Assembly: GCA_051532055.1 (NCBI GenBank)
Contig: JAOPTX010000009.1
Span: 16,262 to 80,261 of the forward strand
DNA: 64,000 bases
From: Fibrobacterales bacterium
Lineage (GTDB): Bacteria; Fibrobacterota; Fibrobacteria; Fibrobacterales; JAOPTW01
Direction: 5' to 3'
Shown here: in pieces, positions 1 to 64,000 of the stretch
Layout: each line of letters opens with the position of its first letter
How positions within the stretch are numbered: position 1 is the stretch's first letter
Made by a program: the position numbers and the translations under genes
Notes under the pieces: generated by a model
The model's input: the letters and a program-made list of their open reading frames with translations, nothing else
What the model was told of the DNA's origin: nothing
Database searches by the model: none

Positions 1-244
1 CGTATGAACTGTAAATGGTATCGTTTTGAATAGTATATAAATACGGTTTTAAGGGGTGGTATAGAAATATAATATCATTATTATGAGATTGCAGAGTGTC
101 TTCTATTTTGCTTATGATTCGCAAAATAGAAGTCTACGCCCTCGTCTCGTATATTTGTCAATTTTGTCTTAAATTAAGCAAATGATATGATAAGTGCAAA
201 TGGAAATCTCTATGTAACACTGATTTTACGTCATAAATAACAAA

Positions 245-1168
245 TTACGCGAGAAAAAGCGAAGTGCTATTTCCGCCTGAATTTTTTACATCTATGAGCT
301 CTTGATTGGCTTTTCTCATGATGATATGAGAATCATGATCCTGAGGGGTTATACTGGCAATGCCGATACTGAGAGTGATAGAAATATCAGTATGTGAGGT
401 ATGCTGAAATCCCTCCATAAATCGATCTATTGCAGCGAGGGCTTCTTGAGGTTCTGTGTCAGGGAGTAATACTGCAAAATCATCGCCGCCAATACGGGCA
501 ATGGTATCTTGGGACCTGAAAAAGGTAAGAAATTCTTTTCCAAGGAACTGTATGATAGAGTCCCCTGTACTGTGTCCATAAGTACTGTTTATAGAATGGA
601 ATGAATCTATGTCGATGAGGGCGAGAGAATAAATGAGTCCAACACGTTTGAAGCGGTTAAACTCTTTATCAAGTTGTAGGTAGAATTCTCTGCTGTTGGC
701 GAGGTTCGATAGTGAGTCGTGGCCGTTAATTTTATTGTAATCAAGCTCGATCTCCTTCAAATTGGTTATGTCTTGTTCGATTATGGCTATATGGGTTATG
801 TTTTTATGTGAGTCAGTAAGAGGGATACATTGTTGATTCACCCAGTTGGTTGGCCCTGTTAGGTGTTTTTTTTCTATAGATTTTATTAATGGGGTTTGGG
901 TGTTGGAGATCTCTTTGAGTTGTTTGATGACAGATGGTTGAAGAAGGTCTTTAATAGAAAATGGGTTTTTGTAGAGAATATCGCAGCGATCAAAGCCATT
1001 CAATGTGTCAAAGGACTTATTAATATAGACAATTTTATGCTCTGGACATTTATCTGATTCACGTTCTATAATCATAACACTGTCGCTACTTTTATCAAAT
1101 ATGTCTTTAAACGAGAATGGGTATTCCATTGGGGGCTCATAGGGGTTGGTGTAGTGAGAGTATACCAC
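245..1168 (-). CDS. PAS-GGDEF protein (diguanylate cyclase family, partly degenerate)
   Basis: N-terminal PAS/PAC (IVYINKSF...G...DIL, IIEQDIT); GGDEF domain with DIDSFHSINSTYGH, RSQD I-site, ARIGGDDF, TLSIGIA. Confidence 0.85.
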   Translation of the reverse strand: MVYSHYTNPYEPPMEYPFSFKDIFDKSSDSVMIIERESDKCPEHKIVYINKSFDTLNGFDRCDILYKNPFSIKDLLQPSVIKQLKEISNTQTPLIKSIEKKHLTGPTNWVNQQCIPLTDSHKNITHIAIIEQDITNLKEIELDYNKINGHDSLSNLANSREFYLQLDKEFNRFKRVGLIYSLALIDIDSFHSINSTYGHSTGDSIIQFLGKEFLTFFRSQDTIARIGGDDFAVLLPDTEPQEALAAIDRFMEGFQHTSHTDISITLSIGIASITPQDHDSHIIMRKANQELIDVKNSGGNSTSLFLA

Positions 1169-1225
1169 CTTATATAGGGTTTGTACATGTTTATTGGGTT
1201 TATACTAAAATTGATAGGGGATTGG

Positions 1226-1678
1226 ATTGTCGACATATTGTCGACACTAATGTGTGGTTTTTATTCACTTATATTGCGCTCTTTTTATTTCAAACCTATA
1301 TTTACTTCTGTATTCGAGAGAATGCTTCTGCTCCTGCAAGGCAATTATTTCTTATACAATGTATGTATGGTTTGAATTGATGGATAGTCCTATAATCTTC
1401 CCGTCAGACAAGAAGCTCATAAGGCTGTCCATCAGTTCAGTTTAGATGTAAGATTGACATATGTACTGTTCCATATCAATCAAGGTTGCCCTTGATAACA
1501 GCACTTGCCAATGCGTACTCCCTCGTTTCGTGTTGGATCTAGGGGGTGCTGTTATCAAGGGCTTCTTGGTTTCCCAATGTAAAATGTCGACAAAGTCATC
1601 ATATAAATTATCAAATAATGTTTTCATATGCGTTTCAGAATGTATATTGTGCTTGTATTGATTGGGGAAGTGTCGATA
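1226..1678. promoter_or_regulatory. Cluster of TGTCGA(C/T)A boxes, candidate operator sites
   Basis: ATTGTCGACA at 1226-1235 and 1237-1246 (11-bp period), TGTCGACA 1585-1592, TGTCGATA 1671-1678, all in the divergent intergenic region. Confidence 0.5.
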
Positions 1679-1679
1679 G

Positions 1680-2528
1680 ATGAGGGACGAAACTACTGAA
1701 AAAAATATCTATGAATTTCTGGATTACCGGGAGTTTCTACGCTATGTATACGAATTGCGTAATCAAACATCACAATCATTCACCTATCGCTCCATTGCTC
1801 AAAAGCTTAATATGCATCATAGCTTGGTTGCCAGGATTTTTAGGGGTGAGCGCCATATTTCTGATAAAAGTATTCATGAGTTTGCAAAAGTAATTGGCCT
1901 TAAAAAGTTGAAAAGAGACTATTTCTCCCTACTGGTAACCTATGGTAAATCTGACAAGCCAGAGGTTATTAAAGAGTGTTTTGAAAAAATGATGCATTTA
2001 AAACCGGTTAAAGTGATGGTAGTCCAGGACTCCGAATATCGACTCTTTAAAAACTGGTATTCGCAAGCGATTCATGGAGTGCTCGAGTTTTTTCCATTTT
2101 CTGGAGATTATAGAGCGCTCAGTCAAAAATTAAGCCCCGCAATCACGATTTCTGAAGCCAAGGAAGGGATTGAGGTTCTTAAAAATCTTAATTTTATTGC
2201 AGAGGATGACGATGGGAATTGGCGACCTGTTAATGCTCACCTGACTTCTGGTGATCGGTGGAAATCTGCGGCGATTCATTCGTACCACAAAGAAATTCTT
2301 GCACTTGCTTCAAATTCACTTGATATTCATAGAAAAGATCAGAGAGATTTTTCATCACTTACCATTTCAATGGATTCAGAAGATGTTCCGGTAATTAAAG
2401 AAATTTTGAAAAAGACTCGTGATACTATTGTAAAAACAGTTGGGAGAAAGGATGCAGATAAAAGTGATTCTGTTTTTCAGCTCGCTCTCAATTTTTTCCC
2501 TATGAGCCGTTTGGAGGTGAAAAGATGA
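1680..2528 (+). CDS. TIGR02147 family protein (N-terminal HTH, C-terminal DUF4423), copy 1
   Basis: IYEFLDYREFL start, FTYRSIAQKL...GERHIS HTH-like segment, WYSQAI, RDFSSLT, VFQLALNFFP end. Confidence 0.85.
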   Translation: MRDETTEKNIYEFLDYREFLRYVYELRNQTSQSFTYRSIAQKLNMHHSLVARIFRGERHISDKSIHEFAKVIGLKKLKRDYFSLLVTYGKSDKPEVIKECFEKMMHLKPVKVMVVQDSEYRLFKNWYSQAIHGVLEFFPFSGDYRALSQKLSPAITISEAKEGIEVLKNLNFIAEDDDGNWRPVNAHLTSGDRWKSAAIHSYHKEILALASNSLDIHRKDQRDFSSLTISMDSEDVPVIKEILKKTRDTIVKTVGRKDADKSDSVFQLALNFFPMSRLEVKR

Positions 2529-3847
2529 GAACCTTATTACTCTATTGTTTTATGGTATGTTTTACAATCCTTATTGGGTGTAGCTTGCCCGAGCCTGGTC
2601 CCACTGCTGGAACAACAATCGAAACGACAAATGGCATTGCAGGTGTTGTGACCACTGAAAATTCAACACCTGTTGCTGCAGCGCTTATATCTATGAGGCC
2701 CAAAGGTTATTTACCTTCAACTGTGGGTACCGATAGTATAGTGGTAATGTATGAGGCGTTTTCAGATAGTATTGGATATTTCTTAATTGACTCTATTGCT
2801 GATGGTGAGTATGTTGTTGAAATTATTGCATCTGATTCCTTGGCTACCTTCTTTACCGTTACATTTTTTGGTGAACCAGAGATTGTCGAAGTTGAACCGG
2901 TTGTGTATCCTTTGTCTCAGGTGAGTGGTGGCCTTGCTGATACAACGGCAGCTATGCAAAATGGAGAAGTAAAGGTTGAAGCCTATGGGTTTGATAGGTC
3001 TACAGGTGTTGACTCTGTGGGGCGCTTTGAAATCGACCTCCCTGCCGGCGACCACACGTTACGTGTTGTATATGATTTTATGTCAAGTGAAGGGTACGAC
3101 CTCCCGCCTCTAACAACGGCGCCTGGTAGTGTAGTGATTCTTGATTCTCTAGATAAGACCTCCTTAAGTAGTTCCTCTGTGATACATGAGAATGTGTCGA
3201 GTTCAATAAATCAAGAAGAGGTTGAATCAAGTGAATGGTTTTATGTTGATAGTAATGAGACGACTTCTTCACTTGTGTATCATGCGATTATTGATGATTA
3301 TTTTACTGGTGATGAGAGTCGGGAGCTCACACAAGATGCTTCGCTCTTTAATCCACAGGGAGAAAGTTATACTGTTCTTTTTAGTTTCCAATATTCAGGG
3401 GTTGTGCCTGAGCATCAGTATATATTAACAAAGGGAAATGCTGAAAATCACGATGAGGGCTGGAGTTTTTCTATAGAAGAGAAAAGTCTCTTTTTTAGAG
3501 TAAATAGTTCTAATACAATGGAGAGGAGGGCGGGGGTGTACATGGATGTATCAGGTCTGTCGCTGGATAGCCTCTCGCTCATTGTTGGTGTGGTTGACCG
3601 TCAAACACAAACGATACGATGCTATCTTAATGGGCAAGAATCGTGCTGGTATGTCGGTGGTATTGGTACTGAAACAAATAGTATTTCAGGGTTTGGCTCT
3701 ATCAGCGCGAATGCTCCTCTGGTTGTTGGAGGGGGGTACCAACAGGATAGTGCTTATTTTTCAGGGATGGTATCAGAAATTCAAATTTACAATTATGCAT
3801 TACACCCAGAAGAGATACTCAACATTTCTAAGGAATTAACGAGGTAA
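2525..3847 (+). CDS. Lipoprotein: carboxypeptidase-regulatory-like beta-sandwiches + C-terminal LamG/ConA-like domain
   Basis: Lipobox LIGC; AGTTIETTNGIAG motif; C-terminal YLNG...LVVGG...FSGMVSEIQIYNYAL; ATGA overlap with upstream gene. Confidence 0.75.
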   Translation: MRTLLLYCFMVCFTILIGCSLPEPGPTAGTTIETTNGIAGVVTTENSTPVAAALISMRPKGYLPSTVGTDSIVVMYEAFSDSIGYFLIDSIADGEYVVEIIASDSLATFFTVTFFGEPEIVEVEPVVYPLSQVSGGLADTTAAMQNGEVKVEAYGFDRSTGVDSVGRFEIDLPAGDHTLRVVYDFMSSEGYDLPPLTTAPGSVVILDSLDKTSLSSSSVIHENVSSSINQEEVESSEWFYVDSNETTSSLVYHAIIDDYFTGDESRELTQDASLFNPQGESYTVLFSFQYSGVVPEHQYILTKGNAENHDEGWSFSIEEKSLFFRVNSSNTMERRAGVYMDVSGLSLDSLSLIVGVVDRQTQTIRCYLNGQESCWYVGGIGTETNSISGFGSISANAPLVVGGGYQQDSAYFSGMVSEIQIYNYALHPEEILNISKELTR

Positions 3848-4048
3848 TAGAAGTCCCTTTCTTTTGGATGGCTAATTTTGTGATTTACTAAAAGCCTTTA
3901 AATATTGTTTTTGGGCTAAAGTATGAAATAAAACACTATGAACTCAATGTAAACTTTAGTTAACTTAGTGTTTTAAATACACTATTATATTTCCAAAATA
4001 TAACTTATAAATAGGGTATCGGGGGATACTGAGAATTTGGGGTAGGTT

Positions 4049-4444
4049 ATGTATTTTTCAAAAAAAATGTCATATTCAATTATCATTGCTATTTGCGTAA
4101 TTGGGCTTGGGACATCAAGTATTCTTCTTGCTGAGGGAGACCTTGCATTACTCAATAGTTCAGCTTATTATCAGAAGAATGTGGTGAAAGGAGCGCACAC
4201 TTCATCAATCGAAATGGGGCTTAATAGAGTGATTCATATCAATAACTCAGTAAGTAGTATTGAGTTTATAAATACATTGAATGGGAGTACAACAGTTTCT
4301 ATTTCAAATTCATATAAACGATTTGCTTTTTTTACGGTAACTGGGGGCTTAATTGGACAAGGTACTACACAGGGGACCACCTCATTGACTGTACCAGAAT
4401 ATGCTTCACCAGGATTGATTTGTTTAAAGCTTATGGCAGAGTAA
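4049..4444 (+). CDS. Hypothetical secreted protein
   Basis: 131 aa, N-terminal hydrophobic signal, no motif recognised. Confidence 0.55.
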   Translation: MYFSKKMSYSIIIAICVIGLGTSSILLAEGDLALLNSSAYYQKNVVKGAHTSSIEMGLNRVIHINNSVSSIEFINTLNGSTTVSISNSYKRFAFFTVTGGLIGQGTTQGTTSLTVPEYASPGLICLKLMAE

Positions 4445-4657
4445 CGAATATTTAGTTGAGCCGTACATTATTTTGACTCCTTCTCTTGTAAGTTATTTCA
4501 TATTTATACTATCAGTCTCTTTTAATCAGAGTAATTTTAAATCAATGTAACTCTATTGTTTCATAAGCTATATTTGTTGGTGACTGGTGAGTCATTTTTT
4601 GTTTAATATAGTGATAGGTGTCAAAAAAGGGCTTGTAACGCATTATAATGTTATTAT

Positions 4658-5239
4658 TTGGCTATGAAGAAAATTTTTATTGTTGAAGACGAAATCGTAG
4701 TGGCTAAGGAGCTAGAAGAAATACTTATACGAGCTGAGTATGACGTTGTTGGCATAGCTATGTCTTTTAATGCGGCAATTAACAAGCTTTCTAAAGTAGT
4801 TCCCGACCTTATTCTCTGTGATATTAATTTAAATGGTGATGAAAATGGTCTTGATTTAATGCAAGAAATTCAACAGCATAGTGGGATTCCATTTATTTTA
4901 ATGTCTGCTCATACTGATAATGAAATATTAAATAGGGCTTCGGAACTTGCGCCTATTAATTATCTTACAAAGCCGTATAGCGAAGCGCAATTGATCACAA
5001 GTATTGCGATGGCCGCAGGGGCAACAGAATCCTTTGATAAGCCCACTAAAAGAGAAAAGTCTATATTACAGCTTCTAGCTCAAGGCAAGAATAGTAAAGT
5101 AATTGGTGAGGAGATTGGCCTCTCTTTTCATACCGTCGAAACCCATCGAAAAAATATGATGAAAAAATATAATGTTAAATCATCAGCTGAACTCATGTGT
5201 TTGGCAACTTCTAAAAAATGGATTACTTTTTCGGCTTAA
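4658..5239 (+). CDS. Response regulator, REC + LuxR/NarL HTH (start may be ATG 4664)
   Basis: IFIVEDE, DLILCDINL, YLTKP; TKREKSILQLLAQG...LSFHTVETHRKNMMKK. Confidence 0.9.
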   Translation: MAMKKIFIVEDEIVVAKELEEILIRAEYDVVGIAMSFNAAINKLSKVVPDLILCDINLNGDENGLDLMQEIQQHSGIPFILMSAHTDNEILNRASELAPINYLTKPYSEAQLITSIAMAAGATESFDKPTKREKSILQLLAQGKNSKVIGEEIGLSFHTVETHRKNMMKKYNVKSSAELMCLATSKKWITFSA

Positions 5240-5299
5240 CGTTACTTTTTAACAGTATATTGCCATTTTTTTATACAATTATTCTGAAAATGTGCAAAA

Positions 5300-5319
5300 A
5301 ATACCCAGATTCAGGTATT
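5300..5319. promoter_or_regulatory. Inverted repeat AATACC-N8-GGTATT, NarL/LuxR-type 7-2-7 candidate site
   Basis: TACCCAG-AT-TCAGGTA about 60 bp downstream of the LuxR-type regulator. Confidence 0.45.
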
Positions 5320-5378
5320 GTGAATAGGTCTTATTGGACCTATTTTTAATGTTGTCCTTATTTTTCCAGGAGGAAAGG

Positions 5379-5438
5379 GTGCATTATTCACAAATGAGCA
5401 TGGTCGGCTCCTCTACTGAAACGACTTCATATTCTTAA
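5379..5438 (+). CDS. Putative 19-aa peptide MHYSQMSMVGSSTETTSYS (or part of an sRNA)
   Basis: AGGAGG at 5368-5373, 5 nt before GTG; TAA at 5436-5438; strong terminator follows. Confidence 0.35.
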   Translation: MHYSQMSMVGSSTETTSYS

Positions 5439-5469
5439 TTAATTTGTAAAACTAAAATTCCTATTTTTT

Positions 5470-5506
5470 AAAAAGCGGCTACTCTCATAAAGTAGCCGCT
5501 TTTTTT
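5470..5506 (+). terminator. Intrinsic terminator
   Basis: AAAAGCGGCTACT/AGTAGCCGCTTTT stem followed by T run. Confidence 0.8.
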
Positions 5507-5778
5507 ATGCATTTATAAATGTCAACAAATAGGGTGAAATGTCATCGGAAAAACCATGGGTATCCGCAATTTACTATGCCGAAGGGTTCATAAATCATAT
5601 TTTAGTATGTGAGGGAAGTACAATCATTGCACTTAAAAAACAGAAGAGGGGTATCTTCAAAATATTGATCTGATACGATGTGAATTAAATCGATGGTGAG
5701 CTGAGTTTAAAGGCTCATTGGGTAATGCCACATTAGGTCAATTTTGGAAATAACTCTTAGTTTTAGGGATACAAAATC

Positions 5779-8685
5779 ATGAATTATTTACCGATTATAC
5801 GAGCAGTACTCATTGTTACTCTATTTGCTGGATTCGCTGCAAAATCGATCTTTGCCCAAACATTGGATGATACTATTGATGAATATATCTCAGGTATGAA
5901 TATCCAAGATAAGTTGTGGCAAATTGCAAATAACGGATATATGTCCACTGGAGATCATGATATCCAAGGGGTCCCAGGCATGCTGTTTAATGATGGGCCT
6001 CACGGTGTTCGTGCGGCGGCCCTCGGATGGATACCCGATGCAACTTCATTTCCATTACCTATTGGAATGGCTGCAATGTGGGATAGGCCTATGTGGTATG
6101 ATCTCGGTGTGGCAATTGCCGAAGAGTTTCAGGGGTATAATATAGATGTGATGCTTGGTCCGAGTATGGATCTCTCGCATAACCCTCAAAATGGACGCAC
6201 CGGTGAAACGGCTGGAGAGGATCCTTATTTGACGAGTCAATTTGCAATTAATGTAGTGCAAGGGGTGCAATCTCTCCCCGTTGTGGCAACAATTAAGCAC
6301 TATTTAGGGGTTAATAAGCAGAATGACCGCCATGGGAGCGATATTACCATGACTGAGCAACAGTTGATGGATCATCATGGGTACCACTATCGTAGAGCTA
6401 TTCAAGAGGGAGGGGCAATGGCTGTGATGTCTTCGTATAATCTGGTGAATGGTGTACACACCTCTGAAAATGAACTGACGCTTAAAGAAATTTTGAAAAA
6501 ACGTTGGGGCTACCCCTTTCTCGTAATGACAGATTGGTGGTCGGTTTATAATGGTGCAAATACCATCAATGCAGGAAATGACCTCTGTATGGGGAGTGAA
6601 GATTTTGGTGAAGAATTGATGATGCCAAATATCGAGAGTGGCGCAGTAAAAGAGGAAACAGTAGATAAGGCAGTAGCACGAGTGCTCAAAGTAAAAATGC
6701 TTACAGGGCTTTTAGATGATGGATATCCCGATCCGGATGAATCAAAAATTAATACAAGAGAGCATCAAGAGTTGGCGCGACGTGCAGATGAGAAAGGGAT
6801 GGTACTTCTAAAAAATAATGATGGAATTTTGCCTTTTCCTAGAGATAAAAAAATTGCCATTATTGGCCCAAGTTCAGATGTGGCCCGTACGAATATTGGG
6901 GGCTCGTCCAACTTGACAACTCCTTATAACGTAGGTCCAAAAGAGGGTATTGAGGCACTGATCGGATCAGAAAATATTACACATGTATTAGGCTGTGCGC
7001 TCGATGGTGATGATCGTTCGGGGTTTGATGAAGCGAAAGAAGTGGCAAAGAATGCTGACTATGTTCTCTTTTTTGGTGGATTGAATGATCAGATTGAAGG
7101 AGAAATGGGTCATGAAGGTGATTCGCCTGGTGATAGAACCACAAATGACTTTCAGACACCTACAATTCAACGTGAACTCATTAAAGAACTTGCAGCAGTA
7201 AACCCAAATATCGTAGTAGTTTTGCAGAGTGGTGGTGTTCTCGGAGTTACTGATTATATCGATACCATTAAAGGTCTTCTTTACAGTTTTTATACGAGTC
7301 AGGAAGGAGGGAACGCTTTCGCAAATGTTCTATTTGGTGAAGTAAATCCCGCAGGGCGTATGCCTGTTACCATGGCTGTTGATGAAGATGATATGCCTGA
7401 GTGGAACGAAGATTTCACAGATGATTTTAATGATGGTTACCGTTGGTTTGATGAAAAAGGGACCGATATTCAGTATGCTTTTGGGTTTGGTTTAAGTTAT
7501 ACGACCTTTGAATATAGTAACCTTACGTTAAATCCTGCACACCCTCAAGCAGGAGATAGAGTTACAGTAATGTTTGACGTGAAGAACAGTGGGAGTGTTG
7601 ATGGTGAAGATGTGCCACAACTCTATTTTAGTAATCATGGGAGTGCCGTGTGGCATCCTAAAAAAGAGCTGAAAAATTTTCAGCGAGTAGCAATAGCGGC
7701 CGGGCAAACGAAAAATATTACGATGATTATTGATAGTGAAGATCTTTTCTATTATGACCTCGCTAAGGGGCAATACAGTGTAGAGCCTGGGAGATATACA
7801 GTTAAGGTGGGGCCTTCCTCTGATAGTCTCCCACTTGTCGCTGAACTAGATTATACGGCAGGTGAAGAAAAATCAGATCTTCGTCCTATTACACTCTACA
7901 CTTACCCGCGTTATCCAAATGATGGCGAGGAGGTGCTCTTTGTGGCGACTATAAAAAATTATGGAACTGAAAAAACTAATGCGGGAAATATTGTAGTTAA
8001 GTGGAGTGTTGATGGTGAGGACATAGCATTTTCTGCTCCTCTTTCAGAATCGCTCCTTCCAGGGCAAATGACGATGGTAAGTAGCGACCCATCCCTAGCT
8101 TCTTCGGCGAAATGGAGCTATAATTCAGGCGCGACTATTACGGTCATGGTGGATGCAAACGAAGTTGAGTCTGAGCTCTATGAGCAGAACAATAGTAGGG
8201 ACTATACGATTCCTCATACGGGAGCATTTAAAAAGGCGGCGCTATACCATGAAAAAATTATTAGGGATGCTCCAAGTAGTTCTTCAGAGGGGGAATTGTT
8301 ATCCAGTTCACTTATGAGTTCATCAAGCGGTGATCTTCCGCTTGAAAGTAGTGATGTTGAGGAGTCCTCAGCTCAAGAGGGTGAAAGGAACGATGACGAG
8401 AGTAGCGAGGTAGAGAGTAGTACGACACCAATCATAGGGGCTTCTCAGGGTAGGGAGTATGTAGATTTGAGAGCAAATACATTAACAGTTTCCTTGAGTA
8501 CAGACTTAGCTGTTTATGCGGTATTGCTGTACTCGGTTCATGGTGATAAAGTGGCCGAGTATCAAATGAATGCTGATGGCTTTCTTAAGCGTAATGTATC
8601 TCATCTAGTGGATGGGCCTTATGTGGTATCTATCCGAGAGGCAGCCAAAGAACAGACCTTTCTTGTCCTTAAAGTATCTCAGTAA
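5779..8685 (+). CDS. Secreted GH3 beta-glucosidase-like enzyme with Fn3-like, CARDB-like, Ser-rich linker and T9SS-like C-terminal domain
   Basis: DGPHGVR, GRTGETAGEDP, IKHY, MSSYN, VMTDW nucleophile, MVLLKN, FGFGLSYTTF; C-terminal LYSVHGDKV...GPYVVSI. Confidence 0.9.
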   Translation: MNYLPIIRAVLIVTLFAGFAAKSIFAQTLDDTIDEYISGMNIQDKLWQIANNGYMSTGDHDIQGVPGMLFNDGPHGVRAAALGWIPDATSFPLPIGMAAMWDRPMWYDLGVAIAEEFQGYNIDVMLGPSMDLSHNPQNGRTGETAGEDPYLTSQFAINVVQGVQSLPVVATIKHYLGVNKQNDRHGSDITMTEQQLMDHHGYHYRRAIQEGGAMAVMSSYNLVNGVHTSENELTLKEILKKRWGYPFLVMTDWWSVYNGANTINAGNDLCMGSEDFGEELMMPNIESGAVKEETVDKAVARVLKVKMLTGLLDDGYPDPDESKINTREHQELARRADEKGMVLLKNNDGILPFPRDKKIAIIGPSSDVARTNIGGSSNLTTPYNVGPKEGIEALIGSENITHVLGCALDGDDRSGFDEAKEVAKNADYVLFFGGLNDQIEGEMGHEGDSPGDRTTNDFQTPTIQRELIKELAAVNPNIVVVLQSGGVLGVTDYIDTIKGLLYSFYTSQEGGNAFANVLFGEVNPAGRMPVTMAVDEDDMPEWNEDFTDDFNDGYRWFDEKGTDIQYAFGFGLSYTTFEYSNLTLNPAHPQAGDRVTVMFDVKNSGSVDGEDVPQLYFSNHGSAVWHPKKELKNFQRVAIAAGQTKNITMIIDSEDLFYYDLAKGQYSVEPGRYTVKVGPSSDSLPLVAELDYTAGEEKSDLRPITLYTYPRYPNDGEEVLFVATIKNYGTEKTNAGNIVVKWSVDGEDIAFSAPLSESLLPGQMTMVSSDPSLASSAKWSYNSGATITVMVDANEVESELYEQNNSRDYTIPHTGAFKKAALYHEKIIRDAPSSSSEGELLSSSLMSSSSGDLPLESSDVEESSAQEGERNDDESSEVESSTTPIIGASQGREYVDLRANTLTVSLSTDLAVYAVLLYSVHGDKVAEYQMNADGFLKRNVSHLVDGPYVVSIREAAKEQTFLVLKVSQ

Positions 8686-8957
8686 TATCAAATTACTATC
8701 ATTGAGCTTTTCGAAGCTCAATGATGATTTTGAGTAATCATGTAATTGTAAATATTCCATGATACTGCTTAAAAAAAATGACTTATTTCTTACATTTATA
8801 TATTTAGTTAGCTCAAAAAACTCTAGGTTTGTATTTTGTCTATGGCTATAGAGTTCTCTAGCTCGTTGTTTTGTAAACTTACGTGTTATTTTTACAGTAT
8901 GTTTCCAAAATGAATGCATTGTAACTAAATTTTACTCTCCGAGAGAGGGATTTTGGA

Positions 8958-9797
8958 ATGGACACACCGAACATTTTTAGCTATCGAAATTATCGAGAGT
9001 ATTTAAAAGAGTATCATGCTTTTCGAAAAAGCATTGATAAAGCTTTTTCTCATCGGTCGTTTGCAAAAAAAGCAGGGTATAGTTCATCGGGTTTTTACTC
9101 CAATGTTGTTCATGGCGTGCACAACCTTACAAAACGCTATATCCCTTTGTTCATAAATGGTCTTGAGCTCCTAGGTGATGATGCGCTTTACTTTGAATTG
9201 ATGGTACATTATACTCACGCTGATTCGCCACAGAGTAAACAGATCTACTTGGAGCAGATGATTGACTTAATGCCAAAGACGGTTAAAATGCTCAAACAGA
9301 ACCAGAGTGCCTTTTATGAAACATGGTATCATGCGGTTGTATTGGCGGCTCTAACCATCATTGATATTGTTGATGAGTACCAAGAACTTGCTCAATTTAT
9401 TAATCCTCCAATTAAAAAATTAGAAGCCAAGCGTTCTCTTCTACTGCTTAAAGAATTAAAGCTTATTGATAAGGATGACCAGGGGTTTTATAAGCCTGTT
9501 GATCAGAAGCTCTTTGGTGGTGAGGAGGTTGGAGTGTTTAAAATTCATCAGTTTCAATCGCAAATGATGACTCGTGCAATGCAGGCACAGGAGATGTTTA
9601 CACCAAAAGAACGGTATATTACTACAAAAACTATTTCTGCTTCGAAAGATGGATTAGAACGAATAAAAAAAATGGCTCACTCTTTCGCACTAGAGGTTGA
9701 TAGAATATCTCATGCTGATGTTAATTCTGATCAGGTGCTTCAGCTTAATGTACAGTGTTTTCCATTGACCCAAAGCCGAGAGGGGTATGATGAATAG
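8958..9797 (+). CDS. TIGR02147 family protein, copy 2
   Basis: IFSYRNYREYL, FSHRSFAKKAGYSS, WYHAVV, VLQLNVQCFPLT. Confidence 0.85.
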   Translation: MDTPNIFSYRNYREYLKEYHAFRKSIDKAFSHRSFAKKAGYSSSGFYSNVVHGVHNLTKRYIPLFINGLELLGDDALYFELMVHYTHADSPQSKQIYLEQMIDLMPKTVKMLKQNQSAFYETWYHAVVLAALTIIDIVDEYQELAQFINPPIKKLEAKRSLLLLKELKLIDKDDQGFYKPVDQKLFGGEEVGVFKIHQFQSQMMTRAMQAQEMFTPKERYITTKTISASKDGLERIKKMAHSFALEVDRISHADVNSDQVLQLNVQCFPLTQSREGYDE

Positions 9798-11205
9798 GTG
9801 TTTATTTAATTTGTTGATTGTATCATTTATCATTTTAATAATTACTGGGTGCTCAAACTCAGACGACTCTTCAACAGGAATAACAATAGATACAGGTAAT
9901 GTTATTACTGCAGAAATAGAGAATGCTGATGGCTCTATTCCTGATTCTGTTCAATTGCGAATAGTGCCCTTGGATAGTCTTAATGATTTTAGTCGGCCTG
10001 TAGGTGATGTGCTTGTAGCTATAACAGGAGAAGCGGATCTCGAGGTGTCTTTGGAGGCGCTTTCAGATAGTGATCGATATTTTGTCGAATTTATTTCCTT
10101 GGGTAGTGCTGCTTCACATAATTCTACAATTGAAGAGGGGGACCCCGATTGGGAGCCCGCTAAAGGCTTATGGATACGAGGGGCGACGAAGAAAGAAATT
10201 TCTATGATATTACAGAGGCCAATCTATTTGACAGAAATGCAAACGTTGCAAGGAGTAGTGGATACTGAAGTAGTTCAATCTCCTAAAAAAGTTAGAATTG
10301 TGCATACAGATATTATAGCGGATGTCGATGAAGATGGATATTATGAGTTTACACAAGTCCCTCGAGGGAGCTATACGTTGCTCTTTTTGGGTAGCTCTGA
10401 TGATGAAGAAAATGATTGGTACTCATTGGATACGGTAGTGAGTGTAGGTCTGAGTGAAGATGTGCTCAGTAGTTCACAAGTGGTACGTGGCCCTAAGAAT
10501 TTGAGTAGTTCTGATGAAATGCCCTCAAGTCGTAGTACTGAGAATGAAGTGAGTCAGAGTTCTTCTTCTTCTAATGGTTCAATGAGTAGTAGTGAATTTA
10601 ATGACCGAGAAAGTATCTCGAGTAGCAGTGTTGGTCTTTCAAGTGAAGAGGTTGCGGTCAGTAGCAGTCAAAGTGATGGTACCGAAAGTGGGTTAGGTAT
10701 AGTTTTATCTTCTTCAGAAATGTACTCATCTGAAAGAGTAGATTATTCATCATCATCATTTGATGGGGAAAGTATTGGAGATGGTGAGTACTCTTCAGCA
10801 GTGGGGCACAGTAGTAGTGAGTCGATTGATTTTACCGATAGTTTAGATCTTTCTCATGTATTGCCACGAGGGACATATATAGGCCCTTGGCGTAATCCTT
10901 ATGGTGAATTTGAACAAGACCCCTATCCAGAGTCACTTTACATAGGTGTTAATACTCAATTTTTATTGCAGCTCGATCAGAATGGTGAGCCTTGGCTTAA
11001 GCTATATGGGAAGTGGAGTCAGATAGGAAATACGATACACGTACTTTATTCTGAATGTCACCACATTATTTCTTCCATTCCTTTGAATGAAGAAATTGTT
11101 AATTGTCCTGACTGGATTAATGATTATAACCGTTTTTTATGGAAAGATGGTAAGCTTTTTTTGGTTAGTGGAATGACACTACAGCAATGGGTGTTTATTG
11201 AATAA
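9787..11205 (+). CDS. Lipoprotein partner of TIGR02147 copy 2 (beta-sandwich, long Ser-rich linker, unknown C-terminal domain)
   Basis: Lipobox ITGC; TGITIDTGNVITA motif; DEDGYYEFTQVPRGSYTL; overlaps upstream stop. Confidence 0.75.
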   Translation: MMNRCLFNLLIVSFIILIITGCSNSDDSSTGITIDTGNVITAEIENADGSIPDSVQLRIVPLDSLNDFSRPVGDVLVAITGEADLEVSLEALSDSDRYFVEFISLGSAASHNSTIEEGDPDWEPAKGLWIRGATKKEISMILQRPIYLTEMQTLQGVVDTEVVQSPKKVRIVHTDIIADVDEDGYYEFTQVPRGSYTLLFLGSSDDEENDWYSLDTVVSVGLSEDVLSSSQVVRGPKNLSSSDEMPSSRSTENEVSQSSSSSNGSMSSSEFNDRESISSSSVGLSSEEVAVSSSQSDGTESGLGIVLSSSEMYSSERVDYSSSSFDGESIGDGEYSSAVGHSSSESIDFTDSLDLSHVLPRGTYIGPWRNPYGEFEQDPYPESLYIGVNTQFLLQLDQNGEPWLKLYGKWSQIGNTIHVLYSECHHIISSIPLNEEIVNCPDWINDYNRFLWKDGKLFLVSGMTLQQWVFIE

Positions 11206-11406
11206 CAAGTGTTAGCTGATGCTCTTTCATCTACTTATATCTTTTTGATTTTAACGTATAGGCAAAGATTATCTAGCTGAGAATTCAGATGTATATATGT
11301 ATTTGTTTTTACTTGCCAGTCAAGTTTATCATACCTACTTTTACTTGTGCTAGTGTTCAGTATATACATTGTATGATGAAAATGTATATACTGAAGAAAT
11401 ATAAAG

Positions 11407-11712
11407 ATGAGAAAGAGTATGGAAAAATTTTTAGTCGTAATATCCTTTATTGTACTCGGTGTAGGAGCTGCAGTTAATGTCAGTTACTTTGAACAATTTC
11501 ATAATGTGGATATCTCTCAACTATGGCGTTCAAATGATGTGGTACGAAAAGGTACAGTTCTCGATCATGTGGAATATGTTGCTTGTGATAAAAATATAGA
11601 AGAAGTGAATTCTTGTATAAATCCTCATATTAAAACAGGTTCTCTCACTGGTAACACAACTCTTATCGAATCTCTTGTCAATGGTGGTTCAATTATGTTG
11701 TCCCTAAAATAA
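11407..11712 (+). CDS. Small hypothetical exported protein
   Basis: 101 aa, hydrophobic N-terminus, two Cys; start may be the second Met. Confidence 0.5.
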   Translation: MRKSMEKFLVVISFIVLGVGAAVNVSYFEQFHNVDISQLWRSNDVVRKGTVLDHVEYVACDKNIEEVNSCINPHIKTGSLTGNTTLIESLVNGGSIMLSLK

Positions 11713-11878
11713 CTAAATTACTCGTTGCTTTAGGCTTCGAAAGCTCAAGAAACGGTATCAATTAATACTTCAAAATGTAAACTTTGTATGTTGCATAGTC
11801 TTAAAGAGCGGAATCTATTGAATTTATATTTGAGTTAGGTACTTTGGTTCCCGTAAGCAAGGGCATTCGGGACTGGTA

Positions 11879-13771
11879 ATGAAAAATTATGTGAGATACG
11901 CTTGTGTCTTTCTGGTACTTCTAGTAAGTGCACTTTTATTGGAGTGTACAAATACTGAGATCCTGCAAAAACCCATTACAGTATCTGATAGAACTGATGG
12001 TAATGACGATCAGATTACTAATGAAGATTTAATAGAGCTGATACAGTCCCTCGAAGAATTTGACTCATTAATAGAATACCAAGATGTGGAACTTTCAGAA
12101 AATGAGTTGCTATATCTCGATTCTCTCGATAGTATTTTTAATGTCAAAACAGCCTTTCTTTTGGCCTATAATGACTCATTATTAGAGGAAGCACAAATAG
12201 CTATACTCTTTTATCAATCAACTGATGATACTTTACTTCTTGAACAATATACACAAAAGGTTGAAAAAATATCTTTTGACATAAGGGTCACTAAGGAATT
12301 TCAACAAAGAAAAGAGCGACTACCGGTGATTTCAAAAAATGTAGGTATTGGAGGCGGGCATTTGCCCGATACTACTCACGATAGCTCGTGGCCTATAGAG
12401 CCTCCATCACTTTTTCCATCAAGTAGTAATAACATAGGTGTGTCAAGTTCAGAATTTAGGGACTTCAATCGAGCGCCAGATTTGGCCCATGGAGATAGTA
12501 TTCAAAAGATAATTATGGAGGATGCAGGTGTACACTCTATGACGCTTATCGCTCATGATATTGAAGGGGATATGTTGTATTGGTCTGTGAATGTGGATAG
12601 TACAATATTTAAAATTGATACCAAAGAGAACGATAGCTCAATGGTCGTTGAGTATTTTGTTTCTAATAATGTTTCGGGTGAATTTGCTTTTAAGGTATAT
12701 GTATCGGATGGCAATAAACAGGACTCTATAAAAATAATTGTTAAAGTTCTGGCGGTAAATGATGCGCCACAATATGGTGACTTTTCGGTTGTATCAGGTG
12801 ACCCTCTTACTTCTCGGGTATTATCGGTTGTGGCTGGCGGAGTGTGTACTGATACTCTGGATGATGAAAGCAGTATGACATTGCCTTTTACTTATCAGTG
12901 GTTTTATACAGAAAATGATGCCGGAAATGAGGGTCGTCTGATAGGAGATGGGGATTCATTGACTATTGGAGATTCATTAGTTGGCGGGTATATATATAGT
13001 GTTGTCTCGTGCATGGATGATAGTAGTGCTGTTGCCTTTGATAGGAGTGCTCTTGTAGGGCCTATTGAAGACGGTGTAAAGGCGGGTGATGTTCTAAGTT
13101 TTGATGCAGCTCATAAGCAGTATGTTGAATTGCCGGATTATGAGATAGAGTACAATAAAGGTTTTACCATTGAGGCAATTGTTAAGTGGGATGTTGTTGG
13201 GGAAGGCGCACGTATTATTGAGATTGGAAATGATTCAGTAAATAATGTATCTGCAGAGAATATTGTATTAAAGGTTGAAAAGCCTAATCGGTTGGTATTT
13301 TTACACAGTGACTCACCAGGTTCGTGGAGCACTATCTATGCCGATGGTGTTATTCAGACAGGAGAATGGATACATGTGGCGGTGACTGTCAATGGTGAAG
13401 GTGTTGCACGTTTATACAGGAATGGTCAGTTGCAGGAAGTTAATGGTGGGGGTATTACTGAGTTTCAATTAAAGCCTATTATAAATCACCGAAGAACAAG
13501 TAACTATATAGGGAAAAGTACCTGGGATAAAGAAAATTCTTATTTTGATGGTCGAATTGATGAAATTCGTATTTGGCAAATCCGAAGAAGCTCAGCACAA
13601 ATTCAAAATAATTGGAGTAAGGATTTTGTCGATTTTGAAGAAACTGATGGTATTTATGCTGTTTATGATTTTAATCAAGAATCAGGGTCGGCCTTGATTG
13701 ATATTGTTGAGGGTAAAGACGGACAGCTCATTAATTATGTGAGCCCTCAATGGGGCTTAAAGCTTCCTTAA
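11879..13771 (+). CDS. Lipoprotein with cadherin/Ig-like domains and C-terminal LamG domain
   Basis: LLEC lipobox-like; NRAP...VSDG...VNDAP; FTIEAIVK, WIHVAVT, LYRNG, FDGRIDEIRIW. Confidence 0.75.
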   Translation: MKNYVRYACVFLVLLVSALLLECTNTEILQKPITVSDRTDGNDDQITNEDLIELIQSLEEFDSLIEYQDVELSENELLYLDSLDSIFNVKTAFLLAYNDSLLEEAQIAILFYQSTDDTLLLEQYTQKVEKISFDIRVTKEFQQRKERLPVISKNVGIGGGHLPDTTHDSSWPIEPPSLFPSSSNNIGVSSSEFRDFNRAPDLAHGDSIQKIIMEDAGVHSMTLIAHDIEGDMLYWSVNVDSTIFKIDTKENDSSMVVEYFVSNNVSGEFAFKVYVSDGNKQDSIKIIVKVLAVNDAPQYGDFSVVSGDPLTSRVLSVVAGGVCTDTLDDESSMTLPFTYQWFYTENDAGNEGRLIGDGDSLTIGDSLVGGYIYSVVSCMDDSSAVAFDRSALVGPIEDGVKAGDVLSFDAAHKQYVELPDYEIEYNKGFTIEAIVKWDVVGEGARIIEIGNDSVNNVSAENIVLKVEKPNRLVFLHSDSPGSWSTIYADGVIQTGEWIHVAVTVNGEGVARLYRNGQLQEVNGGGITEFQLKPIINHRRTSNYIGKSTWDKENSYFDGRIDEIRIWQIRRSSAQIQNNWSKDFVDFEETDGIYAVYDFNQESGSALIDIVEGKDGQLINYVSPQWGLKLP

Positions 13772-13819
13772 TAATTTTTTTATTCACTTCTTGAGATGTG
13801 CCTATGAAGATTAAAAGTA

Positions 13820-15646
13820 TTACTTCAGAGCCTGAATAGATGTAGTTGATTCTGTAGGGAAGTTGTCTGGCTTGGTATAGGTTACAGTGGCGGTCGCAGC
13901 CCACTCAGTCCCTCTTATAAATGACGTTTGAAGTCCGACACAATCCATCACAATACTTGTAGTACTGTTGTCCCCAATATGGCCGTAGTTGCCGTTGTAG
14001 ATGCGTGCTGTTCCATGGGATACTATCCAGTCAAAAGGGGCTAATTGTTTGCTGGTGGTGTCTTGAGCAAGAGAGAGTATTTCCATGTTGAGGAGAGGGC
14101 CCCTGAGATCGCGATCAAGAGTGTCAATGGTGTGAAGCCACGTTGGCGGGAGATCTGCAACAATTGGGTGTGTTGAGTGTGTGATGATTTTAGTCGTGCT
14201 GGTAAGTTGCTCTGAAGGTTGGCTTGTGTTGGTTGGGAGTGTATCAAAAGATAGGTCCTGATTAATACTTATGCCAGGAAATGACCCAATAGGGTTTTTA
14301 CCGAGCCCCATAATTTCTTGCATAACTGTCCATTGGCCGTGAACATTTCTTCCTGACTGAGGTATTACCACACCGCCACCATTGGATAGATAGCTTTCAA
14401 AAGCACTTTGCATAGATTGAGACCAAGGGTTTGTAAGGTTGTTTGTGCTCCAGTTACTCGCAAAATTTAAAATAACAACATCATAAGTATTAAAGGGGAT
14501 TGACCAACTATCCCATATTGATGCAGTTACCCCCGGAATAGGTGAGGTCGCTACGTCAATAGTAAAGCGTTTGGTTGATTCGAGAATGAGTTTGTAGTAA
14601 TCGGTAGTCAGTTCCCAATTGTGATCATTAATGCCGTCTATTATAACTGCTTTTATCAGAAAAGGTATTGAAACCTCAAGTTTGTTTCGCCCATCAGTAA
14701 TCAGAGATGATCGAATGACGGTGTCTCGTGTTGGATTGCTACTCACGGCAGTTAGGGTAAGGGTGTCATGGGGGAGGTTGCTAAAGGTGTATCGTTGTCC
14801 ATTTGAGACTTGTTGTTGTAATCCATTACTCAAGCTAATGGTAATTAATTCTGAATCAGATTGTGGGGCAGATACAATGCCTGTAATTACACTCAGGGAG
14901 TCGGGCGTAGGAATTACCGGAGCTATTGTATCTTCTCCTGAATTCGGCTCGTCTTGTATTGTGTCTGTTGGGTTTAAAGAAAGTGATTGAAAGTACAATG
15001 TGGCTGTAGTAATGCTGTCGGCATACACAGTGATATTTGAGGTGTCTTTAGGGTTGGTACCTATGGTGGGACTTGTCATCCGTATAGTGTATGTACCAAA
15101 GGGCAGATTCATAAAAGTGAAAGTGTTAAAGGCTGTGTCTACAGTGGTAGAATACTGTGTGCCAAGGAGTTGTATTGTTAATGGTACCTTGGGGGAGTCA
15201 ATAAATGAAATCATGCCAAGGAGTGATCCTGTTGGGCGCGTGAGGAGTGACTGTGTTAGAGTGATAGGGCTTTGGTCGGGTTTGTGTAAGGTGTGCTGTA
15301 CCGCGAAGCTATCTGATGTGGTGGCTACAATAAGGAATGAGCCAGTGTCGCTGGTATTAAATGAAAATTCACCTCTATCATTAGTAGTGTCAATTAATGG
15401 GTAGGTGATGCTTGAAGCTACTTTCGCTGCATTTTGCTGAGCGCCATTGTATGGGGTAGGTGATAGTGTGACAACTGCAGATACAGCAAGGGTACTATCT
15501 GGTAGTGTGATGGTTCCGGCGATACTATTGGGTATTTCGGTTCCGCCAGCCCCCCCTGCAAGAGAATCAGAAACTGAGCAGTTTAAAAGAGTGAGTACAC
15601 AGAAGATGGAAATTAAGGAATAGAGAAAAAGTGAATGTTTAAGCAT
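13820..15646 (-). CDS. Lipoprotein partner of TIGR02147 copy 3: beta-sandwich repeats + ThuA-like domain (ORF track start 15661; ATG 15646 preferred)
   Basis: LLNC lipobox; AGGTEIPNSIAG motif; IIDGINDHNW...YDVVILN...GGGVV...GH ThuA-like; GGAGG before ATG 15646. Confidence 0.75.
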   Translation of the reverse strand: MLKHSLFLYSLISIFCVLTLLNCSVSDSLAGGAGGTEIPNSIAGTITLPDSTLAVSAVVTLSPTPYNGAQQNAAKVASSITYPLIDTTNDRGEFSFNTSDTGSFLIVATTSDSFAVQHTLHKPDQSPITLTQSLLTRPTGSLLGMISFIDSPKVPLTIQLLGTQYSTTVDTAFNTFTFMNLPFGTYTIRMTSPTIGTNPKDTSNITVYADSITTATLYFQSLSLNPTDTIQDEPNSGEDTIAPVIPTPDSLSVITGIVSAPQSDSELITISLSNGLQQQVSNGQRYTFSNLPHDTLTLTAVSSNPTRDTVIRSSLITDGRNKLEVSIPFLIKAVIIDGINDHNWELTTDYYKLILESTKRFTIDVATSPIPGVTASIWDSWSIPFNTYDVVILNFASNWSTNNLTNPWSQSMQSAFESYLSNGGGVVIPQSGRNVHGQWTVMQEIMGLGKNPIGSFPGISINQDLSFDTLPTNTSQPSEQLTSTTKIITHSTHPIVADLPPTWLHTIDTLDRDLRGPLLNMEILSLAQDTTSKQLAPFDWIVSHGTARIYNGNYGHIGDNSTTSIVMDCVGLQTSFIRGTEWAATATVTYTKPDNFPTESTTSIQALK

Positions 15647-16472
15647 CAAATCCTCCATCAAGCTTTTTGGTTAATGGAAAGAGTTGTAGATTGAGTTGGA
15701 TAACTCTATTGGGGTGTTGTTCTTGGCGTGCTAATTCAAGAAATTCTTGGCGGAGTTCTGCAAGTTTTTGAGAATAGGTTTCGAGTAATGTATCCGAGCA
15801 AGTCAACGTAACCGATGATATATCGCGTTCATTTCGAGACACTTTTTCCAGTGCCGTTATGCCAAGTTGCATAAGGGCGTGTTGATGACTTGAGACTGCT
15901 ATTGAACGCCACTCTTCCCCAAGAGTAATTGTTTGAGGAAGATGTTTAAATACTCCGTCTTTCCCTTGTGTTATAAAACCAAGGCGGAGGAGTAGAGCGA
16001 TTGCCTCTTTGGCTTCGGTGGGTGATATTTTTGGAAGTAAGCTGTGTCCAAGTTCTTTATAGTTGTCGGATACAGGAGTAATGGCAATTATTTCACGAAT
16101 AGCAGGGATGTACCACTCTTTAAAATAGGCATATTGATCAGGGGTCACTGTTGTGATGCAACTCCGTTTATGGGATACTATTTTTTTAAAGTATTGAGCT
16201 TTTAGATCGTGAGTCTTTGCTTGATCATAGTTTACGAGAAGTAAAAAATATGCGGCTTCATTTTTGTCATGCTCAAATACTTTCGAAAATTGCTTGGTGA
16301 GGGCGGGGGTTATGTTTCTTTTTCCGCTGAGTACCCATGAAAAAAATCCGGTTGATTTTAGTCCTGCTAATTCAGAAATAGTGGCATGAGTAAAGCGCTT
16401 GTCCTTTGACTTGCGTTTAAGGTAGGCGTCTTTTAAATAGCGCCTATATTGAATGTACTCAAATACTTGCAT
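15639..16472 (-). CDS. TIGR02147 family protein, copy 3
   Basis: VFEYIQYRRYL, AGLKSTGFFSWVLSGKRNIT, WYIPAIRE, RDISSVT, IQLNLQLFPLT. Confidence 0.85.
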   Translation of the reverse strand: MQVFEYIQYRRYLKDAYLKRKSKDKRFTHATISELAGLKSTGFFSWVLSGKRNITPALTKQFSKVFEHDKNEAAYFLLLVNYDQAKTHDLKAQYFKKIVSHKRSCITTVTPDQYAYFKEWYIPAIREIIAITPVSDNYKELGHSLLPKISPTEAKEAIALLLRLGFITQGKDGVFKHLPQTITLGEEWRSIAVSSHQHALMQLGITALEKVSRNERDISSVTLTCSDTLLETYSQKLAELRQEFLELARQEQHPNRVIQLNLQLFPLTKKLDGGFDA

Positions 16473-16947
16473 AAATCTCCCTACTAAAATATACCTTATA
16501 ACGAGAAAAAACGGATTGTGAGTTGCAATGATTTAGGGGGATTTGGTGAGAAAAAAAGACGTCAAAATTGGTTTGTTACTATTTGTAAATAATGGGTTCT
16601 TGTAATAAATACAGCAAATTTAGCCAAATACCGTGTTATTGGGCATGTGTATCATAAAGTGGTTAATCTGTAGGTTGGTTGTAGAATGGTGACTCATATT
16701 ATGGTAGCGATAATTAGTGAGTAAATAGGGTGGCACCAGCGGTATAGCCTTAATGAAATGTGGCGTTTACCAAATCGATACAATACTTCAGTATTGTTGA
16801 CCATAATAAGAGAGTTATGGGTGAATAGCAGGCCTATTAAGGTTATTTGGGCCAGTTTTGATGGTATTATTATAATTTAATGAGGATTCAGAGGGGCTTA
16901 ATTGCAATGCTGAATGTATTAAACATGATGAATAAAGGGTTTGGTCC

Positions 16948-18531
16948 GTGGTCCAGGTAATGAGTTTTTTAATAGTAGTGTCTTTGTCGTTTGTTGTATT
17001 GGGGTGTTGGGGGGATACACCCTCATCAAATAGCAATAGTGATTCTTTCTCAAGTGAAATGAATAGTCACAGTAGTTCACAAAATATGGAGCCTTCAAGT
17101 GAGGTAGTAGTTGATGTATCTTCTGATATTACAGAGCCAAGTAGTGAGGATAGCTCAGAAGGAACTATTGTGAGCAGTGAAAGTGCGTTGAGTAGCAAAG
17201 AAGAAATAGATTCAATATTAGAGGGAAGTGATTGGTCATATTATAAAACAATTGATGGGATGGGTCGAAAGGAACAGACTGAATATGTTTTTGATGACGA
17301 TACCGTGCGAACCTATGAGTTAGTAATACCCGAAGAGAATTTAGCCTACCTCGATGATGCGCCCATGCGAGAGGAGTACGTTACCGGTAGTTTGATCGTT
17401 GATGGTGATACTATTTCGCCAGTGGGGATTCGGTATAAAGGAAACGAGGGCGCTTGGTACGGTTGTGTCGTGGGAGGCCCGTGGGGCGGTGGTATGGGGG
17501 ATAAACAGTGCCCTCTTAATATGAAGGTTAAAATAAATTGGGAGGGACGTGATACTACCTTTTTTGGCTTAAAAAAATATCAACTTCATGCAATGAATGC
17601 GTATGATTCCGAATTGCGGGAGCGTATTGGGTATTGGTTTTATCGAGAAATGGGGATTCCAGCTCCTCGAGTTGTACATGTGAAATTAAAGATCAATGGA
17701 GAGTACGAGGGTTTGTATGCCCATGTTGAACAGATAGATGGCCGATTTACTCGATATAATTTTGAAGATGGAACCGGTAATCTTTATAAAGAGGTATGGC
17801 CTTTAAGACATGATAGCACTGCAACGATAATTGGTGATTATGAGCGTGCCCTAAAAACGAATGAAGATGAAAATCCATCTGTTGCTTTAATTCTGGGATT
17901 TGGGGAGCAGCTTGAAGAGGCGGATACTATTGACGGAGTAAAAGAGGTTTTGGAAACATATATGGATATTGATGCACTGAACACTATTGCAGCAGTATCA
18001 TACGTACTTGATGATGATGATGGTCTCTTTCATTGGTATGCACATAGTGCAACCACCAAAACTGCAGCGGGTCCACACAACTTTTTTATATACGAAGAGC
18101 CAACTACTCAAAAAATACATTTGATTCCTTGGGATAATGATTTGGTTCTTGATAAGGTTGCGGTAAAGGATACAATGAATGCCGTTGAAATTTGGGATGA
18201 CTTTGGCGAAACTTCTCATGGATGTGAGACATTTGGAAATGGATGGAATCAGAGATCGGCTGCATGTGATAAGATGATTGCAGCGTGGGCATCGTATACT
18301 GAGGGATATACAGAGGCATTACGGATGCTTTATGACGGCCCTTTTCAGCGTTATGAGTCGGTACTGGATAAATGGACTGACCAGCTTAGGCCGGTGGTTG
18401 TTGAAATGGCGGCTGAAGGCGCTAAAGCAATTTCTCTTTCGGGATGGGAACGAGGTGTTGAAAAATTAAAGTCTGAACTGAAGGACTCGGAGCAATTGCT
18501 TCTCGAAAAATTATCGAGTTCTGATCAATAG
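16948..18531 (+). CDS. CotH kinase family lipoprotein (acidic)
   Basis: VLGC lipobox, Ser-rich linker, GIRYKGN, LRERIGY, GLYAHVEQID, HNFFIY, IPWDND. Confidence 0.85.
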   Translation: MVQVMSFLIVVSLSFVVLGCWGDTPSSNSNSDSFSSEMNSHSSSQNMEPSSEVVVDVSSDITEPSSEDSSEGTIVSSESALSSKEEIDSILEGSDWSYYKTIDGMGRKEQTEYVFDDDTVRTYELVIPEENLAYLDDAPMREEYVTGSLIVDGDTISPVGIRYKGNEGAWYGCVVGGPWGGGMGDKQCPLNMKVKINWEGRDTTFFGLKKYQLHAMNAYDSELRERIGYWFYREMGIPAPRVVHVKLKINGEYEGLYAHVEQIDGRFTRYNFEDGTGNLYKEVWPLRHDSTATIIGDYERALKTNEDENPSVALILGFGEQLEEADTIDGVKEVLETYMDIDALNTIAAVSYVLDDDDGLFHWYAHSATTKTAAGPHNFFIYEEPTTQKIHLIPWDNDLVLDKVAVKDTMNAVEIWDDFGETSHGCETFGNGWNQRSAACDKMIAAWASYTEGYTEALRMLYDGPFQRYESVLDKWTDQLRPVVVEMAAEGAKAISLSGWERGVEKLKSELKDSEQLLLEKLSSSDQ

Positions 18532-18653
18532 ATAGAGTTATACTAAATAAGGGCTCAAGGCTAGTGTAACTTTGTAATCAATACCGTCCTCGGGTATTAA
18601 ATATTTTGAATTTTCTATTTTCAGAATAGTATTAACAAATCAAGAGAATAGAT

Positions 18654-19199
18654 ATGGGCCAGCGATTTACAGAAATTTCTGATGAGCACTCAAAATTTAT
18701 TAAGGAACAAATGCTGTTCTTTGTTGCGACAGCAATGCATGATGGTCGCGTTAATCTTTCACCCAAAGGCATGGATTCATTTAAAGTTCTCGGTTCGAAT
18801 CGAGTAGTTTGGCTCAATGTGACAGGGAGTGGAAATGAAACAGCTACTCATGTACAGCATGACTCTCGTATGACCATAATGTTCACGTCATTTACTCAAC
18901 AACCACTCATACTGCGACTGTATGGTGCCGCAAAAGTCGTTCACTCTTATGATGAGGAGTGGAAAGAGTATATTGAATATTTTCCAAAAACAGCGGGGAG
19001 TCGTCAAGTATTTGATGTTACCATTGACCTCGTTCAAGCTTCATGTGGTATGTCAATCCCCTTTTATGAATATCAAAACGAACGAACTTTGTTAACAGAG
19101 TGGGCTGAGGGTAAGGGTGAGGATGGCATGAACCAATATAGGAATGAAAAGAACCAAGTGAGCCTTGATGGACATGAGACTCATGTAATAAAAAAATAA
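18654..19199 (+). CDS. Pyridoxamine 5'-phosphate oxidase-like FMN-binding protein
   Basis: FFVATA..GRVNLSPKG, TGSGNET, SCG..P motifs. Confidence 0.85.
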   Translation: MGQRFTEISDEHSKFIKEQMLFFVATAMHDGRVNLSPKGMDSFKVLGSNRVVWLNVTGSGNETATHVQHDSRMTIMFTSFTQQPLILRLYGAAKVVHSYDEEWKEYIEYFPKTAGSRQVFDVTIDLVQASCGMSIPFYEYQNERTLLTEWAEGKGEDGMNQYRNEKNQVSLDGHETHVIKK

Positions 19200-19227
19200 G
19201 TAACCGGTAGGGGTGCCTACCGGTTAC
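19200..19227 (-). terminator. Hairpin/terminator between convergent genes
   Basis: GTAACCGGTAGG-GGTG-CCTACCGGTTAC, with a T tract on the minus strand. Confidence 0.7.
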
Positions 19228-19237
19228 CGTTACGGTA

Positions 19238-21637
19238 TTATCGATTGTTGCTGTTAATTGGATTAGTGTAATCTCTAGAATCAATAATTACTGATTGATA
19301 ATTCCTAGGGACTGCTGGATTATAAATCTCGATAAGGCCACCTTCACCACGTACATATTGTACTCCTGTGAATTGGTACTGGGTATCTACTTCCCATACA
19401 TCAATAAGTCGACCACTGTTTTGGTTTGTACAACTGTTGTGACTAAAGCGTACGGGATCAACTTCTTGACCAAGATAGTTTCGTATACGGCTGATAGAAA
19501 AACAGTCCTCAATGGTAGAGTCTGGACTGATTGTAATGCGTTCATAACTTGGAGCTATGGAGTAGGTGAAGTCATTTGAATTTGTTTGTGCGATAGTTCT
19601 GTAATTACTGATCAAGGTACACCAACCAAGCATCCATGGACTAAAGTAGTGGTTTCCTGGTACAACTTCCCACCATACTTGTTGTTGGTCACCTGCTATA
19701 CGTGAACCCATGATGATATAGTAGCCATTGAGAGGGTGGGCCTCTGAGTATCTAAAATCATAGATTTGTATAGAGGTTGTGTTGAAAATGTATGAGTGGC
19801 TGAGAGCATTCTGCCACGACTCAGGGAATACCCGTGTTGTTTCGGGATTTGTGCTTGATGGAATACTCACCATAGAAAAGTTTTTATAGGTGACAGCATT
19901 GGCATTCTTCCAAAATTCATTACCTGATTTATTTAGGGTGAGAGTAGTTTGACTGAGTTCGGTGAGGTCAGAATTCCAATATCCATTGTCCCCTTTAAGA
20001 ATGAGTGTTTGTGGTTTTGCAAGAGCATCATATTGTTTAAAACCATCGCTGAGCATTGCTGCATCAAGAGTTGTCCCTAAGAGGTTCACAATGTATTGAT
20101 TGTATTGTTGGTACAAACCACCTGAAACATTTGAATAATCATCAGTGATAAATTGAAGCTCCGTAACAGGTCGACTTTCTCCATCCATGAACACGCTTTT
20201 GTCATCATTAAAATAACGGTGTGCTATGTCAGCAGGTTCGGGAGGTTGGGCCATTATATTAAAGGTGAAGCTCACATCATAATGTCTGTTGGTATATTGT
20301 GATTGCATTTTACTCCATACACCACTATTTTTACTTTGCATAAATGCAAGGGTTGCCTTGGGGATACGATAATCTGAAAGTGATGCCCATAGTGCAAATC
20401 CTGCAGGCTGACCGGCGGTGCTGAAGTGATAGGGGAGTCTCTCTGCGGAGGTAGGGAGCTCTGGAAAGTAGAGGCTCCCATTGGTGTCATCAAATTGGTA
20501 TTCACCTGTAAGAGCACCCCAGATATGTGGCATATAGTCATTTTGGTAATATCCCAAACGTTCTTTGTATCCAAAGTTTCGACGCATAGGAGCGATGCGT
20601 TTATTTTCTAGAGATTGAAAGGCGTATTTTACCGAGAGATAGTCGAGCGCATTGAGGGCTGCTGTTTGTATAGTTCTATTCATGGGAGTAGCGGTTGTCT
20701 CATCGCTATATGAATAGAGGTTGAGTATTGCGTTGGTGGTAAAGGCCTCATAGGCTTTTGCATTCGTTTCAAAAAGGCCGTTGTGTACAACACGACCAAG
20801 TATTTGTAGGATGAGATCTGAAAGCTCCTCAGAGTTTTCATAATGGTTTGGGTCTTGGTTGTAAAGGGTGAGTATCGTTTCGTTGTAAGAAGGGTGTGAA
20901 CTGTCGAGTGAAGCAACCCAGGTAATATAATTGTTAATAAGATAGTGCCAACTATAGATGAGAACCATATGATTTTCTGTCTCTGGTTGTTTGACGTCAT
21001 AATGTATGGGGAGAGGTCCCTGTTGTGTCGGATAGTAAAAAACATCCTTCAAGTAGACTTGAGTATACGAGAGGTCGTTTCCGGTGTAGGGAAGGTGGAG
21101 TGGATCTGTTGTTCCCTGTAAGAGTAATGCACTGACCATGCTGGGGGTAAGGATATCGGGGCGGTCCTTAAATGTGTAGAGGAGCGATAGAATACCTTTG
21201 AGGATAAAATCATAATCCCCTCCATTGGTACCATCCTGGGCCACTTTTTGACCCGTTGAGGACGTAGACGTCCCGATGGTGTTGAAGATAGATGCGGTAT
21301 TGAGGTAGTTAAGCACGCGTTGTTGGTAGGTTGACTTATGGAGTTGTAACGCGCTTTCGGGAGGGAGTCCACTGAGAGCTGAGTAATCTCTTGGTGAAAA
21401 GTCTTGTGGGTTTGAAAAGAGGTAGAGGCCTGCGGTAATTTGCCTCAGGGAATGTTTTGCGTTTTCTGTCCAGGCTTCGAAAACAGGGTCCTGTGCATAA
21501 TTGTAAATCCAGGTAGAAACAAGGTTCGTGCGTTGTTGTTCAATAACCTCTTCGGTCGAATGGTGGGGGAGGGCAAAAGAGAAGGAAGCGAGAATTGTTG
21601 TTATTATACTTAACCGTTTTATCATGGTAATCTCCAT
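19238..21637 (-). CDS. Large secreted hypothetical protein, possible alpha/alpha-toroid (lyase-like) enzyme
   Basis: Signal peptide; GDYDF, ETENH, GLFETNAKAY motifs; helical N-half, beta-rich C-half. Confidence 0.55.
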   Translation of the reverse strand: MEITMIKRLSIITTILASFSFALPHHSTEEVIEQQRTNLVSTWIYNYAQDPVFEAWTENAKHSLRQITAGLYLFSNPQDFSPRDYSALSGLPPESALQLHKSTYQQRVLNYLNTASIFNTIGTSTSSTGQKVAQDGTNGGDYDFILKGILSLLYTFKDRPDILTPSMVSALLLQGTTDPLHLPYTGNDLSYTQVYLKDVFYYPTQQGPLPIHYDVKQPETENHMVLIYSWHYLINNYITWVASLDSSHPSYNETILTLYNQDPNHYENSEELSDLILQILGRVVHNGLFETNAKAYEAFTTNAILNLYSYSDETTATPMNRTIQTAALNALDYLSVKYAFQSLENKRIAPMRRNFGYKERLGYYQNDYMPHIWGALTGEYQFDDTNGSLYFPELPTSAERLPYHFSTAGQPAGFALWASLSDYRIPKATLAFMQSKNSGVWSKMQSQYTNRHYDVSFTFNIMAQPPEPADIAHRYFNDDKSVFMDGESRPVTELQFITDDYSNVSGGLYQQYNQYIVNLLGTTLDAAMLSDGFKQYDALAKPQTLILKGDNGYWNSDLTELSQTTLTLNKSGNEFWKNANAVTYKNFSMVSIPSSTNPETTRVFPESWQNALSHSYIFNTTSIQIYDFRYSEAHPLNGYYIIMGSRIAGDQQQVWWEVVPGNHYFSPWMLGWCTLISNYRTIAQTNSNDFTYSIAPSYERITISPDSTIEDCFSISRIRNYLGQEVDPVRFSHNSCTNQNSGRLIDVWEVDTQYQFTGVQYVRGEGGLIEIYNPAVPRNYQSVIIDSRDYTNPINSNNR

Positions 21638-21924
21638 GTTGAATGAATAATATCAATTAGACGTATCGAGGATGAGAGATGTTACCATAATTATCGAAAA
21701 ACTAAAAAAAATAAAAATAAGTACGATTGTGCGCACATAATCACTACCCAATATCGTTTAATAGCTGTGAATGACACTGGTCATTTTTACAAATTGATGC
21801 TTGGATTCAATGTACTATCGTGTAATCGAAGTCCGTGAGCCTCATTTGAGGCGGTATATGGAATTACAACTTTGAAATAGCTATATTGTCTTTTTTCGCA
21901 GACTCTTAAAGGATTAGGTATTAT

Positions 21925-24900
21925 ATGATGCTTCTTGGGATTGATGTTGGGTCAACGACGGTTAAAATTTCACTAGTTGAGGGAACGGTTGAGCGGTTTT
22001 CTTACTATATGCGTCACAATGCTCAACAACGAGAAGCTGTCTGTACTTTGCTTGAGATGGTGCAGGAAAAATATCCTGGTATTACACCTGCTATTTCTTT
22101 TTGTGGGAGTGGGGGACACGGTTTTGCAGAAGAAATTAGGGTGCCGTATACCCAAGAAGTCGTTGCAAATGCAGTGGCTATAAAGGCACGATATCCTCAA
22201 ATTCGCACCGCAATTGAGTTAGGTGGGCAGGATGCTAAGGTGGTATTGTTTGCTGTTGACCCTCAGAGTGGCCAGTTGGTAACTCAAGATATGCGTATGA
22301 ATGGTTCATGTGCAGGAGGCACAGGGGCTTTTATTGATCAAATTGCTGAGCTACTCAGTGTACCTGTCGAAGAGATGAATGGATTGGCAGAGCAAGGAAC
22401 TCAAGTGTATGAAGTCTCTGGGCGTTGTGGGGTTTTTGCAAAAACGGATATTCAACCGCTCCTAAATCAAGGGGTCCCTAAAACAGATATTGCGCTTTCT
22501 GCCTTTCATGCTATTGCGAAGCAGACTATTGGAGGATTAGCTCAGGGAATAGATCTCGCACCTCCGATTATTTTTGAAGGGGGTCCTCTTACCTTTAATG
22601 CTGAATTGAGAAAAGTTTTTTGTGAAAGACTTAAGGTGACTCCTGAGGATGCTTTACTTCCAGAAAATGCTCATTGCATTATTGCGTATGGTGCCGCGCG
22701 CTCACTCGATCATGCTGTAGAGATTGATTCCCATGAAATTACGCCTATTGTGAATACACTTCGTTCAGGGTGTAATAAGAAGGGATCAAATGAAGAAGGG
22801 ATGTCGCCATATTTTGAAAATGAGCGTGAGCGGGAGGAATTTACCGTATTTCATACCAATGAGACCTCTGATTTTGATGAAACTAATTGGAAGGGAAGGG
22901 AATTGCCTGTCTATATTGGGCTCGATGCAGGGTCGACGACATCTAAGGTAGTGGTGCTTTCAAACAAAGGTTCAGTGGTAGATTCGTTCTATGCAAGTAA
23001 TGATGGGGAACCCCTTGAGGTTATTACTCGTGGACTTATGAGTTTAAGAGATCGTTTCCGGAAAAAAGAAATTGGCTTAAAAATACTGGGCCTCGGCACC
23101 ACTGGTTATGGTGAAGAACTTTTTGCCAAGGCCTTTAACGCTGACTTTCATACGGTAGAGACGGTCGCCCATGCGGAGGCTGCTAAAAGTATCTGTCCGG
23201 AGGTCTCATTTATTCTGGATATTGGTGGCCAGGATATGAAGGCGATGTTTCTTAGGAATGGTGTCATTACTAATATTATACTCAATGAAGCATGTTCAGC
23301 AGGGTGCGGTTCTTTTTTAGAAACCTATGCTCAGTCTATGGGGATTGCCGTACAGGATGTTGCGGAAATGGCTTTTGAATCAAGGAGTCCATCGAAGCTT
23401 GGATCACGCTGTACCGTTTTTATGAATAGCTCTGTTATCACAGAACAGAAAAATGGGAAGAGCCCCGAAGATATAATGGCGGGTCTTTGTCGTTCGGTAA
23501 TAGAAAATGTATTTACTAAAGTTGTGCGTATCTCAAACCTAAAAGAGATGGGAGGTCACATAGTAGTACAAGGGGGGACTTTTAAAAATGATGCGGTACT
23601 CAGGGCGTTTGAAGAACATCTAGGGCTTACAGTGATTCGCCCTAAACATCCAGGACTCATGGGGGCTATAGGAGTGGCGCTCTTAGCAAAAAAAGAAATG
23701 GAACGCAGTGGTGCATCTTCAACGTCGATGCGCTTGGATGCACTTGAGCGTTTTACTTATACCAAGCAAGCAGGGCAGGTGTGCCGGCTCTGCTCTAATT
23801 TGTGTAATAGAACAGTAGTTTCGTTTTCGGATAGCGCTCATTTCGTAACGGGTAATAAATGTGAGAAAGGTAAAATTATTGGTGATGCTGCATCGAGTGA
23901 GACTCGCGCACAGGTAGCGGAACTCAATAGTACTATAAAGGCTATTCCAGATCTAGTGCGCTTTCATGGGAGCTGTATTACAGCAGACTATGGCGTAGAG
24001 AAAGTCGCTGATGATAAAAAGGTAACTATTGGTATTCCGCGCGTACTCGACTTTTGGCAGACACTTCCGTTCTGGAAAGCCTTATTTACATCTCTGGGAT
24101 ACACAGTCGTTGTGTCAGATAAAAGTTCTCATGCGCTCTTTGAATCTGGCCTTTCTACCATACCTTCTGACACCATCTGTTATCCGGCAAAACTGGTTCA
24201 TGGACATATTCAAAATTTGGTTGAGAAAAATGTTGACCGTGTTTTTTTACCCATGATGATCAGTAGAAGAAATTTTGAGGAAACAGAAGCGGGGACAGCG
24301 GTATGCCCTGTTGTACAGGGGTATGCCCTTGTAATCGATTCGTGCTCTGAGATTACAGAAAAGCATGGAATCCGCTTTGATTATCCTGTCTTAGATCTAA
24401 AAAACCCTGAGATAATGCAAAAACAGATCGTTAAGTTTTTAGATGCCTTTTATACGATTCCCAAAAAAGAGGCTGTGGCTGCTTTTAAAGTTGCAGAGCA
24501 GTGCCAGTTTAAGTCAATTAAGCGATTACAGGACAAAGGGAGATCAGTAGTGGCTGACCTTAAGGATGATGAGTTTGCGATTGTTCTTGCGGGAAGGCCC
24601 TATCAGTATGATCCTATGGTGAATCACTTTTTGAGTCAACATTTTATTGCCCAAGGTATTCCTGTGGTGACATTGGATGCTATTGATCATACTCAATACT
24701 CTATTGAAAATAGTAGAGTGGAACTTACAAATTCTACACACTCGAAGCTCTTGTCTGCAACATTGGCGGTGGCGAATAACCCTAAATTAGAGCTTTGTCA
24801 GATTGTAAGCTTTGGATGTGGCCACGACGCGATCCTGAGTGATGAGATGAATCGAATTATGAGTGAACACTCGGATAAATCAGTGTTACAGCTCAAACTT

Positions 24901-26262
24901 GATGAAGGAGATGTCAAAGGGCCAGTGTCGATTCGGGTACGTTCCTTTATCGAGACCGTGCGAAAAAAACGCGGAACCAGTATCAGTCAGCCAAGGCGTG
25001 CAGTACTTTCTGATCCGTATCCAGTAAAATTTACTAAAGAGGATGCAAAGAAAAGAAAGGTATTGGTTCCTAATCTTTCTCCATCTTTTTCGCGAGTAGT
25101 TGCTTCGATATTTAAAAATCAAGGAATTGAGATGGAAGCTCTTCCCGTGGCTACTCCAGCGGCAATTGCGTTAGGTAAAAAATATGTAAATAATGATATT
25201 TGTTATCCCGCTCAAATAAATATTGGAGAGATGCTCGAGTATCTCGAAACTAATGATTGTGAGAGTAGTGAGATCGCTTTGGGATTGGCTAAGAACTGTG
25301 ATAACTGCCGTGCGGGGCAGTATGCTGCACTTGCGCGTCAGGCACTCGACGATGCGGGGTATAGTGATATCCCTATTATGACAACCGGTGATGATAAAAA
25401 AAATATGCACCCGGGATTTAAAAGTAATATGGCAATTCAGATTCGTATGGTCTGGGGTATCGCGCTTATTGATTGCCTTGAAATAATGGTGCGACGTATG
25501 AGGCCGTATGAAATACATAAGGGAGAAGTTGATCGCGTATATACAGAGCAGCTTGCATTGGTGTGTGCTGGTTTTGAGGTCTCAATAGATGAGGCGCTAA
25601 AGCGATTTAAAGTATGTGTCACTGCCTTTAATGAGATCGGAGTAGATGCTACAAAACGAAAACCTCAAGTGGGACTGCTTGGTGAAATTTTCGTTAAATA
25701 TCATCCAGCTGCCAATGCTTTTATTGAACGGTATTTAGAGTCTCATGGTATGGAAGTTATTCAACCGCCAATGCTTGATTTCTTTAGACGAGATGATATC
25801 ATTCGAAAGTATAAACGGAAAAATGGTATGATGCAGCGGCCGTTTATGGCGCTCCTTGTAGGGACGGTGTCTGAAGCAGTGTATGCTAAGGCAACTAAAA
25901 AAATCAATAACATATTTAAGTCATTTAAATTGTATGAGCATCATGCTGATGTGTATGAACTTCATGAGCACGTAAATGGTTTTATTGATACCGCTTTTAA
26001 AGTGGGCGAAGGTTGGCTTATTGCGGGTGAACTTTTTGATCTTGCAAAGCGGGGAGTAAATAGCTTTGTTATAGTGCAGCCATTCGGGTGTATGCCAAAC
26101 CATGTGAGTGGTAGAGGTATGACAAAGGTATTTAAGAAGGAGTTTCCTCATATACAAGTGTTGAGTCTTGATTATGATCCTGATACGAGTATGGCAAATG
26201 TTGAAAATCGATTACAGATGTTGGTTATGCGGGCTCGTGAGCAGCAAACTGAAGTAGGCTGA
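21925..26262 (+). CDS. plsA: Fused acyl-CoA dehydratase activase/reductase, PlsA+PlsR-like plasmalogen/ether-lipid synthase
   Basis: Two BcrAD/BadFG ATPase domains (GIDVGSTT...CAGGTG...CGVF; GLDAGSTT...CSAGCG...RCTVF), CxxCxxxC linker, DUF2229-like (GIPRVL, DTICYP, SFGCGHDA), C-terminal NDICYP/CRAGQY/PFGCMPNH. Confidence 0.75.
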   Translation: MMLLGIDVGSTTVKISLVEGTVERFSYYMRHNAQQREAVCTLLEMVQEKYPGITPAISFCGSGGHGFAEEIRVPYTQEVVANAVAIKARYPQIRTAIELGGQDAKVVLFAVDPQSGQLVTQDMRMNGSCAGGTGAFIDQIAELLSVPVEEMNGLAEQGTQVYEVSGRCGVFAKTDIQPLLNQGVPKTDIALSAFHAIAKQTIGGLAQGIDLAPPIIFEGGPLTFNAELRKVFCERLKVTPEDALLPENAHCIIAYGAARSLDHAVEIDSHEITPIVNTLRSGCNKKGSNEEGMSPYFENEREREEFTVFHTNETSDFDETNWKGRELPVYIGLDAGSTTSKVVVLSNKGSVVDSFYASNDGEPLEVITRGLMSLRDRFRKKEIGLKILGLGTTGYGEELFAKAFNADFHTVETVAHAEAAKSICPEVSFILDIGGQDMKAMFLRNGVITNIILNEACSAGCGSFLETYAQSMGIAVQDVAEMAFESRSPSKLGSRCTVFMNSSVITEQKNGKSPEDIMAGLCRSVIENVFTKVVRISNLKEMGGHIVVQGGTFKNDAVLRAFEEHLGLTVIRPKHPGLMGAIGVALLAKKEMERSGASSTSMRLDALERFTYTKQAGQVCRLCSNLCNRTVVSFSDSAHFVTGNKCEKGKIIGDAASSETRAQVAELNSTIKAIPDLVRFHGSCITADYGVEKVADDKKVTIGIPRVLDFWQTLPFWKALFTSLGYTVVVSDKSSHALFESGLSTIPSDTICYPAKLVHGHIQNLVEKNVDRVFLPMMISRRNFEETEAGTAVCPVVQGYALVIDSCSEITEKHGIRFDYPVLDLKNPEIMQKQIVKFLDAFYTIPKKEAVAAFKVAEQCQFKSIKRLQDKGRSVVADLKDDEFAIVLAGRPYQYDPMVNHFLSQHFIAQGIPVVTLDAIDHTQYSIENSRVELTNSTHSKLLSATLAVANNPKLELCQIVSFGCGHDAILSDEMNRIMSEHSDKSVLQLKLDEGDVKGPVSIRVRSFIETVRKKRGTSISQPRRAVLSDPYPVKFTKEDAKKRKVLVPNLSPSFSRVVASIFKNQGIEMEALPVATPAAIALGKKYVNNDICYPAQINIGEMLEYLETNDCESSEIALGLAKNCDNCRAGQYAALARQALDDAGYSDIPIMTTGDDKKNMHPGFKSNMAIQIRMVWGIALIDCLEIMVRRMRPYEIHKGEVDRVYTEQLALVCAGFEVSIDEALKRFKVCVTAFNEIGVDATKRKPQVGLLGEIFVKYHPAANAFIERYLESHGMEVIQPPMLDFFRRDDIIRKYKRKNGMMQRPFMALLVGTVSEAVYAKATKKINNIFKSFKLYEHHADVYELHEHVNGFIDTAFKVGEGWLIAGELFDLAKRGVNSFVIVQPFGCMPNHVSGRGMTKVFKKEFPHIQVLSLDYDPDTSMANVENRLQMLVMRAREQQTEVG

Positions 26263-26307
26263 TTTAAAGAACAGTTATTAATCGTATAGCTCTGTATTAG
26301 TTGTGGT

Positions 26308-26350
26308 ATAAAAAACGAGCAGTAGGGGTGACCTACTGCTCGTTTTTTAT
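26308..26350. terminator. Bidirectional intrinsic terminator
   Basis: ATAAAAAACGAGCAGTAGG-GGTGA-CCTACTGCTCGTTTTTTAT between convergent genes. Confidence 0.85.
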
Positions 26351-26385
26351 AAGGAAATGTTTTTATTGCAACAATTTCCTGGGGG

Positions 26386-27117
26386 CTATTTTTCTTCGAG
26401 TAAAGGAAGAAGTTGAAGGAGTTCTTCTTGGATTGTTTCCCATTCTATGTCACTCTCATTAAAGCTTTCTATTGCGAGTTCACACAGTTCGGTTTCAGAA
26501 AATGCTTCAGATGGTGTTTCAGTATTTTCAACAAGAGTGAGACATTCTTGTACTGATGGATTGAAACTTTTTATGAGTATTGTAAGTGAATCGGTATCAA
26601 TGGTAAGAGTTGTTTCTTCAATATAATCATTGAGTTCTTCTTTCCATGCTTTCACTGCGTCATATTCATACTCAAACTCTTCTTTAGAAAAATCCTTTTT
26701 TCTGTCATACTCATGTTCTTCTTTTTCATCGGATGACTCGTCATACTCAGATGAGCTATCGTCATATGATCCGTGGTATTTTTCTTCAGAACTTTCAAAT
26801 GTTTCATCAGATGAGCTTTCTTCATGCATTGAAGACTCTTCAAGTTCTTCTTCTGATGAGCTCTCTTCCTCTGAAGAATATTTTTCAAATCGTTCATCAG
26901 AAGATGATTCGTCAGAAGAGAAGTTTTCGTCATCTGACGAAGAGAAAAGGGGGCTATCTTGGTCGTTGCTTGATTGATTGTTCTTGGTTTGATCAGATTC
27001 TTCATTTTGTGGCTGTTGTTTGTCGGTGTCTATTGGTGTTTCTTCATCGACAACACAGCCAGTTATTAGGGTGAACATTATGAAGAGTGCTGTGGTGATA
27101 AGGGTAAATTTAGTCAT
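26386..27117 (-). CDS. Acidic Ser/Glu-rich lipoprotein
   Basis: ITGC lipobox; long SS(D/E)E low-complexity tract; small helical C-terminus with 2 Cys. Confidence 0.7.
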   Translation of the reverse strand: MTKFTLITTALFIMFTLITGCVVDEETPIDTDKQQPQNEESDQTKNNQSSNDQDSPLFSSSDDENFSSDESSSDERFEKYSSEEESSSEEELEESSMHEESSSDETFESSEEKYHGSYDDSSSEYDESSDEKEEHEYDRKKDFSKEEFEYEYDAVKAWKEELNDYIEETTLTIDTDSLTILIKSFNPSVQECLTLVENTETPSEAFSETELCELAIESFNESDIEWETIQEELLQLLPLLEEK

Positions 27118-27192
27118 GGTTTCTCCATTTGGTATTTGTTATGATTATAAATTTACTGTTATATTTATATGATAAATGTATTTAATGCCTAA

Positions 27193-27223
27193 TTGTGCTT
27201 ATTAATAGGGTATTTGTGCTTAT
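27193..27223. promoter_or_regulatory. Direct repeat TTGTGCTTAT x2, 21-bp period, candidate operator
   Basis: Copies at 27193-27202 and 27214-27223 in the divergent promoter region. Confidence 0.5.
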
Positions 27224-27242
27224 AAAATATGGTAAAAAGTAG

Positions 27243-27271
27243 TTGTGTGACTAGTTGAATGAATCTATATT
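27243..27271 (+). promoter_or_regulatory. Sigma70-like promoter, probably leaderless
   Basis: TTGTGT-N17-TATATT ending 6 nt before ATG 27278; no clear SD. Confidence 0.45.
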
Positions 27272-27277
27272 AGTGAG

Positions 27278-28120
27278 ATGGATTATGTGAATATATTTGA
27301 TTATACCGATTATCGGCTTTTTCTAAAAGAGTATCATACGCTTCGAAAAGAGAGTGACTCTCGGTTTTCCCATCGTTTTTTTGCTCAAAAGGCCGGATAT
27401 TCATCAACAGGGTATTACTCTAATGTGGTGAAGGGTGTTTTGAATCTCACAAAAAAATATATACCCAAGTTTATCCATGCTCTTGGTCTTGAAGGTAAAG
27501 AGGCTGACTATTTTAAATTGATGATTCAGTATAGTCATGAAATGATTCCTGCAGAACGCCAGATTGTCTATGAACAGATGATTGCATTAATGCCTCCAAA
27601 GGCTCAGCGTATGAAATTGTCTCAAAAAAGTTTTTATCAATGTTGGTATACAAGTGCGGTACTTATTGCTCTTGATATCCTTGACTTTGAAGATGATTAT
27701 AAAGAGTTGAGCGATTTCATTAATCCTCCTATAAAAGTGATAGAGGCCAAAAAGTGTGTTGCGCTTCTTAAAGAACTTGGCTTGATTGTACAAGATGGAA
27801 ATGGGTTTTGGAAACAAACCAATGCTAAAATTGTAGGTGGTGAAGAGGTGGGGGTACATACAATCCATCAATATCAATCTCAATTTATGGAGATGGCGTC
27901 AGAAGCACAGGCACGATACGCCCCGAAAGATAGGTTTATATCTACGAAAACTATTTCCACGTCCAAAAGAGGACTTGAGCGTATTAAACAGTCAGTTCGA
28001 GAACTGTATGTTAATATTGACTCTATTGTGTTAGCTGAATCAGAAGCGAGCCAAGTCTATCAATGTAATATTCAATTTTTTCCGATTACAAAGGATAAAC
28101 ATGATGAAAGTTATTCTTAA
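27278..28120 (+). CDS. TIGR02147 family protein, copy 4 (close paralogue of copy 2)
   Basis: IFDYTDYRLFL, FSHRFFAQKAGYSSTG, GGEEVGV, YQCNIQFFPIT. Confidence 0.85.
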   Translation: MDYVNIFDYTDYRLFLKEYHTLRKESDSRFSHRFFAQKAGYSSTGYYSNVVKGVLNLTKKYIPKFIHALGLEGKEADYFKLMIQYSHEMIPAERQIVYEQMIALMPPKAQRMKLSQKSFYQCWYTSAVLIALDILDFEDDYKELSDFINPPIKVIEAKKCVALLKELGLIVQDGNGFWKQTNAKIVGGEEVGVHTIHQYQSQFMEMASEAQARYAPKDRFISTKTISTSKRGLERIKQSVRELYVNIDSIVLAESEASQVYQCNIQFFPITKDKHDESYS

Positions 28121-29264
28121 TTATTGTGTCGTATGTGTAGCGCTGTTTTTTGGGGCATGTTCTCTTTCAGAGGAGGGGATACAAGATCAGTCCGGGACGA
28201 CTCTTGAAACTGATAATGTCATTATGGCGAAGGTTGCCTATCATGATGGGGTACCCGCAGGTAATGCTTCGGTAGAGCTGACAGAATGGATTGATAATGG
28301 AATATTTATACCTGATAGTATTACGACCATAAAAACATCAAGTTTTAGTGCGAATAGTGACGGTGAGTTCTCTCTTGATTCTTTAGAACCGGGTGTAGAA
28401 TATTTTATTGAGTTAATAAGTGATGACGATAGTCGCCCGGAGAGAGAGTGGCTACAGAAAATATCAGTTGATGCGCTGAAGAAGCGGGGTGTTGTACAGC
28501 TTAAGAAAGAGCGCATCATGCGTTTTAATCTAGATAAGGCGGGTGATGATCAAGCATGGTTTGGGATTCAAGGAACGTCTAAATTTTATCCACTTGGATC
28601 GGGGGTTACTCATGTACAGGCCCCGAGCTCTGATTATTCGTTTGTTGTTGTATCGAACCCTACGGTTTTGGATGGTGACACTCGCTACACTATTACAGAA
28701 GATGACAATTATACCAAAGTTGATGAGTACCATTATGAAAGTTCTAGTCATAGTGAAAGTTCCGAAGAAGAATGGTCATCTGAAGAGTCGGAAGAGGAAT
28801 CAAGTGAAGGCGAAGAATTGGGAACTGATAGTTCAAGTGATACATCAGAAGATGTGGGTGGATTATATAGCGATAATGAGTATGAAGACTCATCTTCTGA
28901 TAATGATCAACTCATGAATGATGATGTGTATGTTGAGTGTGTCTTTGGTGGAAGCGAGTATGAGTGTAGCGCTGATGTTTCTCCTACTAAAATAGAATGT
29001 GAATCCCTTGGTGATGATTTTGATTGTGAGAAATTATTTGAAGATCTGTCTCATTACCGTGATGTTTGGAAAAAAAATACTTGGGAGAATAGTAGCGATT
29101 TTGATGGAATGGTTCTCTGTTTTACTGCAGGAGATCCTGTTGCATGTGATACCGCTGCTATTGATCACGTGCTCTGTTTTGATTCAGAATCCTATTATAT
29201 CGAATGTGATAACTTTGAAGATGAAAGTATTGTTATTCTTCTCGGGATACATCAAAAATACTGA
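28101..29264 (+). CDS. Lipoprotein partner of copy 4 with acidic linker and C-terminal Cys-pair repeats
   Basis: FGAC lipobox; SGTTLETDNVIMA motif; four C-x7/8-C units. Confidence 0.75.
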   Translation: MMKVILNYCVVCVALFFGACSLSEEGIQDQSGTTLETDNVIMAKVAYHDGVPAGNASVELTEWIDNGIFIPDSITTIKTSSFSANSDGEFSLDSLEPGVEYFIELISDDDSRPEREWLQKISVDALKKRGVVQLKKERIMRFNLDKAGDDQAWFGIQGTSKFYPLGSGVTHVQAPSSDYSFVVVSNPTVLDGDTRYTITEDDNYTKVDEYHYESSSHSESSEEEWSSEESEEESSEGEELGTDSSSDTSEDVGGLYSDNEYEDSSSDNDQLMNDDVYVECVFGGSEYECSADVSPTKIECESLGDDFDCEKLFEDLSHYRDVWKKNTWENSSDFDGMVLCFTAGDPVACDTAAIDHVLCFDSESYYIECDNFEDESIVILLGIHQKY

Positions 29265-29559
29265 TTGACTCTATGAAACAGGGTGGCAGTTTCATGGCTT
29301 GCTTATTTATTCTATCACTAAAATTTGTGTAGCCCCTCACCCATAATTCCCAAAATACTATTCTATCTGCTCTTCTTTTCATTTTATTTATTGAGGGGTT
29401 TGTTTGCTTTTGTATGCCTTTATAGGGTTTTTGAGCTGTTATTGTTTGTATTTATTTGTTTTTGCTCTCTAAAAAGGAGCGGAAAGTCAGTAGTATGGGT
29501 ATATTTAAGAGAGCGAAACTGGTATATTATGATTATAACTTAAACCAGTTGAGGAAAAT

Positions 29560-30978
29560 ATGAAACAACAACTTTTAATATCAGCATTTATTGGGTTTGG
29601 CCTTATAGGATGTGCTCAAGAAGATGCGGTCGAGAGCACCCTAGTGCCTGCAAGTCAGAATACAGAAGCAGTTATCACCGGGACAGTGGCGTATGGATAT
29701 GCAGCGTCTGATGTGGAAGTAGAAATTGTAGATCAGGACGGTGAAGAAGTTTTTTCGGGAACAACCGATGAGGAAGGAGAATTCAGTGCGCACATCCGAA
29801 ACAAACACCCCAAATTACCCCTCCTTCTTTGTGCTCATATTGATGATTCTACAGAGTTTACCTCTATAATTAGTGATGATGACGGTGAACTTGGTGAAGG
29901 TGAAGAAATTCATACTCATGTCAATGCAATAACTGACCGAGCAACACGTGAGCTTCTTGGTGAAGGCGTTGATCATACAAAACTTCGTGGATTAAAAATG
30001 GCTCAAATTATTGCTAAGGGTGAGGAAGTTGTTGATAAAGTACTTGGTGAAGATATTGGTTTTGAATCGTTCTATAATAAGAAAGAGTTCAAGGCGGCGA
30101 TTAAGGGGCGTGAAGATGTTGTGCCAGGTGTACATGATATGATGCTTCACTCTCTTGATGATATGGCTAAAAAAGATGGAAAACCAGTAAAAGAACTGGT
30201 AAAAGAGTTTAAAGAAAATCGGAAAGAACTTTTTGAAAAGAGCGAAGAGTTTAAAAGTGAGCTTGCTGATAATCTTGCTGAGTTTAAAGTAGAGACTGAA
30301 GCGTTGAGAGCTGAGGTGAAAGATTTTGCAAGTAACCACCCTGAAATTGTACAGAATATTAAAGAACGTCACGAACTTATGCGTGGTGATGTTGAACGTC
30401 CAGAACTTGATAGTACAGAACTTGCCGCACGAAAAGCACTGATTGAAGCGTTGGCAGAAAATTGTCAAGAGATGACCCACGAAGAGCGTGTGGCTTATAT
30501 GGATAGTGTCAGTGCAGAGTTCAGAAATTTGATGGCGTTAGAGCTGGAAGTATTAAAAGACGCTCTCTCGGATTCGGTGACTCGGGAAGATCGACACGTT
30601 GTTGATTCGACAATGCGTGCTTATGCGCGAGAACTTATTGAAACACTTCAACCATGTCCTGAGTTTGTCAAAAATGTTAAAGAGCGAATAGAAGAAAGAC
30701 ACGATGGTGAACGTCCTGAAGAAGAGAATCATGAGGGTGACCGTCCCGAGATTGAACGCCCTGAAGGAGAAAAGGCAGAAGGTACTCATCCAGAGGTCGA
30801 GCGCCCAAGTGTCGAGGAACCAGAAGGTGATAGGCTAACGAAAGAAGAAATGGAAGAGATGTTCAAAAACTGTAAGCCAGAATTAAATAATACAGATTGG
30901 GTGAAACCTGAAGAATGTCCTGAATTTCCTGGAAAACCAGAGGTGCTTCCTGTTCTTGATTTGGAAGAGGTCGAATAA
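29560..30978 (+). CDS. Lipoprotein, paralogue of 31897-33267, with ERPE repeats
   Basis: LIGC lipobox; ITGTVAYGYA...GTTDEEG; helical middle region; GAGG SD. Confidence 0.75.
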   Translation: MKQQLLISAFIGFGLIGCAQEDAVESTLVPASQNTEAVITGTVAYGYAASDVEVEIVDQDGEEVFSGTTDEEGEFSAHIRNKHPKLPLLLCAHIDDSTEFTSIISDDDGELGEGEEIHTHVNAITDRATRELLGEGVDHTKLRGLKMAQIIAKGEEVVDKVLGEDIGFESFYNKKEFKAAIKGREDVVPGVHDMMLHSLDDMAKKDGKPVKELVKEFKENRKELFEKSEEFKSELADNLAEFKVETEALRAEVKDFASNHPEIVQNIKERHELMRGDVERPELDSTELAARKALIEALAENCQEMTHEERVAYMDSVSAEFRNLMALELEVLKDALSDSVTREDRHVVDSTMRAYARELIETLQPCPEFVKNVKERIEERHDGERPEEENHEGDRPEIERPEGEKAEGTHPEVERPSVEEPEGDRLTKEEMEEMFKNCKPELNNTDWVKPEECPEFPGKPEVLPVLDLEEVE

Positions 30979-31029
30979 TATAATATATGGCTGCACGGAT
31001 TGTGCAGCTCATTTTAAAGTGAGTAATGT

Positions 31030-31896
31030 ATGAGTGATAGTGTGAACATTTTTCAATATACTGATTATCGCCTCTTTTTAAAGGATGCGATACAGGCGCG
31101 TAAAAGCATTGATAAAAAGTTTTCTCAACGGTTTATTCATCAAAAACTTGGTATTAAGTCAACAGGGTGGTTGGCTGATATACTTGGAGGGAGGAAAAAA
31201 ATATCTCGTTCCAATTTAATTACTCTTGCTGGGCTTCTTAGTGTTGGCCCCCGTGAGGAACTGTATCTTCAAACACTCGTTGATTATAATCATTCCAAGA
31301 CTGTTGAAGATAAAAATAGAAATTATGCTAAGCTCCTAACCTTTCAAGAAGTTCCCAAAGATATTATAGGCAAGGATCGGTTTGAGTATTTCTCAAAGTG
31401 GCACTATGCTGCCATTCGAGAATATCTTTTTATTGAACCATTTAATGGCAATTACACTACCCTTGCAAAAGCAATTATTCCTGAAATTACAGTGAACGAA
31501 GCAAAAATGGCAATTGTCCTTCTTGAGGACCTTGGGATGATAAAGCGATATGCTGGTGGCATTTTTAAACCTGCTGTGGAGCATGTTAAAAAGCAAGGTG
31601 ATTCTTTTGCTCCCGTCTATTACTACAACTATCTGAAAGCACAGATGGAGCTCGGTATTGGGTCTATGGAGCGGATCCCAAAAGAGGAACGTGATATTTC
31701 GGCTATTTCGGCGACCCTCAGCGAAGAGGCTTTTAAAGAGATTGCTGAAGATATAAAAGTCATTCGAAAAAAAATAGTTCGCCTTTCAGAAGAAGAAAAT
31801 GGTAAATTTTGGAACTCGGTGGATGGTGACTCTAGAAGAGTGTACCAAGGTGTATTTGAACTATTTCCGGTCTCTAAAGTGAAAGGGGGGCGTTAG
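31030..31896 (+). CDS. TIGR02147 family protein, copy 5
   Basis: IFQYTDYRLFL, LGIKSTGWLADILGGRKKIS, WHYAAIRE, RDISAIS, YQGVFELFPVS. Confidence 0.85.
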   Translation: MSDSVNIFQYTDYRLFLKDAIQARKSIDKKFSQRFIHQKLGIKSTGWLADILGGRKKISRSNLITLAGLLSVGPREELYLQTLVDYNHSKTVEDKNRNYAKLLTFQEVPKDIIGKDRFEYFSKWHYAAIREYLFIEPFNGNYTTLAKAIIPEITVNEAKMAIVLLEDLGMIKRYAGGIFKPAVEHVKKQGDSFAPVYYYNYLKAQMELGIGSMERIPKEERDISAISATLSEEAFKEIAEDIKVIRKKIVRLSEEENGKFWNSVDGDSRRVYQGVFELFPVSKVKGGR

Positions 31897-33267
31897 ATGT
31901 ATTTGCTATTATTATGTATGCTATGCTTAGTTGTTGGATGTACTCGTTCAGAAACTATAGCGAGTACCGAAGTGGAAAATGAAATTGCGGTTAAGATTTC
32001 GGGAAGTGCTGCCACAGGCTATGCTATTGAAGATGCTGACTGGATAATTCAGAGTGAATCGGGTGATACGCTCGCAACAGGAACAACTGATAGTATTGGC
32101 TCGATTATCCACGCCTTTGAAGAGGGGGAAGTGAGAGAAGATGCGCGCTTAATTATTACAGTGGATAATGGAGAGAAGTACAGAGGAATCTCATTTGAAG
32201 AGGGGACTCACCGGTATCCAGTTATATCACCGCTTTCTGAATATTTTACTGAGTCATTTGTGAAAATATCTCAATCGGGGTCTGCATTTATTGTTCCCAA
32301 AATTGATTCATTACACAAGTTAGAGAAAGAGATGCATGTAATGCTGTATGGAGTGGATAGTGGGATGGTTTTGAGAGATAGTACTTTCAAGCCTGCTCGA
32401 AAAGGAATGAGAGAAGGCGAGCCCTCAGAATTGGATCTGTTCATTCACTCGGTAACAGAGATAAGTAATGGGACGTCGGGTGGACGAGATTCACTTTTTG
32501 AAGTACATAGATATGATGATGGTAAAGGGCCACTCGTTCAAAATAGAGATATGCAACGTCAGTATGCTCAAACAGTATCACTTTTTGAAATACCTGATGA
32601 TAAAAAAGAGCTCTACTTTAAATCTTTTGATTACGGTGATCAGAAAAGCAACGTTGGTCAATTTGGCGCTGTTATGGATATGGTTAGAACAAGCAAGTTC
32701 CTTGAAAAATATAACGGCCATCCTGTGAGGCGTGAGGTAGAAGCGGTTTATTTAGAGACTGTTAATAGTACCGTTTCTGTTATTGATAACAATCGAGAAA
32801 TGGTAGCTGATGGAGAGTATTGGTTGCATCTTGGGCATATTGTAAACGTAGCTATGCAGCCGATACACAAAGACCTTGAGTTAATTGTTGTTGAAGAGTT
32901 GTCTGCTATACAATGGAATGCTATAGAGTTATATGGACGGTTACTTGGCATACAGGTTGGTAGAATGATAGAGGCGTTAACCTTTGCTCCTCTTAAAGCC
33001 AATCCTGATAGCGTTGACTTTCTGGTACATACCCTGGTTGTTGATCTCGTTCTCAATTCTTTTGATATCCATGAATATCTTGCTTCTGATTTTCAGAAGT
33101 ATCGTGATGATCATGTGAATAAACCGAGCGATTTCGATATAAAAGAAGCTCTTGAAAGAATTAAAAATGATGAACGCCTTGGGCCTGGATCTGGACCTGG
33201 GCCTGGACCTAGTCCAAATGGTGGCACTCCACAAAATGGTGCTATGCACGAGATGGCTCCAGAGTAA
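31897..33267 (+). CDS. Lipoprotein partner of copy 5
   Basis: VVGC lipobox; ASTEVENEIAV motif; ATG abuts upstream TAG; GP repeats near the C-terminus. Confidence 0.75.
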   Translation: MYLLLLCMLCLVVGCTRSETIASTEVENEIAVKISGSAATGYAIEDADWIIQSESGDTLATGTTDSIGSIIHAFEEGEVREDARLIITVDNGEKYRGISFEEGTHRYPVISPLSEYFTESFVKISQSGSAFIVPKIDSLHKLEKEMHVMLYGVDSGMVLRDSTFKPARKGMREGEPSELDLFIHSVTEISNGTSGGRDSLFEVHRYDDGKGPLVQNRDMQRQYAQTVSLFEIPDDKKELYFKSFDYGDQKSNVGQFGAVMDMVRTSKFLEKYNGHPVRREVEAVYLETVNSTVSVIDNNREMVADGEYWLHLGHIVNVAMQPIHKDLELIVVEELSAIQWNAIELYGRLLGIQVGRMIEALTFAPLKANPDSVDFLVHTLVVDLVLNSFDIHEYLASDFQKYRDDHVNKPSDFDIKEALERIKNDERLGPGSGPGPGPSPNGGTPQNGAMHEMAPE

Positions 33268-33269
33268 GA

Positions 33270-33533
33270 GTTGAGATACTCATAGTGAATGCTCTGGCAA
33301 AAGAGCATGCAAATGTGTTTATGCTTCTTGGGGGGCATCATTGTGCTCGTGAAACTCGGGAAACCATATCGAATAATCATGGTGGTCAATACTAACAGAT
33401 AATGCAAGATTATCAAGGGGATGACCCAGGCAAGAATGAGTTTGAAGCATTTACCTATTCACCTGCCTTATATAAATTTGAAGAAGATGACAGCTCAAAC
33501 TTTACGCTTCAGTATCAGATGACTGCGGAATAA
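33270..33533 (+). pseudogene. Remnant of a calcineurin-like metallophosphoesterase C-terminus
   Basis: Frame reads ALAKEHANVFMLLGGHHC...NNHGGQY*QIMQDYQG...FTYSPALYKFEEDDSSNFTL; internal TAA at 33393; no N-terminal part. Confidence 0.55.
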
Positions 33534-33570
33534 GAATATGTTAAACTATTGATCATTAATTTTTAATTAG

Positions 33571-33603
33571 AAAAAGCTTGATTCGATGAATCAGGCTTTT
33601 TTT
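33571..33603. terminator. Bidirectional terminator
   Basis: AAAAAGCTTGATTC-GAT-GAATCAGGCTTTTT between convergent genes. Confidence 0.7.
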
Positions 33604-34912
33604 ATTTGATACTATAGTTGTCAAAGAAATCTAGTACAAGGGGCCATCCCCAGGTTTCTTGAAATTCATGGCCCATTGTGGCTCGGCAGTCTAGGACCTG
33701 AGGCCAGCCTGTATCTGAAATACACCACTTTCTACAATCAGTTTCTCTATAGCCATCATCAAATTGAGTGAGGGTAAGCTCTTCACTACAGTGTTGTTCT
33801 GCCCATATTTTAGTGATTGCTGAGGCCGTTACATAGTGATAGGCATCGTTTCCTTCACTTGTGGAAAAGCCGGTGGCTTCCCATTCTCCGGGAGGTACTA
33901 CTGGGTCAGTTGTACCAGTGATGAGAAGAACGGGGAGTGGGCCTGATTTACCAGGACCGCCTGTATACCCACGATGAGGTTGCCCAATAGTAGGGGCGAT
34001 GGCACGAAAGAGTGGAGCGCTTTCACTGTTTTGCCCAAGCTCCCAAGTAAACATGCCGCCATTTGAGGCGCCAAAAGCAAAAATATTATTATCATCGATA
34101 TTGAGTTTGGATTTAATTTCTGAAATCAGGTGGATTACAAATTGAACATCATCTTGGATACAATGAGTCCAGGCACAGTTGTTATTGTTTCCTTGTCCAT
34201 TGTCGCATGACTCATAGCCATAATTTGTTGTTGTGGTAGTGTCGCATGTTGGTTGGTTGTCGGGTGTGAGGCCCGTTGATGAACCTTTAAAGCGCCAAGA
34301 GTTAATGGTTTGAAGGGAAAGTCCGTTATCAGCATCACTCAGTCCTCGTGGTGCGACAAGTATGTATCCGCGATCTTCGGCTTGTTGAGTGAAAAGTGGT
34401 TTTTCAAGAAAGGCATTGTGGTTTTCTCCCCAACCATGAAAAAGGAGAATGAGTTTGAGAGGGCTGGTATGTGAATAGGTGGTGGGTACAAAAAGCCGGT
34501 ACTCTCGACTAATGCCTTCAAAGAGTAACGAGTGGGAACCGTTAGATGGAGGGACTAGTGGTATGGCTGTTGCGCTGCTTGAGACACTGCTCTTTGATGA
34601 TAGGGTGTTGGTAGAAGATGATAACGGGACATTGCTTATACTGCTTTGGTTGCTCGATGTGCCTGTAGATGACGGGCTCCATGCGATAGATGACGAACGG
34701 GAGTAACTTTGTGACTCTGTTTCAAGGGACGATTCCTTTTCCTCTGACGATAGGTTAGGGGTGCTCCTTATGATTTCACTTGATTGAAATTGTGCGCTAC
34801 TTTCGGTAGTAACAAATTCAGTACTGTCATTTGTTTCACAGGAGATGAATGAAAGGGATACCATACAGGTAATTGAAAATATCGTTAAATGTAAAAGGAG
34901 ATTTGTGTTCAT
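33602..34912 (-). CDS. Lipoprotein alpha/beta-hydrolase (LpqC/PHB-depolymerase/CE1-like esterase)
   Basis: FISC lipobox; REYRLFVP, LLFHGWG, DDVQF, GASNGG nucleophile, GTTDPVVP, MGH. Confidence 0.8.
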   Translation of the reverse strand: MNTNLLLHLTIFSITCMVSLSFISCETNDSTEFVTTESSAQFQSSEIIRSTPNLSSEEKESSLETESQSYSRSSSIAWSPSSTGTSSNQSSISNVPLSSSTNTLSSKSSVSSSATAIPLVPPSNGSHSLLFEGISREYRLFVPTTYSHTSPLKLILLFHGWGENHNAFLEKPLFTQQAEDRGYILVAPRGLSDADNGLSLQTINSWRFKGSSTGLTPDNQPTCDTTTTTNYGYESCDNGQGNNNNCAWTHCIQDDVQFVIHLISEIKSKLNIDDNNIFAFGASNGGMFTWELGQNSESAPLFRAIAPTIGQPHRGYTGGPGKSGPLPVLLITGTTDPVVPPGEWEATGFSTSEGNDAYHYVTASAITKIWAEQHCSEELTLTQFDDGYRETDCRKWCISDTGWPQVLDCRATMGHEFQETWGWPLVLDFFDNYSIK

Positions 34913-35109
34913 TGATTCGTGTGTGCTTGGGGGAATGAGATAAATGTACTTTCATTTTAATCTACGAGCACCTGTTTTCTATTCAGTCACTTTTTATTCG
35001 TGTAATTAATGTGGATTGAATAGTTGCCAGAACTTCGGGCTTCGTTATTGTAAACTATGAGTAAAATTCTATACTGTGGGGGTCGCATCTATCCACAGGA
35101 TTTTTTTTC

Positions 35110-35763
35110 ATGAATCACCAAGATATTCTTACCCAGACTGAAACATTTGTTAAAACAACTCTTCAAAATGCAGAAGGGGGTCATGACTGGTGGCATAGTT
35201 ATCGAGTCTGGAAACTTTCACGGACTATTGCTGAAGGTGAAGAAGTGGATACCCTTGTAGTTGAACTTGCTGCACTTCTTCATGATATTGCCGACTCAAA
35301 GTTTAATGGGGGTGACGAAACTATTGGGCCTAAAATGGCAACACAGTTTTTAACATCTATAGATGTAGATACGAGTGTTGTAGAGCATGTGGTTTATATA
35401 ATCAATAACATCTCTTATAAAGGTGGGCATCTCGAAAAGAGTTTTCATTCTAAAGAGCTTGATGTTGTTCAAGATGCTGACCGACTTGATGCTCTGGGTG
35501 CCATAGGGATTTCTCGAGCATTTAGTTATGGGGGGCATAAAGGTCGTGAAATATATAATCCCGATATTCCTCCGCAAATATATGCAACTAAAGAGAAATA
35601 CAAAAAAAGTACTTCACCGAGCTTTAACCACTTTACCGAAAAGTTGCTTCTTCTTAAAAATCTTATGAATACTCAAACAGGTAAAGAAATGGCTGGTGAG
35701 CGGCATCGCTTTTTAGAGGCATACATGACTCAATTTTTGGCCGAGTGGGATGGGCATAGTTAA
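35110..35763 (+). CDS. HD-domain phosphohydrolase (YedJ-like)
   Basis: GHDWWH, ALLHDIAD, VQDADRLDALGAIG, HFTEKLL. Confidence 0.9.
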   Translation: MNHQDILTQTETFVKTTLQNAEGGHDWWHSYRVWKLSRTIAEGEEVDTLVVELAALLHDIADSKFNGGDETIGPKMATQFLTSIDVDTSVVEHVVYIINNISYKGGHLEKSFHSKELDVVQDADRLDALGAIGISRAFSYGGHKGREIYNPDIPPQIYATKEKYKKSTSPSFNHFTEKLLLLKNLMNTQTGKEMAGERHRFLEAYMTQFLAEWDGHS

Positions 35764-35816
35764 TTTAATATATATTTAACATTACTTGCTGGGGATCGAG
35801 AGTTACAGAGGTTTTT

Positions 35817-37286
35817 ATGAAAATGAGTGTCATCGTTTTAATGACTGCTATTCTTCTTTTTATGGGGTGTTTTGGAGGTGGTTCTACTACTCAATCGGAA
35901 ACAGTGGATTCATCGCAACATAAGAGTTCAGATGTAGAAATGAGTAGTGAACGGGCTGATGATGTATCAAGTGAAGTCATTTCGATTGAGTCATCGCAGC
36001 TAGTAATAGATAGTAGTGATGAAGACGTTCTCTCTTCTTCTTCTTCTTCTTCTTCCATGTCTTCTACGGAATTATCTTCCTCTGAATCTGTAAATTCAAG
36101 GAGCTCATCAGAAGATACCAATAGTGATAGTAGTGATGCAGAACGGTCGAGTTCAGTAGTAGTCACGCCAGTCAGTTCATCAGAAGAGGTGTATCTTTCT
36201 CAAGAGTCTATCACTATTGACGCAGAAGAATATGATTCTAAAAATGGGTCTGTTACTCATGAAGGAGATCACATTGCCAATATTGAACAAGGGGATTGGA
36301 TTCATTATAGTGAGATTGACTTTGGAGCAGGTGGATTTCGGAGTATTATCTTTTCTGCATCGCTCTTTTTAAATTATGAAGAGCCAGAAGCTGATGAATC
36401 ATTCTTCGAAATTCATATAGATAGTCTTGGTGGCGAGATCATTGGAATATTTGAACCAGACAATACTGGTGACTGGGGAACATTTACTGAACAAAGCATA
36501 CCGGTATCAAGGGTTGAAGGAGTGCACGACCTCTACTTTGTAGCAGGAGACTATGGTTTCAGTGATGGTGTAGGTAACCTTGATGCCTTTACTTTACAGT
36601 CGGAAAGTGTTGATGCTCTACAGCGAGTGCTCTTTGTGGGTAATAGTTATACCTTTTATAATAATATGCCTGAACTTGTTGAGGCAATGATACGGAGCGA
36701 AGGCTACGAGGTGATTGTTGAGCGGTCGACAAAGCCTGGGGCCTGGTGGGATTTTCACGATGATACTGCCGAAGCGGTAACCCTTGATCTAATAGAACAG
36801 GGTAATTATGATGCGGTCATTATTCAAAACAATAGCAAAAGCTCACTTGATGCTGAACGGTTTTTAACTCATGGTGCAGTCCTCATAGATGCCATTAAAG
36901 AAAGTGGCGCTCGTGCATTACTGTATGAAACGTGGGGTAGAGAAGCCTACAATGCGGCTGATGGTATCGATCAAGATACTATTAGCGCAATGTATCAGGC
37001 TCTTGCAAACCAGGAGAATATATCAGTTGTCCCTGTTGGTACACTCTGGCAAGAGGTGAGGGATGCTGATGCCACATTGGGTAATGATCTCTTTTCAAAT
37101 GATGGTTCACACCCGTCGCCCTTAGGGTCTTATTTTATCGCAATGACCTTTTATCGGTACCTCACAAAAATGTCAGTAGCAGATCTTCCCAAGGCTCTCG
37201 AAGGAGTTTCAGTTGATGAGCAGAAACTTGAAGCATTAAAGACTCATGTGGATGCTCTTTCTGGGGCGAGTATACTCGCTCATTAG
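35817..37286 (+). CDS. Lipoprotein: Ser linker + CBM6-like + SGNH hydrolase
   Basis: FMGC; IDAEEY, GDWIHY..IDFG, TGDWGTF, GVHDLYF; LFVGNSYT, DGSHPS. Confidence 0.8.
   Translation: MKMSVIVLMTAILLFMGCFGGGSTTQSETVDSSQHKSSDVEMSSERADDVSSEVISIESSQLVIDSSDEDVLSSSSSSSSMSSTELSSSESVNSRSSSEDTNSDSSDAERSSSVVVTPVSSSEEVYLSQESITIDAEEYDSKNGSVTHEGDHIANIEQGDWIHYSEIDFGAGGFRSIIFSASLFLNYEEPEADESFFEIHIDSLGGEIIGIFEPDNTGDWGTFTEQSIPVSRVEGVHDLYFVAGDYGFSDGVGNLDAFTLQSESVDALQRVLFVGNSYTFYNNMPELVEAMIRSEGYEVIVERSTKPGAWWDFHDDTAEAVTLDLIEQGNYDAVIIQNNSKSSLDAERFLTHGAVLIDAIKESGARALLYETWGREAYNAADGIDQDTISAMYQALANQENISVVPVGTLWQEVRDADATLGNDLFSNDGSHPSPLGSYFIAMTFYRYLTKMSVADLPKALEGVSVDEQKLEALKTHVDALSGASILAH
36032..36056 (+). repeat. (TCT)n microsatellite encoding poly-Ser
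   Basis: Run of TCT codons within the linker. Confidence 0.6.
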
Positions 37287-37449
37287 GGATCTAATGGCAT
37301 TGATGTACGCTAGAATCATCTGAGTTAAAGAGAATGCAGGAGCGAGAAATAAAATGGTCGCTCAGAGAGACCATTTCAACACACTCCTCTCAAATTGGTT
37401 ACTATCGAAGCTATTGTGAAAGTATATTATACTCACAAAGGAAGGATCT

Positions 37450-38199
37450 ATGGTCGTAAATATTCTCTTATGGTGTTGTGTAATTTTCATGGTTGGCTGT
37501 GAAGGGGTTAATAGGGGGGCTGAGGTTAATGCTTTTTCATCCGATGCAACAGTATCTTCTGAGGGGTCATTCTCTCTGTCAAGTGCCCCTGAAGTTTTGA
37601 GTTCAGAAAATATCCAAGAGAGTGCATATGAATTTAGTAGTTCTCGTGGGATAAGAGAGTCTTCTAAGTCTTCTGAATCTTCTGTAGTACTCGACAATGA
37701 CGCTGACTCATCTTTTGAGATTGATACAGTAGGGAGTAGTGCACAATCGTCATCAATTGAGATAACCAGTTCTTCTCGTGGTGAAGCACCGATCTCTTCA
37801 AGTATTTCCATAAGACAAGCAAATCTCACGTGGTATACCTCATATCCCGACCCAGGGAGTGAAGAGTGTATTGTGTATAATGGGTGTCAATGGGCGGGCT
37901 ATTTTGCAGGAGTCGATGGGCAGATGAGCGAAACATGGGTAGAGGAACATAACATCGCTGCAGTGCATGAAAAAGATTTTGATACCTTTGCTCTCAAAAC
38001 GTTACGCCTAAGCCAGGGAGATCACGAGATAGATGTCGTGGTCTATGATATGTGTGCAGATTCAGATTGTGATGGATGCTGTACTCAAAATGCAGAAGGG
38101 CCTGGTTTTTTAATCGATGTCGAAAGTTTTACTGCGGAACGGTTTGGAGTAAACGATGGGGTGGTTGACTGGTATTGTCTAGACTGTTTAAATGAATAA
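37450..38199 (+). CDS. Lipoprotein with Cys-rich C-terminal domain, probable double-psi beta-barrel (expansin/RlpA-like)
   Basis: MVGC; ANLTWY, IAAVH, VVVYDMC...C..CC, LIDVE pattern. Confidence 0.6.
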   Translation: MVVNILLWCCVIFMVGCEGVNRGAEVNAFSSDATVSSEGSFSLSSAPEVLSSENIQESAYEFSSSRGIRESSKSSESSVVLDNDADSSFEIDTVGSSAQSSSIEITSSSRGEAPISSSISIRQANLTWYTSYPDPGSEECIVYNGCQWAGYFAGVDGQMSETWVEEHNIAAVHEKDFDTFALKTLRLSQGDHEIDVVVYDMCADSDCDGCCTQNAEGPGFLIDVESFTAERFGVNDGVVDWYCLDCLNE

Positions 38200-38306
38200 A
38201 GGGGTTGATTTGGACCACTTACTCTTCGTACTATTTCTTTTCAATCTTAGGTCACCATTTTAAGTATACTATAGATACTAAGAACCATTTGTACCATGGA
38301 GTGAGT

Positions 38307-41024
38307 GTGTATTTATTAAAACTACTGGTTATATCTATAATGGCGGCACTTTTTATGGTGCACTGCTCCATAGCCCCCTATCAATTACTCGAAAGTGAGA
38401 AGTTCACTGTGCACTATCCAGGCTCAGAACAACTAATTGATTATTCACAGTATGGGATGTTTAAATACGCAGGAACACCGCACTATCGGTTTCAGATTAC
38501 TGAGCTTGCAGGTCTCAAAAATGCTGCAGGGGCGGGAGTATATCCCAATAGAACCTTTGCTGGTTTAGATTCCCTTTACCCTCAGGTGAGTGCATCACCT
38601 ATGTTTAGCACGCCTTTTTTTGATCAGGGTGAATATGCTCACGCTGATTACTTTAAGTCTCTCTTTGCAAAAGAGGGGTGGGCACTCCGGTACTACTATG
38701 CTGCAGATGCTCTGGTTCGAACGGGTGAGATTCTCCAGGCCATAAAAACCTATTACGCTATTGTCGTGCACTTTCCTACGGAGTTCTCATATAGGGCTGA
38801 TGGAAAAGAGGTGTGGTATATTGCAAAAAGTGCTATAACCAAAATTCAAATTCTTGTGGGTAAACATCCACAGTTAGGACTCCGGTATAGCGGCTCATCA
38901 TTTGTGGTGAAAAATACTGACGACTATGATGTGAGTAATGATGTGGTCTCAGTAAATCCTGGGAGGATAACGGGAGAGGCTGTAGGTGCATCTATTATTG
39001 GTGGTATTCCAGAAGGATATGCAATAACGCCTGAAAAGCGTGATACAGAACTCCTTAAAAGCGAAGTTGTACTTTCTGATATGGGGCAGAAGGAGTTTAT
39101 TGATTATGCGCTCTATGGTGTGTTTACTCATGAGGATGGGTCAGGCGTTTTTAGCTATACCATTACTGACTCTATAGGCCTTGCGGCGGTTGCGGGTGAG
39201 GGGGTCTATCCAAATCAGTCTACGGTATTTACCAATGAACTCTATACGATGTTAACAAGTGCAGAGTGGCTCACTGTTGAATGTTTTGAAACCTTCTCGT
39301 ATAATTCGCCCCTTCTACAATATCTCTCTTTTGCGACAGTAACGGAAACATCCAATCCTGGGCGCTCAATTAATAAAGGTGAGAAGCTTTTCTTCACAGG
39401 AGTTACCTTGCAAAATGCCGGTGATCAACAGCACGATCTTAATCTAATTCGACAAGCTATTAAGGCTTACTATGCAGTGATTGTTCATTTTCCCGGTAAT
39501 GCCTCTATGGCAAGGGATAGTAGCTATGTGTGGTATCCCGCAAAGGCGAGCATTGGTAAAATATCGTTCTTGCTTGAGCAATACCCTGAGCTTGGTACGG
39601 CACTTGAGCAGACCATTGTTTCTATAAAAAATGAATTTGATATAGACACGAGTAACGATACCATAAGTATTAATCTAGGACACCTTGTACCCGCTATAAA
39701 TGAGCCCTTGCCGAATCTCGATACACTAAAGGTGGTGGAGCGTCGGTGTGGTGGCAAAAAAGAGGCAGTAGAACAATGTGATAAAAAAGTATTTGCAGAA
39801 AAATATGAGAACGGCCATTGGCAACTCTTTGCAGAGGGTAAGCCCTATATGGTGCAGGGAGTCTCTTACTATCCAACTGCCGTGGGCAACTCTCCGAAAG
39901 ATGGTACCGGGCTTAACTGGATGAAGAGTGATAGAAATAACAACGGCAAAGCTGACACTCCTTATGATGTATGGCTCGATAAAAACGGTAACAATACTCA
40001 AGATGCAGATGAACCCTCTGTAGGCGACTTTGCATTGATGCAAGAGATGGGAGCAAATACTATTCGCTATTATCATACACCGGTAGAGAAGCGTATAAAA
40101 AGAGACGGGCGTAAAGATTCTGTTTCAATATCTTACGACTCTGACGTGGCATTCGATAAAGCCGTACTTAGAGATCTTCATAAGACTTATGGCATTCGAG
40201 TGATTATGGGAGATTATATTGGCGCATATCTCATAGGCTCTGGCGCAGACCCGAAGATTGGTACGGATTATCGGGACCCCGTACAAAGAGAACGAATGAA
40301 AGAGATGGTCCGTGCATTGGTTATGGATCACAAAGATGAGCCCTATGTGTTGTTGTGGGTACTGGGTAATGAGAATAATATGCGCACTGATTATGAAGGG
40401 GCAAATATGACCATGACTCTTGCCTCACAATATCCAGAAGCGTATTGTCAGTTTCTTAACGAAGTTGCGCTCATGATTCATGAGATAGATCCTGATCATC
40501 CAGTAATGATTGGTAACCTCGAAACGCAACTGATGGAGTATTATGGTGAACATGCGCCAGAGATTGATATTCTTGGGGTCAACTCATATCGAGGTAAGGA
40601 GGGTTTTGGCGATCTATTCAACAATGTACAGCGCGTATTTGATAGACCACTTCTTATTGCTGAGTATGGATCTGATGTGCTTGATGTACGGAGTGATGGG
40701 ACGTCTATTAATGAGATGAGTCAATTGAATTACCATAAGGGTACTTGGGGTAATATTGTGAAGAATAGTGCAGGTAATAGTGGTGTAGGTAACGCAATTG
40801 GAGGGATCGCTTTTGAGTGGGTTGATGAGTGGTGGAAGAGTTCACTCGGTTCTAAGAATAATCAGGATATTGATAAAGATGCACCGATGCCCTTTCAAGA
40901 TGGGTGGTCATCGGAAGAGTTTTTCGGTATTATGAGCCAAGGTGAGGGTAGAGAGAGTCCTTATATGAGACAGCCCCGTATGGTCTTCTATTATTACAAA
41001 ACCATTTGGCCTCAGGTGCAATAA
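38307..41024 (+). CDS. Lipoprotein clan GH-A glycoside hydrolase (GH2/GH158-like TIM barrel) with duplicated N-terminal module (ORF track start 38205)
   Basis: GGAG-N5-GTG start, MVHC lipobox; GANTIRYY, WVLGNEN acid/base, GVNSYRG, IAEYG nucleophile, FEWVDEWWK. Confidence 0.75.
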   Translation: MYLLKLLVISIMAALFMVHCSIAPYQLLESEKFTVHYPGSEQLIDYSQYGMFKYAGTPHYRFQITELAGLKNAAGAGVYPNRTFAGLDSLYPQVSASPMFSTPFFDQGEYAHADYFKSLFAKEGWALRYYYAADALVRTGEILQAIKTYYAIVVHFPTEFSYRADGKEVWYIAKSAITKIQILVGKHPQLGLRYSGSSFVVKNTDDYDVSNDVVSVNPGRITGEAVGASIIGGIPEGYAITPEKRDTELLKSEVVLSDMGQKEFIDYALYGVFTHEDGSGVFSYTITDSIGLAAVAGEGVYPNQSTVFTNELYTMLTSAEWLTVECFETFSYNSPLLQYLSFATVTETSNPGRSINKGEKLFFTGVTLQNAGDQQHDLNLIRQAIKAYYAVIVHFPGNASMARDSSYVWYPAKASIGKISFLLEQYPELGTALEQTIVSIKNEFDIDTSNDTISINLGHLVPAINEPLPNLDTLKVVERRCGGKKEAVEQCDKKVFAEKYENGHWQLFAEGKPYMVQGVSYYPTAVGNSPKDGTGLNWMKSDRNNNGKADTPYDVWLDKNGNNTQDADEPSVGDFALMQEMGANTIRYYHTPVEKRIKRDGRKDSVSISYDSDVAFDKAVLRDLHKTYGIRVIMGDYIGAYLIGSGADPKIGTDYRDPVQRERMKEMVRALVMDHKDEPYVLLWVLGNENNMRTDYEGANMTMTLASQYPEAYCQFLNEVALMIHEIDPDHPVMIGNLETQLMEYYGEHAPEIDILGVNSYRGKEGFGDLFNNVQRVFDRPLLIAEYGSDVLDVRSDGTSINEMSQLNYHKGTWGNIVKNSAGNSGVGNAIGGIAFEWVDEWWKSSLGSKNNQDIDKDAPMPFQDGWSSEEFFGIMSQGEGRESPYMRQPRMVFYYYKTIWPQVQ

Positions 41025-41047
41025 TTGGCTAGAGCAAAGGAAAGAGT

Positions 41048-41863
41048 ATGAAACAAGCATTAATCACTGGAGGGACTTCTGGTGTTGGATTCTCAATTGC
41101 AGAAGGTATTCTTGCTCAAGGATATAACGTTGCTCTTATTGGTAGAAATCAAAAGCGAGGAGCTGAGGTTATTCAAGAACTGGAGGCGCGCTACCCCGGT
41201 AAGGTTTCATTTTTTGCGGTGGACTTGAGTGATCAAATTGCAGTTCACCACTTTATTGATGAGTATCGTGCACGTTATGATACTCTCGATCTAATAGCCC
41301 ATTGTGCGGGTATTGTCTCACCCAAAAGAGTACTGACTCAACAGAATGTTGAGCAGACCTTTGCGGTGGGGTGTGTGAGTGCTGCACAATTGAGTATCGC
41401 ACTTATGCCGCTGCTTCAAAAGGCCCGGCATGGGAGAATTATACATGTTTCGGGTAGTGCTTCAATGGTACTAAAAGAGCGGTTGTCATTTGCCGATCTC
41501 ACATTCGAAAAGGGGTACAATGGATTTAAAGCGGCAATTGCCGCAGTTCATGCAAAAACAGTTCTTACAGAAATTCTAGCTGAACGGTATTCCGGTGTTT
41601 CGGTTGTGTCGTTTCATCCTGGGATTGTCCGCTCAAACCTCCAAAGAGATTTGGGAGGTCTATTGGGGGTCATTGCAAGGTTTGCAGCTCGATTCTTCCC
41701 TAAGGTTTGTACCACTGGAATTTATGTCGCTACAGACCCCCTCTTCATTAAAGAGTCTGGGGTCTATGTCGCAAAAATATCAGTGAAAAAATTGCAGTTC
41801 TCTGCATCCTATAAAGAGGAGCTTTGGAGGGGGTTACAAGCGCTCCTTGTACCACACCCCTGA
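41048..41863 (+). CDS. Short-chain dehydrogenase/reductase
   Basis: TGGTSGVG, VDLS, HCAG, FHPGIVRS; catalytic YxxxK appears degenerate (AAVHAK). Confidence 0.85.
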   Translation: MKQALITGGTSGVGFSIAEGILAQGYNVALIGRNQKRGAEVIQELEARYPGKVSFFAVDLSDQIAVHHFIDEYRARYDTLDLIAHCAGIVSPKRVLTQQNVEQTFAVGCVSAAQLSIALMPLLQKARHGRIIHVSGSASMVLKERLSFADLTFEKGYNGFKAAIAAVHAKTVLTEILAERYSGVSVVSFHPGIVRSNLQRDLGGLLGVIARFAARFFPKVCTTGIYVATDPLFIKESGVYVAKISVKKLQFSASYKEELWRGLQALLVPHP

Positions 41864-43241
41864 CTCTTTGAAAAGTTACGCTAAAATAAGTAAAGCCTCC
41901 ACCCTCAGCACCATATTTCTATATTTACAGTACTGTAACCATGGGTTAGAATCTGTTATGGTTATCCTATTGAAAACTAAGGAAGTGGAATATATGCGTG
42001 CAGTAATAGATAAATCAATGGTATCACCGGTAATACTGTTTGTTTTAGCTACAACCATACTATTGTTTTTGGGCGGGTGTTGTAATTGTAATCAAGTCCG
42101 CGTCGTGGTTACGCATCATGATGCTGCAGGTGACTCGCTCTCAATAGCGGCGAATTGTCGTATTATCGAAGATACAATGGCAACCATATATACTTCGTGG
42201 GAATCTGCTCCTGATGATCTTTCTCAGATTAAGAAATCTGAAAGTACTCCACTACCAAAGCAAGCAGTTACTAACTGGGAAGATGCAGAAATCCCTGAAG
42301 ATCTCGCTGCAAATTATGAAGACTATACTGTTGATCCCGCGGGAACAATACCGTACCAGACTGAGTATGTGGTCATTCTTGTTATTGATGGCGTCCGATG
42401 GAGTGAATCGTGGGGAGACTCGACCTTCTCCTTAATACAGAATCAAGCACACATTATGAAGCAACAAGGGGTCTTTAATAAGAATTTTTATAATGATGGT
42501 GTGACTGAAACAGTGCCCGGGCATACCGCTCTTACTACCGGTTATTATCAGAAAATGAATAATCATGGTAAACAGCTCCCTAAGAAATCATCAATTTTTC
42601 AACATTGGCGTAAGGCTTTTCATAAAAAGAAAAGTGATGCCTATATTCTTGCAACAAAAGGAAAACTTGCGGTACTCGGGTCATCTCTCGACCCTAAATG
42701 GCGCGGTAAATACGAACCGAAGACTTATTGTGGCGTTAAAGGGAAGGGTGTTAAAGGCGGCTATTCTAACGATAAAGCTATGATGAAAAAAGCGTTTAAG
42801 GTATTGCGAAAATATCACCCTCAGTTGAGTTTGATTACCTTGTATGGACCTGACTATTGGGGCCATAAGAAAAAATGGAAAAAATATGTGCGTGCGATTG
42901 AAGAGACTGATGAGATGGTCTTAACATTACTTGAGTATTTTCAGAACGACCCTTTTTATAAGGGTAAAACAACGGTCTTCTTAACCAACGATCATGGCCG
43001 TCATTTAAAAGGGCATAAGAATGGTTTTCATTCACATGGAGATAATTGTGAAGGCTGTAAACATTTAAGCTTTATGGCGTTCGGGCCCGACTTCAAACAA
43101 GATGTTGAGGTGTCAGTTCGTCGTAACCTTATCGATATCCCTGCTACTATTGAAGAGCTTATGGGCTTTGATGTCCCCCACGTAAAAGGTGATGTTATGA
43201 AAGAGCTCTTTCTTGATAAATACAAAAGCAACTTTAAGTAA
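41847..43241 (+). CDS. Alkaline phosphatase superfamily metalloenzyme, probable lipoprotein (true start probably about 41994)
   Basis: LVIDGVR, TETVPGH, PDYWGH, TNDHGRH; LGGC lipobox; Lys-rich catalytic domain. Confidence 0.8.
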   Translation: MYHTPDSLKSYAKISKASTLSTIFLYLQYCNHGLESVMVILLKTKEVEYMRAVIDKSMVSPVILFVLATTILLFLGGCCNCNQVRVVVTHHDAAGDSLSIAANCRIIEDTMATIYTSWESAPDDLSQIKKSESTPLPKQAVTNWEDAEIPEDLAANYEDYTVDPAGTIPYQTEYVVILVIDGVRWSESWGDSTFSLIQNQAHIMKQQGVFNKNFYNDGVTETVPGHTALTTGYYQKMNNHGKQLPKKSSIFQHWRKAFHKKKSDAYILATKGKLAVLGSSLDPKWRGKYEPKTYCGVKGKGVKGGYSNDKAMMKKAFKVLRKYHPQLSLITLYGPDYWGHKKKWKKYVRAIEETDEMVLTLLEYFQNDPFYKGKTTVFLTNDHGRHLKGHKNGFHSHGDNCEGCKHLSFMAFGPDFKQDVEVSVRRNLIDIPATIEELMGFDVPHVKGDVMKELFLDKYKSNFK

Positions 43242-43261
43242 CTCAATTAATGAGCAGTAAC

Positions 43262-44608
43262 TTATTTCTTCGTTGCTCTTTCTAAATTTCGTTTCGAAAT
43301 ATTAATAAGCCGTTGTAACCTTTTGAATCCTTTTTCAAAACTTCGAGGAGAGTAAACCTTTCTCTCTTTTTTGTGGAGGATATAGGCTTCGCCAACCGCT
43401 TCAGTGATTTGCTTTTTCCATGTGTCTAACATCTGAGGAGCTCGTGCAAGAGGACCATTGAGGAGCCTCAGTTGCGCTGCTTTATACTTTTTATTGTAGT
43501 AGTTCCAGCCTTTAACCACGGGATCACAACTTGCAGAACGTTGATTGTTATAGATTTTACATCGGTTAGAAATCTTACCCCATTGATCAATTTTCATACC
43601 TTCACTGGTGTCAAATGCGAGATCCATATCCCACGGTATGATATAATTGAGTTTTGTGAGTGGGTCGGCATACCAATAAAAGTTATGGGGTTCAGATATT
43701 TCATTCCCTTTGTACCACCAGTGGAAGGCGCCATCATTATTCCATATAGCACGGTCTACAGCGGCATAGGTTGCCATATAATCAGTATCAACCCATTTCT
43801 TTAGTTTTTTACCCAGAGTGCGGCGTCTTTTCGACTTACTCATATCTAAACCAAAAGAGTAGAATAGGTCTATTGCAGCAGAGTCAGCATTATTTTTAAG
43901 GGCTTTTCTAATGTCGAGTTTTGAAGCGGGTTGTTTATTCCAGAGCGTGGGCCACACCTCTTTGATAAGAGCACCATCGCCCCCTTTAAAGTTTCTTTCA
44001 ACAAAACGAGAATCAACATGCTCAACATGGCAAAAGAGTCCCATATGCTTGCCATTCATGTAAATTTTGGCATGTACTGCACGGGGGGCGGGTATGCCCG
44101 ACTCTCTAAAGAGCCAGTAACTCAGGCGCTCCCTCATTTGAGAAGCGTAGTTATTCATGCTATGAAATTGTAATTTTTTTATACCATAAAAGGTGCGCTC
44201 TTTAAGGTGGTCAATTTTTACCTTCATAGAGAGCTTGGAACAGGTTTTTTTACCACCCAGTGGCCAACCATTCTCTTTGGTTTTGGATACGCATCCCCAG
44301 AATGCACCTAGGGATCCTTTGTATCGTATGCCGACATTGGTGAGGGTGTCGCCCTCAAATACAAGTGCACCCGTTAAATAGCGTTCAGCCATTGGGTCAT
44401 GGTTTAAAACATTGAGAGAGTCTTCAGGGAGTAAGAGTTCATAGGTGCGCAGTGCTTTTTGATCGAAAATATAATCAGAACCTCTAAATAAGCCTTTAAG
44501 CTGTAAATAGGGTGGCCTACAACTGATGAATAGTGTGGTAGCAAATAACACCGGTAGGAGAAATAGAATGGTGACTTTTCGGGCGCAGATAAAATGTAAT
44601 AGTTTCAA
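43262..44608 (-). CDS. CotH kinase family lipoprotein (basic); TTG 44608 preferred over track start 44716
   Basis: FISC lipobox; GIRYKGS, MRERLSY, HVEHVD, NNDG, HNFYWY, IPWDMD. Confidence 0.85.
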   Translation of the reverse strand: MKLLHFICARKVTILFLLPVLFATTLFISCRPPYLQLKGLFRGSDYIFDQKALRTYELLLPEDSLNVLNHDPMAERYLTGALVFEGDTLTNVGIRYKGSLGAFWGCVSKTKENGWPLGGKKTCSKLSMKVKIDHLKERTFYGIKKLQFHSMNNYASQMRERLSYWLFRESGIPAPRAVHAKIYMNGKHMGLFCHVEHVDSRFVERNFKGGDGALIKEVWPTLWNKQPASKLDIRKALKNNADSAAIDLFYSFGLDMSKSKRRRTLGKKLKKWVDTDYMATYAAVDRAIWNNDGAFHWWYKGNEISEPHNFYWYADPLTKLNYIIPWDMDLAFDTSEGMKIDQWGKISNRCKIYNNQRSASCDPVVKGWNYYNKKYKAAQLRLLNGPLARAPQMLDTWKKQITEAVGEAYILHKKERKVYSPRSFEKGFKRLQRLINISKRNLERATKK

Positions 44609-44805
44609 AATTAGTCTTTTGTTATGACGGTATGATGAGAACACCCAAATACAGGGCAAAAGTGGCATCTTCCCCAAGATAATCCACTCTGTTCTCATCA
44701 ACTCTCTGTAGGTCAAAATAAAGATATCAAATATAGAAGCAATCTAAAGGGTAACTCCCCAATGGGGAGCTGATATTGTTGATTATGCGCTCCGACTCTC
44801 TATTT

Positions 44806-45525
44806 TTAGTAAAGGATGCCAAGAGTCATTGAGACTGAAGTCGGTGGCTGTGTTTCCATTGTGTCAAATATTGAGAATGATCGAAGTTCTATGATGATTT
44901 GCTTGTCTGATAAGCGGAATACTTGTAGGCCAATTGACGCACCCGCACCAAATCCATGATACCATGAGTGTAATTCAGATTTTGAAGCACCATATCCAAA
45001 ATCGAAGCCTACAAAGGGTGAAAACCCTGAATCGGAAAGGTAGTAGTTGAGGCCCAGTGAGAGTGAGCTCAAGAAGTCATGGTGTTTTATGTTGGCGCTG
45101 TTTTGAAAGAGCACTTTAATAGAGCCATGGGGCGTGACTTCCCATAGTTTTCCAATTCCAGCAGAGTACTGAATTGACTCGGAGTAGCCAGGGAGAAAGG
45201 CAGGGCCAAAAGTAAAGAGATTATATTTTTTACTCTCAATTTTAGTTTTCATCTTCTTTTTGTTTCGTGGATCGATGTTGCCTACTCTATCTTCATGAGG
45301 CTCTGGCTGCATTGGCTGTTGAATGTACTGTGGAGTATGGGTGGCACTCTGAGCAGGCGCTTGTGGTGCTTGAATTATAACAGGTGCCGCTTGAGCCGGT
45401 ACCGCTTGAATGGTTGTCTGTTGCTGTGGGGGGGCTGCTTGTTGAATGATGACGTTTTGGGTAAAAGTTGCAGGCGCAGAGAAAGCAATAGATGCGAGAG
45501 TAATCAGAAGTGAAGTACGGGACAT
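44806..45525 (-). CDS. Secreted protein, Gln/Pro/Ala-rich N-terminus + small outer-membrane beta-barrel
   Basis: Signal peptide; amphipathic strands (SPFVGFDFGYG); terminal aromatic GILY. Confidence 0.65.
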   Translation of the reverse strand: MSRTSLLITLASIAFSAPATFTQNVIIQQAAPPQQQTTIQAVPAQAAPVIIQAPQAPAQSATHTPQYIQQPMQPEPHEDRVGNIDPRNKKKMKTKIESKKYNLFTFGPAFLPGYSESIQYSAGIGKLWEVTPHGSIKVLFQNSANIKHHDFLSSLSLGLNYYLSDSGFSPFVGFDFGYGASKSELHSWYHGFGAGASIGLQVFRLSDKQIIIELRSFSIFDTMETQPPTSVSMTLGILY

Positions 45526-45660
45526 AATGACCTAAAGGGTAAAATACTGAGGTATAAGGTACAAAGTAATGTCTAAAATTCAAGGAAATGAAGGTGAGAA
45601 ATAGCTTCTTATTCTTACTGAAAGTAAACAGGAGCGGCGGGGCCTCTCCTTAAAATGACT

Positions 45661-46863
45661 CTAAAAGAGATGTTTGCTAAAGATTGTGGCAGGGAGCTTA
45701 TTGCCTGTTATGGAGTGTTTAATGGTTCTTTTGAGAACAAAATCAAACAAGAGCGGGTTATAATCAAAAATTTCATTGAGGAGCTCTCGTTCATGTTGGG
45801 TAATGTGGCCTGACTTAACCAGAGCTGAGGTCCGAATGATTATGTTGATTGCAGGGAGCGGGTAGTCGCTTCCATTGATGAGTTTGGGATGAATAGCATC
45901 GTTTTCAATAATTCTGTCAATTGAATGAAGGCGGTTTGATTGGGTAATGGCTGAAATATCTGCATAGAGGAGGCCATCATACCGAGGGTCTTTTAAGAGA
46001 TCAATAGCAGAAACCAGGTATTCCCCATGAGCGCCACAGGGTTCTTCAGTGCATGAACCGAGACTTGCGACATGGGCCATAATAACCTTGACTCCTTTAT
46101 TTAAGGGGGCATACAAATACTGTGGGTTGCCGTAGCGCTGTGCCTCTTCACCCTCTGTTGCTTTTTCATCGCCGGTATGAGTTATGAGAACCATGTCAAA
46201 CTTTTTCATTGTTTCATAATAGGCATCCAACATTGGTTTTTTCTCTTGAGATGCAGGGTTAATATTCATTGAGTTGGGGAGCCATTTTACAAATCGTACT
46301 CCCTGTGCGCCGTATCGTTCGAGTTCTGCAATAGCGTCAAGTCGGTAGGGGTGAATTGATATGATAGGAAAGAAGAGGTCAGGGTATTGCTTAACAACTT
46401 TCATCATATAGGCGTTTGAAACATGAAAGGTAGAGTGCTTTTTTCGTATGGCGCCTGATTCAGAGTAATTATAATCGAATGCCATGAGGCCATACTTTAC
46501 AGGATAGGGATGCGACGTGATGAGTGCGGTTAATCGTTCTAAGTATTGGTCATCGATTTTGCTGTTTTTAGAAACGCCTGAGGCACTTTTATACACCTGA
46601 AACATAAGGTACCCTTTGGGGTGAGTCAGTGAAAGCCACTCCTCATTTACATAGGTACCATTGGCAACTGAGTTACCTACGAGATGGGTGTGGTAGTCAT
46701 AGGCGGTGTCATTAGGAATACTGCTCAATGCAGAGTCAATCAGTGCTTTTGCTTCTAGACTCAACTCTTGGGTGAGTAAAAAGGGGTCTTTTTTAGAAGC
46801 CCCACCGATAAGAGAACACGAAATAAAGAGGGGGAGTAAGAGAGTAAGAAGTATCGCTTTCAT
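45661..46863 (-). CDS. Amidohydrolase_2 family lipoprotein
   Basis: FISC; DYHTH, SIHPY, HTGDE, MAHVA, NGSDYP. Confidence 0.85.
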   Translation of the reverse strand: MKAILLTLLLPLFISCSLIGGASKKDPFLLTQELSLEAKALIDSALSSIPNDTAYDYHTHLVGNSVANGTYVNEEWLSLTHPKGYLMFQVYKSASGVSKNSKIDDQYLERLTALITSHPYPVKYGLMAFDYNYSESGAIRKKHSTFHVSNAYMMKVVKQYPDLFFPIISIHPYRLDAIAELERYGAQGVRFVKWLPNSMNINPASQEKKPMLDAYYETMKKFDMVLITHTGDEKATEGEEAQRYGNPQYLYAPLNKGVKVIMAHVASLGSCTEEPCGAHGEYLVSAIDLLKDPRYDGLLYADISAITQSNRLHSIDRIIENDAIHPKLINGSDYPLPAINIIIRTSALVKSGHITQHERELLNEIFDYNPLLFDFVLKRTIKHSITGNKLPATIFSKHLF

Positions 46864-46989
46864 GTGAATCCTAGAAAACTCTAAAAATATAAAGTTTTTT
46901 AGCGGGAGGGAATCCAGGAGGATACAATCTTCAGTTTGTAAAAGAAATTGTCTGAGAACGGTGGGTTTGTTGAGTGTGTTGAGTGAATA

Positions 46990-47355
46990 TTACTCGGTGG
47001 GAAGGTTTTTATCACTCCACTCGCGCCATCCCCCACTCATTGATACGGTATTGGTGTAGCCCATTTTCTGTAACGTGTTACACACAAGAACACTGCGGTA
47101 TCCACCACCACAGTAGACGACTATTGTTTCATCAGTATGGGGATGGAGTGATTCAATGTCACGCTCAATCACTCCTTTGCCAATATGCTGTGCACCCGCG
47201 ACATGGCCACGAGCCCATTCATCTTGTTCGCGGCAATCTATGAGTGCCATAGGTTCATTGTTGTTGATCATAGCGTGTACTGCATCTGGGGTGATTTCAG
47301 TGACTTCTTTAAGCGCTGACTTTACTATGGCAAGGAACTTTGGACTATGATTCAT
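46990..47355 (-). CDS. Single-domain rhodanese/sulfurtransferase
   Basis: IDCRE..EW..GHV.GA, YCGGGYRS, GGWREW. Confidence 0.9.
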   Translation of the reverse strand: MNHSPKFLAIVKSALKEVTEITPDAVHAMINNNEPMALIDCREQDEWARGHVAGAQHIGKGVIERDIESLHPHTDETIVVYCGGGYRSVLVCNTLQKMGYTNTVSMSGGWREWSDKNLPTE

Positions 47356-47542
47356 GGTGACTCCATTAGTGTGGTATTGAGAATATATTAAAATGCTTTT
47401 ACTCTGTCTCTGATAATCACAGACTGTTATTCAGCAAAGGTAGGTGCTTAACTGTTTGAGTGCTCTTAAATGGGTTGGCAGGGCTTATGGCATTACCTTC
47501 CTCAGAAATATCAATCTTGTAGCGGAGTATGGGGCCCTAGTA

Positions 47543-49585
47543 TTAGTAGGGGCGCGCTTGTTTAATGTAGAGGTCTCTATTGACTCCATCTATTTTAAAC
47601 TCTACATCCATGGCAAAAGTTCGATAACTGAGTGATTCATTGGCGTTATAGATCTCGTAAAAATAGTCATTAATGGTACTGAGATGTTTGGCGAGCAGTA
47701 GGGTCTCAGGTTCTGAAAGAACGGGTTCGCCATCGGTGAGTGAGGAGTGAGTAACATAATCAATAACGGGTTCGGAAAAGGCATGAGGGGTATAGGTATA
47801 ATAGATAAACTGCTCAGTGGTTATACTGGGCTCAGGGGCAACGACCGACTCTTCTCCGAGTTGCACATTGATGGTGAGGGCGGGGAGCCCACTATTATAT
47901 AAGTTTGTGGTAATTGCCACTCCATTTGCTAATTCGTCGGGGAAGGATCGGTGCACTAAGAGGCCCATTCGGACTGATCGATGATCAATACCAAAGTATT
48001 CTCGTTCTTCATAGGCCCTTAAATTCCAGTTGCTGGCCCACACTTTTTTAATGGCACTATCGATTGGTTTTTCAGGATCATCGAGGTCTCCTGTTTTGGA
48101 GGTGTAGAGTCCGGCCCCATTAAATCCGGGGAGGTCTTCGGCATTGGTAGAAGATCTAAAGCGCATTCGACGGTGGGTGCCAAAAGATTCAATTTTATCG
48201 GAAACAAGTTGGAGAAAGCTTGAGTCTATGGGGGCTTCTCGAATCATATCACGGAGTTCTTTAAGGACAGCCTCTCGAACAACTATTGACTCTTTGAAGT
48301 CATCTCTATTAAGTATTTCAGTAATGGTACGGTCGAGATCATTTTGGGTAAGGTGCTGCTGATAATAATGAAAGGGAATAGCAAAGGAGGCTTCTGGAGT
48401 GGGGATTACCCCCACATCACGGGTATACAGTCGAGTGAGCTCAGAAAAGTTTGCCGCTTTGGCACCGACTATTGGAGTGCTATAGTGATCGAGATCTTCC
48501 ATATCAAAGAGCCCATCGGCACTGTCATTGGATTCGATGATAATCTCAGTCGATGGTTTTTGATCATTCCAAAAACGTTCAGCATCTAAGAGTGATGCTT
48601 TGTGAATAATAAAACTATCGGATCGTACTTCAAAGTATACCAGTTCATCGATGAGTGATTGAAGGCTTGTGTCACTCCAGGCATTTTTAAAAGCCATATT
48701 GGGAGTGTTACGGTTTTGACTGAGTACGTTAATATGACTGAGTGGGGTTTGGAATTCAGTCGTGATAATACCTGAGACTACTGAGATGTCATTGGGCACA
48801 CCATTGGTCAAAATGATGTCATGAGTATTATGGTAAGTATCCTCTGCAGAATCAACGTCCATCTTACGGAGATACCCATAGGTAGGAGCGAGATGGAGGG
48901 GTTGGTAGATTTGGCCTTTATAAATAGAATCCCGGTTCATTAGGGGGATCTCTTGAGCAAGAAGGTCATTGTGCCTTTGTAGATAGTTTGATACGGGCAT
49001 AAAGAAAAATGATTCTGAGAAATAGCTACTGTCAGCTATTGTGGTATAGAATGCAATAATGCCTTCTGCTGAAATTTCGTCTCTCGATGAAACCTCTAAG
49101 GTATAGATATCAAGGTCGGTATAGTGATTGACGACGCCTAAATACCACAGGCGGTCATCTGAATCTGAGTACTGAGTGTCGTTGAATTCAGCATGTCCTT
49201 CAGTGTATCCCAGTACTTCTGAACAAAAGTAGTAATGGAGGCGGTATGCATCAGTGTCGACAAAATAGATGCGCTCTTCGGCGATGTCATAGAGCACCTT
49301 TACTGATTGTACCCCACCAAATAATTTGGTAAGAGGGAGCCCTTGGAGTTGCATAAAGTCATCTGCACATCCGAGTTGAGTGAGATATGATTTGTTGGAT
49401 GCGGAAGGTATACTACAGGTGAATGACTCGGACGAGTAATCGGACGATTCATTTGAAGACTCAGAAGATGACACCGATGAAGAATTGTAGGATGAACTTC
49501 TTGAATCGTCACTACTTTCTGGAGTGATGGCCGAACTACTCACCGGTGAGGGTGACGAAGGGGAATCAAAAATACAGCCTGCCAT
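47543..49585 (-). CDS. PEP/pyruvate-binding (PPDK N-terminal ATP-grasp) domain protein, probable lipoprotein; true start upstream of 49585
   Basis: VGAKAANF, RFRSSTNAEDLPGFNGAGLY, KKVWAS, NGVAIT, DVEFK...QARP; no C-terminal PEP-binding barrel; MAGC + Ser-rich linker. Confidence 0.8.
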   Translation of the reverse strand: MAGCIFDSPSSPSPVSSSAITPESSDDSRSSSYNSSSVSSSESSNESSDYSSESFTCSIPSASNKSYLTQLGCADDFMQLQGLPLTKLFGGVQSVKVLYDIAEERIYFVDTDAYRLHYYFCSEVLGYTEGHAEFNDTQYSDSDDRLWYLGVVNHYTDLDIYTLEVSSRDEISAEGIIAFYTTIADSSYFSESFFFMPVSNYLQRHNDLLAQEIPLMNRDSIYKGQIYQPLHLAPTYGYLRKMDVDSAEDTYHNTHDIILTNGVPNDISVVSGIITTEFQTPLSHINVLSQNRNTPNMAFKNAWSDTSLQSLIDELVYFEVRSDSFIIHKASLLDAERFWNDQKPSTEIIIESNDSADGLFDMEDLDHYSTPIVGAKAANFSELTRLYTRDVGVIPTPEASFAIPFHYYQQHLTQNDLDRTITEILNRDDFKESIVVREAVLKELRDMIREAPIDSSFLQLVSDKIESFGTHRRMRFRSSTNAEDLPGFNGAGLYTSKTGDLDDPEKPIDSAIKKVWASNWNLRAYEEREYFGIDHRSVRMGLLVHRSFPDELANGVAITTNLYNSGLPALTINVQLGEESVVAPEPSITTEQFIYYTYTPHAFSEPVIDYVTHSSLTDGEPVLSEPETLLLAKHLSTINDYFYEIYNANESLSYRTFAMDVEFKIDGVNRDLYIKQARPY

Positions 49586-49801
49586 GAGCAGTACGATAGA
49601 TCCAAGTATAAGAGAACGAGCTAAGATAGGGTAGCCTGTTTAGGGGTCGTATACTAAAAATAGCCTAATAGATTGAGTTTTTCTCCCTAAGATACGGGAT
49701 AGGGCAAAATCTCGCTCTCATTTTGAGAGCGAGTGCGCCTTAATGGCTTTTTGGGCCCTTATTGGGTTTAACGGCGTAAATCGTGGTATTGATTGGTAAA
49801 T

Positions 49802-49837
49802 AATAAAGGCGACTGTAATTAAACAGTCGCCTTTATT
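49802..49837 (-). terminator. Intrinsic terminator
   Basis: AATAAAGGCGACTGT-N6-ACAGTCGCCTTTATT downstream of the 51696 gene. Confidence 0.75.
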
Positions 49838-49869
49838 CCCCCCCATACTGTGCTGTGTGTGCAGCGCAA

Positions 49870-51696
49870 TTACTCTTTTGGATTAAATCGTACGTTGTCT
49901 ATCATAAACTGCCCTGCTCCATTGTAGAGAGCGATAGATACAGATTTGATTGCATCTTTTTCGGCAGTGATATAGGTTCCGTTTCTGTCAGTTGAACTGA
50001 GTTGAGAATACCCAGGCTGTAGATCGATGGTTACTGTTTGCCACATATCTCCGAGCTCAAAATCCTTTTCAGGTTCAAGTTCAACAGAGTAACGGCTCCA
50101 GTTCATTTCAGGTGTTGCTTTTGAATCTTCTATGGAGACAACAAAGCGTACATTTTCTAAACCCCATGTCGTTTCGGTTGTGTCATGGAAGTTGAGTTCG
50201 AATGAAAGGGTGGCCATTTCTTTAATGTCTACATACGGTGCAGGAAAGGTAAAGTAAATACCACCACCACCAGCGCCAAGGTCCCAAAGCATATCATCTG
50301 CCGCGCCTTCTTGATCAGAAGGTTGCTCAGAGCCGCCACCATTCCAGAATGCTGTTTCGCTAATGAGTTGAAGTGCATCAGCATCATCAGTATAGATACC
50401 CATTGGATTAACGGTGCCGCCTTCGATAGCTACGTTAAACGTATAGCGTCTAAAGTTTTTTTGTCCGTCAGTAATTTCAATTTCAAAAGCATCTTGTGAA
50501 GCGTCAATTTTGTTTTTGTAGGTAAAAGATAACGTGCCATTACTTTCGCTAATAGATACTGAACCAAATGAAGGCTTAGTAATAGACGTCCATGTAGGCG
50601 CGTCATTTTCTGAGTCGATGTAGTCGAGCTCAATAGTTGTTGAACCGAGTGGTTTAGCAACCGTAATGTCTCGTGTGCCTTTTAAGATCGGTGAATTATT
50701 CTCTTCGTAACCGGTAAACCGAAGGTTGTCCATAAAGAGTGGGCTATCTTCTTCGAGACTGTTTGCAAGAAAATAAATTTTAGTGAACTCCCACTGCATT
50801 TCACTCCCAAATTCAGTGACAGGAATCGTAACACTGTGCCATGCATTATCGCTATAGCCACTTAATACATATGAACCAGAGAATATTTCGCCATCAAGAT
50901 TTTCAGACTCAACACGAATCTCAAAGTCTTGACTTGTTTTAATATCAAATTTCATATCAGAAACGGTACTGAGGTTACTGGTTGTCCAACCCTGGTTGTG
51001 AATCATGAAGAAACTGTTTGCAGCTGTACTGTCTTCGAGGAGTACACGTTGTACATTAAAGGCCCAACCATTGTTCCCTTCGGTTAGTTCTTCACAATCA
51101 AGTGAATCAGGTGTTGCCCAGCGGCCGAGTGCGCGGTTCTTTTTGTCGGTAAAGGTAGGGTTTCTATTTTGAAGCCCATTGTCATTCAGGGTAATGTTTG
51201 CCATTTTACTGTTATCAGGGAGGTCGCCATCAACAAAGATAGCATAGACTGGACCGTTGTCTGGTGAAGGGGTATAGGGATATGATCCTGTATGAGTGGG
51301 GCACTGTACTTGTTCAAAAACATTACTTGAGGTCTCACCGGGACGAATATATTTTTTCGAGCTACTGCTCCTTACTGGGTCAACAGAACCTTGACTCGAT
51401 TCGTCATCACCTGGTTCTTCGTCAGAAGAGTCTGGTTCGTCGCTACTCTCATCATCTTTAGGAACGCTCTCAGAAGAGAGGGTTGATCTATCGGTGTCAT
51501 CTTCAGATGATTCGATATCACGGTTATCAGCAAAACTTGAATTGAAAGAAGTAGTGTCATCAGAGCTTGTCTCATCGGTACTACTTTCATTAGATGAAAG
51601 GTCACTTGTTTCTTCTACGTTGGTTGGCTCTTTTCCACATCCAATAAATAAGGATAGAGCAGATACTAATATAAGTAGAGTAATAGAATGTTTCAT
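49870..51696 (-). CDS. Lipoprotein with two galactose-binding-like (CBM-like) domains separated by a cadherin/Ig-like domain
   Basis: FIGC; WHSVTIPVTEF...FMDNLRF and WQTVTIDL...FMIDNVRF; NNSP...DSEND...ITDG. Confidence 0.65.
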   Translation of the reverse strand: MKHSITLLILVSALSLFIGCGKEPTNVEETSDLSSNESSTDETSSDDTTSFNSSFADNRDIESSEDDTDRSTLSSESVPKDDESSDEPDSSDEEPGDDESSQGSVDPVRSSSSKKYIRPGETSSNVFEQVQCPTHTGSYPYTPSPDNGPVYAIFVDGDLPDNSKMANITLNDNGLQNRNPTFTDKKNRALGRWATPDSLDCEELTEGNNGWAFNVQRVLLEDSTAANSFFMIHNQGWTTSNLSTVSDMKFDIKTSQDFEIRVESENLDGEIFSGSYVLSGYSDNAWHSVTIPVTEFGSEMQWEFTKIYFLANSLEEDSPLFMDNLRFTGYEENNSPILKGTRDITVAKPLGSTTIELDYIDSENDAPTWTSITKPSFGSVSISESNGTLSFTYKNKIDASQDAFEIEITDGQKNFRRYTFNVAIEGGTVNPMGIYTDDADALQLISETAFWNGGGSEQPSDQEGAADDMLWDLGAGGGGIYFTFPAPYVDIKEMATLSFELNFHDTTETTWGLENVRFVVSIEDSKATPEMNWSRYSVELEPEKDFELGDMWQTVTIDLQPGYSQLSSTDRNGTYITAEKDAIKSVSIALYNGAGQFMIDNVRFNPKE

Positions 51697-52024
51697 TGCG
51701 CCCCCGCAGTGTGATTTTATGTTAGGTATAACTTAGATAATCATGATTCAGGAAGAATTTTATGGGTCGATTCTTTGGTGCCAAAGAGGGAGATCTGTTC
51801 AAAAAGTGTTGTTGCAACCCTAACCATGCCCCTTAGAGGGTGTGTTTTTCAATTTTCGGGTCAGATTAATGGATTAGAGTGGTTAAAGTGCTTAAAATGG
51901 CCTAAATAAGGGTTTATTAGTTGTAATACACTGGCTCTGAGTATAGTTTAGTGGGGGTGACGTACCATTAAGCGCAAAATAAGTCGTATTGGTACAGAGT
52001 TGCTGGGGACAATCGAGGGGATGT

Positions 52025-53965
52025 ATGCAACAATTTAGATCTATTATTATAGTGGCTGCTCTTATGCAATCACTGTTCATGCTTGTGGGGTGTTCAGAGA
52101 ATACTCCGTTATTAACTATTGAAGAGGCCGGCCCGCCGAGTAGTCAGGTTCTGTTGCAGTCATCGTCTCAAAAGTCGGGAACCGTATTAGATAGCACTCA
52201 ACGAGATAGTATCCAACATAATGATTCACTGGGAAATGCTTTGAGTTCAAGCCAATCAATGGGTACCTCGAGTTCATCTGAAATGCTGATACACGTGCCT
52301 GTAGAAATTGAGTTTATTGGTACTGAAGGTATTGTTGCCATTGATCTGACACAAAAGCGTGTTCTTTATTCGGAGCCTACTGAGGGGTATGATATTCCTT
52401 TAGCGTCTGATGGAAATATTCAGACCTATTGGTCGTCGGATAATTATAAAACTGATCCGTGGTATCAGGTTGATCTTGAAGGGTTCTACCGTATCACGAG
52501 TATTGCAGTAACGGCTCGACAAGATGAACCACGGCCACTGTATAGAGATAACCTTGCAGTGTGGGTTTCGAATGATCCCACCTTTTTTACTTATATAGAA
52601 ATCGGAAGAGTTGAAGGAAATGCCGATGTCGTGTATCCAGAGTTTGGTGTCTGGACATTGTCGGTAACGGCTCAAGAGAGTTATCGGTATGTGCGCATAC
52701 AACGCATTAATGATGCAGGGCACTTTAATGTTGCAGAGCTATCGGTTACCGGTGAACAAACGGGAGCGCTGTTGATGGTAAAAGCAGGAGCGCATCAAAA
52801 AGTCAGAGATACCAATAATAGTGGTTCTGAAAAAATATCGATACACGCTTCTATGACAAATGGACGCTACCAAATCGAAGAAATAGAGTGGACACTTGAC
52901 GGAAACAGTATTGGGTCTGATAGCTTGTTGAGTTATATGGCGCCGGTAGGAGTGCATACTTTTATTGTTAGCGTAACGGACGCCGCTGGTGATCAGGTAA
53001 GGGACTCGGTTGTTGTAGAGGTGACCAAAGGATTTGAGTTTGATCCCAATGCTGCATTTGTAGAGATCTCCAACTGGGATATGGCAAAGCGTATGGGTCG
53101 TGGTATAAATATGGGCAATACCCTTGAGGCTCGGAATGGCGAAGGTAGTTGGGCACCTGCAGCTGAGGAATATTATTTTGATGATTATAAAGAGGCGGGC
53201 TTTACCAATGTACGCATTCCTATTCATTGGGGGACGCGTATCAATGATGAAGGCATTGTCGACTCTGACTTTATGAATCGGATTGAAGAGATTGTTGACT
53301 GGTCTCTTTCGCGAGGATTGGTGACGATAATTAATACCCATCACGAAGAGTGGATCATAGAAGACTATACAGGGAATAAGGGGAAGCTCCTTAAAATCTG
53401 GGAACAGATTGGTGAGCGCTTTCAGGGTAAGAGCGAGAACCTAGTCTTTGAAGTATTTAATGAACCTCGTGACCCTATGGGCCCAGGTGATGTGACGGAT
53501 TTGAATCATGCAGTGGTAGCGGAAATTCGTAAAACTAATCCAAAACGAATTTGTATTATCACCGGTGATAATTGGGGCTATTTTAATGACCTTAAAACGG
53601 TTACCTGGCCTGATGATCCGTACATTATTGCATCACTGCACTACTATCATCCAAGTTCATTTACTCACGAGAAAGACCGTACCTGGGATGATACAGGAAC
53701 TATGTGGCAAAACCTTGATGGTATTTTGGAGTGGCTGCACGAAGAACGAGGAGTCCCCGGTTTTGTCGGTGAATTTGGCGTAAACCATGGTCAGTACGAT
53801 AAAGAGTGGGAATCGGTATTTCGTTTTTATAACACAACTACCGATGCCTTTAGTAAATGGGAAACACCCTATTCAGTATGGGATGATCATGGGTGGTATA
53901 AAATATACGATCGTAGAAACCGGACGTTTAATGATATAGTAGGGGCCCTACAGTGGGAGCATTAA
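52025..53965 (+). CDS. Lipoprotein: F5/8-C (CBM32-like) + PKD-like + GH5 (TmCel5A/GH5_25-like) endoglucanase (track start 51989)
   Basis: LVGC; TYWSS, WYQVDL, RYVRI; GRGINMGNTLEA, VRIPIHW, NTHH, NEP, HYY, VGEFG, WD. Confidence 0.85.
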   Translation: MQQFRSIIIVAALMQSLFMLVGCSENTPLLTIEEAGPPSSQVLLQSSSQKSGTVLDSTQRDSIQHNDSLGNALSSSQSMGTSSSSEMLIHVPVEIEFIGTEGIVAIDLTQKRVLYSEPTEGYDIPLASDGNIQTYWSSDNYKTDPWYQVDLEGFYRITSIAVTARQDEPRPLYRDNLAVWVSNDPTFFTYIEIGRVEGNADVVYPEFGVWTLSVTAQESYRYVRIQRINDAGHFNVAELSVTGEQTGALLMVKAGAHQKVRDTNNSGSEKISIHASMTNGRYQIEEIEWTLDGNSIGSDSLLSYMAPVGVHTFIVSVTDAAGDQVRDSVVVEVTKGFEFDPNAAFVEISNWDMAKRMGRGINMGNTLEARNGEGSWAPAAEEYYFDDYKEAGFTNVRIPIHWGTRINDEGIVDSDFMNRIEEIVDWSLSRGLVTIINTHHEEWIIEDYTGNKGKLLKIWEQIGERFQGKSENLVFEVFNEPRDPMGPGDVTDLNHAVVAEIRKTNPKRICIITGDNWGYFNDLKTVTWPDDPYIIASLHYYHPSSFTHEKDRTWDDTGTMWQNLDGILEWLHEERGVPGFVGEFGVNHGQYDKEWESVFRFYNTTTDAFSKWETPYSVWDDHGWYKIYDRRNRTFNDIVGALQWEH

Positions 53966-54010
53966 GTAATTATTAATCATCATAGCCCCTATTTTTAGTA
54001 TTTTAGGGTT

Positions 54011-55732
54011 ATGAATAGACTCTCATTATCTCAAAAAGTATTTATCGCTCTCATGGTCGTGTTTCTTATTCCGACTATTACTATTACCTTACAATCCCTT
54101 CACTGTGCATCAGAAGCTGTAGAAGACTTGCAGAAAGATGCCTTGCAGGCTCAGTTGAATATGATTGAGCGAGAGATTGATAACTGGGTATTTGAGCGTG
54201 TGACTGATTTACAATTGTGGCAGGAACATCAAAATTTATTAAAAATGCTGCCTGAGAATCACCAATCACACAGTCATTGGAAGCAAGATTCGAGTTACCA
54301 AAGTCTGTTTCTCTATGACAGCCAAGGGCTTTTGGTTCAGCGATTTGGTGAGTATCATACTGATAAGAAATCCTTGAAGCCTCACGAAATACAGCTGATT
54401 CAGAAAAAAGGATATGCGGTGATGGACTCGCTCCATACCCATGAGAAGGGGAGTTATAGTATTCATCTTGGGGTACGGGTTACTGAAGGGTCAACGGTGA
54501 CGGGCTATACTATGGCAGTGCTTAATATTTCAAAAACATTTCTTAATATCATTAATCAGGATGCTCAATCGAGTCCGTATAAAATATCAATTATTGGTGT
54601 GCTCAATCGATTCATTGTCGGTGATGAACAGTTGATTACTCAAAGTGACGTATCAACACTTCATGGCCAAGAGAATACTCTTATTCATTTTGAAAATGAT
54701 AGGGGGGAGGAGCGTATTGGGGTTGCCCGTGATCTACCTGATGTCCATATGCGATTAGTAGTGAGTGCAGATAAAATAAGAACTTTTAGCTGGATTACTA
54801 CGCTCCAACAGCGAGTGAGTATTACCATTGTCATAACCTTTATATTTGTCATACTTTTTGGCATTCTGATTGGTAAGGTTATTAGCAAGCCCTTTAAACG
54901 AATATTACGGTATGCCAACAAAGTGATCACCGGAGAACAGAGTGATATACTTGAAGAGACCCATGATAGAGAAGGGGACGTTGTTGTGCGTGCAATGAAT
55001 GAGATGATGCAGTCTCTGGATAAAGCCAATATAGAAATACGGCAACAGGCCACCTTGGTCGAGGTTGGAGAGATTACATCGAGTGTGGTTCATGAGTTTA
55101 GGAATCCCCTCTCGTCGGTGAAAATGAACTTGCAATCTCTGGTGCAATTCTGTAAGGACTCTAAGCCTTATAACTCGTTAAGTACGATTGCCCTAGAGCA
55201 GACCTTGAAGCTGGAAAATATGCTGACAGAGCTTCTCTCCTATGGTAAGCCTATTGTATTAGATAAAAAGTGCATATCCTTGGACAGGGTCAAAGAGGGT
55301 ATTGAGTTGGCTATTACCCCCATACAGCGTGCATACCAGTGTTCAGTTACCTTTAATAATGTATCCGGTGCTGGGTGTGTCTTTATAGATTTTGATAAAT
55401 TTTTGGGAGTGTTTGTTAATATCGTTGAAAATGCGGCGACCTGTACTGAGCACTGTGATATATTGATAGAATATTTTATAGAAGATGAGTGTGATGTGTG
55501 GGTGTTGAGTGATAGTGGGCCGGGTATACCGAGAAACTTGCTCCAGACATTGTTTAAGCCATTTGTAACCTCTCGTGATACAGGCACGGGATTAGGGTTG
55601 GCTATTACCCGGAAAATTGTACACTTACATGAAGGTTCTATTGTAGTAGAGAATGGCATTCAGGATACTCATGACTCGAATGGCGCAGTATTTACAATAC
55701 GCATTCCCAGAGATGAAAAGGCATGTAATTAA
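54011..55732 (+). CDS. Membrane sensor histidine kinase with His-rich Cache-like periplasmic domain and HAMP
   Basis: Two TM segments; HEFRNPL, NIVENA, DSGPG, GTGLGL. Confidence 0.9.
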   Translation: MNRLSLSQKVFIALMVVFLIPTITITLQSLHCASEAVEDLQKDALQAQLNMIEREIDNWVFERVTDLQLWQEHQNLLKMLPENHQSHSHWKQDSSYQSLFLYDSQGLLVQRFGEYHTDKKSLKPHEIQLIQKKGYAVMDSLHTHEKGSYSIHLGVRVTEGSTVTGYTMAVLNISKTFLNIINQDAQSSPYKISIIGVLNRFIVGDEQLITQSDVSTLHGQENTLIHFENDRGEERIGVARDLPDVHMRLVVSADKIRTFSWITTLQQRVSITIVITFIFVILFGILIGKVISKPFKRILRYANKVITGEQSDILEETHDREGDVVVRAMNEMMQSLDKANIEIRQQATLVEVGEITSSVVHEFRNPLSSVKMNLQSLVQFCKDSKPYNSLSTIALEQTLKLENMLTELLSYGKPIVLDKKCISLDRVKEGIELAITPIQRAYQCSVTFNNVSGAGCVFIDFDKFLGVFVNIVENAATCTEHCDILIEYFIEDECDVWVLSDSGPGIPRNLLQTLFKPFVTSRDTGTGLGLAITRKIVHLHEGSIVVENGIQDTHDSNGAVFTIRIPRDEKACN

Positions 55733-57090
55733 TGAATATTATAATAGTTGACGATGATAAGGCATTGGCCCAATCCCTTCAGATACAACTGGACTCACAG
55801 GGGCACACAGTTGCAATTGAGCATAATCCTGAAAAGGCCTTGGAGTTAGTAAAGCCGGGCTCCTATGATTTGATGCTCTTAGATTTGACCATGCCCGAAA
55901 TGAGTGGTATCGAAGTACTTAATACTCTGAAGGATATGAATCTTTCTATGAGTGTTATTGTTATTAGTGGCCGCCAGGATATGGAGTCGACTATTAAAGC
56001 GATTCAGCTGGGGGCCTTTGATTACTTACGAAAGCCTCTTGATATGGATGCGGTAACCCTAGGGGTCGAAAAAGTAAAATCACAACGCCTCTCTCAATTA
56101 CCCGTTATAGAGCTCGTTAATGAAGAGCAGATATCAACAAAAGAAATTGTAGGGAATGACCCTCGGATTATTGATATCCTGAAAAATATTGGATTACTTT
56201 CGCGCAATAAGGTGAGTGTTCTTATTACGGGTGAGAGTGGAACGGGTAAAGAACTTGTTGCTAAGGCACTCCATTCGAGTACTACTCCAAGTGAGCCTTT
56301 TATCGCAGTGAACTGCTCTGCTATAGTGGATACGCTTCTAGAGAGTGAACTCTTTGGTCATGTGAAGGGTGCATTTACGGGGGCGAATGAAGATAAGAAA
56401 GGGAAGCTTGAGTTGGCGGGTTCGGGTACGCTCTTCTTTGATGAAATTGGAGAAATGAGTATTACCCTACAGGCGAAATTATTGCGAGTACTCCAAGAAC
56501 AGGAGTTTGAACCAGTAGGCTCGGCCGAGACCAGACCTTTTAAAGCGCGTGCCCTTTTTGCAACCCATAGAGATTTATATAGCCTCATCAAAAGTGGTGG
56601 CTTTAGAGAGGATCTGTACTATAGAATTGCAGTAGCGACTCTTCAAGTGCCTTCACTGAGAGAACGAGAAAATGATATTGCCCAACTGGCTCATCATCTT
56701 CTTAAAAAAATAATAGTAAAGTACGATTTCTCTCCTGTCCAGTTATCCGAAGAAGCGGTGATTTTTTTAAAGGATCAACCCTGGATGGGTAATATTCGGG
56801 AACTCGAAAATACCTTGCTTCGCTCCATTTCATTAACTTCAAAAACACACCTTGGCCCTGAAGATATTAAAATTGGTGATATGCATGAACAGGCTCCTTC
56901 TGGTGTCACTGTAGACTCTGACTTTAACTATGAAATGTCTCTTGCTGAGCTTGAGTCCTGGTATATTAACAGTGTCTTAAAAAATATGGCTTGGAATATC
57001 ACTCATACAGCCAATGCCCTCGGTATCTCTCCAACGACCCTTCGGAAAAAAATCAAAGATTATGCAATAGAGCGTATACCCGGAAGCTGA
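55732..57090 (+). CDS. Sigma-54-dependent response regulator (NtrC/ZraR/AtoC type)
   Basis: REC; GESGTGKE, ESELFGH, GAFTGA, DEIGE, GNIREL; Fis HTH. Confidence 0.92.
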   Translation: MNIIIVDDDKALAQSLQIQLDSQGHTVAIEHNPEKALELVKPGSYDLMLLDLTMPEMSGIEVLNTLKDMNLSMSVIVISGRQDMESTIKAIQLGAFDYLRKPLDMDAVTLGVEKVKSQRLSQLPVIELVNEEQISTKEIVGNDPRIIDILKNIGLLSRNKVSVLITGESGTGKELVAKALHSSTTPSEPFIAVNCSAIVDTLLESELFGHVKGAFTGANEDKKGKLELAGSGTLFFDEIGEMSITLQAKLLRVLQEQEFEPVGSAETRPFKARALFATHRDLYSLIKSGGFREDLYYRIAVATLQVPSLRERENDIAQLAHHLLKKIIVKYDFSPVQLSEEAVIFLKDQPWMGNIRELENTLLRSISLTSKTHLGPEDIKIGDMHEQAPSGVTVDSDFNYEMSLAELESWYINSVLKNMAWNITHTANALGISPTTLRKKIKDYAIERIPGS

Positions 57091-57097
57091 TCACTGG

Positions 57098-57135
57098 TGA
57101 TCAGTAAATGATGACTACTCACCAGTTAATGGTGA
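57098..57135. promoter_or_regulatory. Two 17-bp enhancer (UAS) candidates, 21 bp apart
   Basis: TGATCAGTAAATGATGA (57098-57114) and palindromic TCACCA-GTTAA-TGGTGA (57119-57135). Confidence 0.6.
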
Positions 57136-57185
57136 CTCGTTAGTTCTTCATGGCTCTATATGGCGTGTATTCACCATTTTCTTTT

Positions 57186-57201
57186 TGGCATTAACTTTGC
57201 T
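57186..57201 (+). promoter_or_regulatory. Sigma-54 -24/-12 promoter
   Basis: TGGCATTAACTTTGCT: GG-N10-GC, 40 bp before the YHS gene. Confidence 0.8.
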
Positions 57202-57240
57202 TTTATCTATAAGTACCGAAACTAATGGAGGAACCATACA

Positions 57241-57528
57241 ATGAGAATCAATACAATTATCAAAAGCGTGATCACAATAGCTGTGTTGGGTGCTACAATG
57301 GCAGTAGCATCAACTACAGAATTAGTAGATCAAACGAGGTGCCCCGTAATGGGTGGTGTTATCAATGAATCAATCTATTCAGAATACAAGGATCAGAGAG
57401 TATATCACTGCTGTGGCATGTGTAAAACAGACTTTGCAAAAGACCCAGAAAAGTATCTTTTAATATTGAATGAGTCTGGACAGAAAGCGTTTGACCTTGC
57501 AGCTGATAGGGAGGATAATGATGAGTAA
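57241..57528 (+). CDS. Exported YHS-domain protein (metal binding)
   Basis: Signal peptide; CPVMG...YHCCGMC...F..DPEKY; GGAGG SD. Confidence 0.85.
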   Translation: MRINTIIKSVITIAVLGATMAVASTTELVDQTRCPVMGGVINESIYSEYKDQRVYHCCGMCKTDFAKDPEKYLLILNESGQKAFDLAADREDNDE

Positions 57529-57606
57529 GGATATACCTATGGCGAGTACTCAATCACTACTCGCTATTGTAATTAAAAAAATAAACCACATAAAAGAGGA
57601 GTTTGA

Positions 57607-58164
57607 ATGTCACATATAAAATCAATAGCACTGGTATCAATAGTCGTTTTTGGAATAGGAATGGCCCATGCAGGAGAGGGACATTCGCATCACCAACATC
57701 AGGCTAAAAAACAGATGAATACAGAGGTACACGATCACAGCACTCATGAACATAGTCAAGATTTATTAAAAAGCATGGATGTGTTTCTTGATGAGTATAT
57801 GAAAATTTCAGAGTTTTTGGCTGCAGATAATTTTTCTAAAGCACAACAGCAGGCGGTCTCTTTAGATAAGGCGATTCATGCGTTGAAGCATAAGGCAGGG
57901 TCACCCTTTAGAAAACAGTTAAAACAAGCGCTGCATACAATCTCTAGTGCAAAAAATATAACTACTGCTCGTAAAGGGTATTTTGAACTTTCAAAAATTG
58001 TTATTCCCCATGTTAAAATGATGGGTGGTCTATCAAAAGGGAACCTCTACTATTGTCCGATGGCATTGAATGGTAAAGGTGCACAGTGGATGCAGAAAGG
58101 AACCAAGACACGGAACCCTTACTATGGTTCGCAAATGCTTGGGTGTGGCTCTCCGGTTAAATAG
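57607..58164 (+). CDS. DUF3347-like periplasmic heavy-metal-binding protein with His-rich N-terminus
   Basis: HSHHQH/HDHSTHEH; YCPMA...GAQW...NPYYGSQMLGCG. Confidence 0.8.
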   Translation: MSHIKSIALVSIVVFGIGMAHAGEGHSHHQHQAKKQMNTEVHDHSTHEHSQDLLKSMDVFLDEYMKISEFLAADNFSKAQQQAVSLDKAIHALKHKAGSPFRKQLKQALHTISSAKNITTARKGYFELSKIVIPHVKMMGGLSKGNLYYCPMALNGKGAQWMQKGTKTRNPYYGSQMLGCGSPVK

Positions 58165-58194
58165 TGGCGAGGGGTTGATGGTGCAGCCCTTATT

Positions 58195-58998
58195 TTAGGG
58201 AGCGATCTCCTTGGTAACCTTGAATAATGTTTGAGCTTCGCTCTGAGTGAGTACTATGTGAAAGTCATCTTCAATGATGGCTTTCAATTGAGGAGCGCTC
58301 TGAATGTGAATCGCTTCGGTGTGCTCTTTCCCAATTTTGTGATACTGATCATTTCTTAACGAGAGGGTGACATCCGGGAGGATACGAGCTATCACGAGAT
58401 TGTTTACAAAAATAGCGTTCGGGTGCGTGCATGAATAGAAGTTACCCATTGCGCAGTCTGCTTCAGTATACCGGTACAGATCAAAGGTGTAGAGTACAAA
58501 GGGTCCGCTCTCCTTGAGTAACTCAAGTTGGAAATCATTGTTCGCATTAACCGTAATTCTATAGGTTTTATTTTCTTGGTGAGAAACAAATCCATGTTCA
58601 ATTTTGATAGGTTCTTGTATACAGTTGGGCCCAAAGCCCACATCGACTATGTACTGCTCACTCTCAAAGGTGAGTAGTGTGATGCGGTGCGTTCTCGGTG
58701 GATCGATACTTTGATTATTCACTACCTTAGCGATGAGACATCGTACATCAAAGCCAAGAGAGTCTAATACATCATGAAAGAGTTTGTTATGTTCAAAACA
58801 GTATCCCCCTAAATTCTTCTGGACAATTTTTTCGACAATGCCTTCGATCTGAATTGAAAGAGGCCAGTCGAGTAACACGGCTACGTTATTAAAGCAAAAG
58901 TGGGAGAGATGCTTTTTTTGTAATTCAGCAACCAAGCCCAGAGAGGGTTCTTGCTGTGTAACATCAAGGGAATTAAGGTAGGTGTTTAAGCTTTTCAT
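58195..58998 (-). CDS. Arylamine N-acetyltransferase
   Basis: GGYCFEHN, THR, VDVGFG (Cys-His-Asp triad). Confidence 0.9.
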   Translation of the reverse strand: MKSLNTYLNSLDVTQQEPSLGLVAELQKKHLSHFCFNNVAVLLDWPLSIQIEGIVEKIVQKNLGGYCFEHNKLFHDVLDSLGFDVRCLIAKVVNNQSIDPPRTHRITLLTFESEQYIVDVGFGPNCIQEPIKIEHGFVSHQENKTYRITVNANNDFQLELLKESGPFVLYTFDLYRYTEADCAMGNFYSCTHPNAIFVNNLVIARILPDVTLSLRNDQYHKIGKEHTEAIHIQSAPQLKAIIEDDFHIVLTQSEAQTLFKVTKEIAP

Positions 58999-59010
58999 AT
59001 GAATAAATGT

Positions 59011-59180
59011 AGTATATCAATACCGCCAAAGCAATCCAACCTCAGCAAAGATGTCAACGGTATTTTTAAAATCTTTTTCTAATAAGAGTGTGCTTAATGC
59101 ACTACTGAGATAAAAGGTAGAGAACGAATTGGTATTGACTCCAACCTTAATGTTGAGTGCGGTCATAACGGTGTTCTTGG
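59011..59180 (-). pseudogene. Duplicated 3' end of the 60525-61403 gene (repeat copy 1)
   Basis: 170-bp ungapped match to 60519-60688, 18 mismatches by hand count; ends EVGLLWRY*. Confidence 0.85.
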
Positions 59181-59286
59181 GAATTATGTTGTAGATGTGT
59201 TTGACCGGACGCATATGAGATCTTTGAGGCTTAGAGTTGCTTCCCCAAGCCAAAGGAGCTAGGGGCTTTACAGAAATGTTTTTACA

Positions 59287-60141
59287 CTACCATTTAACAG
59301 GGTATGAAGGTCTTTCAAAAGCATTACCGTTCCCCCATTTCATATAAAATATACCTACTTTATCAACAGTTTTACTTTTGCCTATTGATCCAGCCCATTG
59401 TCCTGAAAATTTCCACCCGTCCCAATGGCTCGTTCCAGTATGTTGAGTGCGATACTGCATAAAACCTGGTTTAAAATATGGACTCCCAGTAGACCAAAAT
59501 CTAACCGCTTCAAGTCTTCTTGACTGGCCTGTTGTTCCAATTATTGAATTAGATACTTCCGTATCACCAATATTTTGAACATGCCCTTGTCCCCTTATAG
59601 AAGAGTTATTCCATTGGACTGCTTCAAGGCGCTTCTCGCTCCATCCCAAGCTACCTCTATCAATCCAAGTACTTCTATCTTCAGAGTGGCTCCATCCGTG
59701 GGATTGCGAATGTATTCTATAACTAAACCCAAGTTCATTTGTAGGTACTGCAGCTATAGACTGCTTCAGTAGTAGGGGAGCTGTTTCACCCATAGCAAAA
59801 ATGCTTGCACTCTGCAACAATTCAGATATTATTGGGCTCTCTTTTGCTTCTTCTCTCAATTTGCCAGTTTTTGGATTATAAGTAAGTAAAAATGCTTGTG
59901 CAGAATCAATTTTACCCTCTTTTTCAAATCTTGTAACTATGGCACTTATTAATGAAGTATCGAGTTCATTATATATACTGTTTTCATTATTGCCGTCAAA
60001 TAGAAATAGATATTCTAACTCAGTTGATTCGCTTTGTTCACTGACGACTGAATGGGGGGTTGTTGGGTTGTTTTCAGAACAACTTACAACAATAAATATT
60101 GTGAAAAAAAATAGTGTTCTAATATATAAGTTTATTTGCAT
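59287..60141 (-). CDS. Lipoprotein with clostridial hydrophobic-W (ChW)-like repeats
   Basis: VVSC lipobox; YRIHSQSHGW, KRLEAVQ, HVQNIG, GTTGQSRRLEAVRF, WAGSIGKS. Confidence 0.75.
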   Translation of the reverse strand: MQINLYIRTLFFFTIFIVVSCSENNPTTPHSVVSEQSESTELEYLFLFDGNNENSIYNELDTSLISAIVTRFEKEGKIDSAQAFLLTYNPKTGKLREEAKESPIISELLQSASIFAMGETAPLLLKQSIAAVPTNELGFSYRIHSQSHGWSHSEDRSTWIDRGSLGWSEKRLEAVQWNNSSIRGQGHVQNIGDTEVSNSIIGTTGQSRRLEAVRFWSTGSPYFKPGFMQYRTQHTGTSHWDGWKFSGQWAGSIGKSKTVDKVGIFYMKWGNGNAFERPSYPVKW

Positions 60142-60518
60142 GATGGTTGCCTTTATTTGTTAAATGAATATCTGAAATAATACATTTTTAATTATACCTA
60201 CCTATACTCATAGTAATTCAATAAGTGTATACTGGTCACAGCGTGTGAACAATATTAATATGAACTTCATCCGTTAATAGACAATAAAAATATCCATTTT
60301 ATAAATGGAAGAATTCCATGTGCCGATACTATAAAGCCATCGGGAAGTTTTGGAGAAGATTCACTTTATTTTACTCGCAAACACTTTCCTCTTATAACGG
60401 CGAAGCCATCTATGCTCTGGGTGTCTCTATTGTGAATGTTACACGCATCGATATTTAGGGAATAAGAGCCTTGATGACTTTGAATAGTGTTTGAGTTTCG
60501 TTCTGAGTGATATTTGAA

Positions 60519-60688
60519 AGTATATCAATACCGCCAAAGCAATCCAACCTCAACAAAGATATCCATCGTATTTTTAAAATCTCTCTCCAAGAGGAGTGTG
60601 CTTAATGCACCACTCAGATAAAAGGTAGAGAACGAATTAGCATTGACTCCAACCTTCATGTTGAGTGCGGTCATGATGGTGTTTTTGG
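60519..60688 (-). repeat. Direct repeat copy 2 (3' end of intact gene)
   Basis: Matches 59011-59180. Confidence 0.85.
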
Positions 60689-61403
60689 AACTCCAGATAG
60701 GTTCAGAAGTGTGTTTGTTTATTGTTTGGGTAATACTATTGTTCAAGTAGAGGTAGCGCAGTTGGATGCCACCTCGTACAAAGATAAAGGGCGTTTCATA
60801 ATGGATTTCGCTTAGGAGCCCAGCACTTATCATTTCGCTTGTATAGGCAACGTGGTTGGGGTGATGGTTTTCATTCTGCTTTTCACACTCTTGTTCTGCT
60901 TGGTACGAAGGTTCGTCATCGCAATCATAGTAGTTTAAAAAATTGACGGTATAGAAATAGGTGGAATCATCACCACTACTCTCTAAACTTGATTGCTGAA
61001 GATCAAGTGATGTGACATAATAGAGGTTACGGGTGAGTGGTATGTTGTGCTCCATACCAAATTGGTGATGCATACCCATGAGAGCGGTACTTTGCAAAAG
61101 GGGGTTTATGCTATAGAAGATCTGAATACGTGGAGTGACTTTAACAGCAAGTGCCCCTCTTAAAGTGACGCTCGATTTAACCTCAAGTTTTTGATCAAGA
61201 AGCGTTTCATCGTGACTGATAAAAACTGCGCTCCCTTTGCCGGCGGTTACTCCTCCAGAAAGGACCGTTGAGTCATTAATAAAGCCCGTGGGGTTGGACA
61301 TATGTACTTTTTGTCGAATAGGTTTTGCTTTGACGGCTATACCGCAATTGACAAAAGCCATGAGGGTAATGAGGAGGATATATATTTGAGGTTTTAAGCT
61401 CAT
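60525..61403 (-). CDS. Hypothetical exported protein, probable outer-membrane beta-barrel
   Basis: Signal with FVNC; alternating hydrophobic strands; terminal VGLLWRY. Confidence 0.6.
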   Translation of the reverse strand: MSLKPQIYILLITLMAFVNCGIAVKAKPIRQKVHMSNPTGFINDSTVLSGGVTAGKGSAVFISHDETLLDQKLEVKSSVTLRGALAVKVTPRIQIFYSINPLLQSTALMGMHHQFGMEHNIPLTRNLYYVTSLDLQQSSLESSGDDSTYFYTVNFLNYYDCDDEPSYQAEQECEKQNENHHPNHVAYTSEMISAGLLSEIHYETPFIFVRGGIQLRYLYLNNSITQTINKHTSEPIWSSKNTIMTALNMKVGVNANSFSTFYLSGALSTLLLERDFKNTMDIFVEVGLLWRY

Positions 61404-61613
61404 ACTATCGTGTCTCTGAATGAGTGTGTCCGTAGGTTAGACGATTATTGGGTCGGTAGTGTAACCGGTACCCAATAAATGATACTTTAATGGAGTATAA
61501 TGCTCATAATTCATGGATGTGGGCATTACATCTCAATTGGTAACAGTCTCATTTTAGGTGCTTCATTGAGAAGTCCAGCTCTAACCATTTCACTCGTTAC
61601 TCTACAGAGAGCC

Positions 61614-63773
61614 TTAAAAAACCGTTGCAGTCACCGTAGCCGAAAAGGATGGTGGCAGTATTCTATACATGCTTGTGGTCTGAAAATAATTCCTTTTATT
61701 GTAATCCTCATCTACAAATCCCAACAAATTGTGTCCGGTAATTCTAAACGTGTAGTTATCCCAAAGAACATATTGGGCTCCGAGATTAAAATAGATGCTC
61801 TCTTCAAATGCTCTTGTTTCGCCAGGGTCATACTGTGGACCAAATACATTGGGAGGTTCATTTTCAGCCATGTTATAGTCTGCATTGTCTTGACCTCCCG
61901 GAAGCCACCAATAGGCCCTGAGTGAAGATGTGATAGAGAGTTCTTTGTTTACCATATAGGTAAAAGATAGTTTACTCGAGTGCGTACTCCAGTTTGCTAA
62001 ATCATGGCCATATCCATACGCTTTGGAGGTGAAATTATTATTGCCTGCACTGTGTTTACTATCGTAATCAATTAATGTTGTGTAATTATGAGAGAGAGAG
62101 AGTCGTCCCAACTTCCCCTGGTATTCCCATTCAGCATCAACACCCAAAAGCTTCATATCACCAACAACTTTTGAATAATTATCTTCCCAACTCCAGGCTA
62201 CGATACTTAAATCATTGTAATACACTGACCCAAGAAGCCTATTTGATTCAGTAAGCTGTTTTTCGTATCGCACTTCATAGCTTTTCAATACTTCCATCTG
62301 TTTATTATTTTCATCTTTTTCATCTGCAATATATATATCAACATCATCTGGTTTTCGTACCGATCGTAGGACCATAACTTTTATGATATCGGACTGAGTG
62401 GGTGAGAAAATAAGAGAAGCTCGGGGGGATGCCATTATATCAGTATAGGTGTGTTTATCGAGTCGTCCTCCAATAAGAGTAATAAGTGATTCATTTATTT
62501 TCCATTGGTGTTCACCAAACAGAGCAAAGTGTGATGTTTCCCACTCACTGTTTTTGTCAACCTGATCATCAACTTTAGATGAATCTGTTCTGCTATAGGG
62601 GCTTTTTCTCCCAAACAAATCATAGATACCTTCAAGCCCAACCACAGCAGTATGTGATGCATTGGGGGTGTACGTTAATTTGGTGGAACCGTAGTGTTCA
62701 TATTCACCAAAATTGATACCATCTTTTATCCATTGATTGTGGGTTAGTTGACTACCCAATGTAGCATCGAGGGTAAGGGCGTTATTAATTTTTTGAGTGA
62801 CCGAACCATTCAGAGTAAATTGTTGATATAAAAGACCCCAACCCTGTAAGTTTTTAGTTGAGTCGGACCACTTAAAAAAGGCCGCATCTTTTAATTTTGA
62901 ACTTGCCCCAAGAGTATACCGTCCCCACAGTTTAAAATTATCTGACTCCAATTGAATATGCGCTTTGTGTCGATATTTTTTAAAATAACTTTCGTTCCAT
63001 GGGGTGACTTCAAAGGGGACTGCTTCACCTGCGGTAACTGATTGACTATCCTTGGTAGTAAAACTATGACTAAACTTAATGGGGGCATCATCACTCTGTG
63101 CGCCATCATACGAATCTATACCATAATAGGTATACAATGAGAGGTCATTGTTAAAAGTGGTACCATAGTGGAGTTGTAGATTAATATACTCTTCAACGAG
63201 ACCCGTTGAAGCCGATACTTCAAGGCCTTCGTGAGTTTTACCCGATTTAGTTTGAATACTTACTATTCCCGCAATAGCTCCGGGGCCATATACTGCAGAA
63301 CCGGGATTTCGAATGACGGTAATGGTATGTATGTCACCCAGCATCGAAAAATAGCGTTCAGAACTTGCACCGCCTTCTCTCGTTTTTATGGTCATGGGTT
63401 TACCATTAACCACCATAAGTAACTTATTATTTCGGTCACTTATTATCCCTCTCAGTCCAATCATTGTGCCGTTCGACTTTTCCATAAGCTGAAGCCCCGG
63501 AACATAAATATCAAGGAGTTCATCTAAACTGCGTGCACCTGATCGTGCAATTTGATCAGAAGTTATGAGAGTAACTGCGGAGGGTGTTTCGCCATGGGTA
63601 AATGAGGTAAGGGTAGCTCCAAAAACTTTTTGATTCATTAACTCTACAAGAGAGAGGGAGAATAATTTATTTATGCTTGATTGATCAGTAAGTTCTGCGT
63701 ATGATTTAGGACGATCGTTTCCCCATGATAAAACTATCATAATGGAAATCAAAAACACTGTTACTTTTTTCAT
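61614..63773 (-). CDS. TonB-dependent receptor
   Basis: LSLVELMN, PSAVTLIT, LRG, NG, PGSAVYGPGAIAGIVSI plug; GGRLD; NLL; C-terminal F. Confidence 0.9.
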   Translation of the reverse strand: MKKVTVFLISIMIVLSWGNDRPKSYAELTDQSSINKLFSLSLVELMNQKVFGATLTSFTHGETPSAVTLITSDQIARSGARSLDELLDIYVPGLQLMEKSNGTMIGLRGIISDRNNKLLMVVNGKPMTIKTREGGASSERYFSMLGDIHTITVIRNPGSAVYGPGAIAGIVSIQTKSGKTHEGLEVSASTGLVEEYINLQLHYGTTFNNDLSLYTYYGIDSYDGAQSDDAPIKFSHSFTTKDSQSVTAGEAVPFEVTPWNESYFKKYRHKAHIQLESDNFKLWGRYTLGASSKLKDAAFFKWSDSTKNLQGWGLLYQQFTLNGSVTQKINNALTLDATLGSQLTHNQWIKDGINFGEYEHYGSTKLTYTPNASHTAVVGLEGIYDLFGRKSPYSRTDSSKVDDQVDKNSEWETSHFALFGEHQWKINESLITLIGGRLDKHTYTDIMASPRASLIFSPTQSDIIKVMVLRSVRKPDDVDIYIADEKDENNKQMEVLKSYEVRYEKQLTESNRLLGSVYYNDLSIVAWSWEDNYSKVVGDMKLLGVDAEWEYQGKLGRLSLSHNYTTLIDYDSKHSAGNNNFTSKAYGYGHDLANWSTHSSKLSFTYMVNKELSITSSLRAYWWLPGGQDNADYNMAENEPPNVFGPQYDPGETRAFEESIYFNLGAQYVLWDNYTFRITGHNLLGFVDEDYNKRNYFQTTSMYRILPPSFSATVTATVF

Positions 63774-64000
63774 GTCATTACCGCCTGCAACTACACTACT
63801 ATAATAGCGTTAATTCCATTGTAATGCACGCGGCTTTCCCATTATATTGATCTTTTTGAGTTTAATTCATGGGTAGGGCTCTTTTGAATGGTTCAATGGT
63901 AGTACGGCTCTAGCCGCTTAATTTACTGTGACTCCTCAGAAAATGTGCAGTCATGAGATAGAGTATCACTCTCCCGGCACAATCATATACCTCGGAGAAT

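Follow-up and report, generated by a model that had tools for sequence, protein, structure and literature searches.

Recurrent cassettes pairing TIGR02147-family regulators with tagged lipoproteins in a Fibrobacterales genome

The window examined here, a 64,000-nucleotide stretch of a Fibrobacterales contig, contains five regulator genes of the TIGR02147/DUF4423 type (R1 to R5), each overlapped or abutted by a gene for a partner lipoprotein (P1 to P5).

1680..2528, + strand: R1, regulator, TIGR02147/DUF4423, 282 aa; TIGR02147 227.9 bits, DUF4423 107.4 bits
2525..3847, + strand: P1, partner lipoprotein, 440 aa; lipobox Cys19; 4-nt overlap with R1
8958..9797, + strand: R2, regulator, 279 aa; TIGR02147 251.8 bits, DUF4423 85.7 bits
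9787..11205, + strand: P2, partner lipoprotein, 472 aa; Ser-rich linker; 11-nt overlap with R2 (8 nt from the second ATG)
15639..16472, - strand: R3, regulator, 277 aa; TIGR02147 270.7 bits; structure modeled
13820..15661, - strand: P3, partner lipoprotein, 613 aa from a TTG start; the overlap with R3 is 8 nt if the alternative ATG at 15646 is used
27278..28120, + strand: R4, regulator, 280 aa; TIGR02147 261.1 bits
28101..29264, + strand: P4, partner lipoprotein, 387 aa; acidic/Ser linker, Cys-rich C-terminus; 20-nt overlap with R4
31030..31896, + strand: R5, regulator, 288 aa; TIGR02147 206.9 bits
31897..33267, + strand: P5, partner lipoprotein, 456 aa; abuts R5

The five family assignments of the first-pass annotation hold by a wide margin: R1 to R5 are full-length members of NCBIfam TIGR02147 (206.9-270.7 bits; cut-off 50) and score 71.4-107.4 bits against Pfam DUF4423 (PF14394; cut-off 30). 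Its description of a five-fold module is correct for the window and understates the genome, which holds 52 TIGR02147 matches (50 above the cut-off). A hairpin (30990-31008) lies between R5 and the lipoprotein gene that ends only 51 nt before it.

Regulator and partner genes are translationally coupled. Relative to the end of the regulator stop codon, P1 to P5 start at -4, -11 (or -8), -23 (or -8), -20, and 0, and the partner start lies inside the 3′ end of the regulator gene in 30 of 41 pairs genome-wide. The purine-rich, Shine-Dalgarno-like tract reported for the five pairs lies ahead of the chosen start in 35 of the 41, under a loose rule that was also used to pick the start. Each of P1 to P5 begins with a hydrophobic signal peptide running up to the lipobox Cys. 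Among the cargo labels proposed earlier, LamG stands for P1 (Laminin_G_3 at 50.2 bits, with CarboxypepD_reg also matched at 36 bits), and the ThuA label of P3 falls marginally short (33.3 bits; cut-off 33.4). No Pfam family matched P2, P4, or P5.

Beyond the lipidated Cys, all five partners carry a short tag, read from the translations and from an alignment of 41 partners.

2609..2644, + strand: P1 tag, GTTIETTNGIAG, residues 29-40
9877..9912, + strand: P2 tag, GITIDTGNVITA, residues 31-42
15515..15547, - strand: P3 tag, GGTEIPNSIAG
28194..28229, + strand: P4 tag, GTTLETDNVIMA, residues 32-43
31960..31989, + strand: P5 tag, ASTEVENEIA, residues 22-31

Every motif string quoted in the first-pass annotation was found, with an onset of 7 to 12 residues past the Cys (about 5-10 in that annotation). 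The consensus in this genome is [AG]-G-x-T-[ED]-h-x-N-x-[IV]-A-G. Myxococcota-like contigs show G-T-E-T-G-N-P; the core common to both sets of loci is T-E/D-x-x-N.

The tag is specific to TIGR02147-linked lipoproteins. A motif HMM, cross-validated by training on one half of the partners and scoring the other, gave scores of at least 5 bits to 24 of 33 partners, whereas 7 of the 494 remaining lipoproteins predicted in the genome scored that high (Fisher 4.5e-28), in line with the expectation that the motif would be enriched in the genes immediately downstream of the regulators (+1 genes) and rare in unlinked lipoproteins. Those seven are genuine tag-bearing paralogues lacking an adjoining regulator. 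Tagged proteins make up about 48 of the roughly 530 lipoproteins predicted in this genome, and one partner (L028) carries two tandem copies. The reported absence of the motif from other lipoproteins of the window was borne out in all 11 called here (0/11), where roughly 14 had been counted before. A loose-pattern match, SSSQN, in a window lipoprotein was rejected as spurious; it sits in a Ser-rich linker.

That the genes form fixed pairs, as first proposed from five examples, is observed far more widely. A lipoprotein occupies the +1 position of 41 of 50 TIGR02147 genes in this genome; behind one further regulator lies the gene for a membrane-anchored protein of 77 aa that contains a tag-like SGGSITGNEITAE, and at least five regulators are solo. 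Other Fibrobacterota have a +1 lipoprotein at 31 of 31 loci (N core in 25, S variant in 6), and high-GC, Myxococcota-like metagenome loci have one with a loose core at 64 of 67. Judged by these contigs, the tagged two-gene cassette recurs in a second phylum. Five Fibrobacterota genomes that lack TIGR02147 yielded zero N-terminal tag-plus-sandwich matches at E <0.01, versus 21 in five genomes that possess it. We found no description of a regulator/tagged-lipoprotein module in the literature searched.

The tag might have no function of its own, being either the cap or first strand of the β-sandwich that often follows or a passenger on the 5′ end of the gene during duplication of the cassettes, which were evidently copied as units. 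The Pfam CarboxypepD_reg match does start on the I-A-G of the tag, which aligns with profile position 1-2, and these last residues are the only part of the tag that falls in strand 1 of the CarboxypepD_reg-like sandwich. The first-pass annotation had raised the same concern, and the motif proves to be more than a first strand. In the N-terminal model of P3, where mean pLDDT is 45 for residues 1-10 and 66 for residues 11-20, the GGTEIPN core is coil, and strand 1 runs from SIAGTIT. The T-E/D-x-x-N core is retained in five partners that lack the sandwich (L017, L026, L028, L032, and L034), the tag persists ahead of Ser-rich linkers, and the core precedes unrelated domains in the high-GC contigs of the second phylum. 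The tag is thus independent of the downstream fold; that it is a membrane-proximal linear peptide is suggested, with low confidence, by the model. Mean pairwise identity among paralogues is 37% for the tag versus 19% for the sandwich, and the free variation at synonymous sites, together with the tandem tag of L028, also argues against a functionless sequence, which we consider very unlikely.

Codon positions speak to a second alternative, in which the conserved element would be nucleic acid, either an operator or an RNA structure within the 5′ end of the partner gene. Such an element would account for the constant position of the tag early in the second gene, but the first and second codon positions of the tag are conserved and the third is almost unconstrained (0.05-0.26 bits of information where T, I, and A are conserved). 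The same peptide is, moreover, encoded by contigs of 47-73% G+C and by this window at 38-43%. By this codon pattern, selection acts on the protein, and a nucleic acid element is scarcely credible.

The AlphaFold2 model of R3 (pLDDT 87.2) shows two predicted DNA-binding-type domains: an XRE-like helix-turn-helix (residues 6-90) and an ArsR/HxlR-like winged helix (residues 106-188). Both superpose on known structures with Z-scores of 8-9, a range rated common by the structure-search tool. The best matches were 3pxp (Z 9.0), HigA (8.5), and DdrO (8.0) for the former and 2p4w (9.0) and an ArsR-type protein (8.7) for the latter, and the top rows for both domains are transcription regulators nearly throughout. 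R1 scores 22.2 bits against Pfam HTH_3, below the cut-off of 23. C-terminal to both domains lie two long helices and a highly conserved tail. Across 151 sequences in three sets, R216 is invariant, N261, F265, and P266 of the tail mark the most conserved segment of the regulator, and this conservation exceeds that of either presumed recognition helix. The regulators have no membrane segment (maximum 19-residue Kyte-Doolittle mean ≤1.26), no sigma-70 domain by Pfam, and no clear peptide-receptor fold in structure searches; therefore, the earlier likening of the pairs to ECF/anti-sigma or peptide-receptor systems can be kept as analogy only. As the cassette encodes no membrane transducer, it has no demonstrated carrier of a signal across the envelope.

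These features bear on a scheme of the RRNPP kind, in which the tag would be excised in the envelope and taken back into the cytoplasm, where the XRE-type regulator would bind it, with conserved tag residues serving processing and variable ones specificity. Enterococcal pheromones derive from lipoprotein precursors and are bound by PrgX-type regulators, which provides a precedent, and both the XRE-like N-terminal domain and the mixture of conserved and variable tag positions would suit it. A TPR-like peptide-binding domain is not evident, however, with PrgX (2aw6_B) only at Foldseek rank 40 (probability 0.21); the cassettes contain no protease or importer, the tag lies in the mature part, outside the signal peptide, and no hint of cleavage emerged. 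We therefore rate this scheme as very unlikely.

Regions upstream of the regulators are enriched in locus-specific repeats, mostly direct rather than inverted. Of 48 regions upstream of regulators, 11 contain an exact direct repeat of at least 10 nt, versus 69 of 1465 control upstream regions (Fisher 2e-5). Long exact repeats are thus limited to roughly one locus in four, and the repeated words were chosen post hoc, after inspection.

1228-1235 and 1239-1246, no strand assigned: palindromic word TGTCGACA in two copies, 11 nt apart, within the divergent intergenic region at R1
1585-1592, no strand assigned: third TGTCGACA word, about 90 nt 5′ of the R1 start
1671-1678, no strand assigned: variant word TGTCGATA, adjoining the R1 start codon
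27193-27202 and 27214-27223, + strand: direct repeat TTGTGCTTAT, 21 nt apart, 64-85 nt 5′ of R4

The genome holds 42 copies of TGTCGACA, which cluster within 400 nt only at R1, with its three words; at the closest R1 paralogue (59% identical), three copies of GATGTCA[AC]C are similarly placed. Likewise, the 9-mer of the R4 repeat has 18 copies in the genome and clusters only there. Pairs of CGTAGCCTA with a fixed 31-nt spacing comprise 10 of the 11 genome copies of that word and occur at five loci, one of which is a regulator's own promoter; at another, the nearest gene downstream encodes a LuxR-type regulator, an alternative candidate for binding that pair. No convincing repeat was seen upstream of R2, R3, or R5 among the regions inspected.

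We favor, at a probability of roughly 45%, a reading in which each locus is a translationally coupled cassette that regulates itself and encodes a variable envelope lipoprotein, and in which the tag is read by one shared factor. The regulator, a predicted cytoplasmic protein with two DNA-binding-type domains, would bind paralogue-specific repeated words 5′ of its own operon and thereby control how strongly its own cassette is expressed. From the N-terminus, the exported lipoprotein encoded by the second gene consists of a signal peptide with lipobox, a brief linker, the tag, in most cases a stalk of the CarboxypepD_reg type, and a binding-type cargo (LamG, LRR, ThuA, FISUMP, and others) that is exchanged freely. 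Because the tag is almost identical in all cassettes, we take it to be read by one common factor, most likely in the envelope, that may sort, tether, or process this class of lipoproteins. DNA binding, autoregulation, and the reader of the tag are all inferred. A shared reader accounts for the near-uniform tag better than would fifty separate dockings, each specific to its cognate pair. Against such a reader, an ordinary envelope sorting signal would be expected also on lipoproteins unrelated to TIGR02147, whereas only about seven orphans carry the tag, all of them paralogues; nor did any candidate for an envelope reader emerge. The strict linkage in two phyla and the conservation of the regulator outside its presumed recognition helices are explained no less well by a direct link between regulator and tag.

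Such a link could take the form of a partner switch, the only topologically possible version of the docking peptide suggested earlier. By analogy with FlgM/sigma-28 and ExsE, the regulator would bind the tag of un-exported prolipoprotein in the cytoplasm, from its own cassette or from any family member; Sec export would remove the tag and free the regulator, and cassette transcription would track export state. Gene overlap would favor an encounter between regulator and precursor, and the tag, a short, fold-independent peptide just behind the signal peptide, stays linked to TIGR02147 in two phyla while all else changes. Its absence from the five Fibrobacterota genomes without the regulator agrees with this, and R216 and the tail could provide the conserved site that a conserved tag would call for. 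The proposed co-evolution is borne out insofar as tag identity correlates with regulator identity (r 0.29, permutation p ≤5e-4) and not with that of the sandwich (r 0.04), but co-inheritance of neighboring DNA explains this equally well. The tagged orphans and solo regulators also tell against the switch, a generic tag would entail cross-talk among the fifty cassettes, and Sec substrates are normally exported fast, leaving little precursor. On balance, we find a partner switch doubtful and return to the shared reader as our preferred account.

Among known systems, the description of TIGR02147 ("Fsuc_second")/DUF4423, to which R1 to R5 belong, mentions neither a function nor a pairing with tagged lipoproteins. 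XRE/Cro-CI-type local regulators (phage repressors, HigA, and DdrO) resemble the regulators in the superposing N-terminal domain and in locus-specific repeated words upstream; the regulators differ by the added winged helix and conserved tail, by their sub-threshold HTH_3 match, and by repeats that are mainly direct. Since the partner is exported, the cassette is not a toxin-antitoxin pair of the HigA type. Polysaccharide-utilization loci of Bacteroidota place ECF sigma/anti-sigma or SusR control beside SusC/SusD. They share with the cassettes a multiplicity of paralogous loci, each with its own regulator beside a sugar-binding-type surface lipoprotein (LamG and others here), whereas the cassettes have no sigma-70 factor, anti-sigma factor, TonB-dependent transporter, or membrane component. 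N-terminal lipoprotein sorting signals, such as Lol-avoidance residues, the lipoprotein export signal of Bacteroidota, and the tether signals of Borrelia, are like the tag short, a few residues past the lipidated Cys, and independent of the folded part; they serve whole lipoprotein classes, whereas the tag is restricted to lipoproteins behind one regulator family. Finally, secretion-coupled regulators (FlgM/sigma-28 and ExsE-ExsC-ExsD-ExsA) likewise encode an exported protein together with a cytoplasmic transcription factor. Those act through flagellar or type III export with demonstrated binding, whereas the cassettes, known here from sequence, would use Sec and Lol. If true, the same logic would explain why a cytoplasmic protein co-evolves with a linear N-terminal peptide.

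The window, with a G+C content of 38–43%, spans positions 16262–80261 of contig C9 in a draft genome of 5.17 Mb in 181 contigs and carries five cassettes. Each consists of a TIGR02147/DUF4423 regulator gene (R1–R5) and a gene for a partner lipoprotein (P1–P5) that bears a short conserved tag, with the core T-E/D-x-x-N, shortly behind the lipidated Cys.

1680-2528 (+), R1, regulator
2525-3847 (+), P1, partner lipoprotein of R1
8958-9797 (+), R2, regulator
9787-11205 (+), P2, partner lipoprotein of R2
15639-16472 (-), R3, regulator
13820-15661 (-), P3, partner lipoprotein of R3
27278-28120 (+), R4, regulator
28101-29264 (+), P4, partner lipoprotein of R4
31030-31896 (+), R5, regulator
31897-33267 (+), P5, partner lipoprotein of R5

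As the first-pass annotation had claimed, all five regulators belong to the family, and each is a full-length member, with 206.9–270.7 bits against NCBIfam TIGR02147 (cut-off 50, model positions 2–272) and 71.4–107.4 bits against Pfam PF14394 (DUF4423; cut-off 30). The overlapping or abutting lipoprotein gene reported for each was likewise recovered, every partner ORF lying on the same strand and starting between −23 nt and the first base past the regulator stop codon. The partners are 387–613 aa long, and their lipoprotein status is predicted: a lipobox caller passed 5/5 under a PROSITE PS51257-type rule (hydrophobic N-terminal signal peptide ending [LVI..][ASTG..][GAS]-Cys within about 15–35 residues), with hydrophobicity maxima of 1.8–2.4 at residues 3–7. 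The five motif strings cited in the annotation all occur in the partner translations, and the tag was found in 0 of the 11 other lipoproteins called in the window, from which it had been said to be absent. The labels given to the cargo, the variable part downstream of the tag, are borne out where a check was possible. P1 indeed carries Laminin_G_3, the ThuA match of P3 (33.3 bits) falls just below its cut-off, and P2, P4, and P5 match no Pfam family. NCBIfam holds no model for any of P1–P5.

The genes between the cassettes are mixed and encode, among others, a PAS-GGDEF protein, a REC-GerE response regulator, a GH3 glycosidase, a LamG lipoprotein, a CotH-like lipoprotein, and a BadF/BcrA-type activase fusion; none of these is tied to a cassette as a membrane signal transducer. 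The activase fusion (21925-26262, +) is a 1445-aa protein joining two BadF/BadG/BcrA/BcrD ATPase modules to DUF2229 (CoA-enzyme activase type). Two lipoproteins of the window look paralogous (16948-18531, +, and 43262-44716, -), the first matching CotH at 110 bits and the second similar in translation. Between cassettes 4 and 5 lies a lipoprotein (29560-30978, +) with an N-terminal domain like that of P5 and a weak bMG3 match below cut-off, which has neither a tag nor a regulator of its own; R5 starts 51 nt past it, with a hairpin (30990-31008) in between. GC skew is strongly positive over the first 56 kb (0.11–0.24 per 4-kb block) despite genes on both strands. Short contigs from a metatranscriptome library of the likely source sample, a type of library that can contain DNA, fall within P4, R5, and P5, and none spans a regulator–partner junction. 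Scans for sigma-70 promoters and terminators returned sites no more frequently than in shuffled sequence.

Across the whole genome, we found 52 TIGR02147 matches, 50 of them above the cut-off; the module described as five-fold is thus five-fold in the window, and the genome count is far larger. A +1 partner, defined as a same-strand lipoprotein ORF starting between −80 and +15 of the regulator stop, follows 41 of the 50 regulators. Its start overlaps the regulator in 30 of the 41 pairs, including 15 with a 4-nt ATGA/GTGA arrangement, and an SD-like tract is present in 35/41, a count that the start-picking rule itself favors. Alignment of the 41 mature N-termini gave the consensus C-S-x-S-[DE]-...-[AS]-G-x-[ST]-T-[ED]-h-x-N-x-[IV]-A-G. 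The other nine regulators comprise six true solos, one cut by a contig end, one partial gene, and one followed directly by a 77-aa protein (C49:54530-54766, -). In this last protein a membrane anchor without a lipobox precedes the tag-like SGGSITGNEITAE, which suggests that the tag can follow a transmembrane as well as a lipid anchor.

The specificity of the tag was assessed against 527 lipoproteins called genome-wide by one rule, 33 of them partners; this rule loses about one-fifth of true partners and presumably a similar share of other lipoproteins. A motif HMM, fitted to one half of the partners and tested on the remaining half at a threshold of 5 bits, recovered 24/33 partners versus 7/494 other lipoproteins (Fisher 4.5e-28). 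Hence the motif is not equally common in unlinked lipoproteins, and the seven positive non-partners are real tag-bearing paralogues lacking an upstream TIGR02147 gene. These HMM counts are more reliable than simple regular expressions, which lose many true cases (e.g., TIETTN). The earlier interpretation of the genes as cognate signaling pairs is partly supported: the fixed pairing and the specificity of the tag hold, whereas signaling and docking are unsupported.

Several readings of the tag itself can be weighed from its sequence. A role as a DNA or other nucleic-acid element is among the less likely and was rejected, as the conserved T, I, and A columns are kept at codon positions 1–2, with only 0.05–0.26 bits at position 3, and the same peptide is encoded at very different G+C. 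The tag lies only 6–16 residues behind the signal peptide, so near that the latter would still be inside the ribosome during synthesis of the tag; on this reasoning, a translational-arrest peptide like SecM, VemP, or MifM was rejected. Sequons for N- and O-glycosylation do not fit the conserved positions.

A purely structural role, in which the tag would be part of the fold behind it, touches on the CarboxypepD_reg-like β-sandwich that follows. CarboxypepD_reg (PF13620; cut-off 32.3 bits) matched 20 of 34 further paralogous partners at E ≤ 0.001, nine of them above cut-off, and these matches mostly begin at profile position 1–2, exactly on the I-A-G of the tag. Within the window only P1 matches, at a later domain rather than directly after the tag. 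The AlphaFold2 model of the P3 N-terminus (pLDDT 80.4) places the sandwich from residue 19, with SIAGTIT as strand 1, and leaves the core GGTEIPN as coil (mean pLDDT 45 for residues 1–10 and 66 for residues 11–20). Five partners (L017, L026, L028, L032, and L034) keep the tag ahead of a Ser-rich linker or other sequence and have no sandwich. In L028 (C36:50127-52781), the core occurs twice in tandem (GVTECGNT GVTECGNT) before a Ser-rich linker, with Cys where a hydrophobic residue is usual. The tag is accordingly not just the first strand of the fold, and we regard a purely structural role as less likely; the model, at low confidence, predicts a short linear tag adjoining the membrane anchor.

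The pairing extends well beyond this genome. Of 61 Fibrobacterota genomes sampled, this one included, 55 carry TIGR02147, at 2 to at least 34 copies each. In a set made up of the best locus per genome from 30 other genomes and a single near-identical MAG locus, we found an overlapping or abutting +1 lipoprotein at 31/31 loci and the T/S-[EDQ]-x-x-N core, typically AGTATDTENTIAG, at 25/31; since orthologues from two genera make up many of them, the loci do not represent 31 independent cases. Ser replaces Asn in 6/31; loci L043–L047, from one Fibrobacterota clade, carry AGGTEAESTIA, with Ser at the near-invariant Asn position. In five Fibrobacterota genomes without TIGR02147, a tag-plus-sandwich profile gave no match starting at model position ≤9 with E < 0.01, the matches there being internal domains of large proteins; by the same criterion, five genomes with TIGR02147 (27 copies in all) gave 21 matches.

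Regulator homologues also include relatives named Myxococcota, Myxococcales, Sandaracinaceae, and Polyangiaceae. Scanning metagenome contigs with six Myxococcota-type regulators yielded 80 loci, 67 of which contained the entire regulator plus no less than 300 nt behind it (G+C 47–73%). A +1 ORF with a lipobox-like Cys and the loose core within 28 residues was found at 64/67, and the tight core at 52/67, compared with 25 and 5, respectively, among the 494 lipoproteins of our genome that are not partners, the metagenome count being the more permissive in that it took in all candidate starts. These tags are often TETGN (26 times) or TDTGN (12 times), usually as G-T-E-T-G-N-P right behind the Cys, and the sequence after them is unrelated to the Fibrobacterota stalk. 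Overall, a search of 1.84 billion representatives with the regulator profile retrieved 16,122 clusters (50% identity) with E of at most 1e-10.

The regulators themselves resemble cytoplasmic DNA-binding proteins. R1–R5 have no hydrophobic segment (maximum 19-residue Kyte-Doolittle mean 1.26). The R3 model (pLDDT 87.2) comprises a six-helix N-terminal domain (9–101), a winged helix (helices 138–143 and 151–164; wing 167–177, with strands 167–169 and 175–177), two long helices (189–210 and 227–250), and an extended C-terminal tail. With the whole R3 chain, Foldseek found nothing in the PDB at E ≤ 0.001, and a wide structural search listed almost exclusively transcription regulators. Residues 6–90 resemble XRE/HigA/DdrO/P22 c2 types (Z 8–9) and residues 106–188 ArsR/HxlR/PadR/MarR types (Z 8.3–9.0 against 2p4w, 2oqg, 6j05, and 1r1u), a range that the tool calls common, so that these matches are a consistent indication rather than proof. 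Pfam HTH_3 matches R1 only (22.2 bits, below the cut-off of 23), some relatives carry precomputed PF13560 or PF01381 annotations, and no Pfam winged-helix family matches R1–R5.

A mechanism has to account for a cytoplasmic DNA-binding-type protein translationally coupled to an exported lipoprotein, for a tag near-identical in all cassettes and two phyla and essentially absent outside the family, and for the free exchange of everything downstream of it. Our leading, still tentative reading (probability roughly 0.45) is that the cassette would regulate itself, with candidate repeated words upstream of the regulators as operators, and that a common factor, most likely in the envelope, would read the tag of all cassettes.

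In the main rival, the tag would be read by the regulator before the precursor is exported; no other topology would let the docking idea of the first-pass annotation work. This rival draws on the strict linkage of regulator and tag and on conserved non-HTH features. A comparison of 151 regulators, 40 of them from this genome, 31 from other Fibrobacterota, and 80 Myxococcota-like, shows 16 positions conserved throughout the three sets, with R216 invariant and the tail (N261, F265, and P266) the most conserved segment, above either presumed recognition helix. Moreover, in a comparison of 27 paralogous pairs, where the tag averages 37% pairwise identity, the regulator 29%, and the sandwich 19%, tag identity tracks regulator identity (r 0.29, permutation p ≤ 5e-4) and not sandwich identity (r 0.04), but the physical adjacency of the genes explains this correlation equally well. 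Complex prediction of R3 with residues 1–45 of mature P3 returned 0.06 and 0.19 where the mark is 0.32, in a run without controls that carries no weight for or against binding. We consider direct reading by the regulator unlikely. Equally doubtful is its extension, in which the tag would be a handle on the not-yet-exported prolipoprotein for the cytoplasmic regulator and Sec/lipoprotein export would act as a partner switch reporting envelope capacity to promoters. If true, that would be FlgM-type secretion-coupled feedback through housekeeping export, in at least two phyla and in a family of about 16,000 clusters.

For the self-regulation that we favor, locus-specific direct repeats, which are enriched upstream of the regulators, offer candidate operators. 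Exact direct repeats of at least 10 nt lie upstream of 11/48 regulators versus 69/1465 control upstream regions (Fisher 2e-5), and those of at least 9 nt upstream of 18/48 versus 204/1465; inverted repeats of at least 10 nt are not enriched (6/48 vs 123/1465). The individual words, picked post hoc after inspection of upstream regions, are as follows.

1228-1246 (two copies) and 1585-1592 (one copy), candidate word TGTCGACA in the R1 intergenic region, with a variant differing by one base next to the start codon
27193-27223, candidate direct repeat TTGTGCTTAT upstream of R4, two copies 21 nt apart
C30:41494-41533, pair of CGTAGCCTA, outside the window
C30:43631-43670, pair of CGTAGCCTA, outside the window
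C31:57996-58035, pair of CGTAGCCTA, outside the window
C39:16700-16739, pair of CGTAGCCTA, outside the window
C42:53193-53232, pair of CGTAGCCTA, outside the window

The R1 cluster is the sole one among 42 genome copies of TGTCGACA, and the R4 cluster the sole one among 18 of TTGTGCTTAT. The closest R1 paralogue (59% identical, with an almost identical first HTH) is preceded by GATGTCA[AC]C three times, at distances similar to those of the R1 words, and a tagged orphan of the R1 subfamily has GATGTCACC upstream. Ten of the 11 genome copies of CGTAGCCTA(A) form five direct-repeat pairs with identical 31-nt spacing, all oriented towards the downstream gene. One pair precedes a TIGR02147 cassette and another sits just behind that cassette, before a LuxR-type gene. 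The five CGTAGCCTA pairs look like a small regulon. The upstream regions of R2, R3, and R5 contain no convincing repeated word. A 16-nt perfect inverted repeat (1489-1563; arms at about 1488-1504 and 1546-1563, ~40 nt apart) lies between the TGTCGACA words, where the PAS-GGDEF gene and R1 diverge.

The TIGR02147/DUF4423 family is large, has no known function, and reaches about fifty copies in individual genomes. The analysis gives it a frame: a cytoplasmic protein with two predicted DNA-binding-type domains, fixed ahead of an exported lipoprotein whose defined 7–12-residue tag is common to Fibrobacterota and Myxococcota-like bacteria. Together with the candidate operator words, this makes the family directly testable. 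Fibrobacterota cargo domains are of binding type (LamG, LRR, and FISUMP), so the cassettes may govern which surface-binding proteins a fiber-degrading cell displays. Should the regulator itself prove to read the tag, this would be a new mode of coupling gene expression to protein export.

Set against known systems, the module belongs with local regulators that sit beside their target genes, as a variant new at the level of the family, and adds an unexplained cross-phylum tag that could prove to be something new. In the openly available full-text literature on TIGR02147, DUF4423, and PF14394, the single paper found lists, in one passage, a DUF4423 protein (Bd3700) as up-regulated in Bdellovibrio, and searches covering the sister Fibrobacter families and Fibrobacter lipoprotein regulation, which brought up PMC6851124, yielded no description of this module. 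The analogy to ECF sigma/anti-sigma pairs fails, for these require sigma-70 region 2 and 4 domains, none of which Pfam detects in R1–R5, and a membrane-spanning partner, whereas the cassette proteins have no membrane segment except the signal peptide. Peptide signaling, another of the less likely readings, would have its model in the RRNPP regulators, which combine an HTH with a TPR-like domain binding a secreted and re-imported peptide; Pfam finds no TPR family in R1–R5, and PrgX (2aw6_B) appears only at rank 40 (probability 0.21) in the Foldseek search of R3. Type II toxin–antitoxin pairs of the HigA-like kind have a small cytoplasmic toxin as the neighbor and are ruled out here by partners that are predicted exported lipoproteins of 387–613 aa.
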